Counted from the first letter of the stretch, positions 1 through 64,000 are shown. The stretch is DNA of 64,000 nt from Sulfolobales archaeon HS-7 (GCA_019704295.1 AP024596.1:416001-480000), one strand, 5' to 3'. A program made the numbers and translations. The notes: generated by a model from the sequence alone, not told the origin.

Positions 1-585
1 AAAAGTCTTCGCCTTACTCATTGGCTTTATCCCTATCCCGGTGTCGTCCTCAAGTTCCACTTTCATTTCCTTTCTAAGGAAATCCCTCACTTTCTTAGCT
101 CCTTCGCTATTGTAAGGCCATTCTATTCCCCTATAGAGGTCGTCTGTGTTCTCCCTGAAGATTATCATATCCACTTTCTCCGGTTGCTTTATGGGACTTT
201 CGAGTCCATTAATGTACTTAACAGGTCTTATATTAGCGTAGAGGTCTAGGATCATCCTAATTGTCACGTTTATAGAACGCCATCCGCCTCCCACAGGAGT
301 AGTTAGTGGTCCTTTTAGCACAACCCTGTACTTCTGAAGAAGCTCTTGGGACTCTTTAGGAAAGCGATCCCCCTTTACTTCATATGCCTTGTCTCCAGCT
401 AATATTTCGATCCACTCGATTTTCTTCTTCCCGTTATAAGCTCTCTTTACTGCGCTGTTGGTCACTGAAATCGCTGCGTGTGTAATCTCTGGGCCTATAC
501 CGTCCCCTTCTATATACGCAACTTGAGGATAATCTGGTGTTTTCCACTTGCCGTTTTCGAAAGTAATTAACTCTCCCATAATCAT
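1..585 (-). CDS. icd: NADP-dependent isocitrate dehydrogenase, 5' part (runs off window)
   Basis: Manual minus-strand translation from ATG 585/579: MIMGELITFENGKWKTPDYPQVAYIEGDGIGPEIT...KGPLTTPVGGGWRSINVTIR..., the typical IDH N-terminal motifs. Confidence 0.93.
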   Translation of the reverse strand, partial: MIMGELITFENGKWKTPDYPQVAYIEGDGIGPEITHAAISVTNSAVKRAYNGKKKIEWIEILAGDKAYEVKGDRFPKESQELLQKYRVVLKGPLTTPVGGGWRSINVTIRMILDLYANIRPVKYINGLESPIKQPEKVDMIIFRENTDDLYRGIEWPYNSEGAKKVRDFLRKEMKVELEDDTGIGIKPMSKAKTF

Positions 586-618
586 GTTAAATATCTCTGA
601 ATTAATATTTCCATCGCG

Positions 619-2073
619 ATGAACAGTTTTACCAGAACGTTAAGAATTGTCATAGAACTGCTACCCCGAGCTCTCGCCTATAGAGAAATTCGAAGATCGA
701 TTAAGAATGGTCGTCCTATCCCTGAAAAGGAACAAAGGGAGGAGGCTAAGAAATTCGTTAATTCTCTTATAAGATTGGGACCTTCTTTTATCAAATTCGG
801 ACAAATCCTTTCCGTAAGATCTGACATAATGCCGGAGTCATATCTCCTAGAACTTAGGAGACTTCAGGATGAAGTACCTCCAGCTCCATTCGACCAAATT
901 ATCAAAATAGTTAAGGAAGAGGTGCCCGATCTAGAAATAGAGAGGGAATCCATAGCGGCAGCAAGTTTAGGTGAGGTACATAGGGGGAAATATAGGGGAA
1001 TGAACGTTGTGGCTAAAGTCAACAGGCCTAACATAGAGGAAATACTTAAAACGGACATAGCCATTATCAAGAGGTTGCTGCCGGTTGCTAGATTGATCTT
1101 CGATGCTTCCCTAGTGGAATCGTTAAAGGTCGTGGTGGAACAGTTCACTAAGAAGATCTTCGAGGAGATAGATTACGAAAAGGAGGCATTCTATATGGAG
1201 AAAATCAGGGATGAACTAAGGGATTTTAGGGTAAGAATTCCGAAGCTTATCCTCGCTAAGAAGAAAGTTCTGGTTATGGAATACTTACCTGGACATAAGG
1301 TTACGTCAGACGAGGCCTATAAGATTGTAAACAGAAAAAGCCTCGCGTGGAGAGTTTTCAGGATATTTATAACTCCCGTCCTTACTCAGAGGTACTTTCA
1401 CGCAGATCCCCATCCAGGCAACATAGCGGTTGATAATGAAGGGAACATTATCCTCTACGATTTTGGAATGGTGGACGGGCTTGATAGCGTTACGAGAGTC
1501 CGACTCATTAGACTTTACATAGCAATAAGTCGCGGAGACCCTATAGGAGTCGTTAATGTCTTAGACGAACTTGGTGCAATACAACCCGATGCAGATAGAA
1601 GGGTTCTAGTAAAGGGCTTTGAGCTTCTCATGAAAGAACTTCAGGGGATCAGAGTAGAAGAGATGGAACTAGAGGACTTTCAGAGGATAGCTAATGACGC
1701 ATTCTACAGGTTTCCCCTTAGATTACCATCAAGGCTCGCTATATACTTCAGAATGTCCGCAGTACTTGAGGGGACTTGTACCGAAATAGATCCTGATTTC
1801 GATTTCTTCAGAAGTTTAGTCACAATAGTGCAAGATGAGGGACTGTTAAGGGAGGCCTACTTTGACGAGTTGCGGAATACGTATAATAAGGTCATCAATG
1901 CCATAAGATTGTCAATGTTAGAGAAGCCCACACAGAGAAAAAGGAGAGATTCTTACTGGATCGGTGTCCTAGCTATAGGTGTTTCCATAGCTATTTACCT
2001 AATTACTAAAAACGAAGTGTTACCGCTTCTGGTGGCGATCCTAGGTTTGGGGATTTCACTTTCAGCGCGTTAA
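619..2073 (+). CDS. ABC1/UbiB/AarF family atypical kinase
   Basis: LGPSFIKFGQ (KxGQ), AAASLGEVH, FHADPHPGN, YDFGM; two C-terminal TM segments. Confidence 0.92.
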   Translation: MNSFTRTLRIVIELLPRALAYREIRRSIKNGRPIPEKEQREEAKKFVNSLIRLGPSFIKFGQILSVRSDIMPESYLLELRRLQDEVPPAPFDQIIKIVKEEVPDLEIERESIAAASLGEVHRGKYRGMNVVAKVNRPNIEEILKTDIAIIKRLLPVARLIFDASLVESLKVVVEQFTKKIFEEIDYEKEAFYMEKIRDELRDFRVRIPKLILAKKKVLVMEYLPGHKVTSDEAYKIVNRKSLAWRVFRIFITPVLTQRYFHADPHPGNIAVDNEGNIILYDFGMVDGLDSVTRVRLIRLYIAISRGDPIGVVNVLDELGAIQPDADRRVLVKGFELLMKELQGIRVEEMELEDFQRIANDAFYRFPLRLPSRLAIYFRMSAVLEGTCTEIDPDFDFFRSLVTIVQDEGLLREAYFDELRNTYNKVINAIRLSMLEKPTQRKRRDSYWIGVLAIGVSIAIYLITKNEVLPLLVAILGLGISLSAR

Positions 2074-3320
2074 TTCTGGAGGAATATGCTTCTACCGCTG
2101 ATCACTATGTACCTCTCATTGCGGGGTATTAACTCGTCTCTGTTCGGAAAACATCCCCTTATTATAGACATCCGCCTTGCAGACCCATAGTCCCTAGTGA
2201 AGGGAATTATAAGGGCTGACGGTCGAAGTGAGGCCAACTGTTTAATCTCGTCTTCACTCGCATTCCTTACGACTATTGCCCTTGCCCCCATTGAGTCCGC
2301 CATAGACGCTACGGAAACCCAGAACGGATCTTTTCCCTCACTTTTACTTCTTAATATTTCCCCCTTCGATTCACTACCTATAATAAGTTTGTTCAGGAAC
2401 TGAAGCGCTTCAAGGGGATATTTCCCTATTGCTGTTTCCTCGCTTAGGATTATCCCATCGACTCCTTCGGCGACCGATGTGGATACGTCTATGACCTCTG
2501 CCCTAGTAGGACTGGGATTAGTCACCATCGACTCAAGGACCTGAGTAGCTAAAAGAACAGGCTTATTCATCGATTGTGATAGCTCTATTATTTTTCTCTG
2601 CCACTCAGGCAGATTCTCAAGGCCTATATCAACCCCAAGATCCCCTCGAGCTACCATGATTACGTCACTTTCTTGAATTATTTCAGTTATGTTATTTAAT
2701 GATTCCCTTCTCTCAACCTTAGCTATTACTCCAACGCTCCCAGCAGTGATTCCCTTAACTTTCCTTATCTCGTCAGCATTACTGACAAAGGATACGCTTA
2801 CGAAATCTGGCTTAAGTGCCATAACCTTGGGGAGAATCTGCAGGTCCCTATGAGTCAGCCCAGAAGTTCTCTTCCTCGAAAGCGACATCCCCTTTCCCTG
2901 CACAACAATCCCCCCGTTTTCGAATTCTATGAAGAGCTTCTCCCCTTTCTTCATTATTCTTCCTACAGCATCACTATCCCCGAAAACTACCGCGTCTCCA
3001 TCCTCAGCCAATTTCTCGATATTCCAAGACAATTCAATATCCTTTCCGAGTTCGATTATCTCCCCCTTTTTTACATACCTAATTCCTCCTGCAACGGTCT
3101 CTACCCTTATCTTCGAACCTGGTAGATCAACTATAACTGGATAAAGCTCCCTCGCTTTTTCTATGTAACCCATCTGCTGTTCAATCGTTCCATGGGCTAG
3201 GTTAACTCTCATTCCGTCAATTAAATTTCGAATGTCCTTAAGTCTGCCCTCTATTGATGGACCCATAGTTGCTATTACTTTAGTTTTCCGCAAATGATGT
3301 TGGGCATCTCCATATGTCAT
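2070..3320 (-). CDS. pyk: pyruvate kinase
   Basis: KTKVIATMGP, DLPGSKIR, IAKVE, MVARGDLG, ATQVLESM, PTRAE, LSEETA. Confidence 0.95.
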   Translation of the reverse strand: MTYGDAQHHLRKTKVIATMGPSIEGRLKDIRNLIDGMRVNLAHGTIEQQMGYIEKARELYPVIVDLPGSKIRVETVAGGIRYVKKGEIIELGKDIELSWNIEKLAEDGDAVVFGDSDAVGRIMKKGEKLFIEFENGGIVVQGKGMSLSRKRTSGLTHRDLQILPKVMALKPDFVSVSFVSNADEIRKVKGITAGSVGVIAKVERRESLNNITEIIQESDVIMVARGDLGVDIGLENLPEWQRKIIELSQSMNKPVLLATQVLESMVTNPSPTRAEVIDVSTSVAEGVDGIILSEETAIGKYPLEALQFLNKLIIGSESKGEILRSKSEGKDPFWVSVASMADSMGARAIVVRNASEDEIKQLASLRPSALIIPFTRDYGSARRMSIIRGCFPNRDELIPRNERYIVISGRSIFLQN

Positions 3321-3389
3321 TACCTTGATGTTAAAGTTACGGCTTTTACGCAGGAATATATATTGTTAAAATAGTAATTTACTCAGTTT

Positions 3390-3409
3390 ATGCGATATAT
3401 ATATCGCAT
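3390..3409. promoter_or_regulatory. perfect 20-bp palindrome in the divergent pyk / CoA-transferase intergenic region (candidate operator)
   Basis: ATGCGATATATATATCGCAT is its own reverse complement. Confidence 0.5.
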
Positions 3410-3472
3410 TTCAGGAAAGAGATGAGAGAAACTTGCAAATTTAGTTATTAACCAGAGAGGTAACTTATAGAT

Positions 3473-4237
3473 ATGAGAAGTAAGGCAATGTCAGTTAACG
3501 ATGCCTTGTCTATACTAAATTCTGGAGACGAAATAACCATTAGCGGCATTTCAATTCACAGAAACCCAATTTCCTTCTTACGATACTTAACCAGCTCCGG
3601 AATTAGGGGATTATCCTTTGTAGATCGAGAGCCTGGCCTCGGATTGGAATTATTGCTTAGGTCGGAAATAGTTAAAAGGATTAGAGTAGCTATGTCAACG
3701 CTTGAGTGGTTCGAAAGTATTCCTCCTTATTTTAGAAGGAAAGTAGAGGCAGGAGAAGTTGAAATACTTGAAGATACTTGTGGCGCCTTCATGGCGGGAA
3801 TAAGGGCAGGGGCATTCGGTATCCCGTTCGTCCCAGTTAGGGGTGTTCTAGGTTCAGATCTCGTAGAAATTCACGAAAAGAAAGGAACGTGGAAGGTAAT
3901 AGAAGATCCCTTTTCAGGTGAGAAAATCTTAGCGGTAAGGGCAATAAATCCCGACGTTGCGATAATTCACGTTCACAAAGCTGACGAGTATGGAAACGCT
4001 GAAATCCTTGGACCCCTTTATGAAGACGAATTTAAGGCTAAAGCCGCGAAGAAGGTAATAATCACTACAGAGGAAATTGTTGACCGGGAATACTTCAAGG
4101 GGAGAAGACCTAACATAACTACCTTGCACGTAAGCGCAGTAGTCGAGATGAATAGAGGAGCCGAACCTACAAGCATGTTCGGTCTTTACGACGCAGATTA
4201 CGACGCCATAATGAAGTTCCTAGAAGGCGTATCTTAA
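3473..4237 (+). CDS. family I CoA-transferase subunit alpha (glutaconate CoA-transferase A-like)
   Basis: IRAGAFGIPFVPVRGVLGSD, PDVAIIHVHKADEYGNA, VIITTEEIV. Confidence 0.88.
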   Translation: MRSKAMSVNDALSILNSGDEITISGISIHRNPISFLRYLTSSGIRGLSFVDREPGLGLELLLRSEIVKRIRVAMSTLEWFESIPPYFRRKVEAGEVEILEDTCGAFMAGIRAGAFGIPFVPVRGVLGSDLVEIHEKKGTWKVIEDPFSGEKILAVRAINPDVAIIHVHKADEYGNAEILGPLYEDEFKAKAAKKVIITTEEIVDREYFKGRRPNITTLHVSAVVEMNRGAEPTSMFGLYDADYDAIMKFLEGVS

Positions 4238-4867
4238 CCCCTGAGGATCAATAGAGTCTAGAAAATTCGTAACAGCGGGTGAAGGAGAGGAAATGGAGGA
4301 GATTTGCCTCCATCCGGGTCTCTCGAAACAGAGAACTCTTGATTCCGTGTAAACTCTTACCTCATTATTGGAATTCCTAACAGTACCAGTTATAAAGTCC
4401 ACTCTCTGTACTAATGTCTTTTGCTCATTCGTAGTCCAGAGGAAAAGTCTCTTTATCAGAGGTGAGATAAAAGCTGTGGCAGCCCCTCCTGGGAGCTTCA
4501 CCTTAGGCTTTGCGTAATTACCTATGACTGTCAAGTTAAGGTTTCCATCATTATCAATCTGAGCTGGTCTCAGGAACATTACGTCAACTTTCCCCTTTTG
4601 AACTAGATCAAAGGCCTCAATTGTAGGTAAAATAGGTGAACTTTCAGTAAGACGTGGGTCACCACTCGACGGGGTAACTTCAATTAAGGGATTCAAAGCC
4701 TCAGCTACCCCTACTATCACGATATCCTTTTTTAGGAAATCTCTTGCCATCGCAGCAGCTAGAAGTGGTATGATCGAGTTAAGTCCGACGTAAACCACCT
4801 CCCCCTCTCTTATGTCCTCAGCCATGGAGAAAATTATACCGTCTATGAAAGAGTTGTTCACAGTCAT
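4220..4867 (-). CDS. family I CoA-transferase subunit beta (GctB-like)
   Basis: VDVMFLRPAQIDNDGNLNLTVIG.Y..PKVKLPGGAA, VQRVDFITG. Confidence 0.85.
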   Translation of the reverse strand: MTVNNSFIDGIIFSMAEDIREGEVVYVGLNSIIPLLAAAMARDFLKKDIVIVGVAEALNPLIEVTPSSGDPRLTESSPILPTIEAFDLVQKGKVDVMFLRPAQIDNDGNLNLTVIGNYAKPKVKLPGGAATAFISPLIKRLFLWTTNEQKTLVQRVDFITGTVRNSNNEVRVYTESRVLCFERPGWRQISSISSPSPAVTNFLDSIDPQGLRYAF

Positions 4868-4940
4868 TTCGATCCCTCTATATTCTTAAGTCTTCCTCTA
4901 ATACGTCTTCTTTTTTATCGTGTTCTTACATGTTATAATC

Positions 4941-5474
4941 ATGTCGCATAAAGAGCATAGGGAAAACGCTCCGCGAAAATTAAACTACTTCGTTATAACG
5001 ATATCCTCATCGCGATATGAGAAAGTAGTAAAAAAGGAACCTGTAATAGATGAATCCGGTGACATAATAAAGCAGATGGTTATTGAAAGTGGAAACGCTG
5101 TAGTGGGATACGAAATAGTTCCTGATAATAAGTGGAAAATCCTAAAGGCGGTAGTCGATCCCGTTGAAAGAGATGACGTAGACGTCATCATAACATCTGG
5201 AGGTACAGGATATACTCCCGACGACGTAACAGTAGATACTATACTCAGGATAGTGGATAAGGAAGTGGTTGGCTTTGGTGATATATTCCGCCACCTAAGC
5301 TTCTCTGATCCTGACGTTAAGTCAGCTGCGTATCTAACCCGCACGTCGGCTGGGGTAATAGGAAATAAAGCAATATTTATGTTACCAGGATCCCCAGATG
5401 CTGTAAAGTTAGCTATGAGAGAGTTAATTATCCCTGAAGCTCCTCATTTGGTATACCTAATAAGAAGGAGGTAA
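4941..5474 (+). CDS. moaB: molybdenum cofactor biosynthesis protein MoaB/Mog
   Basis: DESG, IITSGGTG...DVT, LPGSPDAV; ATG 4941 preferred over the ORF-track GTG 4920. Confidence 0.9.
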   Translation: MSHKEHRENAPRKLNYFVITISSSRYEKVVKKEPVIDESGDIIKQMVIESGNAVVGYEIVPDNKWKILKAVVDPVERDDVDVIITSGGTGYTPDDVTVDTILRIVDKEVVGFGDIFRHLSFSDPDVKSAAYLTRTSAGVIGNKAIFMLPGSPDAVKLAMRELIIPEAPHLVYLIRRR

Positions 5475-5479
5475 CTAGT

Positions 5480-6199
5480 TTGAAATTAAGGGTGTTCCTT
5501 CCTGTAAGAGGAGCTTTCGTAATAGGATATGTAGTGCTCGGAGCGATTTTTACATTTATCTCAATACCCTATTTCGTGCTTATCCTGCAAAGAGTGGGGT
5601 TTACCTTATTAGAAAGTTATGCTATTTCAATAAGTGCGGCCCTCCTAAGTTTAGCCTTTAGTCCGCTAAATCTAGTAGTGAAGGAAATAAACAAACCAGT
5701 GCAAACGTACACCGTAGATCAAGTAGAATATTTTGGAATACCGTTTTACATTCCGAGGTTAACTTTTACGACCCAGAACACAGAAGTTGCGCTTAATCTG
5801 GGGGGAGCGATACTTCCCACATTGATTTCTGTTATACTTATGATAAAGCTAACTCCAGTTCAACTCTTTCTCTTACTAATAGACGTTATGGTGGTTTCCC
5901 TAATCATTTCAAAGATAGCAAAGGTTCATCCTGGAGTAGGGATAGTAACACCTGCGTTCATACCCCCCATAATAGCATTTGGTTTAAGTGCTCTGCTGTT
6001 CCTGAGGTACGAGTATGTAATCCCCGTTGCCTCATACATAGCGGGCGTTCTTGGTTCTTTAATAGGTGCGGATCTTCTCAATATGGGCAAAGTTATCAGG
6101 TACTCTCCTCCATTCGTAAGTATAGGGGGGATGGGAACCTTTGACGGAATATACGTAACTGGAATATTGGCAGTGTTCCTTGCAGTGTTAATCCTTTAA
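5480..6199 (+). CDS. DUF1614-like membrane protein
   Basis: ALNLGGAILP, LIGADLLN, SIGGMGTFDGI; multiple TM helices. Confidence 0.8.
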   Translation: MKLRVFLPVRGAFVIGYVVLGAIFTFISIPYFVLILQRVGFTLLESYAISISAALLSLAFSPLNLVVKEINKPVQTYTVDQVEYFGIPFYIPRLTFTTQNTEVALNLGGAILPTLISVILMIKLTPVQLFLLLIDVMVVSLIISKIAKVHPGVGIVTPAFIPPIIAFGLSALLFLRYEYVIPVASYIAGVLGSLIGADLLNMGKVIRYSPPFVSIGGMGTFDGIYVTGILAVFLAVLIL

Positions 6200-6255
6200 T
6201 TTTGTTTAAGGAATTACAATAAGGTTTAAAATATGTAAGGTGCAATATTCCAAAT

Positions 6256-6873
6256 GTGAATTTTCAAAGAAGGTTGTTCATATTAGTAATAATAGTAGCA
6301 TTAGCGATAGGAGTAGGCTACGCTCTTATTTACGCAAGCATTGAAATGAACTCTAATGAAGGAGAAACAGTTACTTCTGGAGGTACGGCATATGTTGAGG
6401 TCTATGTTAACTCCACGGTGACCTCAACTAGCGTTCCAATACTTCTGAAAGCAGCATTAGTGAATCCGTCGAGACATTTCTTGAAAGTGAGATTAAACGA
6501 CAGTAATTTACTGGGACGGGCTCCTTGTAACAATTACATACCCATAGGAATTGTCATGTATAGGGGTATTGTAGCGCTTAGTAACGTATCAAACGCGACG
6601 ATGTTACCCTTATATCCACCTATAGTTTTCTGTCCCTTTGAGTTTCCAGTTTTAAACGAAACTTTACTTCCGCATAGCTGTTTACTCAACGTAACCTATA
6701 AGGGGTTAAATGGGATTGCTTATAAGGTTATAAACGCTTCATTAAATGTTGTTATAAAGGGTTACTATACTATACCAGGTGATAAGTTAAACCCCTTGTC
6801 CCCAGGGTTCTACACCATAGAAGTTTCTACACCGTTGACCTCTCCTGTCTTCGTTTATATTCACGTCGAATAG
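6256..6873 (+). CDS. N-terminally membrane-anchored hypothetical surface protein
   Basis: 205-aa ORF, basic N-terminus plus hydrophobic helix, several NxS/T sequons, TATA-like TTTAAA upstream. Confidence 0.7.
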   Translation: MNFQRRLFILVIIVALAIGVGYALIYASIEMNSNEGETVTSGGTAYVEVYVNSTVTSTSVPILLKAALVNPSRHFLKVRLNDSNLLGRAPCNNYIPIGIVMYRGIVALSNVSNATMLPLYPPIVFCPFEFPVLNETLLPHSCLLNVTYKGLNGIAYKVINASLNVVIKGYYTIPGDKLNPLSPGFYTIEVSTPLTSPVFVYIHVE

Positions 6874-7029
6874 TAGTAAGCTTCCCCAATTTGGAAGTTT
6901 TAGAACTGATACTAGCAATTCCATGAAGTTCTCGTTCATTAAGGAAAAAGTCAAATCGTAAAGGGTAAGGTAAATACTTACTGGAAACGATAGCGAAGTT
7001 GCAATCCTAAAACTCTAAAAGCCATTCTA

Positions 7030-8979
7030 TTGAAAATGCTTATGAATTTCGTTTTTGCTGACGATATATCTGGTGACTACGAATACGTTTTTTTTAAAAG
7101 AGCGGAATATCCTCATGCGTACTTTCACATATTTGGTAATGCCTACACTTCAGACGACGTATTTTTTGAGGTACCGATGCTTTTCGATATCTCTCATTTG
7201 AAGCTTCCAAAGATCTATCCATTGCCAATTAAGAAGGCGTCGTACCTCGGACAGCCGATCGCCATAGTTACTTCACACGACAGGTATTCAGCCTCAGATA
7301 AAGTAGAACAGGTTGATGTGCAATACGAAGTAGTGAATGAACCCATTTATGACTCTATACCTGATAATATATTAACAATGGAAAAAAGGGGGGAGTTCTC
7401 ACCTCCTTATAGAGATCAATTCCGCTTCACATTCAATAGATCCTCTCCTTATCCGCTCGAATCTAGGGTTGTCGCAGTTAGACATTACGGGGATGAACTT
7501 CACATAACCGCGACTACGCAAGCACCTACGGTTTTGTCTTATTTAATATCGAGGATGCTTGAAATACCTTTATCCAAAGTTCAGGTGAGGAGTTTCAGAT
7601 TGGGAGGAGGTTTCGGTGGAAAACAGGAGGTTAGTTACGAGGAGTTAAGCGTAATAGCTCTTTCATATGCAAAGAACAGGAACTTTAAATGGGTCGAGAC
7701 GAAACAGGAGACTTTACTGACAATGCAGGCAAGGGGACAAAGGCATCACATTTACGTAGATTACGAAAACACTGGAAAGATTACGGCGATTTACGATGAG
7801 ATAGAGTACGATCTCGGGGCCCTCCCCCTTCCTTGGATAGCTTATTCGCCCCTTCATGTAACTGAGGCAAACCTGAAAGGTCCTTATCTTTATGATGTAT
7901 CCTATTCAGCCAAGGTAATACTGACTAATAGGCCTCCCCTTGGCGCTTTCAGGGGATTTGGAAGACCTGAGGCAGTTTTCGTGATAGAGAGGACTGTCGA
8001 TGAGATCGCCAGGAGGTTGAAAATAGATCCCTTCGAAATCAGGAAATTGAATCTAAATAAAGAACTTAGGGCAGGAAACGTTCAGGAAATTTTGAAGAGA
8101 GCAGAAGGCAAATACTCAGAGCTAAAAAGAGGTAATAAGACAGTCGGTTTAAGTTTCTACATTCATTCATCAGGCGAAAATTCCAAGACGTTAATAGAGG
8201 GAGATAAGGTTGATGTAGGTGGTTATGAATGTGTCTCAGTCAATCTGGAGAGAGACGGGTGGATTACCGTCAGAACTTCCATAACTGATCACGGACAGTT
8301 TAATATTGACAATATAAAAAAGGTAGTTTCAACTACTCTAAGTTACAATAAGGTTAGAGTAATCTCTGGGGATCAGTCAGTCACAGGTTTTGGCACATGG
8401 GCAAGCAGAAGCGCCATTACAGCCGGAAATGCAGCTTACTTGGCTGCTAAGGACTTCACAGAAATAGCCAGGTCAATACTGGATAGTGAAAAGATAGATT
8501 GGGAAAAGTTAATTGACATTTACCGCAATTCTCCATGGCTACTAAATGGAAAGTACCTGCACAGCTACCGATGCTACGAAGCGGATGAGGAGGCAAGGGC
8601 TTTTTCTATACAGATGGCTGTCGCTAAAATTGATGAAGAAATACCTGAAATAAAGTACGTATACCTAATCTCTGACGTGGGCAACGTTATTGACGAAGAC
8701 GTAGTTAAGGGCCAATTAATTGGTGGTATAGTTCAGGGGTTAAGCGGTCTGCTTTTAGAAGACGTTGAACAAGGGCCTGAATACTCTATTCTCACCGCTA
8801 GCGATGCACCTGAAGTCGAGATTGAACTTATTCATACACCTGCAGATAACCCCTTAGGCGTAAAGGGAGTCGGAGAAAACTCTATAACCGGAATATACGC
8901 GTCTGCAGGAAATGCGCTCTCCTCGATCTACAACGCAGATAACGTACCCCTAATACCGTGGAAAAATAGTAAGATGTAA
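7030..8979 (+). CDS. xanthine dehydrogenase/CutA-family molybdopterin-binding large subunit
   Basis: GGGFGGK, GAFRGFGRPE, GTWASRS, GQLIGGIVQG, GVKGVGE. Confidence 0.9.
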   Translation: MKMLMNFVFADDISGDYEYVFFKRAEYPHAYFHIFGNAYTSDDVFFEVPMLFDISHLKLPKIYPLPIKKASYLGQPIAIVTSHDRYSASDKVEQVDVQYEVVNEPIYDSIPDNILTMEKRGEFSPPYRDQFRFTFNRSSPYPLESRVVAVRHYGDELHITATTQAPTVLSYLISRMLEIPLSKVQVRSFRLGGGFGGKQEVSYEELSVIALSYAKNRNFKWVETKQETLLTMQARGQRHHIYVDYENTGKITAIYDEIEYDLGALPLPWIAYSPLHVTEANLKGPYLYDVSYSAKVILTNRPPLGAFRGFGRPEAVFVIERTVDEIARRLKIDPFEIRKLNLNKELRAGNVQEILKRAEGKYSELKRGNKTVGLSFYIHSSGENSKTLIEGDKVDVGGYECVSVNLERDGWITVRTSITDHGQFNIDNIKKVVSTTLSYNKVRVISGDQSVTGFGTWASRSAITAGNAAYLAAKDFTEIARSILDSEKIDWEKLIDIYRNSPWLLNGKYLHSYRCYEADEEARAFSIQMAVAKIDEEIPEIKYVYLISDVGNVIDEDVVKGQLIGGIVQGLSGLLLEDVEQGPEYSILTASDAPEVEIELIHTPADNPLGVKGVGENSITGIYASAGNALSSIYNADNVPLIPWKNSKM

Positions 8980-9110
8980 ATTAACGTTATGTCGAGTCTT
9001 TTCTCAGGTTTGATATGTGCAAAACCGACAGCCATTAGGACTCCGCCTGCTATAATTACAATCGCCGACGCTATTATCATAAACCACTCCAAGGGAGTTA
9101 GCTTGGCCAT
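8928..9110 (-). CDS. small membrane protein (60 aa)
   Basis: ATG start, clear TM helix FMIIASAIVIIAGGVLMAVGF, TATA-like TTATTTAA about 25-30 bp upstream; overlaps the cutA 3' end convergently. Confidence 0.55.
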   Translation of the reverse strand: MAKLTPLEWFMIIASAIVIIAGGVLMAVGFAHIKPEKRLDITLIYILLFFHGIRGTLSAL

Positions 9111-9162
9111 AACACATGTTTGTCAGGTGAAGTTAAATAAGTTCTCCCTAAGTTGCTAAATA

Positions 9163-10524
9163 TCAATACTTCGATAACATTTTGGCTGAAATGTATGTAA
9201 CACTGGCCAAGGAAATTATCGAAAAAACAAGCGAATATATTGGATAATAAAAGTAAAGTGCATATGCGATCAGTGGAATAATGATAACCTCGATTAGTCG
9301 TATGAAGTAAGAAATAGGATTAGTTAAACGTAACCCCCTTCCAGACAATATGGATCTGTAACTGATTATTAACGAGATCTCGGTACCCGCAACTACTGCT
9401 GGGAAAACCGCAATAGCTGGTAGGAATTGGCCAAAGAAAAGAAGTATGAAGGCCGTTATTAAGTATACAGCTGAGGAAAGAACGATTTTAGATATAAAGG
9501 AGTCCCTTACAGCTCCAGGGATCTGCAAGAGCAGGGAAAAGCCCCTCATTTCCAACACAACTAATGAAACCGTACCTGCAGAAAATAGAAATATGTCATA
9601 TGACACAGCTGCAGGTCTGTCAAAGAAGGCGATCATCAATGTAATAAAAGGTGCGGACAGTAGAAATCCGGCTTGAGGAACGCGAGTAATAGTCTTAAAG
9701 TCCTTTGAGATGAAGGAAAAAACAGGACCTCTAATTCCGATTTTATATGGTTCTATCTTAGAGGACTCTATTCTGGGTGCTGTAAAACCCATAACTGACT
9801 TAAATCCTAAAAACACTACTATGCCGGTGTAGATAAAGGAAAAAGGTATTGAAAGGATGTTGCTAAACGCGAACGGAAATACAGGAAGGTATGCTATGGG
9901 TAAAACCAATCTATGGCTTATTACATTACCTGTAAATAAACCTGGAATGGAGAAGAGTAGTAGGTAGACAACGAATGGCAAAATCCTTGCAAATGAGGAT
10001 ACTATTCCCAACTTAGTCTTTCTTCCGAGGTAAAACATGATAGCTATCGCTCCCGCAACGCCGAAAATCATCTCGAGTAATACCTGAAGTGCTACTATTA
10101 CATTATGAGTCAATAGGAAAGATATTATAGGGGGGAAAATCACGCTAATTGCCAAACCTAATAGGAAGAAGTCCATAATCCCTCGAGTTATAGCATACGT
10201 GGCTTCCTTTTCATCAAGAGGTAAGGAAAGGAGAAGAGTCCTCAGATCGTAGTTCGACGCATTATAAACCACATTTATCCCTATTGATATAACGTATACG
10301 AAAATAGCAAAGGCAAGGTAGCTAAACCCTATTCCTGGGTTTTTAAAAAAGTAGGACAGGAATGCGGAGAGGAGTATCATGAACATATAGCTTATTGTAT
10401 TCGATATCTTTATTGTAGTAGCGTTATTCCGTATATTTATATTGCGCTGGCTCTGGATACCATAAAGTCTACTGCTGTACATTAAGTAGACTAATTCTTT
10501 ATAGACTGCCTGATAGGGTTTCAA
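9163..10524 (-). CDS. ABC-2 type transporter permease
   Basis: Polytopic membrane protein coupled by a 4-nt overlap to the ABC ATPase. Confidence 0.8.
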   Translation of the reverse strand: MKPYQAVYKELVYLMYSSRLYGIQSQRNINIRNNATTIKISNTISYMFMILLSAFLSYFFKNPGIGFSYLAFAIFVYVISIGINVVYNASNYDLRTLLLSLPLDEKEATYAITRGIMDFFLLGLAISVIFPPIISFLLTHNVIVALQVLLEMIFGVAGAIAIMFYLGRKTKLGIVSSFARILPFVVYLLLFSIPGLFTGNVISHRLVLPIAYLPVFPFAFSNILSIPFSFIYTGIVVFLGFKSVMGFTAPRIESSKIEPYKIGIRGPVFSFISKDFKTITRVPQAGFLLSAPFITLMIAFFDRPAAVSYDIFLFSAGTVSLVVLEMRGFSLLLQIPGAVRDSFISKIVLSSAVYLITAFILLFFGQFLPAIAVFPAVVAGTEISLIISYRSILSGRGLRLTNPISYFIRLIEVIIIPLIAYALYFYYPIYSLVFSIISLASVTYISAKMLSKY

Positions 10525-11252
10525 CTTTCAAGACCTTTTACGATTTCTCTTACCTGTTCATCTAAGCCCGTAACGGAGAGGAATACATCCTCTAGCGTTT
10601 TTCCTGCCTCTCTTACCTTTCCTGGTTCCGTTTCTAGTACAATAGAACCCGCTCTCATTATACCTATTCTATTACATACTTTCTCTGCTATCTCCATTAT
10701 ATGTGTTGAGAACACTATCCCCCCTCCTTCCTTAATCTGAGAGTTCATGATTTCCTTTAGTATTCTAGTCGTAACTATATCTAAGGAGTTAAACGCTTCA
10801 TCTAAGATCAACAGTTTCGGAGAATGTAGCAAAGCTATAAGTATTGAAACCTTTTGCCTATTCCCCATTGATAGTTGAGCTATTGGAGTATTCATGTATT
10901 GCTCCAACGAGAAGGCATTAACCAGCTTATTAGCCCTATCGGCATTCTTTAAGCCCCTCACGCTAAGCACGAATCCTATTAACTCTGATGGCGTCATATG
11001 TTCGTAGAGGGCAGGCTGTTCCGGGACATATCCCACTAGGTTCTTTACCTCTTTCCTCCTATTGGACATGCCATTGATTTCAATAGTTCCTGAAAAGTTA
11101 ATCATGTTCATTATGGCCTTTAATGTACTGCTTTTACCTGCACCGTTAGGTCCTAAAAGGCAATATACCTCATTTCCTACGCCAAAGGTAAGGTTATTAA
11201 CTGCTATCACTTCGCCATATTTTACCGTTACGTTATTAACGCTCAGTAACAT
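10521..11252 (-). CDS. ABC transporter ATP-binding protein
   Basis: GPNGAGKS, LSMGNRQK, LLILDE, STH. Confidence 0.95.
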   Translation of the reverse strand: MLLSVNNVTVKYGEVIAVNNLTFGVGNEVYCLLGPNGAGKSSTLKAIMNMINFSGTIEINGMSNRRKEVKNLVGYVPEQPALYEHMTPSELIGFVLSVRGLKNADRANKLVNAFSLEQYMNTPIAQLSMGNRQKVSILIALLHSPKLLILDEAFNSLDIVTTRILKEIMNSQIKEGGGIVFSTHIMEIAEKVCNRIGIMRAGSIVLETEPGKVREAGKTLEDVFLSVTGLDEQVREIVKGLES

Positions 11253-11768
11253 TAAAGAAAATGGGAAAACTACGTTTAATAGTTTTATGCTATTTCTATA
11301 TGCTGAACGTTTACTAGCTCAGTGTTTGCACTTGTCATCACTCTCAGTTCCCGAGTTCGACATCACGGCTAATAAAAAATAATGTAATCAACGCTTTAAT
11401 CTTTACTTATTATTAACTATCTACCTAACGAAACGGGATTGATGAGTAATTGACGCCATGAAGTGTTAGCTATTGGGACTCCTAAATTCCTGGAAGCTTT
11501 CATTTCAAAGAGCATAAATATAGTGACCCCTCGATGTCTTACCGTGAGTTCTTATAGTCAAGGTCCGACCTTTGTCTAGGGATAATTATACTTTATCGAA
11601 CTCTAAAGTTCAACATATATTTCATTCCTCCTTTAGCATTAACCCCGTTCAAGGAATCACCTTGATAAAGGGAAATTCGATCCATTGAAGTGTGAAGAAG
11701 TGTAACTTACCTACGACAAAAGGTGCGTAAAATTCAAGTATATTAATCATAATATCCCCTAATGTAGT

Positions 11769-13280
11769 GTGAACACTTTAGAAATTTCGCTCCTTGATTT
11801 AGGGGTAATGCTGATACTGGCAAAACTAGCCGAGGAAGCTTTAGACAGGATAGGACTAGTAAGGTTTGTCGGGCCAATTATAGTCGGCATAATCCTAGGA
11901 AAGGGAGTTCTCGGACTAATACCAGTAAATCCGATTATTTCCTTTGTGACATCCTTAGGTATCGTGTTTCTGCTTTTCTTAGCTGGTGCAGAAGAAATAG
12001 GGGGTGAATTGAGGGGCAGTTCTACATATCTTATATCCTCAATACTACAAGTGATTGTTCCCGTTGCCATCGTTACTTTGCTCCTCTACTCCCTGGGTTA
12101 CTTTTCCCTACCACTGATAATTCCGCTGGCTATGACAAGCGTTGGTCCACTAACTAGAATGTTGATGGACTTGAACCTAACTAAAGACAGAAGGGGGATA
12201 GCAGTTTTCTATCAAGCCACATTGGCTGAAATACTTGCCGTTATCCTCTTTGCTATATTCCTATCTAAGGAGGATATACTATTATCAATTATAGAAATCT
12301 CGATCCTATTCATTGCGATTTTCCTTTTAGGTTCGAAACTCTCAGTAATCCTTGAGAGAATTGAAGGATACGTGAAGGTAAGGGAGATAGAATTTGCCTC
12401 ACTAATATCGTTCATATTCGTCATAGGTGCGATTGCTCAACTTTACAATTTCAATTCAGCCATAGCAGCCCTCTTCTTAGGCTTTCTCTTAAGGGATTAC
12501 TTCGCCGATAGACCTGAGTTAAAGGAGAGACTCCATGGCTTCACATACGGATTCTTTGAACCTCTCTTTTTCGTAAGCATTGGTTTGTATTTCGTTAAAA
12601 TTACAACTTCCATCTTAATAATAGGAGGGTTAGTGTTACTTACAATTGTCATAGGGAAACTATTAGCGGGGACTTTAACATCAAAGTTAGCTGGAGTCGA
12701 AATTCCCTTTAACGCGCTCGCTACATCAACTAAGGGTGGAGTTGACGCCTCTCTTCTAATAGCAGCGCTAACTGCAGGTGCCATAACCGGATACGAGTAT
12801 TCGTTAGGAGCATTAGCAATAACCTTAGCCGCGCTTATTATACCCTTATTATTTAGGTTGAAATACGGCGTAGGGTTTCAGACAGAAAGTTCAGTGAAGC
12901 TGAGTCAACCCATATCATCTATAATAAGGGATAAAAAACCCATTTTCGCTACTTGTTCTGAAAACCTAAGAAATGTCATAGAAAAGTTATCAGAGAAAGG
13001 AGCAAGAGCCATAGCCGTTGTAAACGAAAACAGAAAACCCATAGGAATGATAACCGTACAGCAACTCATCGAAATTGATCCTTCCCTTTATACAGTTTTA
13101 AATCCGTGTAACGTAGATTTGCAAGAGGTATTAATAATAGACGACGATCCTAAGGTTATAGAGGTGTTGAGGAAATTCAGGGAAACCGAAAGTCCGCTAA
13201 TAATAATTGTGGATAGGGACGGTACTTTAGTCAATACGATTTATGAAAGGGAAATACTGAGAGAAATTAGCAAAATCTGA
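11769..13280 (+). CDS. cation:proton antiporter (CPA2) with C-terminal CBS pair
   Basis: LGIVFLLFLAG, FFEPLFFVSIG, about 12 TM helices, CBS-like tail (AVVNENRKPIGMIT). Confidence 0.88.
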   Translation: MNTLEISLLDLGVMLILAKLAEEALDRIGLVRFVGPIIVGIILGKGVLGLIPVNPIISFVTSLGIVFLLFLAGAEEIGGELRGSSTYLISSILQVIVPVAIVTLLLYSLGYFSLPLIIPLAMTSVGPLTRMLMDLNLTKDRRGIAVFYQATLAEILAVILFAIFLSKEDILLSIIEISILFIAIFLLGSKLSVILERIEGYVKVREIEFASLISFIFVIGAIAQLYNFNSAIAALFLGFLLRDYFADRPELKERLHGFTYGFFEPLFFVSIGLYFVKITTSILIIGGLVLLTIVIGKLLAGTLTSKLAGVEIPFNALATSTKGGVDASLLIAALTAGAITGYEYSLGALAITLAALIIPLLFRLKYGVGFQTESSVKLSQPISSIIRDKKPIFATCSENLRNVIEKLSEKGARAIAVVNENRKPIGMITVQQLIEIDPSLYTVLNPCNVDLQEVLIIDDDPKVIEVLRKFRETESPLIIIVDRDGTLVNTIYEREILREISKI

Positions 13281-13837
13281 TACTGTGTTGGCCGGAGTCT
13301 CTTTTTAGGTGAACATGCCCTTACGGACGACAGGTCTGAACTTTTAATTTTTTTAAACAATTCTTCATAACTCATTCCATCTCTCTAATACGTTGTACGA
13401 AAGAGGTGTTACGGATATCTCCTCACTTCACAGATTAAGTGGACGATAGGGATAAAGAGGACGAGCTTGTAGTAGATATATTAATGATAATAGTCGCCGA
13501 TAAACGAGTGTACCTAAGGGACATAAGCGAGGTTAACGTGATGAAATCTAATGCGTGGTTAAAATACCTCGTTCCCTATGGAGAGCTAAGAAGCCCTGTT
13601 CATAACGTAATTCGCTGCCTTGGTTGTAGCAGCACAATTTGCCCCTATAATTAAACTCCTAGATATCACCTCTTTTCTACTAAAGAATTTCAATGAATTA
13701 TTACTTTTCTGTATTATTCATAACTGATACTCGTACTTGTCAGGATGTTCGTGATGGAATTGAAAGTCTTCAATTGCTATTTGGGAAATATAATGCAAAT
13801 TCTTGAAATACTAGAAAGTTCTGTAAACACGCAAAGA

Positions 13838-14974
13838 TTAGACCCTTACGCTTCTCAGGTTACGCAACCCTATGACTAGGTTTACTAAAACTAGAGAGCC
13901 CCCAATTAATGATACCACCCATATATATACCGGGAGTAAATATCCTGCTAACTCTATGAAAGTAGTACGCGAAATACCTGTTACCATTTCATCAAACCCA
14001 TAAACGCTACTAAGGAATTCACCTGAACCCTGCTTTAACGTAGACGCATAGAGTATTTCGTAAAGTCCGTCGGCACTTCCAATGCAGGTAGCCCCGTATA
14101 CCCCTGAGTACGGATTATGGATTAGGAGTACGGCAAATAACGACATCTTCGCTATTCCATTGAATAAAATCATTGAGGTAGAGTCCTTAAGAATCCTCAT
14201 CAAGTTATTCCCTCCTAATAATCCCAACTGATAACCAATAGTGGCTACAGAGTAAATCAATGGAGTCCCTCCATAATATGATATTATCGCAGGTAGAAAA
14301 GAGTAGAACATGAATATTCCTCCTTGATCTAATGTTAATCCTAAGATCATTGATCTCACCTCCCTACTGCTCTTAAAAACCTCAAAACCTTTTGTTATTT
14401 TCACCTTTTTCCCCTGCTTCGTCGGAAGATATAACGTAACTATTAGACGGACTATAAATATGATACCGGAAATGAAAAAAACGTAGACGCCAATCATGTT
14501 AAAGAGAAAGGGCCAGATTACTATCGTTAAGATTGCTATAGGCTGGTTTACCCATCTTAATATGTTGAGACCTCTTTTTATCGAATCTCTGGGAATTACA
14601 TCATATAGCGTCGCTTGACCTACTATAGTTATCATTTCTGAAAAAAATGTCCTTGTATAATATATTAGGATAAATAAATAAAGATCCTTTGTTAAGATAC
14701 CGTAAAGTACTGCGAAGATTAACAGGGCGGAAACCGTTCTCCCTAGAATTAACACCGATCTACGTTCGAATCTGTCACCCAAATAGCCACCAAGCAAAGA
14801 CGTAATTGTTCTCATGATGGGCTTTGCAATCACTACGAAGGAAAAATCTAAGAAGTTGGGAAAATACTCATAGGTTCCCCAAAGCACAGTCATATCAAAT
14901 AGGTACCTACCAATGTAACTTAGCGCTGAAGAGACCATAAAAGCCCTAAACGCCCTTATCTTGAGAGGGTCCAA
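13838..14974 (-). CDS. MFS transporter
   Basis: GGYLGDRFERR (motif A), 10-12 TM. Confidence 0.8.
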   Translation of the reverse strand: MDPLKIRAFRAFMVSSALSYIGRYLFDMTVLWGTYEYFPNFLDFSFVVIAKPIMRTITSLLGGYLGDRFERRSVLILGRTVSALLIFAVLYGILTKDLYLFILIYYTRTFFSEMITIVGQATLYDVIPRDSIKRGLNILRWVNQPIAILTIVIWPFLFNMIGVYVFFISGIIFIVRLIVTLYLPTKQGKKVKITKGFEVFKSSREVRSMILGLTLDQGGIFMFYSFLPAIISYYGGTPLIYSVATIGYQLGLLGGNNLMRILKDSTSMILFNGIAKMSLFAVLLIHNPYSGVYGATCIGSADGLYEILYASTLKQGSGEFLSSVYGFDEMVTGISRTTFIELAGYLLPVYIWVVSLIGGSLVLVNLVIGLRNLRSVRV

Positions 14975-15150
14975 TTCTTTCGTTATTAAAGATCAAACAG
15001 GTAAAATAAACTTTTGATCTTTCTATCTGGTCATATATTTAAGTTCACAAAGGTTGAAGGTCCTTTCTTTACAGTATTCAATCAGTTAGACTTTAGGGCT
15101 AAGTAGTTGGATGAACAAATAATATTATCCATGTAATTCACTTCGTTTCG

Positions 15151-15190
15151 ATTGGTATAACGCCGATTTTACTAAAAATGAGATAATTTA
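15151..15190 (+). repeat. isolated copy of the left end of the ISH3-type IS at 54640
   Basis: CGCCGATTTTACTAAAAATGAGATAATTT (15161) vs CGCCAATTTTACTAAAAATGAGACAATTT (54651): 27/29 identical. Confidence 0.75.
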
Positions 15191-15382
15191 GGCAATTCAG
15201 GTATTTTTCTGAATTATAATTCGCGAAAAAGATAAATAAAGTAAATTACTGAGCGTAAATCCCACAGAGAAGATAGTTTTCAGTTAAATTTGTAACACAC
15301 CCTTAAATAAGGAAAGTATACTTGAATAGCCCTCGCATAACAGATAAGAAAACTTATTCACTACAAGAACGTTATTAATTTA

Positions 15383-17383
15383 ATGGAACTGGAACACTTA
15401 CCTCTTGTTCAAGGTAAGGGAAAATATGTTGATGACATCAAGGTGGAATCCTTATATTTAGGCATGATCAGATCCCCTTACCCGAGAGCAAGAATCGTTA
15501 GAATACTTCGTCCAGAGAAGGCGAGATTTTTCTTTACTAACGTGGACCTTCCGGCATATTTGCCAATCGTAGCTCCTAAGGAGGCCAAAGTAGTGAGGAT
15601 GCCAGTATTCGCAGAGTCTGTTGTTAATTTCGTCGGGCAACCCGTTGCAGCAGTGGTCGCTAATAGTCCGGAGGAAGTGGAAGATCTAATTGAGGAGACT
15701 AATGTCGAATATGAAGAACTGGAACCCTCTACTGAACTAATCGATCCGAAGATTGAAATTCATGCTGGAGTTTCGAAAAATATATCCTTTAAAACTAAAG
15801 TAAAGGGAGGAAATCAAAACGAATTCTCACACGCGGATATAGAAGTTGAAAGGGAGATAACTATGGAAAGGGTAGTAGCGAATCCTATGGAAACAAAGGG
15901 AATCCTGGCTTACTATGACGGTATGTTAAGGGTTTTTGTCTCAGCACAAACCGTATTTAGAATAAGAAGAGAACTGTCTCAGGTGCTTAATATCCCCCCA
16001 GAGAAGATCGAGGTAAATGTTCCTGACGTGGGGGGAGGATTTGGAAATAAAGTACCATTACATGCAGAGTACGCTATTACCGCCTTTGCCGCGATCAAGA
16101 CCGGCAAACCAGTAAAGTGGATTGAAACGAGAACAGAACATCTAAATAATCCCACTCAGGGAAAAGGGGTTTATGCCAAAGTAAAACTTTACGGTAGGCG
16201 AACAGGAGAGATAATTGGCTTCAAGGGAACGGTTATCAACGACTTAGGTGCATACAACTACACTATTAATACCACTACGGCATCATTCATAGCATCCCTC
16301 ATTACTGGTCCGTATCAAGTGAAGGCCGTTGAGATTGATGCAATCAGCGTTTTCACTAACAGACCTCCAACTGGACCGTATAGAGGAGCAGGGAGGCCAG
16401 AAGCAGCTCTAATTCACGAGTCCCTAATAGAGGACTTTGCTGAGGAGGTAAAGATGGATTCTATTCAGGTAAGAAGGATTAACGTGATAAAAGGGCCTTA
16501 TAACACCCCTACAGGACTAAGCATAGACAGGGCAGGGTATCAAGAGGTCTTAGAGACGGCAGGAGAGGTGTTGAGATCCAGGGGCGGTGCGATTGCCTTT
16601 TTCTCAGAACAGACTAGGGGTTTACCTGGGGAAAGCGCTAAAATCCGACTTAAAGGCGATGAGGTGGAGGTCATAGTTGGTTCTAGGAATCACGGTCAGG
16701 GACATGCAACGGTTTTCAGGAAGTTAGTCTCGCAAGTCCTTGGCATCCCCGAGGCTAAGGTAAAGGTAAGGCCTGCTAACAGCCCCGATCTCAAAGACGG
16801 TATAGGAAGTTTTGGGAGCAGAAGTGTGATAGCTGGGGGATCTGCAGTTATAGAAGCGTCGCTAAAACTTAGAGAGAAAATTGGAGAGTTGTCAGTAGAG
16901 GAGGCATTCAAACGCCTAGGTCCTATTGATATAGAGGTGTTTAAGGAAGTGCCCGATATTTTCAGCCCTGGAGCGCACGTAACGGAAGTAGAAGTAGATC
17001 CTGAAACCTGCATACCTAGAGTAAAGTACTATTTTGCTGTAGACGACATAGGAAAGGTGATTAACTTTGATGACGCTAAAGGGCAAGTAATTGGCGGAGT
17101 TATTCAGGGAATTTCTGAGGTACTGTGGGAATGGGCAAGATATGACAAGAATGGTAATCCTCAATTTAGTTCGATTGCGGATGAAGGAGTTCCAACTCCA
17201 GTAGAGGTTCCTGAAGTATTGTCTAAATTTGTCGAATTTCCGTCCTCCTTACCTCACGGAGCTAGAGGTATCGGAGAAGGAGGTACTATAGGCGGTATGG
17301 TAGCTACTTTTATAGCGTTAGAGAAAAAAACTAAGAAAAAATTCAAAAGAATTCCTATCTTACCTGAGGATATATGCCTCTAG
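15383..17383 (+). CDS. xanthine dehydrogenase/aldehyde oxidoreductase CutA-family molybdopterin-binding large subunit
   Basis: GKGKYVDD, GGGFGNK, GPYRGAGRPE, GQGH, GSFGSRS, GARGIGE. Confidence 0.92.
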   Translation: MELEHLPLVQGKGKYVDDIKVESLYLGMIRSPYPRARIVRILRPEKARFFFTNVDLPAYLPIVAPKEAKVVRMPVFAESVVNFVGQPVAAVVANSPEEVEDLIEETNVEYEELEPSTELIDPKIEIHAGVSKNISFKTKVKGGNQNEFSHADIEVEREITMERVVANPMETKGILAYYDGMLRVFVSAQTVFRIRRELSQVLNIPPEKIEVNVPDVGGGFGNKVPLHAEYAITAFAAIKTGKPVKWIETRTEHLNNPTQGKGVYAKVKLYGRRTGEIIGFKGTVINDLGAYNYTINTTTASFIASLITGPYQVKAVEIDAISVFTNRPPTGPYRGAGRPEAALIHESLIEDFAEEVKMDSIQVRRINVIKGPYNTPTGLSIDRAGYQEVLETAGEVLRSRGGAIAFFSEQTRGLPGESAKIRLKGDEVEVIVGSRNHGQGHATVFRKLVSQVLGIPEAKVKVRPANSPDLKDGIGSFGSRSVIAGGSAVIEASLKLREKIGELSVEEAFKRLGPIDIEVFKEVPDIFSPGAHVTEVEVDPETCIPRVKYYFAVDDIGKVINFDDAKGQVIGGVIQGISEVLWEWARYDKNGNPQFSSIADEGVPTPVEVPEVLSKFVEFPSSLPHGARGIGEGGTIGGMVATFIALEKKTKKKFKRIPILPEDICL

Positions 17384-17437
17384 TCACTTCTTCTTTTTCT
17401 CCTCTTGTTTATGCTCTTCTTTCTTGCCTTTTGCCAT
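17384..17437 (-). CDS. putative 17-aa Lys/Glu-rich microprotein MAKGKKEEHKQEEKKKK
   Basis: ATG preceded by AGGTGA SD (5-nt spacer) and by AAAGTTTATTAA BRE/TATA about 30 bp upstream; stop abuts the cutA stop. Confidence 0.55.
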   Translation of the reverse strand: MAKGKKEEHKQEEKKKK

Positions 17438-17752
17438 GTTTGTCACCTATCAATTACAAGAGCTAGTTAATAAACTTTCTTTATAAACAAAAGATGATAT
17501 CGTCCTTGTAAAAAAACCAGTTCATAGCCCCTTATGTTATAACTCTAGTAGGATACGCTATTTTAGATTTTCTTTGCAATTTCAATTAGGTTTCAGAATT
17601 TTAAAAAATACTTTAACGTTATCGTGAACCACCTATACTAAGATGCGTTAATTTAATTAGATATTCCCTAGCATAGTCAATTACTTAAGTTGATAATGAA
17701 GCTGCGAACTGTCCGATAAAATTACTATTTAAAATTCAAAGACTGAATAAAT

Positions 17753-18946
17753 TCAGTTCCTCATCCCTATTCTCAACGTTTCAGGACCTGCCAGTAATCC
17801 ACCGATTGCTAATAAAAAGCCTGCACCCAGAACTATTGCTGGAGCCTCAAAAGCTCCTATAGCCTTTGATAATAAGGCAATGTAAATTTGGGTAAATCCC
17901 GCTATTATGAATGCGCCATTATATGCAAATCCAACCCCCGTGGCTCTGCTAAATGTTCTAAACCTCTCAGCCAGATATACAGGCGAAATGGCAGATGCTA
18001 TATTTACTCCGAACCCAAAGGCTAGTATAGACGCCACATCACTTCTACCTAAAATATAAAACGGTATGCCAATAGCTATCCCTACTATAGAACCTAAAAC
18101 GGCTATGGTTTTCCGACCTATGTAATCTGACAAAAATCCAGATAGTATCATTGCGGGTATTCCAATGGCGTTCATAATTACTAGGAGTGAACCGAAATAC
18201 GCTGGGCTTAAGTGCAGTACGCTTCCGAAGAATACGGAGAGATATTGAGGTCCTGCGTAAATCGCAACCCAAAACCCTATCATAACTAATAGCGTTTGAA
18301 ATATGGGTCTAAGGCCTTTGAATGGGTTTTCCTTTTTTGCTTCAACGTATATTTTAGGTTCCACTGCGTATGCCCTTATAATTAGGGCTAGGATGGCGGG
18401 TATCATACCTATTCCAAAGATCAATCTCCAACCGTAGGAGAGGAACCAAGGTTCCTTAGCAAGAGAGGTAAATAGAAGGTCCACTATCACGAAACCTGCT
18501 AGAGTTCCAGATTGGAGAATGCCTGCCATAAGTCCCCTCTTATTGGTGACGCTTTCCATAGCTATTGTAAAGCTGGAGGAAACATCACCACCAATAAAAA
18601 TTCCCTGAATTAACCTTAACACTGAAAGGGCCACTGCTGCGATAATACCTACCTGAAAATATGTTGGTAAGAAAGCAGTTATTCCTATTGAAGCCGCGTA
18701 ACCTAAAACTGTCAGAATAAAAGCGAACTTTCTTCCTCTTAAATCTGCTAAGTACCCGAATAAAAAACCGCCCAAGGGTCTAGTTATTACCGTGAACACT
18801 ATTGGGAGAACAGCGCCTAACAAACCCAATGTGGGAAAGAAGAGTTTCCCTAGAATTGATGCCGTAATAACAACTGCTCCTAAGTCGTAGGAATCCATAA
18901 GCCAGGAAGTATAAGCCCCTATATAGTTGAACCTTTCGGAAGGCAT
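17753..18946 (-). CDS. MFS transporter (metabolite:H+ symporter type)
   Basis: [40 protein letters not shown]. Confidence 0.92.
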
Positions 18947-19125
18947 ACTTTTATCTCTTTGTATAAGATTAAAAAATTTTCAACAAGGAGTTTTAGTATA
19001 GAATAAATGTTTTCGTTAAAAATAACATTAATTTCTCGATATATCTAAGAAAGAACTCAATGTTTATACTTTATCTACTATAATTATTTAAATGCCTTTT
19101 AACTAACTATATTTTTGGTGGTAAC

Positions 19126-19665
19126 GTGACACAGAAAAATGTACAAGCTAACACCACGAGAATGGAGTATTTGTTTCCGGTAAGATTTGCTGTAGGATGG
19201 ATGTTTCTTGACGGCGGGTTAAGGAAAGCAGTTTTAGCTCCAGTCAAGTTAAATCCCAATTCCCCTTCATTTGCAGGAGGGAAGTTAGTCAACTTTTTAC
19301 CCCACGCAGGTCCATTTCAGGGATTTCTCTTAACAATACTTGAAAACAGGGGTCTAGATATAGCCTTTATTACAACTTTCAGCTATCTGGAGATAATAGT
19401 AGGGCTCCTTTTAGTATTGGGGCTTTTAACAAGGTTAAGCGCGTTTGGAGCTGCATTAATGGCGGCCGGGTTTGCCCCTGCGTACTGGTTAGGTTCTACT
19501 TGCGAGGATGAGTGGCAGATAGGCGCTCTGTTAGTTGCTGGAGCGATAACGTTAATGTTAACAGCTTCTGGAAGGACATTTGGACTAGATAAATTCCTCT
19601 ATGAGAAGTTTGGAGACAGGGGGATAGCTAACGTACCTATACTAAAGTGGATAAAGTTATGGTGA
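19126..19665 (+). CDS. doxD: thiosulfate:quinone oxidoreductase subunit DoxD
   Basis: [44 protein letters not shown], characteristic of Sulfolobales DoxD. Confidence 0.9.
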
Positions 19666-19670
19666 GCATC

Positions 19671-20171
19671 ATGGATAGAACAACAGTTGTCGCACTAATC
19701 TTCGGCCTGATAATCGTTGGATTCGTATGGGGCACAGGCCAGTGGGCCTATGGAAATTTATACGGACCTTTATTTAATGATTCTAAATTACCTGAGCTAA
19801 GAATAACGTATATTACGTCTGAACAACTAAACAACGGAACGATGATAATAATGAATGTAACTGATATCGATGGACCTGACGCCTATCCGGCAAGTGCACC
19901 ACTCATGGAAATCTACAACTCAACATGGCACGTTTATCTGAACTCATCTCAGATATCGCGCTATACAGTGGCAATAATCCAAGCACCTTGGAACTCCGTA
20001 AAGAAGGACTTCGTGAATAATTACACGGGCATTGCCGTCATCTTGGGAACTATGGCTCAATTTCACCTTAGTCTTCCATATCATCTTACAAAAGGAGAAT
20101 ACAAAATAATACTGTATACACCCGCTATTAGTCTAAGTAGGGAGGCAGTAGCTGAGTTTTCAGTTAGCTAG
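19671..20171 (+). CDS. doxA: thiosulfate:quinone oxidoreductase subunit DoxA
   Basis: Follows doxD; [28 protein letters not shown]; GGTGA SD before ATG 19671. Confidence 0.88.
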
Positions 20172-21156
20172 ACTTAATTATTGCCTTTATGACATTTCCT
20201 TTCTTCGCCTCATCGACGGCAAGAAAGAATTCATCTAAGGAAAATTCGTGAGTAATAATTTTTTCGAATTGAATTTTTCCCTCGACCAGTAAATCTAGTG
20301 CGGACTTGGTGTCCTCCTCCACAGCAGCGTTACTTGAGATTAGGGATATTTCATTATTTAAGAGGTATTCGGGGGAAACCACTGCCTGTTTGTAAGGCAC
20401 CCCAAAGAGGAGTACCTTTCCCCCTCTTCTAACGGATTTTATAGCGGACTCTATCGCTGCCGGAACTCCAGAAGCTATTATTGCAACGTCAGCTCCCCTC
20501 CCATCAGTTAAGGATCTGACCTCAGTATCTACATCCTTTGCGTTTATTGTAATTCCACCTAATCTCTCTGCAAAGGAAAGTCTATATTCGCTTACATCCG
20601 ATATTATTACGGTCCCATACTGCTTGGCTAACAAAAGATGAAGATCTCCCATAGGACCTGCGCCCGATATGAAAATTGTATCCCCCTTCACCATTCCAAG
20701 TCTCCTCTGAGCCCTTATTACCGTGGCTAAAGGTTCTATTAGAGTACCCTTCTCGAAACTAAGATTGGACGGTAGCTTTAAGACTCCTAGTAAATTTTCC
20801 TTTGGAACTCTGAAGTACTCTGAAAATCCCCCAGGAAAGATATTGGTCCTCCTATACTGAGGACACATCGTAGGACTTCCGTGAGCACAGTAATAACAAG
20901 TGTAGTCTGGGACATGATGATGAACGAAAACCCTATCACCAGGCTCGAAGAGTTCCGTTTTACTCTCCGCTACAACTCCGGCTGGTTCATGGCCCAGTAT
21001 TGGTAGTGACGCGGTATACTCCCCTGACATTTTTTCTAGGTCAGTTCCGCAAAGTCCACATGCCTTCATCTGAATCAAAAGTTCATTATTCCCTATTTTA
21101 GGTACCTCTGTATCTAATAGGCGCGTCCCTTCCTGTGTAATAACTACAGCTTTCAC
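20164..21156 (-). CDS. zinc-dependent alcohol/polyol dehydrogenase (MDR family)
   Basis: CGLCGTD, GHE, CYYC..G....C, GAGPMG; probable start GTG 21156 (MKAVV). Confidence 0.92.
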
Positions 21157-21242
21157 AGGTATGATCTTTCGATACTTATTATAAATGTGAGTGGGTTTAC
21201 CGAAACTGGAACCCTTATAAACACTCAAGTTGAATAATACTT

Positions 21243-21869
21243 GTGCTACAATCACTCATTGAACTTGTATTAATCTGTTCGTCTATAACTAACCCTGCGA
21301 CTTATCTTTTGACACCAGTCGTAGTTGATAAATTGTGGGATACACAGAAGGATGAATACGTGGAGGGAATTTTCAGGAAAATTACAGAAAAGACAGGAGT
21401 AAAAGCTTCTAAAATTGTAATTACGCAAAGAGGTGAGCCTAATGCGTTTGCAATCGAATCATGGAAGAACGAAATAATAGTCGCAGGAGGCCTTGAGAAA
21501 AGGACAAGTGAGGGAGAACTTGAGGCAATTCTGCTTCACGAGATAGCCCATATAGAGAAGAGACATTCGCTAAAGAGAACTCTATTAAGAGAGTTAATTC
21601 TCCTAAGTTCCCTAGTAATTCTGTTTCTGAATTATCAGGTGGAATTACTCCTATTCATTATGTTGCTCTTATTCGTCACGGATATAGAGTATTCTAAGAA
21701 AACGGAACTAGATGCTGATAGAATGTCGGCAGAGCTCACTAAACCTGAGAACTTAGTCAGTGCAATAAAGAAGTTCTCCGTAAGCGAACCTTTTTTCTCC
21801 ACCCATCCGAGCTCCGAAAAGAGAGTCTCAATGATAGAATCTAGAGTAAGAACGTCTTCCCAATCATAG
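21243..21869 (+). CDS. M48 (HtpX-like) zinc metallopeptidase
   Basis: PNAFA, HEIAH, ELDAD, STHPS..KR. Confidence 0.88.
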   Translation: MLQSLIELVLICSSITNPATYLLTPVVVDKLWDTQKDEYVEGIFRKITEKTGVKASKIVITQRGEPNAFAIESWKNEIIVAGGLEKRTSEGELEAILLHEIAHIEKRHSLKRTLLRELILLSSLVILFLNYQVELLLFIMLLLFVTDIEYSKKTELDADRMSAELTKPENLVSAIKKFSVSEPFFSTHPSSEKRVSMIESRVRTSSQS

Positions 21870-22014
21870 CATGGGTTGCTTTTAGATTTACTGTCTTACG
21901 GATTGACCTGTATCTAACTTAACATAATCAATTAAGCTGCGGAGTTAGCTACTTTTTAAAGTTTTTCAGAAAAATTTCTTGGAAAAAATTATGATAATAA
22001 ATTCTCAAGAGCTA

Positions 22015-22134
22015 CTCATGGATCCGGAGAATTACGTTCATGACATTGCTTAGTAACCTCTCCTCCATAAGTCATTACGGAGTGGTTTAGTGGAACATCT
22101 GACGAGGAATCGTAGTTTCTCCGGGAAGCATGAG
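22015..22134. repeat. ~120-bp imperfect long inverted repeat / hairpin
   Basis: CTCATG..CCGGAGAA.TACG pairs with CGTA.TTTCTCCGG..CATGAG; inner AACC/GGTT and CTCC/GGAG. Confidence 0.6.
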
Positions 22135-22312
22135 ACCGTAGGCTAATTATATTAAGATAGTAAAAGTTTTCCAAATTTTAAACTGTGAGAAGCACCTCCC
22201 TACTTTTAGGGATTTGTATGTACTTCTAGGAGAACATGTGAAGCGATAAATTCCAATATCTATATCTAAAAATATTATTCACGTTACTAAAGTAAAATTT
22301 TTAAGGTCGCTT

Positions 22313-22900
22313 TTAATGAAAATGTGACGTATTAAGGGAATTAAGCCATTCTGAGATTATGTTATCTATCTCTTTGTATTGCGATCTCATTGGAGAATGT
22401 TTCATGTCTATGATTTGAAGTTGACACCTCCCTCCACTTTCTCTAATTTTCTCGCATAGAATCTCGCTTTGTCGTTGTTGCACTATATCATCCCTTGTTC
22501 CGTGGATTAGCAGGACATCTTTCAAGCCTTTAACGTAGTTTATCGGTGAAGTATTTCGCAGATACTCCTCTCCTAGACTTGATAGATATTCGTAGTTTCT
22601 ATGTTGTGGAGTTCCTGATGGGAAAGTACTTAAGTAATGTAATTGGAGTAATCTATCAGCAGGAGGTGATACGGCAATAACGGGAATCACCTTTTTCGAA
22701 CCCAGAATTAAGGCAGATGCTCCACCCCTTGAATGGCCTGCTACAAGATCGCAGTTAAATGACGAGTATTTTTCAACGGTTTCCATTATCTCCTCGTCAA
22801 CCTTAGGAACGTAAACTTCACCATACTTCCTCAGAGGTTCCGACAGCCATTCTATCTTCTCAGGTGAGGAATTCAAACCGTGAATAACTAAAATTTTCAT
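22313..22900 (-). CDS. alpha/beta hydrolase (esterase-like)
   Basis: HG oxyanion motif, GHSRG nucleophile elbow, HGTRDD, MKH. Confidence 0.88.
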   Translation of the reverse strand: MKILVIHGLNSSPEKIEWLSEPLRKYGEVYVPKVDEEIMETVEKYSSFNCDLVAGHSRGGASALILGSKKVIPVIAVSPPADRLLQLHYLSTFPSGTPQHRNYEYLSSLGEEYLRNTSPINYVKGLKDVLLIHGTRDDIVQQRQSEILCEKIRESGGRCQLQIIDMKHSPMRSQYKEIDNIISEWLNSLNTSHFH

Positions 22901-22963
22901 ACCTTAAATGTATTGCTAGCAGAATAAATTCCGCATCGTTGATGGTGGAAAAAGCGCCACTAT

Positions 22964-23767
22964 TTAGCCCAAGGCAATAATAAGAGCGCTAATGCTTATA
23001 GCGACAATTCCCAAGACGAAGTCTACTGTATAGATAGAGTTTCTTCTGGCAAAAGATAATAGCAATTTTATTGTAGCTAATCCGGTAAGGAATGCCGCAA
23101 TAATCGAAACTCCCAGACCTAAAGGAGAAAGGGAATGGATGGCAACGTCAAGTATTTTCCTTTGTAGAAAAATCGTTGCTCCTGTTGCGCCTAAAGCAGC
23201 AGGTATATACGCGAGGTAAGAGTACCTAAATGCCTGTTCTGGTTTATATCCTAGAATTAGCATAGTTGATACCGTCATTCCAGATCTACTAACTCCTGGC
23301 AATGCTGCTAGTCCCTGCATAACACCAATTAGGAACATATCCCTTAATGATAAGTTCTTTCCATTAATGAGGTTCCTCCTAAGTCTAGAAAACCTTATGT
23401 AAATTCCGTCCGCAATCAGAATAATGCCCAATATAAGCATAGGATAACCTACGTTATACTGATTGTAAAGTACTTTTGTTGAGATTAAAAACAAAGGAAC
23501 TCCTATTATTCCAGTTATAACTGTAACAACTATCAAAAATGTCAACAGATTCCTGTCTTTGAACACGTTCTTTATGTCGTTTCTGAAGTACACTGCAGCC
23601 GAACCAACCGAACCGATTTCCATGAATAGACCAAACACGTAAGCACTACTTACGGTAATATCAAGGAGGAAGGTAGATGCTAGCAAAACCTGAGTTTTAC
23701 TGCTTATTGGAAGCCATTCTGCTACTCCTTGAATGATCCCGATAATTATAGCTCCTATTAAGTTCAT
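22964..23767 (-). CDS. uppP: undecaprenyl-diphosphatase UppP/BacA family
   Basis: QGVAEWLPISS, LPGVSRSGMT. Confidence 0.9.
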   Translation of the reverse strand: MNLIGAIIIGIIQGVAEWLPISSKTQVLLASTFLLDITVSSAYVFGLFMEIGSVGSAAVYFRNDIKNVFKDRNLLTFLIVVTVITGIIGVPLFLISTKVLYNQYNVGYPMLILGIILIADGIYIRFSRLRRNLINGKNLSLRDMFLIGVMQGLAALPGVSRSGMTVSTMLILGYKPEQAFRYSYLAYIPAALGATGATIFLQRKILDVAIHSLSPLGLGVSIIAAFLTGLATIKLLLSFARRNSIYTVDFVLGIVAISISALIIALG

Positions 23768-23913
23768 AAGTGAGAAGGGGAAACAGTTCTTATATCACTC
23801 CTCTATATATTTTAAGTAGGAAAAATAGAGAATATACAGTATATAGGCCCATCAGGCAGTAAGCATTCTTATCTCTATCGTTCTTTACTAGAGAAAAACA
23901 TTTAGGAGGTTTA

Positions 23914-24226
23914 ATGGACTACCCAGTCCTCACAAACGTGCCATCTACGCACCCCGATAGAGATTCTCTGCTTCTCAGAGAAACCTAGGTCTTGATTCAC
24001 TCACAGCAGAGGTTCCATTGTACGGAACCGTTCTGTCATCTCAGTGTGGAAGAGAGGTTATTGAGGGTTTTCTCTCCACAGGCTTAAGTTTCCCCAGTCC
24101 AGAGGGTACTAACCCAGATCTTAAAGCCAGAGTCCAAAAATTTTACAAAGAGGTATAAAAACGTTTCTATAAGGGGGACTATACATCAGCTCCTTACTGA
24201 AGGGGTCCTCAGCCAGCCTGCCCTCT
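23914..24226 (-). mobile_element. non-autonomous IS200/IS605-derived element (left end + promoter + tnpB 3'/omegaRNA-like region + right end), degenerate
   Basis: Minus strand reads GGACCCCTTCAGTAAGGAG (left-end-like), TTTTTATA, ...CCTGTGGAGAGAAAACC... (tnpB C-terminus-like), CTCTGAGAAGCAG, ...GTGAGGACTGGGTAGTCCAT (right-end-like); no ORF. Family assignment by recall, not by search. Confidence 0.65.
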
Positions 24227-24292
24227 AAGCGTAGGTTGCTATTTACACTAGATACCGTAGAGGTTTTAATTTTCTATGAGGGACAGATTGCG

Positions 24293-25267
24293 ATGAGAAT
24301 TCTCGTAATTGGAGGGGGAATTGCAGGCTCATCAGTAGCATTACTTCTTAGGCAGAGGGGAATAGATGTTACTATTATAGATGAGGGAAAACCCCGAGTG
24401 AACTCAGTTCTGATCCACTCCTTACTCCTTAAGGACGAAGACGTAAATCTCGCAAAGAGAACCTTGGAGCTATATAAAAAGTGGAATATCATACTTAGGG
24501 AGTACAAGTCATATACTATAGGAAATATAGACGAAAGATACTTAGATCAGTGGCATGAGGCGGGAGTGAAAGTAAGGAGGATTTCGATTAGGGAGCTAGG
24601 AGCAGAGGCTTATGAAGCAGTGGGAGGAGATAGATTAGTGAATATAGGGAAATTAATTACCTTGTCTTCTCCTATTCGAGCCAAAGTAAAGCTTACAATA
24701 GAAAACAACACTGCCTCAATACAAGGGGTCAGTTCTAACTTTGACGTAATAGTTCTAGCTTCTGGTGCGTGGAACGGTCAAATGATTAACGCGCCCTTAA
24801 AGTCTTATTACTGCTGGGCTTCCCTTGCAATTACTAATGCGTTTGCAGGAAGCAATATAATTTACGACTATGAGCTCGGTTTCTATTCCAGACCATTTAT
24901 CGGAGAGGGTTTACCACTGTCGATTGTTGGGGACGGAGAGGTTCTAGAATGTCCTCCGAAGAAAGTTCCAAAATTCTCCATTTTTAACGTAATAACCAAG
25001 GTTAACATGAGGTTTCGAGCAATACCCATTATAGTGGGAGGAAACTTCTGTGAAGGCACACCAGATATGCGACCTGTTTACGGTAAAGTACTCGAAAATT
25101 TGTACTTTATTGGAGGGTTAAACGGTTACGGTGCAGAAGTAGGACCTGCAGTTGCTGAAATGTTAGTTAACTACATAATTGATGGATTTGAGGATAAAAG
25201 GTACTCTTTGGGAAGATTTAACGACACAGGAGAATTCTCTCTAGGTAGAGAAGCTCATGAGTTTTAA
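24293..25267 (+). CDS. FAD-dependent oxidoreductase (DAO/sarcosine oxidase-like)
   Basis: GGGIAG dinucleotide motif, LASGAW, TPDMRPVYG, GLNGYG; ATG 24293. Confidence 0.88.
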   Translation: MRILVIGGGIAGSSVALLLRQRGIDVTIIDEGKPRVNSVLIHSLLLKDEDVNLAKRTLELYKKWNIILREYKSYTIGNIDERYLDQWHEAGVKVRRISIRELGAEAYEAVGGDRLVNIGKLITLSSPIRAKVKLTIENNTASIQGVSSNFDVIVLASGAWNGQMINAPLKSYYCWASLAITNAFAGSNIIYDYELGFYSRPFIGEGLPLSIVGDGEVLECPPKKVPKFSIFNVITKVNMRFRAIPIIVGGNFCEGTPDMRPVYGKVLENLYFIGGLNGYGAEVGPAVAEMLVNYIIDGFEDKRYSLGRFNDTGEFSLGREAHEF

Positions 25268-25834
25268 CAAAGTTCCTCTTAGAAATTAGTTTAAGGGACC
25301 ACGCTACTCTTTGTTTTATTATTGAACAGGATCACTTCTATAACCAAAATACAGATAGTTCAAACATTTTCCTCAATTTCAGGTTTTACTACTAAACAAA
25401 AATCAAATAATGACTTAGAATTTCACTATTCCCATAACTAGTGACACTAATTTCGTAAAGTATAGAAAAGTGTCCAAGATTTTTCAGAGAAGAAGTGTCA
25501 TCTCGCGTAGTTCGAGTATGGGGGATCACGTTAATACAAAACGTGAATCAACCTTAAGACAGGACCTCCTATCCAACCGTCGGCGGTGCGATCATGCACT
25601 AAGCTTCTTCACATCAACCTCGCCGTAAATCTCAGTTACATTCCCTTCATTAGCAACTATTATCGCCAATATATTTCACTAAAGCCTAGTCACCTTAATC
25701 CTGACTGATTTCCCCCATTAATGTGAAACGAGGGAAAATGGTAGAAAGCCCAAATCCCATGCTAAATTGGAATACGGAAAATCCGTAAAAAGTGAGATAA
25801 TAGTTAAGGAAAAGTTTTTATTTTTCTCGTCATT

Positions 25835-26680
25835 TTGATAACACAGTTAGAGGTTTGGGAGAGTGGAATAGTTACACACACCCTTTGCAAGGGCCGTGTG
25901 AAAGGTCCTTGTGGTAGGGTGTATTTAGACTTCAGGCCGAGGTATCTCCCTATAGCCTACCCGTTAGGGAACGCGTCGGCCTTTAAAGGCGCGGTAATGT
26001 TGGTTCTGGAAGGGAGTAGTATAAGGTCTTCTATAAAAGTACCACCAAACTTAGACATTATAAGGAAGGCGGCCATTAAATATAAGCCAGATACAGTGGT
26101 TTTTGACCCATTCATAGCAGGAAGAATGACAGATAAGACTGTCTTCAAAGTCATGAGAGAGATAAGTGAACAGATAGGTGCAAATTTTGTATTTAACGAT
26201 AGCGAAACCTACCTTTTCGATGAATTTGGATCAGTCGGTTTTTACACCTCATATGAAATACCAGTCATACGTAAGGTTAACAAAAAACTAATAGCCTTTG
26301 GCATTAAGAACGAGGAGGAGGAAAAAGTAGATTTAGAGCCTTATGATAACACATATGCAAATGCCAGTAAATTTGGTTCTATGTTAAGAAAAAGGTTCCA
26401 CGAAACCATGGATGGGATGGTAAATGTGCTTGGTGCAGGAAACATTATATCAATATATATAGGACCTAAGATAAGGCAATTCAGAGATCTGATATTTGTT
26501 AATCATGAAGCAATGAGACAACTGTCGTTAGCTTTAATTTTAAATGGAGTAATGGCGCACCCTGCTAAAATATTTATTGCGCCTTGTCACACCGAAGATG
26601 ACATTAACGTATTAGCGGAAAAGATTGAAAAAATAGTTCCAACAATTCTAGAGTTGAAGGCAGGAATACCGAAGTCATAG
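25835..26680 (+). CDS. degenerate class-III aminotransferase (HemL/GSA-like) fold protein
   Basis: VYLDF, VVFDP, C-terminal LILNGV...IFIAPCHTEDDI resemble GSA; PLP Asp/Lys motifs are not conserved; only 281 aa. Confidence 0.6.
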   Translation: MITQLEVWESGIVTHTLCKGRVKGPCGRVYLDFRPRYLPIAYPLGNASAFKGAVMLVLEGSSIRSSIKVPPNLDIIRKAAIKYKPDTVVFDPFIAGRMTDKTVFKVMREISEQIGANFVFNDSETYLFDEFGSVGFYTSYEIPVIRKVNKKLIAFGIKNEEEEKVDLEPYDNTYANASKFGSMLRKRFHETMDGMVNVLGAGNIISIYIGPKIRQFRDLIFVNHEAMRQLSLALILNGVMAHPAKIFIAPCHTEDDINVLAEKIEKIVPTILELKAGIPKS

Positions 26681-27150
26681 AGATTTTATCTCTTAGATTT
26701 GAGTAAGAGATTATCGTTAACAATAATGCAAAACTCATTTTCATATAAGTAATTCAATACAATTGTTTCCCGAGTTTAGGCGATTCTAACGTTTTCTTGA
26801 TAAAGCGATTAAAAAAATCATTTTAATTCCAATATTACTGTTTCAATACACTTGAGTTGAATTTAGGGAGATATAATAGTGTAACGGTCCACGAAAGGAC
26901 GCGACAGGACTTCTCCGAATTTCAAGCGCTAAATTAAAGACATTCGATTCCAGCAATCTCTTCCAAATAACGTAGTTCCCTATAGATTTTTGCTTTCTAA
27001 GGAGTGGCGCGTTCCCTTAACTTCATTAATCAAGGTGAGTACCGAAGAGCAAAAATTCGACCCCCAAATTTAAAGTACGGAGCTGAACAAAGCCTAGAAA
27101 GTGTCGTAACAAATGATAATTGCTCTAAGCGTGAGATGAAACCTTCACAC

Positions 27151-29481
27151 TTACCACCAAATAAGTCTTCTCATTATTTGAAAATCCAATTCATTAACGT
27201 CAATTGTAGAACCGTCAATAAAGTCAATTTTTGTGCCTATGATTGATCTTATCCATTTCCCCGTAACAAGGGATAAGGTTTCCGGCAAATCTACGTTATT
27301 TAATTCCTCTAGTTTTAACTTAACCTTATCTTTGCCCATTTCTACCAAACTAAGTAGTTTCGGATCTCTAAGGAACTCATATTTAAAGAACTTCCCCGAA
27401 GTATGATTTAGGTAGATAGAGCTTCTCAATATATCTTCGAACTGTTCCAGCTCGTAATACTTAAAGAATCCCTCAGTTTTTCCCCTATTGTAAAATCTCT
27501 TTATGTCCTCATCCGAAGATATGCCAGAACTGTCAAAGAACAAGACCTTTTTCATTCTAGGCAATACTACAGAGTAAAAGTGATCTCCCATCTCTATCCC
27601 AATCCACCTTCTCCTGAGTTTCTGAGCCACGGCAGTAGTTGTTCCTGATCCGAGGAAGAAATCCATAATAATGTCCCCTTCGTCCGTGGTTGACAAAATT
27701 ACCCTTTTAAGAAGGCTCTCAGAGTTTTCGGTTTCAAATCCCCATCTCCTTGAATAGCCTGGAATATCAGTCCAGTTATTTTTAACCACCGTGTCACTAG
27801 GGTAGTAATACACTTTGTCACCTACTACCTTTAACCTTCTCTCTCTCTCCAAGTAATTTATTTGTTCTTGGGTAAGTCCCCACTTCCTACCATGAGGACA
27901 TCTCATCCTACTTCCCAACACCACTCTGAACTCGTCCTCTTCGTCCTTAGGTTTCCCAGGCAAAAAGGGCTCCCACCACTTACCCATGCGGGGAATAGAA
28001 AGTTCTCTGAACTTAGGGGCGTTTGTTTTAGACCAGTAAAACAGAGTATCTGTATCTACCATGAAACGCTTTATGTTCCTCGCTGATTTGTAGAACTCTT
28101 TAGTTCTGCTTATTACAATCTCGTTCCTAAAATTATCCTTACCGAAGATTTCGTCTCCTAACATCCTTACATATGCGTTACCGTTATAATCACACCGTAT
28201 GAAAATTCCCCCATCATCCCTCAGTATTTCCTTTGCAAGAACTAACCTGTTTTCCAGCATAGTAATCCAAGTGGAGTCCTTATATTTGACGCTATAGAAG
28301 TAATCAGCTTCTTGTTCCTTGTTAAACGGAGGATCTATGTATATAGTTTGAACTCTGCGTTGGAATTTTTGCCTTAATGTGTTGAGAGCCTGATAATTTT
28401 CAGATTTTATGAGCCATCCATCAAGTTCTGAATCAATATTGAAAAGTGAAATGATGTCCTCTTCGACATCCTTAAAATACTTTGTATCTATTGGTAGAGT
28501 TAGGTAATTACCATCCCTTATTTCATTGGCTATTTCCTGGGCTGTATGCGAAATGAAACCAAGTTCTAGCCATTCCTTTACTTGAAGAGGGAAATTCCCA
28601 TGAGTAAGGATCTTCTCTAGTACCCTTTTTCCCCCTTCCTTCCTCAAAATCTTATTAATGGTCACGACGTAGTTTGATTTAAGTACGAAGCGGGGCTTAT
28701 TCCACATTTTTACAAGTTCTTCCTCAAAATTAGCCACTACGTCGATAACCTTTTCAGCCACATGAAGTAGAACTTCCAATTCCTCAATTCTAGACTTATC
28801 AAGAACAGTTCTACTATCAAGGAGATACTGATAAATCCAGATTTTAAGCTGTTCCTCTAAAAAACCACGAGGGTCCTTTGCTAGGAAGTAGTCGATATTG
28901 CTCTGTCTCTCAAAGGTCTTAATAGCTCTCTTGATTAAATCTTGATTAACGTTTAATAACGCCTCACTCGAGTTAATTTCCTCGTCTGACGAATTTACAC
29001 ATATCTCCACAACATTCTCCCTAACTCCACATATCCTATAGCGTAATTTTCCACCCTTAGAGCTATTCACCTTAAACTCAAACTCAACGGGATTAGAGGT
29101 TTCATCGAGTATCACCTTCATCGATTTAAGAACTCTTTCTGACTTTATGTAGTACAAACCTCGAGTTTTCCAAAAGAGAGCTACGTCCTCTCCAAATGCG
29201 TATATCCTGTCGTAAACTGAATATGAATCGGTATTGCAAAGGAAAACTGTCCCAGTCTCACAGAAGTATTTGAAGAAGAAGGTGTACAATTTTGAAAATA
29301 CCTCTTCTCTCAACTCCCTTTTCAGGTTAGAATCGGCATAATTTCTTATCTCCTGAATCGCGTTAAGGAAATACTCTCTCTTCATCCTCATTAAGCGAAT
29401 AAGGGGATCGTTACCTTCCACTTTTTCGCCAACAAATATTTCAGTAAGTTTGGAGAAGAAATCCTCATTGCTATGAGGCAA
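27151..29481 (-). CDS. beta-class adenine DNA methyltransferase (type III Mod-like)
   Basis: Motif IV IYIDPPFN precedes motif I DFFLGSGTT; long N-terminal extension with LFWKT..LYYIKS. Confidence 0.9.
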   Translation of the reverse strand: MPHSNEDFFSKLTEIFVGEKVEGNDPLIRLMRMKREYFLNAIQEIRNYADSNLKRELREEVFSKLYTFFFKYFCETGTVFLCNTDSYSVYDRIYAFGEDVALFWKTRGLYYIKSERVLKSMKVILDETSNPVEFEFKVNSSKGGKLRYRICGVRENVVEICVNSSDEEINSSEALLNVNQDLIKRAIKTFERQSNIDYFLAKDPRGFLEEQLKIWIYQYLLDSRTVLDKSRIEELEVLLHVAEKVIDVVANFEEELVKMWNKPRFVLKSNYVVTINKILRKEGGKRVLEKILTHGNFPLQVKEWLELGFISHTAQEIANEIRDGNYLTLPIDTKYFKDVEEDIISLFNIDSELDGWLIKSENYQALNTLRQKFQRRVQTIYIDPPFNKEQEADYFYSVKYKDSTWITMLENRLVLAKEILRDDGGIFIRCDYNGNAYVRMLGDEIFGKDNFRNEIVISRTKEFYKSARNIKRFMVDTDTLFYWSKTNAPKFRELSIPRMGKWWEPFLPGKPKDEEDEFRVVLGSRMRCPHGRKWGLTQEQINYLERERRLKVVGDKVYYYPSDTVVKNNWTDIPGYSRRWGFETENSESLLKRVILSTTDEGDIIMDFFLGSGTTTAVAQKLRRRWIGIEMGDHFYSVVLPRMKKVLFFDSSGISSDEDIKRFYNRGKTEGFFKYYELEQFEDILRSSIYLNHTSGKFFKYEFLRDPKLLSLVEMGKDKVKLKLEELNNVDLPETLSLVTGKWIRSIIGTKIDFIDGSTIDVNELDFQIMRRLIWW

Positions 29482-29586
29482 TGAATTCCCTATCTCATAG
29501 GGAATTTGTAAATTAATAAACCTTTACTGTCTTAAAAATCTCCCTAGGGGATAGTTCGTAAAATCTTCAGTAGGTTTAATATATAT

Positions 29587-30567
29587 TTGCGTCTAGTGGA
29601 GATCAGAATACCTGAATTGAAGCTTTTAATAATAGCAAGCGGAGGAGGGCATACGGGATTCGCCAGAGCCATTGCCCAATATCTTCCCTTTAAGGCGGAT
29701 TTCGTAATACCCTGTAACGACTCTACGAGTAAAAAAATGATAGAACCTTACGCTGACAAATTGGTTTGCGTAACCAAGTTAAGAATGCCAAATGAATCGT
29801 CACTTGTTATGATACCTCGAACTTTCACAGCGTTATCTCAATCTATAAGTCTTGACTCATATCAGACAGTTGTATCCACGGGAAGCAATCACTCTTTATT
29901 ACCATCATTAGTTGCCAGGATTAGGGGTTCTGAAATATTCGTAATAGAGAGTCAGGATAGGTTTCTGACACGGGGGAAAACAGTTTACCTACTCTCGCGA
30001 GTATCAAAAGAGGTGTTGTTACACTGGAAGGAACAGGAAAGCCTATATCCGTCTAAAGGAGTTCATGTTGGGCCGATAGTAGAGAGACCGAAATATCAAC
30101 CAAGAGATCAAGGATATTACCTAATAACGACGGGAAGTATGGGCTTTCCGAGACTTGTCAGAAGAGCACTTAGACTAAACTACGATTTCGTAATACAGGA
30201 TGCCACAGACCTAGAGGAGCTCAAAGGACATCCAAACTACTTCAAATTCGACCCAGACTTAGAGAAATGGATAGCTAATGCAACCGCGGTTATAACCCAT
30301 CAGGGGAAAACTGCAATGGAAGCAGTGGTTATGTACAGGAAACCTACACTCGTCGTGTATAATAAGGATTGGAAAAGTGCCACTACATTTAGGGATTCCA
30401 TGAAGTATGCGGAAGTTCTTGGCGCTGGATTCCTCCCAGATCCGGTGGATTGGAAGGATGACGAGCTTGATAAAGCATTAAAACAACTTTCAACTCCTAA
30501 GGAAATAGAACCCGGGACTCAGAATGCAGTCAAAAGAATTACTTCACAGAATAGTACTTCTCAATAA
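29587..30567 (+). CDS. agl24: Alg14/Alg13-like (MurG-related) GlcNAc transferase, Agl24-like, N-glycan biosynthesis
   Basis: IASGGGHTG, STGSNH, VIESQDR, ITTGSMG, ITHQGKTAME; probable start TTG 29617. Confidence 0.72.
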   Translation: MRLVEIRIPELKLLIIASGGGHTGFARAIAQYLPFKADFVIPCNDSTSKKMIEPYADKLVCVTKLRMPNESSLVMIPRTFTALSQSISLDSYQTVVSTGSNHSLLPSLVARIRGSEIFVIESQDRFLTRGKTVYLLSRVSKEVLLHWKEQESLYPSKGVHVGPIVERPKYQPRDQGYYLITTGSMGFPRLVRRALRLNYDFVIQDATDLEELKGHPNYFKFDPDLEKWIANATAVITHQGKTAMEAVVMYRKPTLVVYNKDWKSATTFRDSMKYAEVLGAGFLPDPVDWKDDELDKALKQLSTPKEIEPGTQNAVKRITSQNSTSQ

Positions 30568-31213
30568 AGAATTTGATAGAAGTCGCGATTTCCTAGCAAA
30601 GTATCGGTGGTTTGTCTCTCCTGAGGACTCTCCAAAATGGTGGGGGGGTTTGGATAGTCGAGATGAAATAGTAATATCCGCTATACTGGTTCAACAAACT
30701 AGATGGGAACAAGTGGAGAAAACTATATCCGAAATGAAGAGATCAGGAGTTAATGACCTGAGGAAAATAGCATCTCTGAGCGAGAAAGACCTAGACTCAA
30801 TTATAGCTAAAATAAACTTCCATAGAAGTAAGGCTAAGACGCTGATAGAGGCAGCAAGACTCTTGATTAAAAGTAATCCCTCTCGGGAAGCCCTCCTCTC
30901 GATAAAGGGTATAGGAGAGGAAACCGCTGACAGCATATTACTGTTTGGATTTAACGTGAGGACGTTGCCCATTAATTATTTTTTTAGGATTATCTTTTCT
31001 AGAATATCGGGTAAAGTAGATTCCCCTAAGTACATAAGGGATATAGTGCTAAAACAGGACTTCTCCTTATTTGAGTTGAAGCTATTATACGCTGGATTAT
31101 CGACAGTAGGAAAAGCTAATTGCAAGAGAGTTCCTGTGTGTAATACCTGTATAATTAAGAACTTGTGCAATGTTGGAACGGGAAAAGCAGATTATACTAC
31201 TATACATTTCTAA
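30524..31213 (+). CDS. HhH-GPD superfamily protein (endonuclease III-related) with 4Fe-4S FCL motif
   Basis: SAILVQQTRW, LLSIKGIGEETAD, C-terminal CKRVPVCNTCIIKNLC. Confidence 0.85.
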   Translation: MQSKELLHRIVLLNKEFDRSRDFLAKYRWFVSPEDSPKWWGGLDSRDEIVISAILVQQTRWEQVEKTISEMKRSGVNDLRKIASLSEKDLDSIIAKINFHRSKAKTLIEAARLLIKSNPSREALLSIKGIGEETADSILLFGFNVRTLPINYFFRIIFSRISGKVDSPKYIRDIVLKQDFSLFELKLLYAGLSTVGKANCKRVPVCNTCIIKNLCNVGTGKADYTTIHF

Positions 31214-31262
31214 TTACAGGAAATATTCCCTACTGAACCCAACGTTTAGCGATCCATATCCC

Positions 31263-31392
31263 CATTGCAAATTCAGTTTATTTCAATGATTACGAAAAGT
31301 TTAATTCATTACTACCGTAATAACTAGGTAACGATTCACGCTTAACAATTTACTTTATTCCCTTCATATCTCATAAATTACAATTTGCAGGA
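31263..31392 (+). mobile_element. ~130-bp MITE-like element, copy 1
   Basis: Ends CATTGCAAATT...AATTTGCAGGA; aligns over its length with 51254-51384 and with the reverse complement of 36362-36490. Confidence 0.7.
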
Positions 31393-31740
31393 GAACCTTA
31401 GATTATTAGGGTTTGCCACTAACTGTTCCCTGATAGATTAGTACCCAAAACTAGGGAAGCAAATTTCGTTCTCTTTATCTATTCATCATTTTGAGATTAG
31501 TAAATATATGCTTTGTCAAACCTTGAGGGTTAAGTGAAAATCCCTTACAGGAAAATATACAACACGCCTAACTCTCTGGAATACTAGGAATATCGCTCTG
31601 GAAGGTCTGTTATATACGAACCAGTAACCTTGGGTTTTTTTAGGTCTGACGAAGCATAATTATATCAAATTCCTCTCAATTCCGCAGATGAACAGTAAAG
31701 TGAAACTCATCTTTTTAAACTAAGAACGGAATAAGTTTCT

Positions 31741-32526
31741 ATGAAATCGTTACTCGTAATAATACTTTTATTAGGTGTGTTAGCGCCAGTTCTAGTAGCT
31801 AGTAGCCAGGCATCTGGAATGAAGTACGTTGATTACAGACTCCTAATTGGTGATAATACAAATACAGTAAATCTGAACGCAAATTTTACTTCTACCCCAT
31901 CAGGGAACCTTTACAATAATACAGTATATGTTACTGCATCAATAAAAATAGGTAACTTCTCCTCAAGTTACCACTTTACTAAGAGTCATACGTCAAATAG
32001 CAGCTTGGTTGAAAAATTAATCACGTCAAATCTGACACAGCTATTAAACCAGACCTTTAGTCTCACGAATTCGTTCAAAAGCTTTCCACTTAACATATCG
32101 TACAACATTAGTTACGCTCCCAATAGTACAACTACGGTTACCGTTGAATCATCTCAGTATAGCGCTAACATATATAACCTCCACGGACTTATTGTTGCAA
32201 GCTATAATGGAGGGTTAATGTCTCAAACATATTCTGGTAACCTTACATCACATTTATCCGGTCAGGTTGCAGTAATTAAAGTAACTGGAACTTTATATAG
32301 CGCCTATCTCACTGCCACACTAAACACGTACTCATCATCAGGGATGAACTCCATGATGTTTCCCTCATCGCTCAACACATTTTCAATAGAAGTGCAATTG
32401 GTAGGCACTAACGCGTTACCTGTCCAAGGTAACTCCATGATGACTGACGAGATTATTATAGGCGTACCCTCTGTGTTGGCAGTTGTAGGAGCAGTGGCTT
32501 TCTTATTGATAACTAAGAAAATTTAG
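31741..32526 (+). CDS. secreted, C-terminally anchored Ser/Thr/Asn-rich surface protein
   Basis: Signal peptide, many NxS/T sequons, C-terminal TM followed by KKI; T-tract after the stop. Confidence 0.8.
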   Translation: MKSLLVIILLLGVLAPVLVASSQASGMKYVDYRLLIGDNTNTVNLNANFTSTPSGNLYNNTVYVTASIKIGNFSSSYHFTKSHTSNSSLVEKLITSNLTQLLNQTFSLTNSFKSFPLNISYNISYAPNSTTTVTVESSQYSANIYNLHGLIVASYNGGLMSQTYSGNLTSHLSGQVAVIKVTGTLYSAYLTATLNTYSSSGMNSMMFPSSLNTFSIEVQLVGTNALPVQGNSMMTDEIIIGVPSVLAVVGAVAFLLITKKI

Positions 32527-32648
32527 TTTTTTTAAGATAAACTACCTTAAATCCTAGTTAAATTAGATTTCTATTTTTCGCTCTTCGAAAAGTTCTAATA
32601 ACAGCATTACTTAAAGCTAATATTATCATTTATTTAAGGGAGTATTTA

Positions 32649-33479
32649 ATGACAAAGATTTATTTAGGTCCGGCAGGAATACCCCTTTCTACGGAGAAGA
32701 AAAGTACAGTAAATGGTATCAAAAAGGTAAAGGAGTTAGGACTAAACGCAATGGAAATAGAGTTCGTTAGAGGAGTTAACATGTCGGAGAAGGGAGCGAT
32801 CGAGGCGGGAGAGATTGCGTCGCAGCTAGGAGTAAGACTTTCGGCACACGCCCCTTATTACATTAATTTATGTGCTGAGGAAAAAGAGAAAATGGAAGCC
32901 TCAAAAAACAGAATCTTCGATACCGCACATAGGCTAGAACTTATGGGTGGTGACACTATTGCAATACACACAGCATTTTACGGTAAGAGAACTCCCGAGG
33001 AGTGCTATGAAATAATTAAGCAGAATATGCTAGAAATTACGGATAGAATGAAAGATAGCGGAATAAAGCGTGTAAAACTTGGAGTAGAAACCATGGCTAA
33101 GGAAACTGCTTTCGGAACGCTTGAGGAAGTTGTCAAATTATCCAAAGAAGTACCCAGAGTAGTCCCTTACATAGATTGGGCACACACTTTCGCAAGGCTA
33201 GGGGGGAAGATAAATTATGGAGAAGTATTGGATTACGTGATTAAGGAGACTGGTATTACGCACATTAACTCTCACTTCGAGTCATTAGTGTTTAGGAAAG
33301 GAAAGTACGTAGATGTGCATAAAAGCATTGATGATAATGCTCCTCCCTTTGAGCCGTTAGCAAAGGAGTTGATAAAACGGGACATATCAATAACATTAAT
33401 TTGCGAAAGCCCGTTATTGGAGGAGGACGCGTTAAAGATGAAAAAGGTACTAGAGGACCTAGGTTACTCTCTAAGCTAA
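32649..33479 (+). CDS. nfo: endonuclease IV (AP endonuclease family 2)
   Basis: SAHAPYYINL, GVETM, IDWAH, H, ICESP. Confidence 0.93.
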   Translation: MTKIYLGPAGIPLSTEKKSTVNGIKKVKELGLNAMEIEFVRGVNMSEKGAIEAGEIASQLGVRLSAHAPYYINLCAEEKEKMEASKNRIFDTAHRLELMGGDTIAIHTAFYGKRTPEECYEIIKQNMLEITDRMKDSGIKRVKLGVETMAKETAFGTLEEVVKLSKEVPRVVPYIDWAHTFARLGGKINYGEVLDYVIKETGITHINSHFESLVFRKGKYVDVHKSIDDNAPPFEPLAKELIKRDISITLICESPLLEEDALKMKKVLEDLGYSLS

Positions 33480-33803
33480 CTTAAACGACGGTTTTTGAGC
33501 CTCATGAGTTCCCATATACACCAGGCAAAGTTATTGGAAATCCATAATTCCGAACATCGAGGCGGAATTATTCATGGAAATATGACAAATTCCGTTTATT
33601 TACACTAATGTAATAAATTTTATTGAATGTTATAGCGCGGTTAGGAATTTGCTCTTGGTTTTCTTCATTGTATTTACCTGTTTATGAAACGTAACTCCCG
33701 AAGAAATCTGAGCTATCCTGAACAGCGCCTTTAAGGATAAAGTTATAAAACATTAATCTTACTAAAATATAGTGAAAATTGCTGAGATTAGAGGTGTATT
33801 AAG

Positions 33804-35219
33804 ATGAGTTCTATTAAAATCCTCTCGGCGTTCATTATTACAATTATTGTACTAACTACTGCTTTAGCTACACTTTATTTGTATACTCCGGTGCTAATAG
33901 GATATCAAACGACATCAGATGGTGTAATAGTATATTTTAAGAACGTTTTTGACCCATCTTTTATAATAAAAACATATGTAAATAATGCGTTAGCAAGCAC
34001 TATAATCTCGGTTTACATTAATCAACCCAATAACGTGAAATTTTATAAAGACTATTATGGGCAAACGTTAAAAATACCTTTTTCCGCAATAACGGAGTAC
34101 ATTAAGCCGTGGGAGAAATATAACGTAATAAATACGTCGTTACTTATTATAGCAACATATATACAGGGAGGAAAAGCGTACACGGCTGCAGAAGAAGTGG
34201 AGTATAACCCCTCCTGGCTATTGAATAACAATCCAATACAAATTGTCGCAACAATTAACATAGTACCGCACTTAGTAAAAGCGAACAACACAACAGGTGA
34301 GCAAATTACCGAACAACTAACAAACACTAGTAATGCGACAAAATACCCTTACACAATAAACGTAACCGAGAAGGAGTATGACGAACCGCAAATATATCTC
34401 TCCTCAGCTGTTTTCACGCCGGTCACAAGCATTACTTATTTCTATAATTTCTCTGTCCCATTGACCTGGGTAACACTAAGCAACAACGTGAAAAATAAGG
34501 ACAACTACACGTGGATAACTGTTGGAACCTGCTTTTTTGGTGGTAATGCAAGTTGGTTCGGAGTAAGTAACCCTAAAGGTTCATATATAGGAGTTTCCTA
34601 TTCAACCCATATACATGATACTATTTATGATAGCCCGGTTAAAGCTAGTCTTTCAAATTTATCTTACCCAATAATTTACAATTACTATAATGCTACGATT
34701 GCAGCAGTTACTTATGTGGTGTGTAAGAGTATACGTGGTCTTAATATACCGGTAGGAAATACATCAGTCTTGGAAATTTCTTCTATATCTGGTCTCGGAA
34801 GTAACGTCGAGAGTGGTGATGGTGTGACTCGTATTGTTTTCACTAATTCTACTGGTAAATATGTTTATTATTTACATATTGGTAATGGTAGCGTAAAGTT
34901 ATTTTATACCTATTTTGGGGAATTTATTAAGACTCTGAAAGGTCTCCAATACGGTTATGTGTATAAGGAAAATGGGAAAATTGTAAAAGCAGAAAACGTT
35001 AGTATCGGAGGAAACAATGACTGCTTTTACGTTTGGTGTATTTTAAGACCCAACAACCAACCAGAATTACGTCCCATAGGCACACAAGCGATGCTTGTTT
35101 CATCCGGTAATGCTCAGGTATATTTTAGCTATTTTTATTATTCTACTAGTTGGGGAATGCCTATATCAGGTTTCATACTTAACTATTCATCTTATTACGA
35201 GGGGTTGAAGTACGAATAG
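33804..35219 (+). CDS. AT-rich secreted/membrane-anchored hypothetical glycoprotein
   Basis: 471 aa, N-terminal TM/signal, Y/N/T-rich; GAGGTG SD upstream. Confidence 0.8.
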   Translation: MSSIKILSAFIITIIVLTTALATLYLYTPVLIGYQTTSDGVIVYFKNVFDPSFIIKTYVNNALASTIISVYINQPNNVKFYKDYYGQTLKIPFSAITEYIKPWEKYNVINTSLLIIATYIQGGKAYTAAEEVEYNPSWLLNNNPIQIVATINIVPHLVKANNTTGEQITEQLTNTSNATKYPYTINVTEKEYDEPQIYLSSAVFTPVTSITYFYNFSVPLTWVTLSNNVKNKDNYTWITVGTCFFGGNASWFGVSNPKGSYIGVSYSTHIHDTIYDSPVKASLSNLSYPIIYNYYNATIAAVTYVVCKSIRGLNIPVGNTSVLEISSISGLGSNVESGDGVTRIVFTNSTGKYVYYLHIGNGSVKLFYTYFGEFIKTLKGLQYGYVYKENGKIVKAENVSIGGNNDCFYVWCILRPNNQPELRPIGTQAMLVSSGNAQVYFSYFYYSTSWGMPISGFILNYSSYYEGLKYE

Positions 35220-35238
35220 GCTAATATATTTTTTCGTA

Positions 35239-35691
35239 GTGTATTTACTATTTTTCTTTATAGGGCTGTTATTTTATGACTTAAGTGACTTGCTCACTGC
35301 TTATCCCATTCCAGTACCCTCATTCCTATTTTATACACCTCTCACCCATATGGTATTTATCGACATTCAAATTTTGGCAACACCTCTACTATTCTTGCTA
35401 TTCTATTTTGCGACAAAAAAGAACAACGTTCTTACTCTAATTATAGGGTATTACATAATGTTCGTTCTATTCTTTTTTTCGCACGCAGTTTTTTTCCTCT
35501 TCATTTTATCATTGATTGGTCTAGGAATGTTCATCACAGTAATTCCCAGTTTTACCTCAGTCTTGAGTAAAGTATTTTGGGGAATATCATCGCTCTATTT
35601 GATAGTGATGATGGTGAGCCCCTATTACTCATTATTTATAATACCTAGTGTAATAGCTTCTGGAGCGGAAATAATGAAGTTAGTGAAATAG
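35239..35691 (+). CDS. small polytopic membrane protein
   Basis: 150 aa, almost entirely hydrophobic, 19 bp downstream of the secreted-protein gene. Confidence 0.65.
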   Translation: MYLLFFFIGLLFYDLSDLLTAYPIPVPSFLFYTPLTHMVFIDIQILATPLLFLLFYFATKKNNVLTLIIGYYIMFVLFFFSHAVFFLFILSLIGLGMFITVIPSFTSVLSKVFWGISSLYLIVMMVSPYYSLFIIPSVIASGAEIMKLVK

Positions 35692-35711
35692 GGGTTGCCC
35701 GTTCACATTTC

Positions 35712-35765
35712 CTTTGGGAATTCAGTTTATTTCATTAGTTTAAGATAAAGTAATTGACTATACAC
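35712..35765 (+). repeat. truncated copy (left end) of the ~130-bp MITE family
   Basis: CTTTGGGAATTCAGTTTATTTCA matches CATTGYRAATTCAGTTTATTT of the full copies. Confidence 0.6.
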
Positions 35766-35798
35766 AGAATAACATTAATTAGGAGGGGGAAACATGTC

Positions 35799-36080
35799 AT
35801 GAACTCACTCCTTCTTGACAAAAGGAGCTTCCTGTTTCAAGACTTCACTCTGGCTAGAGGGCTCCGCACACCATGATGATCACATCCCGAGTTTACGTTA
35901 GTGCCCCGCATAGGACAACCGATTAGAGCAGAGATATACCACGACGGTCCTCGCTCAGGCGTCTTGGGACGCTTACTCCGTCAATCGCTGTCATTGATTT
36001 ACGGGTTGGAAACTACTTAAACTTATACAAAGGGGCCTATCTATCCTCGTGGATCTTCCGTCCCCAAATCCTCCATCGAG
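35799..36080 (-). mobile_element. non-autonomous IS200/IS605-derived element (SMN/PATE-like) with structured omegaRNA-like interior
   Basis: Minus strand: TTTAA immediately outside the left boundary, GGGGACGGAAGATCC left end, AAGTTTAAG TATA-like box, nested hairpins GACGG/CCGTC and GCGTC/GACGC, right end GAAACAGGAAGCTCCTT...AAGGAGTGAGTTCAT. Confidence 0.72.
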
Positions 36081-36361
36081 TTAAATTGTTTTCCACACTA
36101 CGTAACACTGAAAAAGATTTTTCGTAAAGCGTCTACTCGACATTGGTAGGATTTATTAGTAGAGGAGAACAGAAACGAAGGAACAAAGAATAAGGGTATT
36201 AGTCTGATAACTTCTCGGAAATACCATTAATTTTCCGGGCGATACCAATGTTAGTAACTATGAATATTTCCTAATATTTATTAACTTATTATCTTGTAAT
36301 TATATTTTTAGACCTTAAAGACCCATAGTCCTTTTACGAGCCCTTGGGACATTCACACTTT

Positions 36362-36490
36362 CATTGTTAATTGTAATTTCAGAGAGAGCAAGAGAAAATA
36401 CAGTAAGTCGCTAAGTTTAAATCCCCTCAGTGATTGCGGAGGTATTGAATTAAATTTGTTACTGTTATGAAATAAAATGAATTCACGAAG
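36362..36490 (-). mobile_element. ~130-bp MITE-like element, copy 2 (inverted)
   Basis: Reverse complement starts CTTCGTGAATTCATTTTATTTCA and ends AAATTACAATTAACAATG, matching both ends of the other copies. Confidence 0.65.
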
Positions 36491-36677
36491 GAGATGTGAA
36501 TAGTCAATTACCGAGTTCGCAACGAATTAGTTGATTTTAGACTAAAAAAATAAAGTGAATCCACAATTAAGTGTGAACGGCCCTCACAAGAGTACAGAAT
36601 TTCTAATTATTTAGATTAACTAAATTTTAGGGCTAGGAATTCGCTCATGAACAGCATAAAATTCAAGAATGTTCTAG

Positions 36678-37079
36678 TTAAGTTCCCTCCAAGTAAGACA
36701 GTAACATTTCTAATCCCTTATCTTTGCCACTTGCGATCTCGTACCCTATTCTCATCCAGAGATCGATTCCGCCTAGCATATTGTAGCACTTCCTGAATAA
36801 GTTACTTTTTGTCCGGGTGAGGTAATAGCTTCTATTTCCGTGTTCGCATGCGATCACAACCTCCTTATCTGCAAGAATATTAGCGAAATCTTCAACGAAT
36901 TCCATCGGAATAAGTATTGAACCAGGAATGTGATGATCCAAATACTCCTCAATAGTCCTGATATCCACTATCATCACTTCACCTCTTCTGTACATCCTCC
37001 TTACCGTTGAGGGATACTCGTCAATGACATTCCTCAAATAAGGCATCCGATACTCCGATATTTTCACGGTATTGGACAA
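36678..37079 (-). CDS. single-domain rhodanese (sulfurtransferase)
   Basis: IVDIR...EY...HIPGS, active-site loop CEHGNRS, MLGGIDLW. Confidence 0.9.
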   Translation of the reverse strand: MSNTVKISEYRMPYLRNVIDEYPSTVRRMYRRGEVMIVDIRTIEEYLDHHIPGSILIPMEFVEDFANILADKEVVIACEHGNRSYYLTRTKSNLFRKCYNMLGGIDLWMRIGYEIASGKDKGLEMLLSYLEGT

Positions 37080-37144
37080 GATAGTGTTAATTTAAACTTT
37101 ATTACGAATGATGAACCACAAACTATTACGAAAGGCGGAATATC

Positions 37145-37447
37145 ATGAGAAACGAACTGTTGAACAGAGCAATATTTCTGATCAACTACGCTAGGAGATT
37201 GGCAGAGTCCGGTTACCTGGATATAAGCAGGGAGGTCGTGAAGCTGGGATTGACGTATTCCTCAAAAGGAAGAGTAAGGCTCCCCCTAGAGGTAAAGAGA
37301 AGTTTTTGCAGGAAGTGTTATGTTCCATTAATTATTGGGAAAACTGAGACAAGAAGAATAAGAAGGGGATATATTGTAAGGACTTGTAATTTATGCGGAT
37401 GGAAAAGGAAATATCCTGTAAGAAATCTAAGGGGTAAAATTCCATAG
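37145..37447 (+). CDS. rnp4: ribonuclease P protein component 4 (Rpp21)
   Basis: KRSFCRKCYVPLIIG...RTCNLCGWKRKYP zinc ribbon. Confidence 0.92.
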   Translation: MRNELLNRAIFLINYARRLAESGYLDISREVVKLGLTYSSKGRVRLPLEVKRSFCRKCYVPLIIGKTETRRIRRGYIVRTCNLCGWKRKYPVRNLRGKIP

Positions 37448-37579
37448 TGTCGTAAATCGGAAGTGCTTCATTATTTAAATTTCCTCTCGAGTAAAAAGTA
37501 CCTATTCCTATCGGGCTCTAAATTCATGATTTTAATACAAAACGTTGCTTGTCTCTCCGCTATACTACGACTTACTTCT

Positions 37580-37915
37580 TTAGATTTTGACTGTGTTGAA
37601 TTGGACGCGTTCGTCAACGAATATAGCCATCACTCTATCCCCTATAGTCGCTGGAGAAACTACATTAGCGTACATCTTGAACCCTTCCTCCATCTCAATT
37701 ATGGCATAGTAGTATGTCCTTCCACCGTTGTTAAAGGAAGTAATTGAGTACACTTTTCCTGATCCCTTACTTTCGGAAACTTCAAACTCATGGGAGGTGC
37801 ATTTAGGACACCTAACCTTAGGATAGTATGTGGAATATCCGCATTTTTTGCACCTTAAGTAAGGAAGTCGTCCTTTCCTAATGATGTCTCCATATTTGAC
37901 CAGAAGGTCCTCCAT
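37580..37915 (-). CDS. DUF35 (Zn-ribbon + OB-fold) protein
   Basis: CKKCG...YPKVRCPKC, GKVYS, IEMEEG; directly downstream of the thiolase-like gene. Confidence 0.9.
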   Translation of the reverse strand: MEDLLVKYGDIIRKGRLPYLRCKKCGYSTYYPKVRCPKCTSHEFEVSESKGSGKVYSITSFNNGGRTYYYAIIEMEEGFKMYANVVSPATIGDRVMAIFVDERVQFNTVKI

Positions 37916-37916
37916 C

Positions 37917-39059
37917 CTATTCTCCCCGTAAAACCATTGTAACTGAGTGGGCTCTATTCCACCCGCCTATGCCGTTAATTAAAACCCTTTGTACTCCCTT
38001 TACTTGTCTCCCCATTGCGCGTCCTCCCAACTGTTCTATTGCCTCTTCTAGGATAACGCCCCCGCTCATGAAGGCCGGCTGGCCGGTATTAAGCGTTCCA
38101 CCGCCAGTGTTAACGGGAATCTCTCCTGTGGGGGACACATCCTTTTCCTCGAAGAACTTCCCTCCATCTCCCTTCTTTGCAAGTCCCAGATCCTCTACCT
38201 GTAATAATACCGTTATGGTGAAAGAATCGTAAAGTTCTAAGGCATCTACCTTATCCAGATTTACTCCTTTTCCGCTCTCGAGTGCAGGAGTATAGGTGAC
38301 GTCTAGGTCTCTATCAGGCGGCATTTCTGGCCAATGAGCTTCCCTATAAAATTCTACTGAAACATCAACGTAATCTCCGGTTAATCCCTTTCCTACAAGA
38401 AAGAGATTAAATCCATCAATTGGATATACCACTTCTAATAATCTTAAAGGATCCGCTATCATTCTCGAGGACAAAACTTCCTTAACTGAAAGAGGACTCT
38501 TGTAAATTGCCTTAGGATTTGACTCCGCATTTTTCCTTTGCTTAACCGAAATCGTAGCCCTCTCCTCATCGGTGGAATGGTAAAGGAACTTATGTCTGTT
38601 GGCCACAAGAGCATAATCCGTTACTGGATTCATATCATCGTAAATCCTGAAAAGCTCGTCATAGGGTGTAATTGAGTAAGGCAGTACTTTGTCAACGGAG
38701 TCTGCTGTGAATCCCTTTTCCCTTAACATTGAGCCCTTACCTCCCACAACACATAGAATTTTTTCCGCCATCCCTGCCTCTACAGCCCTTATCGCTTCGT
38801 AAAGCATTGTCATGGCTGACGGTCCACCGATATCAAGCACTCTCAAAATTCTGGGTTTTATTCCTAAAAACGACGAAATCTGCGTTGAAGGAAAGTGTAA
38901 CTCCTTTTTGTCGAAAGTCCCCGGAAGTTGTGTGAAGAACAGTCCGTCAATCGTACTGGTTTCAGTGTTAGCAGATAAATCGATAAAGACCTCCTTAAGT
39001 AGATCGACTACAGACCCTGAATACTTCTTATATAATTTACTAGCGTATGCAACTCTCAT
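37917..39059 (-). CDS. thiolase-superfamily protein (SCP2/Ltp2-like, lacks nucleophilic Cys)
   Basis: NAESNPKA, ELYDSF, EDLGL, PVNTGGG, EAIEQL; DIGGPSA at the usual Cys position. Confidence 0.85.
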   Translation of the reverse strand: MRVAYASKLYKKYSGSVVDLLKEVFIDLSANTETSTIDGLFFTQLPGTFDKKELHFPSTQISSFLGIKPRILRVLDIGGPSAMTMLYEAIRAVEAGMAEKILCVVGGKGSMLREKGFTADSVDKVLPYSITPYDELFRIYDDMNPVTDYALVANRHKFLYHSTDEERATISVKQRKNAESNPKAIYKSPLSVKEVLSSRMIADPLRLLEVVYPIDGFNLFLVGKGLTGDYVDVSVEFYREAHWPEMPPDRDLDVTYTPALESGKGVNLDKVDALELYDSFTITVLLQVEDLGLAKKGDGGKFFEEKDVSPTGEIPVNTGGGTLNTGQPAFMSGGVILEEAIEQLGGRAMGRQVKGVQRVLINGIGGWNRAHSVTMVLRGE

Positions 39060-40531
39060 TTCTTCTCACGTAACGCTCTTCTTAACACTTTACCTGAGGC
39101 ATTTTTAGGTATTTCGTCAACAATAAATACTTCGCGAGGTACTTTATAGGGAGTTAGTTTTTCTCTACATAGAGTAATAATTGAGTTTTCAATCCCAATA
39201 CAGTCACCCCTGGGTTTAACGAAAGCGACTACTCTCTCTCCGCGATATTCGTCTGGAAGACCAACGACGGCTACTTCTTCAACACAAGGATGACTGTAGA
39301 TTACTTCTTCCACCTCGCGTGGAATTACCTTAAAACCGGAGGTATTTATGATGTCCTTTTTCCTATCTATTACGTATACCCAACCGTTGATTAGCTTACC
39401 AAGATCCCCTGTTGGTAACCATCCTCCCGGGAATCCCTCCTGATAAAGATATCCTTTTACTACCTGGGGACCCCTTACGAAAATTTCCCCATCTCTGATA
39501 TCAATCTCCGTATTATACACTGGAATACCCGAACTGACGACCCCTGTTTCAGGATCCACAGGCAAAGGTCCGGTATAAGGGTAGGGCCAAAGCGTAGCAG
39601 GTGACGTAGTTTCGGTTAGACCCCACGCCATATATATCCACGAACCTGTCTTTTTTTTCCACTCCTCTTCCACAGACCTCGGCATTGCCATTCCTCCCGA
39701 GGACCAAAGTCTCATGCTTTCTATATCTCCTTGGAGATTTCTTAACATAGCTATATAGGCAGTGGCTACGGCCATAGTGACAGTGGTTTTATTCTTCTCT
39801 GCATCTAGTAAGGACATTTCCGGTTCAAACTTATAATGCATAGAGATCTTACCACCTGCCATAATCATTGAAGTAATGTGGAATATCTCCCCTGTGATAT
39901 GGTAGAATGGAGCTATACCTAGTACTACATCCTCTGGAGAAAATAAAAACCACTTGTTGTAAATTAGGGAGGAAGCGAATATATTGGAATGCGTTATCGG
40001 AACCCCCTTCGGTCTTCCCGTTGTACCTGAGGTGTAAACGATCAAAGCGATATCGTCTTTTTTTGGGCTTAAAGGAGGCAACTCTCCTCTAAGGGTCAAG
40101 AGCTCCTCTTCACAGTCTGGAATATCCCACTTATGAATGTAAGGATTTCCCAGACTTAGGGGATTAGTTTTAATTACTTGTAAATTACTTGGGCTTCTCA
40201 CTTCACACGACTCTATTGCGATCTTCGCTTTTGAATCCGAAATTAGGTAATTTTTCTCCTCCCTAGAAAGAAGGGGGTTTAATGGAAGCACTACTCCCCC
40301 CAAAGACCAAATTGCGTATTCCGCAATTACAAATTGAGGTATGTTATTCATAGAGATCGCAACTACATCACCTCTAGAAACTAATTCTGAAAGTCCTCCG
40401 GCGATCTTTTTTACAAGATTTCCGAAATCCCGATAGGTAGTGCCCTTCCCGAAATAGGTTAGGACGTACCTGTCACCGAACATTGAAATTGATCTATCTA
40501 GCACTTCCACTGCTGTGAGAGGAGAAGTCAA
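39056..40531 (-). CDS. acyl-CoA synthetase (AMP-forming)
   Basis: YTSGTTGRPKG, WGLTET, TGDLG, DRKKD, PKNASGK. Confidence 0.93.
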   Translation of the reverse strand: MTSPLTAVEVLDRSISMFGDRYVLTYFGKGTTYRDFGNLVKKIAGGLSELVSRGDVVAISMNNIPQFVIAEYAIWSLGGVVLPLNPLLSREEKNYLISDSKAKIAIESCEVRSPSNLQVIKTNPLSLGNPYIHKWDIPDCEEELLTLRGELPPLSPKKDDIALIVYTSGTTGRPKGVPITHSNIFASSLIYNKWFLFSPEDVVLGIAPFYHITGEIFHITSMIMAGGKISMHYKFEPEMSLLDAEKNKTTVTMAVATAYIAMLRNLQGDIESMRLWSSGGMAMPRSVEEEWKKKTGSWIYMAWGLTETTSPATLWPYPYTGPLPVDPETGVVSSGIPVYNTEIDIRDGEIFVRGPQVVKGYLYQEGFPGGWLPTGDLGKLINGWVYVIDRKKDIINTSGFKVIPREVEEVIYSHPCVEEVAVVGLPDEYRGERVVAFVKPRGDCIGIENSIITLCREKLTPYKVPREVFIVDEIPKNASGKVLRRALREKK

Positions 40532-40551
40532 TTCGGGTAAGAATTCACCTT

Positions 40552-41277
40552 TTACAGTGATAGTCCACCACCGACTTCTATTATTGCTCCATTTACGTAG
40601 GAAGCTTCTTCCGATACTAAAAACGCCACAACATTAGCTACCTCCTGTGGAGAACCAACCCTTCTAAGGGGTATTCTTTCGATTATTTTCTCCTTAACTT
40701 TGTCGGGAACAGCCCTAGTCATGGAGGTATCAATGAATCCTGGAACTAAGGCGTTTACAGTGATATTGTACCTTCCTAGTTCTCTGGCTAGGGTTCTAGT
40801 AAAGCCTACGATACCAGCTTTTGCTGCCGCGTAATTCGCTTGACCCACATTGCCCAACCAACTAGCAGATGACATGTTAATTATTCTACCCCACTGCTTT
40901 TCCACCATTTTACCCACACATGCCTTTGTTAGGTAGTAAGTTCCGTAAAGGTGAACTTTAATAACTTCGTCCCATTGCTCATCCGTCATTTTTAAGAATA
41001 GAGCGTCCCGAGTTATTCCGGCATTATTGATTACTATATCGAAGCCGTCAATGCCTAGTTTTTCCTTAGCTGAATTAACGAATTCCTCCACAGATTTCCT
41101 ATTTGAAACGTCTAGGACTTCCCCTATTACATTATCAAGACCCATCTCATCCCTTATTTTCCTTACCTCAGGATTTACGTCACCCGCAATCACCGTTATC
41201 CCCCTTGATGCCAACTTCTCAACTATGCTTCTCCCTATTCCCCTATATCCCCCAGAAATTACTGCGATTTTATTCAT
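40552..41277 (-). CDS. fabG: FabG-like SDR (3-oxoacyl/acetoacetyl-CoA reductase)
   Basis: GGYRGIG, NNAGITRD, NYAAAKAG, PGFIDT. Confidence 0.85.
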   Translation of the reverse strand: MNKIAVISGGYRGIGRSIVEKLASRGITVIAGDVNPEVRKIRDEMGLDNVIGEVLDVSNRKSVEEFVNSAKEKLGIDGFDIVINNAGITRDALFLKMTDEQWDEVIKVHLYGTYYLTKACVGKMVEKQWGRIINMSSASWLGNVGQANYAAAKAGIVGFTRTLARELGRYNITVNALVPGFIDTSMTRAVPDKVKEKIIERIPLRRVGSPQEVANVVAFLVSEEASYVNGAIIEVGGGLSL

Positions 41278-42186
41278 ATTGTAAAATATAATTCCCAATA
41301 TATAGTGCTAACCCGTCTTCGTCGTGTCTGAACTACTCAAGACTTAAAAAGTAAACTATATCGTCTTTCTATTTTTCCCTTCTAAAGCTAACTTGAACCG
41401 ACGGAGATTCCGTTTAATCATTATGTAATGCCTTGAGGAAAAATTACAGAGTCACTCCATTAATTTTAATTCCCTAAGGCTGAAAAATATTACTTAGAGT
41501 TCTTAACCTGAATCGTCAGGTAAATATTATTAGCACTCTCCTAAGTTTAGGGGTTTTTACAGTGCTAGAGAAAGCAATTGAAAGCTCCTAACCCAACGGG
41601 TCATTCGAATAACTGTTAACCCTAGTTAAGTGAAATCCAGGAGGACATTTACTACAATCACTTCAATTGCAAACTGTCCTGCTTTTACGCTAATATTATC
41701 TTCGAATACACCTTGATAGAGAGCTTATGAGGAAGAAGGTCTTTCCCACTCCTTGTAGGACTTTATGCTCAGCATATCCTACGCCTCAGTGTCTTGCAAA
41801 ACAGAGGTTTACTGCCTTACACCTCGCCTGTCCGTAGCGTGACGTTTATTCCTTTGATGGTTATTGTTAATACAATACCTATAAGTTAACATACTATTTT
41901 CTTCAATTTTTTCACAAAGAATTAAAATATTAATACTGGAATTGGTGATTTTTCAATCACTTTATAGAAATGAATGAGAATCGCTAAACTCAGGGAAGTT
42001 CACTACTACCTCTTTGGACCCTAAGGATCAACGCGTCTTCCTTTATGTCCTTTAGTATTGATCGTGTTCAAGGATTGAAACTGAAGAAGAGAAATTCCGT
42101 ATTAGTGGGGTATAATATTCAATATATGGACGTCATCACATCATATTAACAAGTTTTTCGTCGCCCCATTAAGATAAAGGGTGGAG

Positions 42187-43368
42187 TTACATCCTCTTTC
42201 GCGGTATCAGAGGTATCATGGCCGTAGATATCGCAGAAAGTACCAGCATAATTATAAACGAGAAGAAAAGAGAGTAGTGCATGTCAAGTAACAAGGTGAT
42301 AAGAGCAGTTCCTGCAGAACCCCCTACAGTAACTCCTATCCCCCAAATGTACGAGTTAGCTACCGTAAAGAAACTTTTCGGAAACACCTGAGACACATAT
42401 CCTAAAAGAACAGGAAAGGAGGTAAAAGCAGCAAAGGTTAGAATCGTGTAAATTACTGACGACAAAATCAGGTTATGAGCTAATGCTAGGTAAAGCCCAA
42501 AGGTAACGAGTGAAATTACGCTTGTTAAAGTATAAGAGAAAAATCCTCCTTTCCACTCCGTTACTTTGCCGAAAAACGGTTGACCTACAATGGATCCCAA
42601 AAACCCAACAGTAAGAAATATACCAGCAAGCGTTTTGGAATGATAAACGTCGTATACAAAGTCCCCAAGGAAGTTCGTCGTACCCGTAATGAACATACTC
42701 CTCACAAATACCGCAATTCCTAAAATTATCAAAAATTTGTAAAATTTCCTATCCAATTTTTCATTAACCTTCCTTACCTGCTCCATCCTTTCCTTCCTAT
42801 GAAACCTAAGACCGAATAAAATTACTAGAGATGCTACAATCATGTAGAGAGCAATCCAAGTTAGTCCGAGAAAGTACCCAGTTAAAAGTATCAAAGCGGT
42901 TACGATAGAAGGGGTTACCGATCTACCAATACTTCCAAAAGCGCCGTTTAAACCTAGAGCACCTCCAGAGGACTTTCCGAAAACCCTTGAGAGCACAGCA
43001 CCGCCTATTGGATGATAAAACGCCTGTCCCGCCCCCAGGATTATCGTTGCAATCGCTATTAGAAAATAGGAGAAGCTAGGTAAAGTAAAGGGTAACGCAA
43101 ATATAATTATGGAAATAGCCTCTAACAGAATTCCAGAGAATAACAATTCTGCATCTAGATTGTGCGTATCAGCATAGTTCCCTATTAAGGGAGAGAGCAG
43201 TCCAGACAGCAACGTGTACACTACAGCAAACGTACCCAAGAAGACTATACTTACTTTCAAAACTGTAGAGTAATATACAATTAGCAGCGGATATAACAAG
43301 AATGTCCCATCATTTATGAAATGGGCGAGTGAAGTAATTGTTAGTATCCTTAATTTACTTGACTGCAT
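42187..43368 (-). CDS. MFS transporter (fosmidomycin-resistance-like)
   Basis: AHFIND, AFYHP, about 12 TM. Confidence 0.88.
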
Positions 43369-43810
43369 AAATGAGGAAGTAGGTTAAATTGCCTTTAAGA
43401 TTATCTTCAAAGGAATTAGGTTATCAAATAAACAGAGACTTCGTTCCAATTTTACATGAGATCTTCCAGGTTAAGAACGGATTAACATATTTATAGAAGG
43501 AACTTTTCGGTAAAGATTGTCGATACAAACATCATGTTCATAAGTGTTATTTATTATAACCTTTCTGCAAGAAAGTATCTCCTATAGACGGTCCTCCGCT
43601 TTCTCAACACGTATTAGGATAAATGTTAATTTCTAAACGTTTTAATATGGGTTCTTTCCAGAATTTCACTCGCGTTAATAGCTATTTAGATGGGCTTGCT
43701 GAAATTGAAAGCCCTCAATTACTTTTATTTAGTACTGTAAAGGTCCTAAAACTTAGGAAAGTGTTAATAATAAACCTTAAAGTTATTGAAACCAGCGAAA
43801 ATTGGGCAAA

Positions 43811-44869
43811 TCATATGTTCCATTTTTTCGCCACCACAATAATTGTCAAGCCAATACAAATAGATACAAAGGATGCTCCTATGATCGCGTAATTAGGCCT
43901 CTGCACTGCTGAATCAATAATGTATCCCACAAACCAACCACCCTGTTGAATTGAGGTAACTAAGGCGTAATCATCAATAGAGGTTAACGGGGGAATTACC
44001 TCTATGGAAAGGGGAATTAACACCTCCCACAATCCAAACATAATAGAAAAATCAGGAATTACATAGACAAGGACTATTGATGAAAACAGAAGTAAAACGA
44101 TAGATAATATAGATATGCTTTTTCTAAAATACGACAAAGTAATCAGAACCAGAAACCCGAGAAGCTCCGCAAAAGTAGAAAAGATTCCGATTGTGTAGTA
44201 TGAGAAGCCGTACACCAACTTCAGTAAAAGGTAGATATAAGGGAAGGTGAGGGAAATTGGTATTACGACTAAGAATGGGATCGTCGTAGACCTTACCAGA
44301 ATCCTTTTTCCCTTCTTAACCTCCCTTACCTCTTTCATGAATATTATAGGGAGGGAAGAAAGCGCTATTAGTAAACCCGCTATAAGAAAAATCACTCTCA
44401 CACCAATTAAAGATGCCAAAATTCCGCCGACGGCGGGGAGAGCTATTGATGGAATAATCGATATAGCCCACACTCTTGACAAAACTCCTTCTCCTAAACC
44501 CCTCATAAGGTAATAATAGTTCGGGAGGGAGAGAAAGAAGCAGTAGTATAGTAACATGTATATGAGTGCAATTACGAAGGAGTTAGCAATGTACATTAAT
44601 ATAATACCCGTTCCGCTGAGGATCATTCCTACTACTGTTACTATCTTTGGACCAACAAGCTTGGCTAACATAGATCCTACCAGAGGAAGGGGGATAGTTA
44701 CTGCAGTCAGAAGCAGGAAAAAGTAACCTAGCAAGTCCTCTGGAAAGAATCTAACTAGATAAATGGAAAGAAAGGGGTAATAGAGATAGTATCCGGCCCC
44801 CCATAAAAACCAACTCGCAGATATCTTAACCTCCTCTGCACTCACCCAGTTCACCTTACCTTCGACCAC
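43811..44869 (-). CDS. MFS-like membrane transporter
   Basis: Polytopic, GSMLAKLVGPK motif-A-like. Confidence 0.7.
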   Translation of the reverse strand: MVEGKVNWVSAEEVKISASWFLWGAGYYLYYPFLSIYLVRFFPEDLLGYFFLLLTAVTIPLPLVGSMLAKLVGPKIVTVVGMILSGTGIILMYIANSFVIALIYMLLYYCFFLSLPNYYYLMRGLGEGVLSRVWAISIIPSIALPAVGGILASLIGVRVIFLIAGLLIALSSLPIIFMKEVREVKKGKRILVRSTTIPFLVVIPISLTFPYIYLLLKLVYGFSYYTIGIFSTFAELLGFLVLITLSYFRKSISILSIVLLLFSSIVLVYVIPDFSIMFGLWEVLIPLSIEVIPPLTSIDDYALVTSIQQGGWFVGYIIDSAVQRPNYAIIGASFVSICIGLTIIVVAKKWNI

Positions 44870-45114
44870 TAATTAACATAAAGATAGCCCGTTACTATAC
44901 CTTTTAAACTCTTAAGAAATTTCCTGAAATTTCGATTTAACCCGGTCATAAAGAGTGAATGCGTCAGCCGCTCAGCAAAGATGGTGGAGGGGGTGAAAAG
45001 TCGTTGTCAACATTTTCGAATAAACAGTAAAGTTAAATGCTTCATACATTAAAAATATTTTATAATTCTTATCACTAAATGTAAATAAGCTTTCACGAAA
45101 GGTAACAGGACACA

Positions 45115-45260
45115 AAATATGCGGGTTTCTTCATATCTATGAGTAGGTGTGGGTTGGGGTTATTAACCAAAGGGACGGAAAAGGTTAACCCAGCAAACAC
45201 CGTGACTTTAATGAAGTCTAGGGTTGAAAGTTGAGATGAAATCTTATTAAAGCCGAAACG
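45115..45260 (+). mobile_element. tnpB 3'-end / right-end relic (IS607/IS605-like), structured
   Basis: Nested pairings GGTGT/ACACC, GTTGGG/CCCAGC, TTAACC/GGTTAA, then GTGACT..ATGAAGTCTAGGGTTGA...GCCGAAAC resembling Sulfolobales tnpB tails (recall, not searched). Confidence 0.5.
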
Positions 45261-45814
45261 ACTAATGTTAGTGATAGATGAGCACTTAAATCTTTCTTCA
45301 AATTACTTAAGCAACGTTACGCTTCCTTGTAATCTAGAGTGAGGATCAAGTTTCTCCACCTGGGTAATAGTTCCTTGAGCTAGACGATTCTAAAGGAGAT
45401 AAAGGGAGATATGTTGATCTTTAGAGTCTAGGGAGATATAGCGAAGCCCAGATCGATCAAGCGCTTAATGATACTGAGGAAGGGGAAACTAACAATATCT
45501 CATACTTCTCCTGTCTCTATCGACCTGAAGGTTATCTGTAACCGAAGCCCTATTTCTCAAGTTGGGTATCTCTAAACCATTGGACTACTTACCAATTGAG
45601 GGACGTATTTCAGAATAAGATTGGAAACTATTGACTCCTTCCAAGGTAATTCTCACTATCTCAGGGGGTAGAGCTTCACGCTTAAGGAAATCAACGACAT
45701 CCACCCGACTCAAGTCCGTATTACAGAGACTTATCATCGTGTTTTATAAGGTGAAATCGGATACTCGACCTACATATAAGGAGAATTTTAAACCACGGAC
45801 AGGAAAGGTATTGT

Positions 45815-47092
45815 ATGGGATATTTTGATGATTTACCTTGGACAACCAGAGTAAGGACATTCCTCATTGCCTCCTCAGGAATTTTACTAGATGGATACGA
45901 CCTTTCAACGATCTCGTTTGCTCTTCTCTTAATCAGGGGAGAACTTCATCTAACAACTTTAGAATATAGTTTGTCAACGGCGTCGTCCCTATTCGGTATG
46001 ATAATAGGTTCGATAATAATGGGGTGGCTCTCAGATAAGGCCGGAAGGAAAACCCTTTTAGGCATAGACCTTCTGTTTTTCCTAATATTCGGCACACTCT
46101 CTGCACTATCAACGAATTTTGCGGAACTGTTCACGTTTAGGCTATTACTTGGAGTAGGAATAGGTGCGGATTACCCAATAAGTTCTTCCCTGATGGCAGA
46201 AGTCGCCTCCTCGCAAAGTAGAGGAAAATATCTTATCGGTTCTGTCGCAATGTATTGGATAGGTACGGGGCTTGCAGCAGGATTGACTGCGTCCTTACTT
46301 TACCTCGGACCGTATTTCTGGAGATATGTCTTCCTGATTGGCGGTCTATTAGCTATCCCCATAGTTTTAGCTAGATTAACAATTTCAGAATCTCCAAGGT
46401 GGATGGTAATGGCAGGAAAACTTGCTGGAAATAACGTACCAACTAGAGAGGAGGAAACTGTAGGGTTAACCTCATTTAAAGGTTTATTCTCTTCTAAAGT
46501 TATAAAAATTACAACTTATGTACTTGCAGCGTGGTTTCTATTCGACGTAGCATCGTATGGAATCGGGCTTTACTACCCTCTTCTCCTTAGTGACTTTGGT
46601 TTCAAGACGCTGTACTCTGTGGCCATTGCCAACGTATTCATAGCCGTAGCCGCTATTGGAGGTTATCTGCTTGCTCTTCCCCTGATTGATACGTTAGGCA
46701 GGAAAGGAATGTTATTGGCCGGGTTTGGAGGTATGGCGTTTATCTTATTCTTTGGAGCAATAACAAGAGCAACTGGTTATTCGCTCCTAGCAACCTTTAT
46801 GAGTTTTGCAGCAATAGAACAGTGGGCCGGAGCGATAACATTATTCTATCCCACTGAGGTCTTTCCGACAAGTGTGAGGGCATCAGGACAAGGTCTTGCT
46901 ACTGCAGTAAGCAGAGTAGGAGCAGTAATAGGCGTTTTCGTTTTCCCCTACGTTACAACTATTATGGGATTATCTAGATCGCTAATCATGTTTGGAATAT
47001 TCTCTTTAGTCGGGCTTATATTAACGGCATTTTTAGCAAAGGAAACCAAAAAGAAAGCGTTAGAGGAGATATCCAAAAAAATTATATCTTAA
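45815..47092 (+). CDS. MFS transporter (sugar porter/phosphate:H+ symporter-like)
   Basis: LDGYD, SDKAGRK, RLLLGVGIGADYP, ESPRW, EVFPTSVRA, ETK. Confidence 0.93.
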   Translation: MGYFDDLPWTTRVRTFLIASSGILLDGYDLSTISFALLLIRGELHLTTLEYSLSTASSLFGMIIGSIIMGWLSDKAGRKTLLGIDLLFFLIFGTLSALSTNFAELFTFRLLLGVGIGADYPISSSLMAEVASSQSRGKYLIGSVAMYWIGTGLAAGLTASLLYLGPYFWRYVFLIGGLLAIPIVLARLTISESPRWMVMAGKLAGNNVPTREEETVGLTSFKGLFSSKVIKITTYVLAAWFLFDVASYGIGLYYPLLLSDFGFKTLYSVAIANVFIAVAAIGGYLLALPLIDTLGRKGMLLAGFGGMAFILFFGAITRATGYSLLATFMSFAAIEQWAGAITLFYPTEVFPTSVRASGQGLATAVSRVGAVIGVFVFPYVTTIMGLSRSLIMFGIFSLVGLILTAFLAKETKKKALEEISKKIIS

Positions 47093-47865
47093 TATATACA
47101 TTGAGATGCCAGTGGTCCTGCAGCATAAAGTATGTAACTTTCTATATAGTTAGATTCGTTGACTATTGCACTGAAACTATCGAGATGTGACATCACGTAT
47201 TGCGGAGTGTAACCCTCTAGTAGTTTAGGACTAACTAAGGCTCCCGTAAGTACGTAAGTGCCGTTAGGACCTGTGATTAAAAGTCCGAAGTTCAAATGCG
47301 GGGGCTTAACAACTAAAGCGCTTGCGTTATTGTAATTTATTAAGGGTACCTGCGTTTCATATTTGATCATTAGGGCTGCTATATTCTGGGGAAGTTGAGC
47401 GTAGAGGACCTGTTCACCAACAGGGATTAGCTGATTAACAGGGATCGGTTGACCTGAAGGGGTTGCGTTAAGATATTCATTATATGTGTACACTACTTCA
47501 TATTCGACCACACCGGAGGGTTTAAATCCAGTAAATATTAGACCCGGTACGTTTGAAGCCGCCTTATCGAAAGGATCAGAGTAGTGTTCGTAATATGATA
47601 AGTTTCCGTAATGGAATAACACGTTATATATAACCCAAGAAGCCGCCGCTCCCACCGGGCATCCGATCCATGACTGTTCAACTATCAGGATCTTTCCTTT
47701 GGGAGCGTAATCTACGTTACTTATTTTTACGAACTTTCCGTATGGTATGGCCTGACTCTTACCTATAATGTATTTATAACCCACAAAATAAAATGCTAGC
47801 ACACCCGCTATTATTACAATTATTAGTCCTATGGTCACTAATTTATTCATTATTACTTTTTTCAT
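47089..47865 (-). CDS. DUF929-like membrane-anchored protein
   Basis: N-terminal TM, SWIGCPVGAAASW motif. Confidence 0.7.
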   Translation of the reverse strand: MKKVIMNKLVTIGLIIVIIAGVLAFYFVGYKYIIGKSQAIPYGKFVKISNVDYAPKGKILIVEQSWIGCPVGAAASWVIYNVLFHYGNLSYYEHYSDPFDKAASNVPGLIFTGFKPSGVVEYEVVYTYNEYLNATPSGQPIPVNQLIPVGEQVLYAQLPQNIAALMIKYETQVPLINYNNASALVVKPPHLNFGLLITGPNGTYVLTGALVSPKLLEGYTPQYVMSHLDSFSAIVNESNYIESYILYAAGPLASQCIY

Positions 47866-47990
47866 ACAATAGTTTATAAAAGTAATGTTGAATTATAAGC
47901 TCATTCAACTAGATCTACGCCTTTTAAATATGTAGTCCTATAAGCTTATTATAAGAAAAAATTTTAGGTAAGTAAGGATCACTTCTTTTC

Positions 47991-48461
47991 ATGACAAAGG
48001 TAGGAGATAAGTTACCAAATGTAACGTTAATAAACCAGGACTTAAAGTCAGTAAATCTAGGAGAATTGAAAGGAAAGGTAACAGTTTTGGCGTTCTTCCC
48101 AGCAGCTTTCACTTCCGTATGTACTAAGGAAATGTGCACATTTAGAGATAATCTCTCAAAGTTCAATAACCTAAACGCAACTGTTTTCGGTATTTCAGTT
48201 GACCCGCCATTTAGCAATAAGGCCTTTAAGGAAGCGAATAAGCTTAACTTCGACCTTCTTAGCGACTTCAACAGGGAAGCTGTTAGGGCTTTTGAAATAG
48301 AGACTGAGTTACCCGTATTAAAAGGCTACAAGCTTGCAAAGCGTTCAGTGTTCGTTGCAGATAAGGAAGGAGTAATAAGATACGTATGGGTATCCGAAGA
48401 TGCCGGAAAGGAACCTAACTACTCTGAAATTGAGGAAGTTGTTAAAAAATTAAATAGTTGA
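47991..48461 (+). CDS. peroxiredoxin (Bcp/PrxQ, CxxxxC)
   Basis: FFPAAFTSVCTKEMC, GISVD, LLSD, KRSVF. Confidence 0.93.
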   Translation: MTKVGDKLPNVTLINQDLKSVNLGELKGKVTVLAFFPAAFTSVCTKEMCTFRDNLSKFNNLNATVFGISVDPPFSNKAFKEANKLNFDLLSDFNREAVRAFEIETELPVLKGYKLAKRSVFVADKEGVIRYVWVSEDAGKEPNYSEIEEVVKKLNS

Positions 48462-48465
48462 CTTT

Positions 48466-48711
48466 TTACGCAGTAACATGCAGCTTATCCGTTAACCTAT
48501 CTAAAATTTCCTTATTTTCAGGAAGCCTTTTCTCTTTATATCTAGAGAATACCATTTCCTCATCAAAGTATACGTCAAATATACCGTTAGTCCCTGCCTC
48601 CAATGTAACTTTGACTCCATTTAGGCCATATAACTTTAATATCTCATTTGCGAGGGAAGTAGCCCTATCTGTATATCCACAAGGTTTACAAAACACGATT
48701 CGAACATTCAT
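48466..48711 (-). CDS. Rdx (SelW/SelT/SelH) family protein
   Basis: IVFCKPCGY, GIFDV, FSR....LPE. Confidence 0.88.
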   Translation of the reverse strand: MNVRIVFCKPCGYTDRATSLANEILKLYGLNGVKVTLEAGTNGIFDVYFDEEMVFSRYKEKRLPENKEILDRLTDKLHVTA

Positions 48712-49084
48712 AGAAAACTATACTCAATTATAACTATTAAAATTACCTAGTAGAGATAGTCTACTAAATTTTTACGTAAATGTTAGTCGTTTTTGATTGC
48801 CCTTAACCAGAATAACGTAATTAAGAAAGCTGAGGATATGGTTCTATAGCCGGTTAGCGCAACTAATGGATCTGTATCCGTAATGCTTTACATTGTTAGA
48901 AAATTTTAGAAAAGCCTCCTACCATACGCTAAAATAAGCTAGACTTGTCCTTATTATGCAAAGATATCTTTTCCTGCATCTGTTTACCATGCAGAAGGAA
49001 GAACGAAGAAAGTGTATAACGAGAGTAAGCTAATCATAACGTATATATTTTCATTACAATTTGCAATCTATCATAGCAATCATT

Positions 49085-49107
49085 AGCTTTTTAACTGTTA
49101 ACTAGCT
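49085..49107. promoter_or_regulatory. imperfect palindrome overlapping the TATA box of the MFS-marR operon (candidate MarR operator)
   Basis: AGCTTTTTAACTGTTAACTAGCT, core TTAAC-T-GTTAA. Confidence 0.5.
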
Positions 49108-49116
49108 TATGATCTT

Positions 49117-50793
49117 ATGCAATACAAGTGGATTGCTCTAACTAATACTACTTTAGGAGTTCTGATGGGAGCGATGAATGGTACAATATTGCTTATCTCC
49201 CTGCCAGCCATCTTTAGAGGAATCGGAATAAATCCTTTCAATTCCTTTCAATATCTGCTCTGGGTTCTATTCGGATATAATATAGCCACAGCTACCCTTC
49301 TCGTGACTTTCGGAAGGATATCTGATATGTTTGGACGCGTTAGACTCTACAACCTCGGTTTTCTAATATTCACCATAGGTTCCATCCTCTTATTTCTAAC
49401 TCCAGGTAAGGGAAATGAAGCAGCACTAGAGATAATATTCTTTAGATTAGTCCAGGGTGTAGGCGCTGCATTCCTGATGGCTAATAGCGCTGCGATAATA
49501 ACAGACGCTTTTGGACCGCAAGAAAGGGGAAAAGCATTGGGTTTAAATCAGGTAGCAGCACTTGCAGGTTCGCTGTTAGGATTGATCCTCGGCGGGATAC
49601 TTGCCGTATTGAACTGGAGATACGTTTTCCTAGTTAGCGTTCCCTTCGGAATTGCAGGAACGATATGGTCGTACACTAAACTTAGGGAAATGGGAAAGAT
49701 AACCTCTGGTCAAAAAATAGATTACCTAGGGAACCTTCTTTTCGGCGCTGGGTTGATATTCATCTTGATAGGAGTGACTTATGGATTACTTCCTTACGGA
49801 AATTCATCAATGGGTTGGGGAGATCCCTGGGTTATAACCTCTATCGCTGCAGGATTAGCTATGCTTGTCGTATTCCCATTCGTGGAGAAGAAGGTTAAAT
49901 ATCCGATGTTCCGTTTAGAACTTTTTAAATTGAGACCCTTCGCCATGGGAAGTATAGCAACACTTCTTAGCGCGATAGCTTTTGGTGGAGTGCAGATTAT
50001 CCTTATAATATTACTCCAGGGAATATGGCTACCTCTTCATGGTTACAGTTACTCCTCAACTCCTTTCTGGGCGGGGGTCTATATGATTCCGCTAAGCCTA
50101 GGGTTTGTAACGTTGGGACCAATTAGTGGAAGACTCTCCGATAAGTATGGTTCCAGACTGCTGTCAACACTGGGTATGATAGTAGTTGCGATATCATTTC
50201 TCGCTTTATTAACCCTCCCATATAACTTCAATTATGCCGATTTCGCCGTAATCATATATGTGATGGGATTAGGTAACGGACTATTCATAGCACCGAATAC
50301 GGCATCTATCATGAATTCGGTGCCTCCTGAACACAGGGGTTCAGCCTCGGGTATGAGGAGCACTTTTCAGAACGTTGGTCAGACGACAAGTATAGCAATT
50401 TTCTTTTCCATAGTTATCTACTATCTTGGATTAGGATTAAGTAGCGCGTTTAATACCGCTCTCGCCTCATCGCCTGCATTAGCTCACGCTTTCTCATCTA
50501 TACCCCCTACTGGTGCTCTATTTGCAGCTTTCCTGGGATATGATCCTGTTAAAACCGTGCTAGGGTCATTGCCTCCATCTATAGCTTCATCAATAAACCC
50601 ATCTATACTAAATACGATAACCCAAAGGACGTGGTTTCCCACAACAATAGCTCCACCATTTATGAGAGCACTAGATATAGCCTTCATTATATCAGCAATA
50701 ATTTCAATAGGGGCCGCAATATCATCATATTTAAGAGGTAAGCAATTCATTTACGAGCGTGACGTAATTGGAGAAGTACAGAGAACAGGTTGA
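49117..50793 (+). CDS. 14-TM MFS drug:H+ antiporter (DHA2/EmrB-like)
   Basis: [33 protein letters not shown]. Confidence 0.92.
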
Positions 50794-51187
50794 ATTATGG
50801 GAGGCTATAGTAAAGTTAGTCAGGGCTGTAAACAGGGATTTTGATAAAGGTCTTCAAAAAATTGGAATATCTTTTATGGAATTTAAGGTTCTAGATATAA
50901 TAAAAAAGGAGGGCTCTTTGCCTATGGTAAAGGTGGTCTCTGAAATGCTGATCACGAAACCAGGACTTACAAGCGTTGTGGATAAATTGGAGAGAAAAGG
51001 ATTAGTTAAACGGGAACGTTCTCTTCAAGATAGAAGAATAATAATGCTTAGATTGACTGAAGAGGGAGAGATAACTTGGAGAACCTCTGTAGAAATTTAT
51101 AAGACAATGGTCTCGGAAATCCTTCAGAAAATTTCTCCTAAAGAAATGAACACATTGCTAGAAATCATAAGGAGATTATCGAGCTAG
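50768..51187 (+). CDS. MarR family transcriptional regulator
   Basis: [14 protein letters not shown]...DRR...LTEEG; overlaps the MFS gene end. Confidence 0.92.
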
Positions 51188-51253
51188 CAAGCTTGGTTCG
51201 GATATGCACTACTCGTGATAGCTTACATTTCGTCCACGGGTTACTCACGCGTT

Positions 51254-51384
51254 CATTGTGAATTCAGTTTATTTAGAAAAATCAGATGAATTTAATTAGA
51301 TGTTATCTTATGGACTAGTAGGGATTCACACTCAACAGTTTCCTTTATTTAATCGAATCTTTGCCATTACTACAATTCGCAATG
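51254..51384 (+). mobile_element. ~130-bp MITE-like element, copy 3
   Basis: TIR CATTGTGAATT / AATTCGCAATG (10/11); interior CTAGTAGGGATTCACACTCAACAGTTTCCTTTATT resembles CTAGGTAACGATTCACGCTTAACAATTTACTTTATT of copy 1. Confidence 0.72.
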
Positions 51385-51437
51385 GAAACCTGAATCACCT
51401 ACACATGGTTTTAAAAATATAAAAAAGCTTTTAGTTA

Positions 51438-52154
51438 CTAAGCTTGAGCCTTATTTTCTTCTTCGATAGCCCAAGGAAACACTCTACCATTTAACAGGTC
51501 CTCTGACACTTCTTCCATGTCCTTAATAGTATCTACAGATCTCCAGTAGGCATCAAATTTAGTCCCCTTAATTTTTCCCTCCTTAGCTAGTTCAGGGAAG
51601 GTTACCTTCTCTAGATCGCCTTTATCTGGAAGGATGTCGAGTATTTGGGAACTCATAAGATAGATACCCGCATTTATCCAGTACTCCTTTAGGTACGGTT
51701 TTTCGTCGAACCTTATTACATCATTATTTTCATTGACGTAAACTATGCCGAATGGACTCTTTAGCGGAACTAAGGCTATGTTAACGGTTTCCCCATTAAG
51801 ACGAATGCGAGTAAGATCTACATTAGAAATTATATCTCCATTAAATAATAGGAAATCCTCACCAGTTAAGATATGACCGGCGTTTTTCACTGCTCCAGCC
51901 GTGCCTAAAGGTTCTTCTTCGATTGAGTAGACTATATTTACTCCAAACCTCTTCCCTCCCCCTAAATACTCTATTAATTTTTCCTTTTTGTATCCAGCTA
52001 AGATTACAATTGATGTTATTCCGAACCTCTTAAGCCACATTATCTGCCATTCGATTATTGCCTTTCCACCTAATTCTACTAAGGGTTTCGGTTTATCGTC
52101 AGTATAAGGACGAAGTCTCTTCCCAAACCCTCCTGCTAATATGACCGCTTTCAC
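51438..52154 (-). CDS. sugar-1-phosphate nucleotidyltransferase
   Basis: ILAGGFGKRLRPYT...PKPL, EPLGTAG, NGD, NAGIY. Confidence 0.92.
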   Translation of the reverse strand: MKAVILAGGFGKRLRPYTDDKPKPLVELGGKAIIEWQIMWLKRFGITSIVILAGYKKEKLIEYLGGGKRFGVNIVYSIEEEPLGTAGAVKNAGHILTGEDFLLFNGDIISNVDLTRIRLNGETVNIALVPLKSPFGIVYVNENNDVIRFDEKPYLKEYWINAGIYLMSSQILDILPDKGDLEKVTFPELAKEGKIKGTKFDAYWRSVDTIKDMEEVSEDLLNGRVFPWAIEEENKAQA

Positions 52155-52393
52155 AGGAAATACTAATTTTTGAAGTAAATAATATAGCTATTCTAACTAT
52201 TAGTTTACAATGAGTAGGTCTTTAAGCTACTAACTTCGTAATAATTTTAAGGCGTCGATCTAGCACAGTTGTTACACTGGTGATTTCGTAAAGTCCTTTT
52301 CATTAAGAAAACGTTAAAACGATGAAATCTACCAAAAATACTAATGCGTTTTTCTAGAAGAATTTATTACTCTTTAATTATTCTACGTTAAAT

Positions 52394-52939
52394 ATGAACA
52401 GGAATAAAATTTCAGGATTATTACTATTTATCGGTATAGCTCAATTCTTATTACTAATGCTTCTTTCTGAGGTAATCTACCCAGGATATAGTATATCTCA
52501 TAATTACATAAGTGATTTAGGTGTTGGAAAAACCGCGTTGATATTTAATTCCTCTATAATTTTACTTGGGGTACTTCTCATAGCGTCTGGTGCTCTCTTT
52601 ACAACTTCAACAGTATTTAGGATTTTGATTATATTAACAGGGATTGGAGCTGCGGGGGTCGGTCTATTCCCAGAGACTACGGGAACGCCACATCTGATTT
52701 CGGCTTTATTAGCGTTTCTATTCAGTAGTCTAGCATCATTTGTAACTGTAAGAGTAAGTAGAACGCCCCTTAAGTACATTTATCCTATACTGGGCGGAAT
52801 GGGATTAGTGGCTTTGACTCTTTTCATATTAAAGGATTATTTAGGATTAGGACCTGGAGGGATGGAAAGATTCATAGTATATCCTAATATGTTATGGGCG
52901 CTAGGATTTGCCAATGAGATTGTAGAGATACAATCTTAG
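52394..52939 (+). CDS. DUF998 membrane protein
   Basis: YPGYS...NYISDLG, GVGLFPE, GGMERFIVYP. Confidence 0.85.
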   Translation: MNRNKISGLLLFIGIAQFLLLMLLSEVIYPGYSISHNYISDLGVGKTALIFNSSIILLGVLLIASGALFTTSTVFRILIILTGIGAAGVGLFPETTGTPHLISALLAFLFSSLASFVTVRVSRTPLKYIYPILGGMGLVALTLFILKDYLGLGPGGMERFIVYPNMLWALGFANEIVEIQS

Positions 52940-52944
52940 GAAAA

Positions 52945-53125
52945 GAATCCTCCCCGCCTCACGAAGGCTATGGTTACTCTGCGAGTGGCTTATCGTTCTT
53001 GACATTGATTCCGGGCTACATCTTCCATTTAATGGGATGTAGAGATTACGGAAAGCTATCCCATCTGAAAGCGTGTGTCTATCATTCGTATTATCGGAAG
53101 CGCACAGTATAAAAAGCCTTACGAG
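52945..53125 (-). mobile_element. protein-less tnpB 3'/right-end cassette with own TATA box (IS200/IS605-derived), degenerate
   Basis: Minus strand: TTTTTATA (53108-53115), hairpin CTACATC/GATGTAG, ...GATGTAGCCCGGAATC..GAACGAT...GCCTTCGTGAGGCGGGGAGGA, resembling Sulfolobales tnpB right ends. Confidence 0.55.
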
Positions 53126-53441
53126 CCCAAGTAAGTCGAGGTTCCTCTCCTAATCATTGCGTTGGTTGAAAGAACCCACGCAATCTTAGTTAACATCATC
53201 CTCAAAATTCACCCGAAATGTCTAAATACTGAACCCCCCATAAAGATAAAGCATAAAGCTTCCTATTGTTTCACCTGTAATGTTGGGAGCGTTCTAATGC
53301 AGTCATCTTAATCGATATCGAGTCGTAAAAATATTAGTATAACGCAGAAATCCTCCTTTAACGGCTGTTCCAGTTGTTTCAGCTTGTAGACTTGAAAGCT
53401 TGAGGAACGATAGGGTTTAGAAACGACTTATGCGCGAGAGC

Positions 53442-53816
53442 CTCGTGATGGTGTCCAATGTGTAATAAATGTAATTTACTTTAAAAACTAAATTTGATAT
53501 AGGAATAACCTAACTTAGAATACTCAATCAGGACAATAATACAGGGGGATTACGAGAGATTAAACTTCCTTACTGACTCCTTAAGCTTAAAATATTCAGC
53601 GATACATTCTGCAAACTTTGGACTCATCATGCTGGAAACCCCTTTTTAGCCTTAACTCTTGAGGAATACGTGATTACTTGTGACCGGACTTAATAAACTT
53701 ATTTTACATTTTCCCTCTCCTCGTAATTAAGCGAATTTAATTCTAGACTGACGTGTTTCATAACTTTTTAGTTTATCTAGTTATTCTGTTAATTACACAT
53801 TGGACACTGTTACGAG
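53442..53816. mobile_element. 375-bp MITE-like element with 25-bp terminal inverted repeats
   Basis: CTCGTGATGGTGTCCAATGTGTAAT vs reverse complement CTCGTAACAGTGTCCAATGTGTAAT (22/25); non-coding AT-rich interior. Confidence 0.7.
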
Positions 53817-53945
53817 AATTACACCACGACTAAGTATAGTGAGATTCATACAACAACAAACGCATAAACTACCCTACTGTCGAGAGTGCTCAGAGAGTGA
53901 GTCTCATACAAAGTTTTATATCGAGTGTACCGTTAATAGTATACT

Positions 53946-54176
53946 ATGAGTGAAGTAATTTCGACAAGGCTAAAAAAAGAGGTCGTCAAAAAAATAGACG
54001 AGCTTGTATCTTTGGGCCTATTCAGGTCGAGAAACGAAGCATTGAATTTTATAATATCTCAAGGTTTAAAAGAAACTGAGAAGTGGGAAGAGTTGATGAG
54101 GAAGTCTAAGGAGTTGAATCTCCCATTACTTAATAAGAATCTAGATGATTTCTTAACGGAGAGAGATAGATATTGA
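53946..54176 (+). CDS. vapB: VapB-type antitoxin (RHH/CopG)
   Basis: VISTRL...IDELV..GLFRSRNEAL; 4-nt overlap with the PIN gene. Confidence 0.85.
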   Translation: MSEVISTRLKKEVVKKIDELVSLGLFRSRNEALNFIISQGLKETEKWEELMRKSKELNLPLLNKNLDDFLTERDRY

Positions 54177-54598
54177 GATATTTTGACACCAGTGTCATAC
54201 TTTTGTCCATTTTAAATGATCCAAGAAGAGATGAGGGTTTAAAATATTTGAAGCAGGGAGGTATAACCTCAGAATTAGGCTTAGTGGAGTTAGTTAGCTA
54301 CCTTTCGAGAAACCTGAATGAGGATCCATTACCATATGCGATAAAAATAGTTAATACCTTCAATATAAAAATAATGAATATAAATGGGTTAAGACTATCT
54401 CCTTTTGGAGGTTTAACCGAGGTGGCCCATTTGGCTATAAACGTTTCAAGAGAAGTTAAGTTGAGAACTTTAGATCTACTTCACTTAACGTGTGCCCTAC
54501 TTCTTAATGTTGATGAAATAATCACAGCCGACAAGGAGTTTATTAAGGCAGAAAAATTTCTTAAAGAGAGAAATATAGCCCTCAATATTGTGAAATAG
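54173..54598 (+). CDS. vapC: VapC PIN-domain toxin
   Basis: YFDTSV, E, LRTLDLLH, ITADKEF. Confidence 0.88.
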   Translation: MRYFDTSVILLSILNDPRRDEGLKYLKQGGITSELGLVELVSYLSRNLNEDPLPYAIKIVNTFNIKIMNINGLRLSPFGGLTEVAHLAINVSREVKLRTLDLLHLTCALLLNVDEIITADKEFIKAEKFLKERNIALNIVK

Positions 54599-54639
54599 TG
54601 TGAGGGGGCACTACAGGTTATCGATTTCAAACTGTAAGC

Positions 54640-56027
54640 CAGTCGTGTTTCGCCAATTTTACTAAAAATGAGACAATTTCTAAAACAGGGGAAAATTCCG
54701 CTCAAGAGAGTAGAAATTAGCTAAATTTCGACTAAAGTGGAGACAGGATCGATTTTTATCTCAGTAAAAGGTACATAACCTAGTTTTTATACGTATAGTA
54801 ATACGCTATGTTTAGTATTATCAAGTGGGTAGAAACGAGGACGTTAAAGTTTAAGCGAGGGACTTGCAAAATCTTGGTATGAGGGAAATGAAGATTAGGA
54901 ACAAGTCCCTCGCTAATAGTGGAGGAAGCGTTTAAGAAGATTTCGTCTAATCCTCGCGACATTATCAAGAGGAGCAAATCCCTCCTCTTGGGGAATAGGG
55001 GAAGGGACTACATATCCCTTGTAAGGCAAGAGAAAAAGATAGGGGAACTCTTAGGTAGAACCTTCGAGTTCTGGGAGCTGGGCTCGATCTTCTCTAATAT
55101 CGTGCTTAGATTTAACGAGACCTTCTTGAGGGTGGGTGAAAAGGAAGTGGAGAAGGTAGGGGACAAACTCTTCTCGGGAAAGGTTAGATCTGCCAATATC
55201 TTGTCTCTCGTCAGGTGCAACGTTGTTACCCAATTCGCAGTTCAGGGGATCAAAAGCCCTCTGAGTTTCTTCAAGAGTTCATCAACAAGGCTGTACAGCA
55301 CATCAACTTGAGTTACGTTATAGCCGACGCTGGATTCCTCAACCTCGAGATCCTCAAGGAGTTACCGGCGAAAACCGTGATCAGGGGGAAGAGTAACCTG
55401 AAAGGAGTCAAGGAACTCTTTGCTCAGCCCCTTACCGTAAAGTACTACGCAGTTGAGGATAGAACTTACGTTGCCTACAGAGTGGTAGAGTACGAGGGAC
55501 TCTACTATTACGACGTGATTTACGTGAAACACAAGCGGAAACCAATGCACTTCGTTTTAGTGTCCAACATTGAGGAAGATCTCTACGAGTTGGCCGAGAC
55601 CTACAGGTCGAGGTGGCAAATAGAGGGGGGTTCAAGACGAGGAGAGATAGAATAGAACTCATAAGGAGGTTGTGCAACAAGCTCTACCTCTACCTGATCT
55701 ACGCGCTCCTCCTCACTTCCCGGAACTTGTACCTCTTCCTGCCATTTAACTTCAAGACTGCGGGAGAAAAGCCCTTCACGTTTGACTAGTTCGTCAATCT
55801 CCTCTAGGTGTTTTTAAGCTACAGGGTGGACTATGTACCTTGATTTGACCTCGCGAAATAAATTCAGAACTTCTCACGTCTGATATCATTAACTTGTAAA
55901 ATATACTAGATTTTGACTAAACATATCATATTGTTACGCCCCTTAAGTTGACTTAATCCTATATTTTTATACACTAATTACTCTAAAAATATCTTACAAT
56001 CATGAGATTTTTGGTGAAACAAGACTG
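54640..56027 (+). mobile_element. ISH3/IS4-like insertion sequence, inactivated (1388 bp)
   Basis: 17-bp TIRs CAGTCGTGTTTCGCCAA / reverse complement CAGTCTTGTTTCACCAA; no target duplication visible. Confidence 0.8.
54888..55850 (+). pseudogene. DDE transposase pseudogene (ISH3/IS4-like)
   Basis: Fragments in several frames; YVIADAGF and YRSRWQIE motifs; frameshifts and stops. Confidence 0.85.
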
Positions 56028-56070
56028 CCGAAAATTAAGGCTTGTAAAACTAAGCCCGCGATGGTCAGGT

Positions 56071-56302
<232 letters not shown>

Positions 56303-56345
56303 TACACTTATTTCTCTTGCAGAGGTTAAAAATTTTTACGAGAGA

Positions 56346-57413
56346 CTAATTTGCCCTTATAGTTCTAAGATATAGGGAGTTCATCATGTTCCTATAATCC
56401 GCTAACTGACTTGGTTCGACGTAAGTGATCGCGATTCCTCCCCTATCTAGTCTTCCCGTCCTGCCAATTCTGTGAATATAGGTTATTTTATTGTCAGGCA
56501 TATCAAAATTAATTACCTTCTTTATGGAGAGAATATCAATTCCCCTTGATGCTACATCAGTAGCAATTAACACCTGATACTTCCCAGTTCTAAAACCATC
56601 AATGTTTCTCTCTCTCACTCTCTGAGGCATGTTCCCCCTTAATTCCCCAACGTCATACCAATTCGACATAAATCCTGCCAATCTTTCCGCCCTATCCCTT
56701 GTCTTAGTAAACACTAAGGTCCCATCTTCTATGTGACTTTTGAGCAACTTAACTTTATCTGTCCAACCCCGAGTTACGTAATACCTGTGCTCTACATTAG
56801 CGATATCAAATTCGCCGTCTCCTATTTTAACTAACTCTGCATCCTTTGAAAAGGTCTTAGCTAGAGAAAAAATTTGATTTGGAATAGTTGCAGAGAAATA
56901 TCCTCCTATTTCCATAGACGTCTGATGTAAAATTTCCTTTACGTCGTCAATGAATCCCATCTCGAGCATTACGTCAGCTTCATCAACAACAACAAACCTA
57001 AATACCGACAAATCTAGGGATCCTTTACCCCATAGATCCAGTAATCTCCCTGGAGTTCCTACTATTACGTCAGCATCTTTAACTTTTCTCTCCTGCTCAG
57101 CATAACCTACACCTCCGTAAACCGTGGCGAACCTCAATCCTTCATATTTTGAAATTTTACTTAGCTCCCATGTCACTTGTCTTGCCAACTCTCTGGTAGG
57201 AGTTAAAACTAGTGAATTAAGTTTAAGTTGAGCTATCGGTATTCCATATGCTGCAGTTTTTCCGCTTCCAGTTCTCGATTGAACTATGACGCTCTTCTTC
57301 GATAGTAACAAAGGAATAACTTTCTGTTGGACCTCGGTAAGGCCACTAAATCCCATTTCCCTTATTGCCTTCTCTATACTTTCACTCAACATCTTAAAAC
57401 ACTCATCTTCCAA
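56346..57413 (-). CDS. DEAD-box RNA helicase
   Basis: Q motif, TGSGKT, PTRELA, TPGR, DEAD, SAT, HRIGRTGR. Confidence 0.96.
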   Translation of the reverse strand: MEDECFKMLSESIEKAIREMGFSGLTEVQQKVIPLLLSKKSVIVQSRTGSGKTAAYGIPIAQLKLNSLVLTPTRELARQVTWELSKISKYEGLRFATVYGGVGYAEQERKVKDADVIVGTPGRLLDLWGKGSLDLSVFRFVVVDEADVMLEMGFIDDVKEILHQTSMEIGGYFSATIPNQIFSLAKTFSKDAELVKIGDGEFDIANVEHRYYVTRGWTDKVKLLKSHIEDGTLVFTKTRDRAERLAGFMSNWYDVGELRGNMPQRVRERNIDGFRTGKYQVLIATDVASRGIDILSIKKVINFDMPDNKITYIHRIGRTGRLDRGGIAITYVEPSQLADYRNMMNSLYLRTIRAN

Positions 57414-57583
57414 GTCCTAGAATATAAATTCGACCCCATTATGAGTGACTTAAACATAGCAGTACCAGATGGATTAACGCTTTCTGCTCGCAAAAAGTTA
57501 AATATCCTTTAGTTAAACTTTATAGCTGGGTATCTAACTCTCGGACGTTCCTCAAAGTAAGGGAGAATGACGAGAGGGTCCGC

Positions 57584-58291
57584 ATGAATATTATACAATT
57601 TATTCAGATTATATATACGCTAATAATGTTAATTCATACGTCTATCTTAGATATAAAAAGTAGGGAAGTAGATCCTAAAACGTGGCTGTTATATGCACCT
57701 TTATCTATATTTATAGTATTTGATATAAGATATGTTAATCTCTTTATATTTCTCTATTCTTCAATAACTGCCAACGTTGCGATTATAGCCCTTTACTTCT
57801 TCGGCATGATGGGGGGAGCAGATGTCTTTGCAATGATACTACTTACTTTAGGAAATTCCTATATATCGTCCTTTATATTCCCTCAATTAACTAGCCTGGG
57901 GTTAGAACCCCTACTCGTCCTCCTAATCTCATCACTAGTTATAACCTCTTTTGCCATAGGAAATATGATAAAGAACTTACCCTATCTAAAGGAGATTCCA
58001 AAAGGGAAGAGATTAACATTTCTTCTATCTGGGAAAAGGATTAAGATACGGGACTTCCTTAACAGCAGATTCTATTTTCCCCTTATGGATTTCAATGAAA
58101 AAGGAGAGATCGAATTCAGAAATAAGTTTGAAATTGAGGAGGATGACGCGTGGTGGAGACAGAGGTTTTCCGAATATGTTAAGACGAACAGATTATCTCC
58201 TGACGATTACATATGGGTTACATGGGGAGTTCCAGTACTTCCGTTTATTCTCGTTGCATATATCGTTACGTTAATCGGAATCCCCATTTAA
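57584..58291 (+). CDS. pibD: prepilin/prearchaellin peptidase (A24, PibD/FlaK-like)
   Basis: SILDIKSREV, MGGAD, WVTWGVPVLPFI. Confidence 0.85.
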   Translation: MNIIQFIQIIYTLIMLIHTSILDIKSREVDPKTWLLYAPLSIFIVFDIRYVNLFIFLYSSITANVAIIALYFFGMMGGADVFAMILLTLGNSYISSFIFPQLTSLGLEPLLVLLISSLVITSFAIGNMIKNLPYLKEIPKGKRLTFLLSGKRIKIRDFLNSRFYFPLMDFNEKGEIEFRNKFEIEEDDAWWRQRFSEYVKTNRLSPDDYIWVTWGVPVLPFILVAYIVTLIGIPI

Positions 58292-58336
58292 ATGTGAACA
58301 ACTTCAATTAGAGTTACAGACTCTCTCGAGGAAGAC

Positions 58337-60145
58337 CTATTTTCTAACTATTAAATTACCTCCAGATACGTTGACAACTGTAGTCGTGTTACTGAAATCA
58401 ACAAAAGCAGAACCCTGAATATAACCATAGTAAGCTATAATGTAAAGGTCTTTCATTGCGAAGAGATGCCCCTGAGGTTCAAGCATGACCTCGTACGACT
58501 TATTAGCAATATAAGAGTAATTAAATATAGGCTGAAGCATTATTCCGTTTTCATTGTATTTCTGCAACTTAATTACGTTCTCTGGGGAGAATCCCCTAAA
58601 GAGAAGGAAAGTTCTATTAGGTAGCCCGGGTATAGGTTGATATGTTACTGTAACTAAAACACCTATAATTGAACCCCTATTTGCAAACACTTTCTCTATC
58701 TTGACTTTCACTACATTATAGTATTGCGTGTATTCCTGGTGGACTGTAACTCCCCCTACCATCGGCGTAACCAGTAAGAGTATTCCCAATGCCACTATGG
58801 CCTTTCTCGGAATAGATATCTCGGTTGAACGGGCCTCTGTAGCCTTAATTAAGGGAATTGAAGATGGAATTATCCATAATAATAAATAGGATATCAGAAC
58901 CCTGTAATTGAAGAGTAGGGGTAAAACTGGTAAACCGAATAACGCGTACTTTAGTTTCTCATAATACTTGGCGTAAGATATCCACAATATAATTAAGAAA
59001 AAAAATTGAACGAAAGTGTAGTAAATAGGGGGCATGTAATATATTCCGAGAAATGAAAGCTGAGAAATTCCGCTCCCTATACCTATAAGATCCCCTGATA
59101 TCGGAGTAAGCACGTCATGGAGGTAAATGGTAGGATTCATTACCAAAAATGGGAGATTTGTCAGAAGGAATATTCCTACACATGAAAATGCGGAACTTAT
59201 TAGCGACTTCTTCCCTCCCTCTCTGAATACGAAATAAGCTAATGGAAATAACGCATAAGCCCCTATCTGTTTAAATGAGAGGGAGAGACCATATAAGGCG
59301 CCTGCAGTTGAGAACTTCCTCTTGAATAGGAAATATGAAGCTATACCTAGCGAGAACGACCACAAGAAATCCACGGGTGGAGGTGATTTGAATGTAAACC
59401 ACTGCATATTTAGTAACATAATGGCGGTTATTCCAGCAAGTGTATCGCCAGGTAAATCCCTTGATAGGACAACTATGAAAATAACGGGTATTATGAACAG
59501 GAAAAGCTCTGGAGGTATGTTAGTAATTAATGGCAAAACGTAAATGAGAAACGACATTGCAGGGTAGTTTACGAAAGTAACGACTTTTCCGTAGAGCGTA
59601 GGAGTTTGATACCTTGTTGGAACGTTAAATCTAGTTAAGGCGTGAGCAGTAACTGAAGGTAGATAGGGGTTTAATCCATGAAGAAGTTGTAAGGCAGCAC
59701 ATAAACCGATTGCATATTCGTCAGAAAAGTTACCCACCCACGGGTAGTTTCCTAGGAAAATGATCGCAAGATTCAAAATAAATAAGGCTATTACGTATAA
59801 TTTATTATCAGTGAAGTACCATAAAGCTATGATAACAACGGAAACAATGGGGATGCAAATTGCCTCAAGTCTACCATATAAAGCGACGGGCAATGAGTTG
59901 GATAGGAAAAGTAGAATTGAAATCGTTAGCCTATAGTATTTTTTAGGTAATCTTATCTTATCTGGAAATCCAGGTACAGTTGATAACAGGAATGTAACAG
60001 AGTATGTAAGGAGCAGAATTGACGGAACTCCTACATCAAGCAAGGGATTTGTATACTGAGTTAGAACCCATATAACCTCACCAACGAACAACGCTAGGGT
60101 CGATATTCCAAAAAGAAAAAGCGCGTTTAGCTGTCTATCCTCCAT
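58337..60145 (-). CDS. polytopic membrane protein, GT-C-like glycosyltransferase
   Basis: SDE..., LLHGLNPY, NYPAMSFL, SFKQ, NLPFL; extracellular C-terminal domain. Confidence 0.6.
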   Translation of the reverse strand: MEDRQLNALFLFGISTLALFVGEVIWVLTQYTNPLLDVGVPSILLLTYSVTFLLSTVPGFPDKIRLPKKYYRLTISILLFLSNSLPVALYGRLEAICIPIVSVVIIALWYFTDNKLYVIALFILNLAIIFLGNYPWVGNFSDEYAIGLCAALQLLHGLNPYLPSVTAHALTRFNVPTRYQTPTLYGKVVTFVNYPAMSFLIYVLPLITNIPPELFLFIIPVIFIVVLSRDLPGDTLAGITAIMLLNMQWFTFKSPPPVDFLWSFSLGIASYFLFKRKFSTAGALYGLSLSFKQIGAYALFPLAYFVFREGGKKSLISSAFSCVGIFLLTNLPFLVMNPTIYLHDVLTPISGDLIGIGSGISQLSFLGIYYMPPIYYTFVQFFFLIILWISYAKYYEKLKYALFGLPVLPLLFNYRVLISYLLLWIIPSSIPLIKATEARSTEISIPRKAIVALGILLLVTPMVGGVTVHQEYTQYYNVVKVKIEKVFANRGSIIGVLVTVTYQPIPGLPNRTFLLFRGFSPENVIKLQKYNENGIMLQPIFNYSYIANKSYEVMLEPQGHLFAMKDLYIIAYYGYIQGSAFVDFSNTTTVVNVSGGNLIVRK

Positions 60146-60190
60146 TATTATGTTATTTTAATGGGGAGAAATTAAAATTTAAGGTGTTCT

Positions 60191-60904
60191 TTAAATCTCG
60201 GCCATTTCCTTCATTGGATTAAGTTCGCTTAGACTTTCCTCAAATAAGGGAACCTTAACGTACTTCATTACACCATTACTATAGTAAATTGCCTCTCCTA
60301 CCTGTAGAGATGGAATAACTCTTTCAATTTCCTTCTGTCTTATTGGGAGGATCTCTTTATATACTTTCAGATCTGCGGGATGGACCACCTTATGTAGGTA
60401 ATAGAACTCGCTTTGCGTTAATACATCCTTATTTACCTTTGCGGATCTCTGACTAACTAATATCATTCCAAGTCCTCTTTTTCTCCCTCTAAGGGCGATC
60501 CTGGTTAAAACGTCCCCTATAGGATCGCGCCTATTCTGAGGGACAAACTCGTGAGCTTCCTCTACCACTATAAACCTGTCGGATGGAAGAGAACGCGATA
60601 TCTCCCATAGCGTCGATATATACGATAGCAAGTATTCGAAGTTATCTTCCTTCCATTCACTCATATCGATGATTCCGCTATTTCCGTTTCTATGATCGTT
60701 AACCGCTTGGGTTATTGGATCTGTTCCTGAGTTTACTGGCATTACACCGAACTCTTCAAAGGATTTGATATATTCTCCGTCAGGATCAATAATTGTTACG
60801 GGAATACCACTTTGAATTAATTCCTTAGTTATTACTTTAGCCGTATTGCTTTTCCCAGAACCCCTGATTCCAAGAATTGCTACGCATTTTCTTCTCATAT
60901 CCAT
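60191..60904 (-). CDS. minimal HerA/FtsK-superfamily ATPase (DUF87-like)
   Basis: GIRGSGKS, IIDPDGEY, VVEEAHEF, RGRKRG, SQR. Confidence 0.85.
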   Translation of the reverse strand: MDMRRKCVAILGIRGSGKSNTAKVITKELIQSGIPVTIIDPDGEYIKSFEEFGVMPVNSGTDPITQAVNDHRNGNSGIIDMSEWKEDNFEYLLSYISTLWEISRSLPSDRFIVVEEAHEFVPQNRRDPIGDVLTRIALRGRKRGLGMILVSQRSAKVNKDVLTQSEFYYLHKVVHPADLKVYKEILPIRQKEIERVIPSLQVGEAIYYSNGVMKYVKVPLFEESLSELNPMKEMAEI

Positions 60905-61071
60905 AACGTACCCTATAGATTACCACCGTTTAAAACGAGTATGGCTTAATATGATGGAGGAGACGTTTTACCGCACTTTTATAAACCTTACGTAACTAGC
61001 CTTAACGGATGTTAGAATCACACTGAAATCTACAACCCTTTAATCGATTTCTCCTAAATATTGTAGAGTCT

Positions 61072-61208
61072 AAGGCTTGCTTCGCCAAAAATCTCACGAT
61101 ACTCCCCATCTTCGATAGGAAATTTAGCTGATTTCTACTCCTGCCGGCGAGATTTTTTCGTGCTTTAGAAATTGCCTTCTATTAGTAAAATTTGGCATTA
61201 TACTACTA
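61072..61208 (-). mobile_element. ~137-bp MITE derived from the ISH3-type IS ends
   Basis: AAGGCTTGCTTCGCCAAAAATCTCACGAT resembles the IS right end (CAGTCTTGTTTCACCAAAAATCTCATGAT); reverse complement GCCAAATTTTACTAATAGAAGGCAATTTCTAAA...GAGTAGAAATCAGCTAAATTTC resembles the IS left ~90 bp. Confidence 0.8.
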
Positions 61209-61291
61209 ATAGGGTCTCATAGAATTCAGAACCACCGTCCTGAATAATTCATCAATATAAATAAAAAGTAAAGTAAAAATAAATATGACTT

Positions 61292-63070
61292 TTAGGAGGA
61301 TATAGACACTGGAACAATTTGCATACTTGCGTAGGAGTAATATCCTGCTGAATCGCTAATGCTTGGAGATATTGCTAAAGCGTTAAAGCTCGCCATATAC
61401 CCCTTACCGTTTGTTAGTGAGACCGCTGTTAGAACTTTATGATTACTTGCGTAGTTATTAGTTAGTGCAACTAGCAAAGCTCCTCCATAACTATTAATGA
61501 TTTCCAAAATACCAGCAAATCCACCCTTCGCGTAAAGCGACTCCCTAACCACTCTCGTCACATTATAGCCGTTAAATATCGACATGTAGTTAACGTAAAA
61601 ACCGAGACGTATACTACCATTTTGTAAATAAGACGCATTGAATGGAATTACTTCCGGATTAGTAATCGGCACGACTATATCTGATATACTTCCAACAGTA
61701 GGATATGCCATTGATATACTTAACGAGGCATTATACATTCCGTAATCTGATGCAAACTCTGAAAAGTTCTCATTCATGATAAATTTCTCATAAATGTTGT
61801 TAAAAGTCTGATATGCGCTGAATAATCCCGATTGCGTCACGTTTGATATCTCCTTCCCGTGCATAAACTGCATGACGGAAATGTAGTGCAGATGATAACT
61901 CCCTCCCTCTTGATAATACTCCGCGTTTATCCCAGTGTTCAATATTGGAGTTGAGTCCATATATGAACTTTTGGCAGTCAATAACTTCCCTGAAACCATG
62001 GGATTGCTCGAGTTCACCCATAACATTAACACGCCTGATATACTCCAATCGTAAGCAGTTGAACCAGTTAGTTCATATGCTTCAAGGAGATTTGTCACAC
62101 ATATTGTTATATTAGCCTCATTACCTGTAACAAGTAAGGGAGTTAACTCAGCTACGTATTGATTGTGGAAGGAAAGCGTGTTTACTGATGGCATAGGTTT
62201 CCACCAGAATAAGTCTATTCCTCCCGTGTACAAAGTCTCATAAGGATTAACTACATCCGCTAAATATCCGTTATAATAGACCAGTACACTCCTTGTTGCC
62301 GGTTCATTAGTATACCAGAACTCATCGTTCCCTCCTCCTTCAGTATATATCATCATCTGGACCCTATAAGTTCCATTAGGAATTGAAACCATCGTTTGAT
62401 ACATGTCATTTAGAGGGTTAAAGGAGAGCAGGGACACACCAAATGCACCAGGAAGCGGAACGAAGTAGTTTGGTAGACCGGGAGGAACAGCGCCAGGATA
62501 TAAGTAGAGAGTAACGTTAACTAGATATATTCCCGTAACTCCTATTTTGAAGTCCTGATATGCTGGAAGGAATATCTCAAAAGTTGCATTTTGGAGAAGA
62601 AGGTTCTCAAACTCAGTCATATCGACGGATGCAGTCGAATTATTAATTTCCTGTGTGGAACCCCAGAATATAGGAACTCCGTCTAGAAATATATCAAATT
62701 GCCTATCATACTGCGTACCGTTAGTCTCCGAAACGGATACGTTCATAAGGATATAGCTGTAAGTTCCAGAAGGTATTGTAACTGAAACGTTGTAAGGAAT
62801 TGCTGGATTTTTAGAAATTACAGGAAAACTAACATTCTTAGCTACAACGACAACTTTAGGAGTAACGTTAGGTGGTACCGTTTTGTAAGCCTCGAAAGAG
62901 TAGAAAGTAGTTTTAACAGAGGACGGATCGTTATAAGTAGTATTGTACAATACCGGATGCTCAAGTCCATTTGGACTCTGGAATTGTGGTATAGTAATTG
63001 CGGACATACCTACTATTGAAAGCCCACTGACCAACACTAATACCAAAATTATTGTGGATACGAGTTTCAT
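61292..63070 (-). CDS. PNGase A-family (peptide-N4-asparagine amidase) secreted protein
   Basis: Signal peptide, GTQYDR, STQE, GGGNDEFWY, YTGGI..FWWKP. Confidence 0.85.
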   Translation of the reverse strand: MKLVSTIILVLVLVSGLSIVGMSAITIPQFQSPNGLEHPVLYNTTYNDPSSVKTTFYSFEAYKTVPPNVTPKVVVVAKNVSFPVISKNPAIPYNVSVTIPSGTYSYILMNVSVSETNGTQYDRQFDIFLDGVPIFWGSTQEINNSTASVDMTEFENLLLQNATFEIFLPAYQDFKIGVTGIYLVNVTLYLYPGAVPPGLPNYFVPLPGAFGVSLLSFNPLNDMYQTMVSIPNGTYRVQMMIYTEGGGNDEFWYTNEPATRSVLVYYNGYLADVVNPYETLYTGGIDLFWWKPMPSVNTLSFHNQYVAELTPLLVTGNEANITICVTNLLEAYELTGSTAYDWSISGVLMLWVNSSNPMVSGKLLTAKSSYMDSTPILNTGINAEYYQEGGSYHLHYISVMQFMHGKEISNVTQSGLFSAYQTFNNIYEKFIMNENFSEFASDYGMYNASLSISMAYPTVGSISDIVVPITNPEVIPFNASYLQNGSIRLGFYVNYMSIFNGYNVTRVVRESLYAKGGFAGILEIINSYGGALLVALTNNYASNHKVLTAVSLTNGKGYMASFNALAISPSISDSAGYYSYASMQIVPVSISS

Positions 63071-64000
63071 TTCTTTCCACCCCTTACAAAGATTAGTATT
63101 ACAGCTATTATAGCTATTACTAGCGCTACTATAGATAAATATTCTGATACATTAACCTTTCCGCTCAGTGAAGAAAGTGAAGTGGTAAGAGAATGTACCG
63201 CGTTAGATATTACGAAATCGTGATAGCTGTTATAAAATGTTAGATTTCCAATGTAACTCAGTCCGTCACTTACGTCCACGTGTATTACATAAGCCCCGTC
63301 GGGAGTCGACGATGAGTTAAACGGTATAGTAATCACGTATCCGCTTGACGTAGGAGTTAATTTGTACGTTACAGGAACATCATCTATAGTTACGTTAATC
63401 ACCTTAAGTTGTTGCCCTGACACCGATATATTAACCTCATTTTGAGTAGTAATGTTAGGAGTCAAGACCGTAAAGGTAGGGGCAGGTATCAACGATAACG
63501 TCTTTGTATCCACAGAAACAGCCTTCATATAAACCATCGAGGAACTTTGGTTAAACGCGTATTCTGAACTGGAAATTACGTCCTGGCTCAAATATGCATC
63601 GCTATTAACTAATGTTAATGCTACCTTTGAGCCTCCTAGAGAACTCGAAGTTATAGTAATGTTAGAATTAACGGCGTAAATTTGCACTATAGAGGACGTA
63701 CTTATAGTAACATTAGAGTTCTCTATGACGAGCTGAGTAACGGTATCTCCAGTTAATGTAGTGGAGTTCATGTCCTGAATTATCATTTCAGGAGAGTAAA
63801 TCCCAGATATCATGTTACCAGCCACAAACGGCATTGACTCATTTGTTGGAGTGATGGTAACCTTTCCTACATCGGTATAAGGTTCCACATAGAAACTAGT
63901 GTTCCCAACAATATTTGCCCCATTACTTCCGCTTCCAGCAACTATTACCTCCCACGGTCCAGACAGATACGATGGGGGAAGTCCTTCGTATATCGACTCG
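63067..64000 (-). CDS. C-terminal part of a large membrane-anchored surface protein, probably an S53-type protease (5' end outside window)
   Basis: Frame is open to the window edge (ESIYEGLPPSYLSGPWEVIVAG...); C-terminal TM plus GGKK; 4-nt overlap with the PNGase gene; catalytic domain not visible. Confidence 0.6.
   Translation of the reverse strand, partial: ESIYEGLPPSYLSGPWEVIVAGSGSNGANIVGNTSFYVEPYTDVGKVTITPTNESMPFVAGNMISGIYSPEMIIQDMNSTTLTGDTVTQLVIENSNVTISTSSIVQIYAVNSNITITSSSLGGSKVALTLVNSDAYLSQDVISSSEYAFNQSSSMVYMKAVSVDTKTLSLIPAPTFTVLTPNITTQNEVNISVSGQQLKVINVTIDDVPVTYKLTPTSSGYVITIPFNSSSTPDGAYVIHVDVSDGLSYIGNLTFYNSYHDFVISNAVHSLTTSLSSLSGKVNVSEYLSIVALVIAIIAVILIFVRGGKK

Follow-up and report, generated by a model that had tools for sequence, protein, structure and literature searches.

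Four intergenic islands of a Sulfolobales genome as probable remnants of tnpB-bearing transposon lineages

Four non-coding islands are present in a 64,000-nt window (the whole stretch of DNA analyzed, genome positions 416001-480000) of Sulfolobales archaeon HS-7. Most probably (at roughly 0.85, in our estimate), they are the remnants of four tnpB-bearing transposon lineages of the IS200/IS605/IS607 family, with islands 1-3 representing gene-less mini-elements and island 4 a truncated tail beside an IS110-family end relic. Judged by their ends, which are both homologous to tnpA/tnpB elements, the gene-less islands 1-3 are internally deleted PATE-like or orfB-derived MITE-like elements. Elements of this type have been published before, i.e., as PATEs, the orfB-derived MITE-like elements of Acidianus, SMN1, and the RNA-257 sRNAs. 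The features, counted from the first nucleotide of the window, are as follows:

23894-23913 (-), guide-position flank of island 1, TAAACCTCCTAAATGTTTTT, unique in a genome search
23914-24224 (-), island 1, putative gene-less mini-element of family 1, 311 bp (family alignment, blastn, nhmmer)
35779-35798 (-), guide-position flank of island 2, GACATGTTTCCCCCTCCTAA (genome search)
35799-36080 (-), island 2, putative mini-element of family 2, 282 bp (family alignment, blastn, nhmmer)
36081-36085 (-), target motif TTTAA abutting the left end of island 2 on its 5' side (family 2 consensus, TTTAT)
45000-45114 (+), left-end part of island 3 (GTCGTTGTCAACA...), similar to the left end of intact 1.9-kb IS607-type elements of relatives
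45115-45263 (+), tnpB-tail/right-end part (putative omegaRNA region) of island 3, family 3 (family alignment)
52945 to about 53098 (-), island 4, putative truncated tnpB tail and right-end relic of a fourth lineage (match to right ends in relatives)
53100-53236 (+), putative IS110-family relic, the last ~135 nt downstream of a transposase, similar to element ends in four other genera

The element ends were taken from family alignments. They agree to within a few bases with the right ends given in a preliminary description of this DNA (23914, 35799, ~45260, and 52945) and with its left ends for islands 1 and 2 (24226 and 36080). Island 3 had been drawn at 45115-45260, which captures its right-end part but misses the left-end part: the whole element spans 45000-45263(+). 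The islands had also been called GC-richer than their surroundings, which is evident for islands 1, 2, and 4 (47%, 50%, and 46%, with flanks of 34-39%) and marginal for island 3 (40% vs. 36.5%). None of them contains an ORF of at least 80 aa, and searches with PF07282, PF01797, and TnpB (tblastn) returned no match in genome 416001-480000, confirming that the window lacks a tnpA or tnpB ORF.

In the 2.15-Mb genome, islands 1-3 have 10-17 blastn copies each, i.e., above chance, and nhmmer profiles match 30 (family 1), 88 (family 2), and 31 (family 3) loci, with a profile coverage of 70% or more at 13, 36, and 18 of them, respectively. The copies of each family are dispersed, and they coincide in their boundaries and in the junction of the internal deletion, while island 4 is a single truncated copy. 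Family copies are 65-90% identical, and thus none of them is recent; islands 1 and 3 retain 64-78% identity to their own family consensus. In each of the three families, the 5' part resembles the left end of a tnpA/tnpB element including a promoter-like box, and the 3' 175-250 nt resemble the tnpB tail plus right end, the region that encodes the omegaRNA. The proposed comparison with tnpB 3' regions of the same genome indeed yielded similarity for islands 1-3 in the ends and, for families 2 and 3, in the tail codons, and the suggested right-end character (IS200/IS605/IS607) can be extended to all four islands as homology to a tnpB 3' tail and right end. The different interiors, which had been taken as a sign of parallel families, correspond to four distinct tnpB lineages; families 1 and 2 nonetheless have the core motifs CCTGTGGAG and GAAGCAGGAA and the end GTTCAC in common. 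Of the TATA-like boxes reported upstream of the structured parts (24154-24161, 36016-36031, and 53106-53113), those of islands 1 and 2 stand, but the third lies inside the unrelated IS110-family relic. For islands 1-3, the TATA-like box goes back to the promoter region at the left end of the full elements, with which it aligns.

Family 1 has a parent of the IS605 type, encoding a Y1 TnpA and a 414-aa TnpB: the IS605 copy at genome 1659154-1660895(-) is matched at its left end by the 5' part of the family profile and at its right end by the 3' part. The middle of the family resembles the tail of that intact TnpB only weakly (tblastn E 0.4). Island 1 has a left end with a hairpin, the boxes CCCCCTTATAG and TTTTTATA at 24154-24174, and a tnpB-tail/right-end scaffold of ~240 nt that terminates in GTAGTCCAT (family consensus, GTAGTTCAC). 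Its identity to the consensus is 78%, and 85% of the consensus pairs form. Its target motif (CTTAG vs. TTAA-like in the family) and its right end are both degenerate.

The parent of family 2 is of the tnpB-only type, with TnpBs of 424 and 419 aa, the TAM TTTAT/TTTAA, and the end TTCAC. Ends of this family lie on both sides of two intact TnpB genes (genome 1019715-1021087(+) and 1939703-1941053(-)) and of a tnpB-only element at 1782717-1784151(-), and the interiors resemble the last ~58 TnpB codons (tblastn E ~1e-5). The left end of island 2 includes a hairpin and an TTTGTATAAGTTTAAG box at 36016-36031, and its tail is a tnpB-tail scaffold of ~205 nt with a terminal hairpin and the terminus GAGTTCAT. 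The right end reads TTCAT instead of the invariant TTCAC, and the tail has, judged by eye, visibly diverged from those of intact tnpB genes. The island is convergent to the 3' end of the gene at 35239-35691(+).

Intact parents of family 3 occur in related genera as 1.9-kb IS607-type elements with a serine (resolvase-type) TnpA and a TnpB of ~431 aa, and both ends of island 3 match these elements in relatives. Family 3 interiors resemble the last 40 TnpB codons (tblastn E ~1e-5). All copies have one deletion junction in common, which argues for a single origin of the family; island 3 and three decayed tnpB remnants (genome 198690, 665557, and 623383) align from the same junction, and the 3' part of the family abuts tnpB remnants at 198770, 665637, and 623463. 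These remnants are the only trace of a family 3 TnpB found in the HS-7 genome, in which neither an intact TnpB of this family nor an intact serine recombinase was found, whereas intact family 3-type tnpB genes are present in 12 of 14 genera. No target motif is evident 5' of the left end in the family alignment, the parent being of the IS607 type. The left end of island 3 is AT-rich and contains TTAAAAATATTTTATAA, with a TATA-like stretch at 45049-45068. At the other side, the terminal hairpin has lost ~11 nt, and the element has a degenerate end (GCCGAAACGAC vs. GCCCAAACCCC). With 64% identity to the consensus, the lowest among 13 copies, island 3 is the most decayed member of its family.

Island 4 is composite, combining a tnpB tail/right-end relic of ~100-150 nt with the IS110-family end relic. 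The match of the tnpB part to right ends in relatives is solid over 52945-53042 and weak onward to ~53098, near which a remnant of the RuvC-III coding motif, GAATGATAG, is found. The tail resembles the right end of two elements that are abundant in the relatives G005 and G025, namely a ~350-bp mini-element and a 1.28-kb tnpB-only IS (TnpB of 383-385 aa, PF07282). Only the right end is preserved, as a single copy in the HS-7 genome, in which an intact cognate TnpB of this lineage was not found. Island 4 is convergent to a DUF998 gene that ends at 52939. In the four other genera, the elements matching 53100-53236 encode DEDD transposases (PF01548+PF02371); no transposase is left in the window, and this segment is a relic and not an IS110-family element. 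The sequence TTTTTATA at 53106-53113 was considered as a promoter of island 4 and rejected, since it belongs to this relic. On the minus strand, the adjacent flank (53237-53250) reads TTTAT followed by CTTTATGGGGG, resembling an IS605-type target motif and left-end start.

At the level of RNA structure, the islands had been described as hairpin-rich. Taken singly, the copies fold no better than chance, with z = -1.0, -0.4, -1.1, and +0.2 for islands 1-4 against dinucleotide shuffles; conserved structure appears in the family alignments only (alifold z of about -4, -3.9, and -7.4 against column shuffles), where 82% of cells pair, compared to 30-53% with partners slid. Covariation among genomic copies, which had been put forward as a check, does not exceed shuffles in family 2 (0.222 vs. 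0.217; 136 of 500 shuffles as high) and is moderate in family 3 (0.228 vs. 0.193; 0 of 500 shuffles as high), a signal weakened by the fact that related sequences can produce it without structure. In family 2, the two strands fold about equally well, and folding therefore fixes neither the strand nor an action as RNA. In Rfam 15, from which archaeal omegaRNA models may be missing, no island has a match at the gathering score or better than E ~0.1, so that the label "omegaRNA" is one of positional homology. By this homology, the islands appear to carry the omegaRNA region, i.e., the tnpB 3' end and right end, ending at the element boundary with the flank at the guide position.

How such elements could arise and persist can be outlined. 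In each family, one deletion most probably joined the left end with the tnpA/tnpB promoter region to the last ~175-250 nt, after which the product spread. Mobilization in trans may have been accomplished by TnpA, which would be a Y1 enzyme in the case of families 1 and 2 and a serine recombinase in that of family 3. The left-end promoter, being retained, could then drive a transcript that serves as omegaRNA with the flanking DNA as guide, and a TnpB made elsewhere might cut the emptied donor site, whereupon the element is restored. Such TnpB-driven restoration would explain why a scaffold-length tail, and not just a short end, was kept in three independent families.

It is conceivable, albeit unlikely, that at least island 2 is still a working stand-alone guide-RNA locus, which is transcribed from its left-end promoter and directs the 419- or 424-aa TnpB to cut its own empty site (TTTAA plus flank). 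In favor of this, the cognate TAM TTTAA is still in place, the left-end box is homologous to the tnpB promoter region, and both the terminal hairpin and a tail of scaffold length have been preserved; two intact TnpB genes of the family 2 type exist in the genome, and TnpB7 of S. islandicus works with a guide RNA from another locus (PMC11043419). Moreover, the ~175-250 nt tail kept by three independent families seemingly exceeds what end recognition needs. However, the altered right end, the diverged tail, the lack of family 2 covariation beyond neutral shuffles, and the folding of the single copy no better than shuffles (z -0.4) speak against this. The preliminary description had gone further in suggesting trans-acting guides or domesticated regulators rather than debris, a step that is not supported in view of the unique flanks, the lack of family 2 covariation beyond shuffles, the decayed copies of islands 1 and 3, and the truncated island 4 with its foreign "TATA box." The intact TnpB it presupposed is encoded in the genome for families 1 and 2 (414, 419, and 424 aa) and was not found for families 3 and 4. 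A genome-wide search for guide matches returned only the flanks themselves: at up to 1 mismatch, no guide-position flank has a second genomic match, nor has that of island 1 at up to 1 (16 nt) or 2 (20 nt) mismatches, or that of island 2 at up to 3 (20 nt).

A domesticated sRNA resembling RNA-257 seems very unlikely for even one of the islands. Here, a promoter-bearing tnpB-tail transcript would base-pair in trans with mRNAs that extend, through their 3' UTRs, into another family copy in antisense orientation. There is a precedent in RNA-257(1-4) of S. solfataricus (PMC3674436), the family 3 parent has a resolvase-plus-TnpB layout like ISC1904, and islands 2 and 4 are convergent to the 3' ends of the 35239-35691(+) gene and the DUF998 gene. 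No target was found for such an sRNA, though, the guide-position flanks are unique, and antisense pairing between copies of only 65-80% identity would be imperfect; island 3 is also the most decayed copy of family 3, and island 4 is without any other genomic copy. Taken more broadly, the idea that some cassettes still serve a few TnpBs as trans guides over tens of loci (with island 2 as the best candidate here), or regulate convergent neighbors by antisense as RNA-257 does, is improbable. Nothing was found that shows domestication. An origin unrelated to transposons, as structured ncRNAs or chance GC-rich intergenic stretches, would fit the missing Rfam match and the lack of tnpA and tnpB in the window, but can practically be dismissed: it is refuted by copy number, with tens of dispersed copies per family and sharp common boundaries, and by ends homologous to those of tnpA/tnpB elements, both in HS-7 and in relatives. 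The transposon remnants in the window look old and diverged and are most likely decaying passengers rather than domesticated genes.

In the genome as a whole, cassettes far outnumber nucleases, as ~65 near-full copies and ~150 profile matches compare with three tnpB genes and a single Y1 tnpA that are intact. The value of these observations lies chiefly in annotation: ~150 repeats that Rfam cannot annotate account for many of the "orphan" intergenic blocks of this Sulfolobaceae genome that are GC-rich and carry a promoter. That three independent lineages kept a scaffold-length tnpB tail is in line with the published proposal of a benefit to mini-elements from TnpB homing in trans. Since the element kind, its use in trans, and sRNA domestication were all known beforehand, members are added here and no new principle; if cassettes did act as trans guides or regulators, they would constitute a transposon-derived guide-RNA repertoire in an archaeon.

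Several known systems invite comparison. RNA-257(1-4) of S. solfataricus are intergenic transcribed sRNAs from the distal tnpB of ISC1904 (resolvase plus putative transposase), which destabilize the 1183 mRNA (PMC3674436). Like the islands, they are intergenic, promoter-bearing distal tnpB remnants of a resolvase-plus-orfB element; their target (the 3' UTR of the 1183 mRNA) and regulation have been demonstrated, whereas the islands are known from sequence alone. The same distinction applies to the IS605 TnpB7 of S. islandicus REY15A, which stands for full tnpB elements with experimental proof, as opposed to orphaned, diverged tails: its TAM TTTAA was shown experimentally, its right end is UUCAC, and its reRNA needs ~176 nt overlapping the tnpB 3' end and is functional as a separately transcribed guide (PMC11043419). 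This length agrees with the tail that the mini-elements kept, families 1 and 2 likewise end in (G)TTCAC, and island 2 directly follows TTTAA, although the window copies terminate in TCCAT and TTCAT. Within the same order, the orfB-derived MITE-like elements of Acidianus hospitalis W1 (PMC3119797) and the 320-bp SMN1 of S. islandicus, mobilized by ISC1733 (PMC3718332), are, by their published description, ~300-bp non-coding repeats with a downstream orfB/tnpB end at one side, no terminal inverted repeats, and proposed movement in trans; here, copy numbers are higher (up to 88 matches in one family) and four lineages occur together. PATEs, or palindrome-associated transposable elements, are minimal gene-less IS200/IS605 derivatives (Haloquadratum, PMC3119063; Geobacillus, PMC10055086) that encode omegaRNAs used in trans (PMC10055086). 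Like the islands, they are gene-less, have IS200/IS605 left and right ends, and occur in many dispersed copies, often retaining the omegaRNA while TnpB is encoded elsewhere. Unlike PATEs, the crenarchaeal families have their own sequences, a long tnpB tail of 175-250 nt, and a left-end promoter region, and one of them derives from an IS607-type serine-recombinase parent instead of a Y1 parent.

The four non-coding islands singled out in the preliminary description, numbered 1 to 4 along the window (positions 416001-480000 of a single 2.15-Mb contig with 39.6% GC), are real features: no ORF of at least 80 aa was found in any of them, and islands 1, 2, and 4 are clearly GC-richer (47%, 50%, and 46%) than their flanks (34-39%), although for island 3 the difference is marginal. 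As had been stated, the window is devoid of tnpA and tnpB, since searches within it for TnpB domains, Y1-TnpA domains, and tblastn matches to TnpB were all negative. The adjoining genes are ordinary (BacA, an FAD oxidoreductase, a rhodanese, MFS transporters, a DUF998 protein). A tRNA-Ala is the sole Rfam match in the window, and Rfam searches of all four islands, at the gathering score and then at E up to 10, returned chance-level matches only.

Islands 1-3 have 10-17 blastn matches each in the genome, and profiles built from these matches recover 30, 88, and 31 matches genome-wide for families 1, 2, and 3, respectively (13, 36, and 18 covering at least 70% of the profile); island 4 is single-copy. 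The family alignments have sharp common element boundaries for islands 1-3:

23914-24224 (-): island 1, family 1, 311 bp; terminus GTAGTCCAT, family terminus GTAGTTCAC
35799-36080 (-): island 2, family 2, 282 bp; terminus GAGTTCAT, family terminus GAGTTCAC; target motif 5' of the element TTTAA, in the family TTTAT
45000-45263 (+): island 3, family 3, 264 bp; terminus GCCGAAACGAC, family terminus GAAGCCCAAACCCC

The right ends had thus been placed exactly, but what had been listed as island 3 is only the 3' part of its element. Identity to the family consensus is 78% for island 1 and 64% for island 3, the lowest of 13, and the terminal hairpin of island 3 is short by ~11 nt. A weak family 1 profile match at 22049-22132 (E 7e-6, profile positions 186-285), absent from the preliminary list, is maybe a small further relic. 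Outside the window, two near-identical family 2 mini-elements, at genome positions 706884-707227(-) and 707961-708323(+), lie inverted and ~730 bp apart. Nothing else in family 2 hints at a recent event; the pair may have arisen by local inverted duplication or may form a composite arrangement.

The genome encodes one Y1 TnpA and 15 TnpB zinc-ribbon matches, three of them in intact genes of 414, 419, and 424 aa. The profiles of families 1 and 2 resemble tnpA/tnpB elements at both ends: their 5' parts match the sequence immediately preceding such elements, and their 3' parts the final ~80-120 nt. Besides several decayed elements, the family ends matched the following in the profile search (genome coordinates):

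1659154-1660895 (-): IS605 copy
1019715-1021087 (+): tnpB-only element
1939703-1941053 (-): tnpB-only element
1782717-1784151 (-): tnpB-only element

The tails, i.e., the tnpB 3' end plus right end, where the omegaRNA scaffold is encoded, have CCTGTGGAG, GAAGCAGGAA, and GTTCAC in common, and translated interiors match TnpB C-terminal codons (the last ~58 in family 2, the last 40 in family 3; E about 1e-5). These end and tail matches bear out the proposed origin of the cassettes from the omegaRNA regions of several IS200/IS605/IS607 lineages. At the left end, island 2 shares a hairpin GGGGG...CCCCC and the box TTTGTATAAG(G/T)TTAA with the element encoding the 424-aa TnpB, and island 1 shares CCCCCTTATAGAAA..TTTTTATA with the IS605 left end; the TATA-like boxes, at 24154-24174(-), 36016-36031(-), and 45049-45068(+) in islands 1-3, are therefore inherited tnpA/tnpB promoter regions. 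At the opposite ends of islands 1 and 2, the flanks (23897-23916 and 35781-35801, + strand) carry on the opposite strand TTAGGAGG..(5-9 nt)..ATG, whose ATG is the right-end terminus (..CAT) in reverse complement. These Shine-Dalgarno-like boxes, each with its start codon, open frames of just ~22-25 codons into the element and are probably due to chance, because they are absent from other family copies.

Family 3 descends from a different parent. Its copies and three decayed tnpB remnants all become alignable at one junction, just past the RuvC-III coding motif, which points to a single deletion followed by amplification. In relatives, the two parts of the mini-element, left and right, are 1.9 kb apart and enclose a MerR-HTH/resolvase TnpA and a 431-aa TnpB; the whole is an IS607-type element. 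Intact members of this TnpB lineage, about 431-435 aa long and sharing 80-84% identity with the remnant, occur in 12 of 14 Sulfolobaceae genera, whereas three broken remnants are all that is left of the lineage in the HS-7 genome, where no intact TnpB belonging to it was found. Genome-wide, there is a single trace of a resolvase-type IS607 TnpA, outside the window at 683246-684907(-): an open frame of 126 aa, adjoining a 174-aa tnpB fragment, that partially matches the serine recombinase model (positions 1-67 of 145). Since this trace is partial, family 3, with its 31 profile matches, is without an intact transposase here.

Island 4 consists of two relics. Its tail, 52945-53042(-) with a weak extension to about 53098, matches right ends found in the related genomes G005 and G025 (43 and 29 matches), namely those of a ~350-bp mini-element and of 1.28-kb tnpB-only elements (TnpB of 383-385 aa). 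The link to tnpB was provided by the full elements in these two genomes; ORFs overlapping relatives of island 4 included no TnpB fragment by Pfam. An unrelated single-copy non-coding RNA is ruled out by the matches to relatives. The other part, 53100-53236(+), corresponds to the final ~135 nt of IS110-family elements that occur in four genera and carry PF01548 + PF02371 transposases. Because TTTTTATA at 53106-53113 falls inside this IS110 piece, island 4 lacks an inherited tnpB promoter, and the promoter claim stands for the mini-elements only. The adjacent flank, 53237-53250, resembles TTTAT followed by the beginning of a left end of the IS605 type, so one tnpB element was perhaps hit by the IS110-type element and, as we infer, later mostly deleted. 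Here and in one relative (L048:1632-1650), the sequence next to an IS110-family end reads TTTA(A/T)CTTTA(C/T)GGGGG, similar to a target motif of the IS605 type with the first bases of a left end behind it. This IS110-type element may prefer IS605 left-end hairpins as targets, a pattern present in two of six flanks, perhaps three.

The neighborhood of island 4 contains a further repeat, a classical TIR-type MITE with no relation to the IS605-type families: an AT-rich element of ~357 bp at 53452-53808 with perfect terminal inverted repeats (GTGTCCAATGTGTAAT...ATTACACATTGGACAC). It exists in more than 40 near-full copies genome-wide and is apparently the genome's most abundant repeat. At 53946-54598, upstream of the tRNA-Ala (56228-56302), an intact-looking antitoxin-like ORF of 76 aa and a PIN-domain (VapC-like) gene of 141 aa overlap; the repeat cluster lies on one side of them and a broken DDE (PF01609) transposase, at 55215-55655, on the other.

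The islands had also been called hairpin-rich. However, single-copy folds are no better than dinucleotide shuffles (z = -1.0, -0.4, -1.1, and +0.2), so the label is not significant for any one copy. Structure does emerge at the family level: the family 2 consensus (trimmed set, 15 copies) folds at -46.2 kcal/mol vs. -30.1 ± 4.1 in column-shuffled alignments, and z is -4.0 for family 1 and -7.4 for family 3. RNAalifold found almost no consensus structure when all 21 family 2 copies were aligned with truncated rows and flanks included, and folding energy did not assign the strand (forward -46.2, reverse -43.8 kcal/mol, about equal). Paired cells amount to 82% in both family 2 (21 copies) and family 3 (19 rows), vs. 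38-49% and 30-53% with partners slid. Covariation among genomic copies is at shuffle level in family 2 (0.222 vs. 0.217; 136/500), but exceeds all shuffles in family 3 (0.228 vs. 0.193; 0/500 as high), where cells changed on both sides number 29 vs. 17.7, although related sequences can beat shuffles without structure. The scaffold structure is inherited and was probably kept up as long as the lineages were active; nothing indicates that selection maintains the dispersed copies.

The function suggested for the four copies, as guides acting in trans or as domesticated sRNAs instead of debris, is unsupported. The 16-20 nt past each right end, the guide position, have no other genomic match at up to one mismatch and no near-match beside the target motif. 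Such unique flanks resemble ordinary homing guides and lend no weight to regulatory targets. Island 2, whose TTTAA-preceded element is followed past its right end by the guide-position flank GACATGTTTCCCCCTCCTAA (-), is the only reasonably intact, putative candidate for guide function.

The islands are further members of an already known element type. Gene-less PATE-like IS200/IS605 elements have been described by Meers et al. (PMC10055086), and PATEs often encode omegaRNAs that a TnpB supplied by other elements must use in trans (PMC10055086). For the IS605 elements of S. islandicus REY15A, insertion takes place after TTTAA, the element terminates in TTCAC, and the guide starts after UUCAC; ~176 nt of reRNA are required, and guide RNA from a separate locus is functional (PMC11043419). 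The A. hospitalis genome harbors a MITE-like repeat bearing the downstream end of OrfB (PMC3119797), and the 320-bp SMN1 is mobilized by ISC1733 (PMC3718332). In S. solfataricus, RNA-257(1-4) are intergenic, promoter-bearing sRNAs from the distal tnpB of ISC1904, which act as antisense regulators (PMC3674436).
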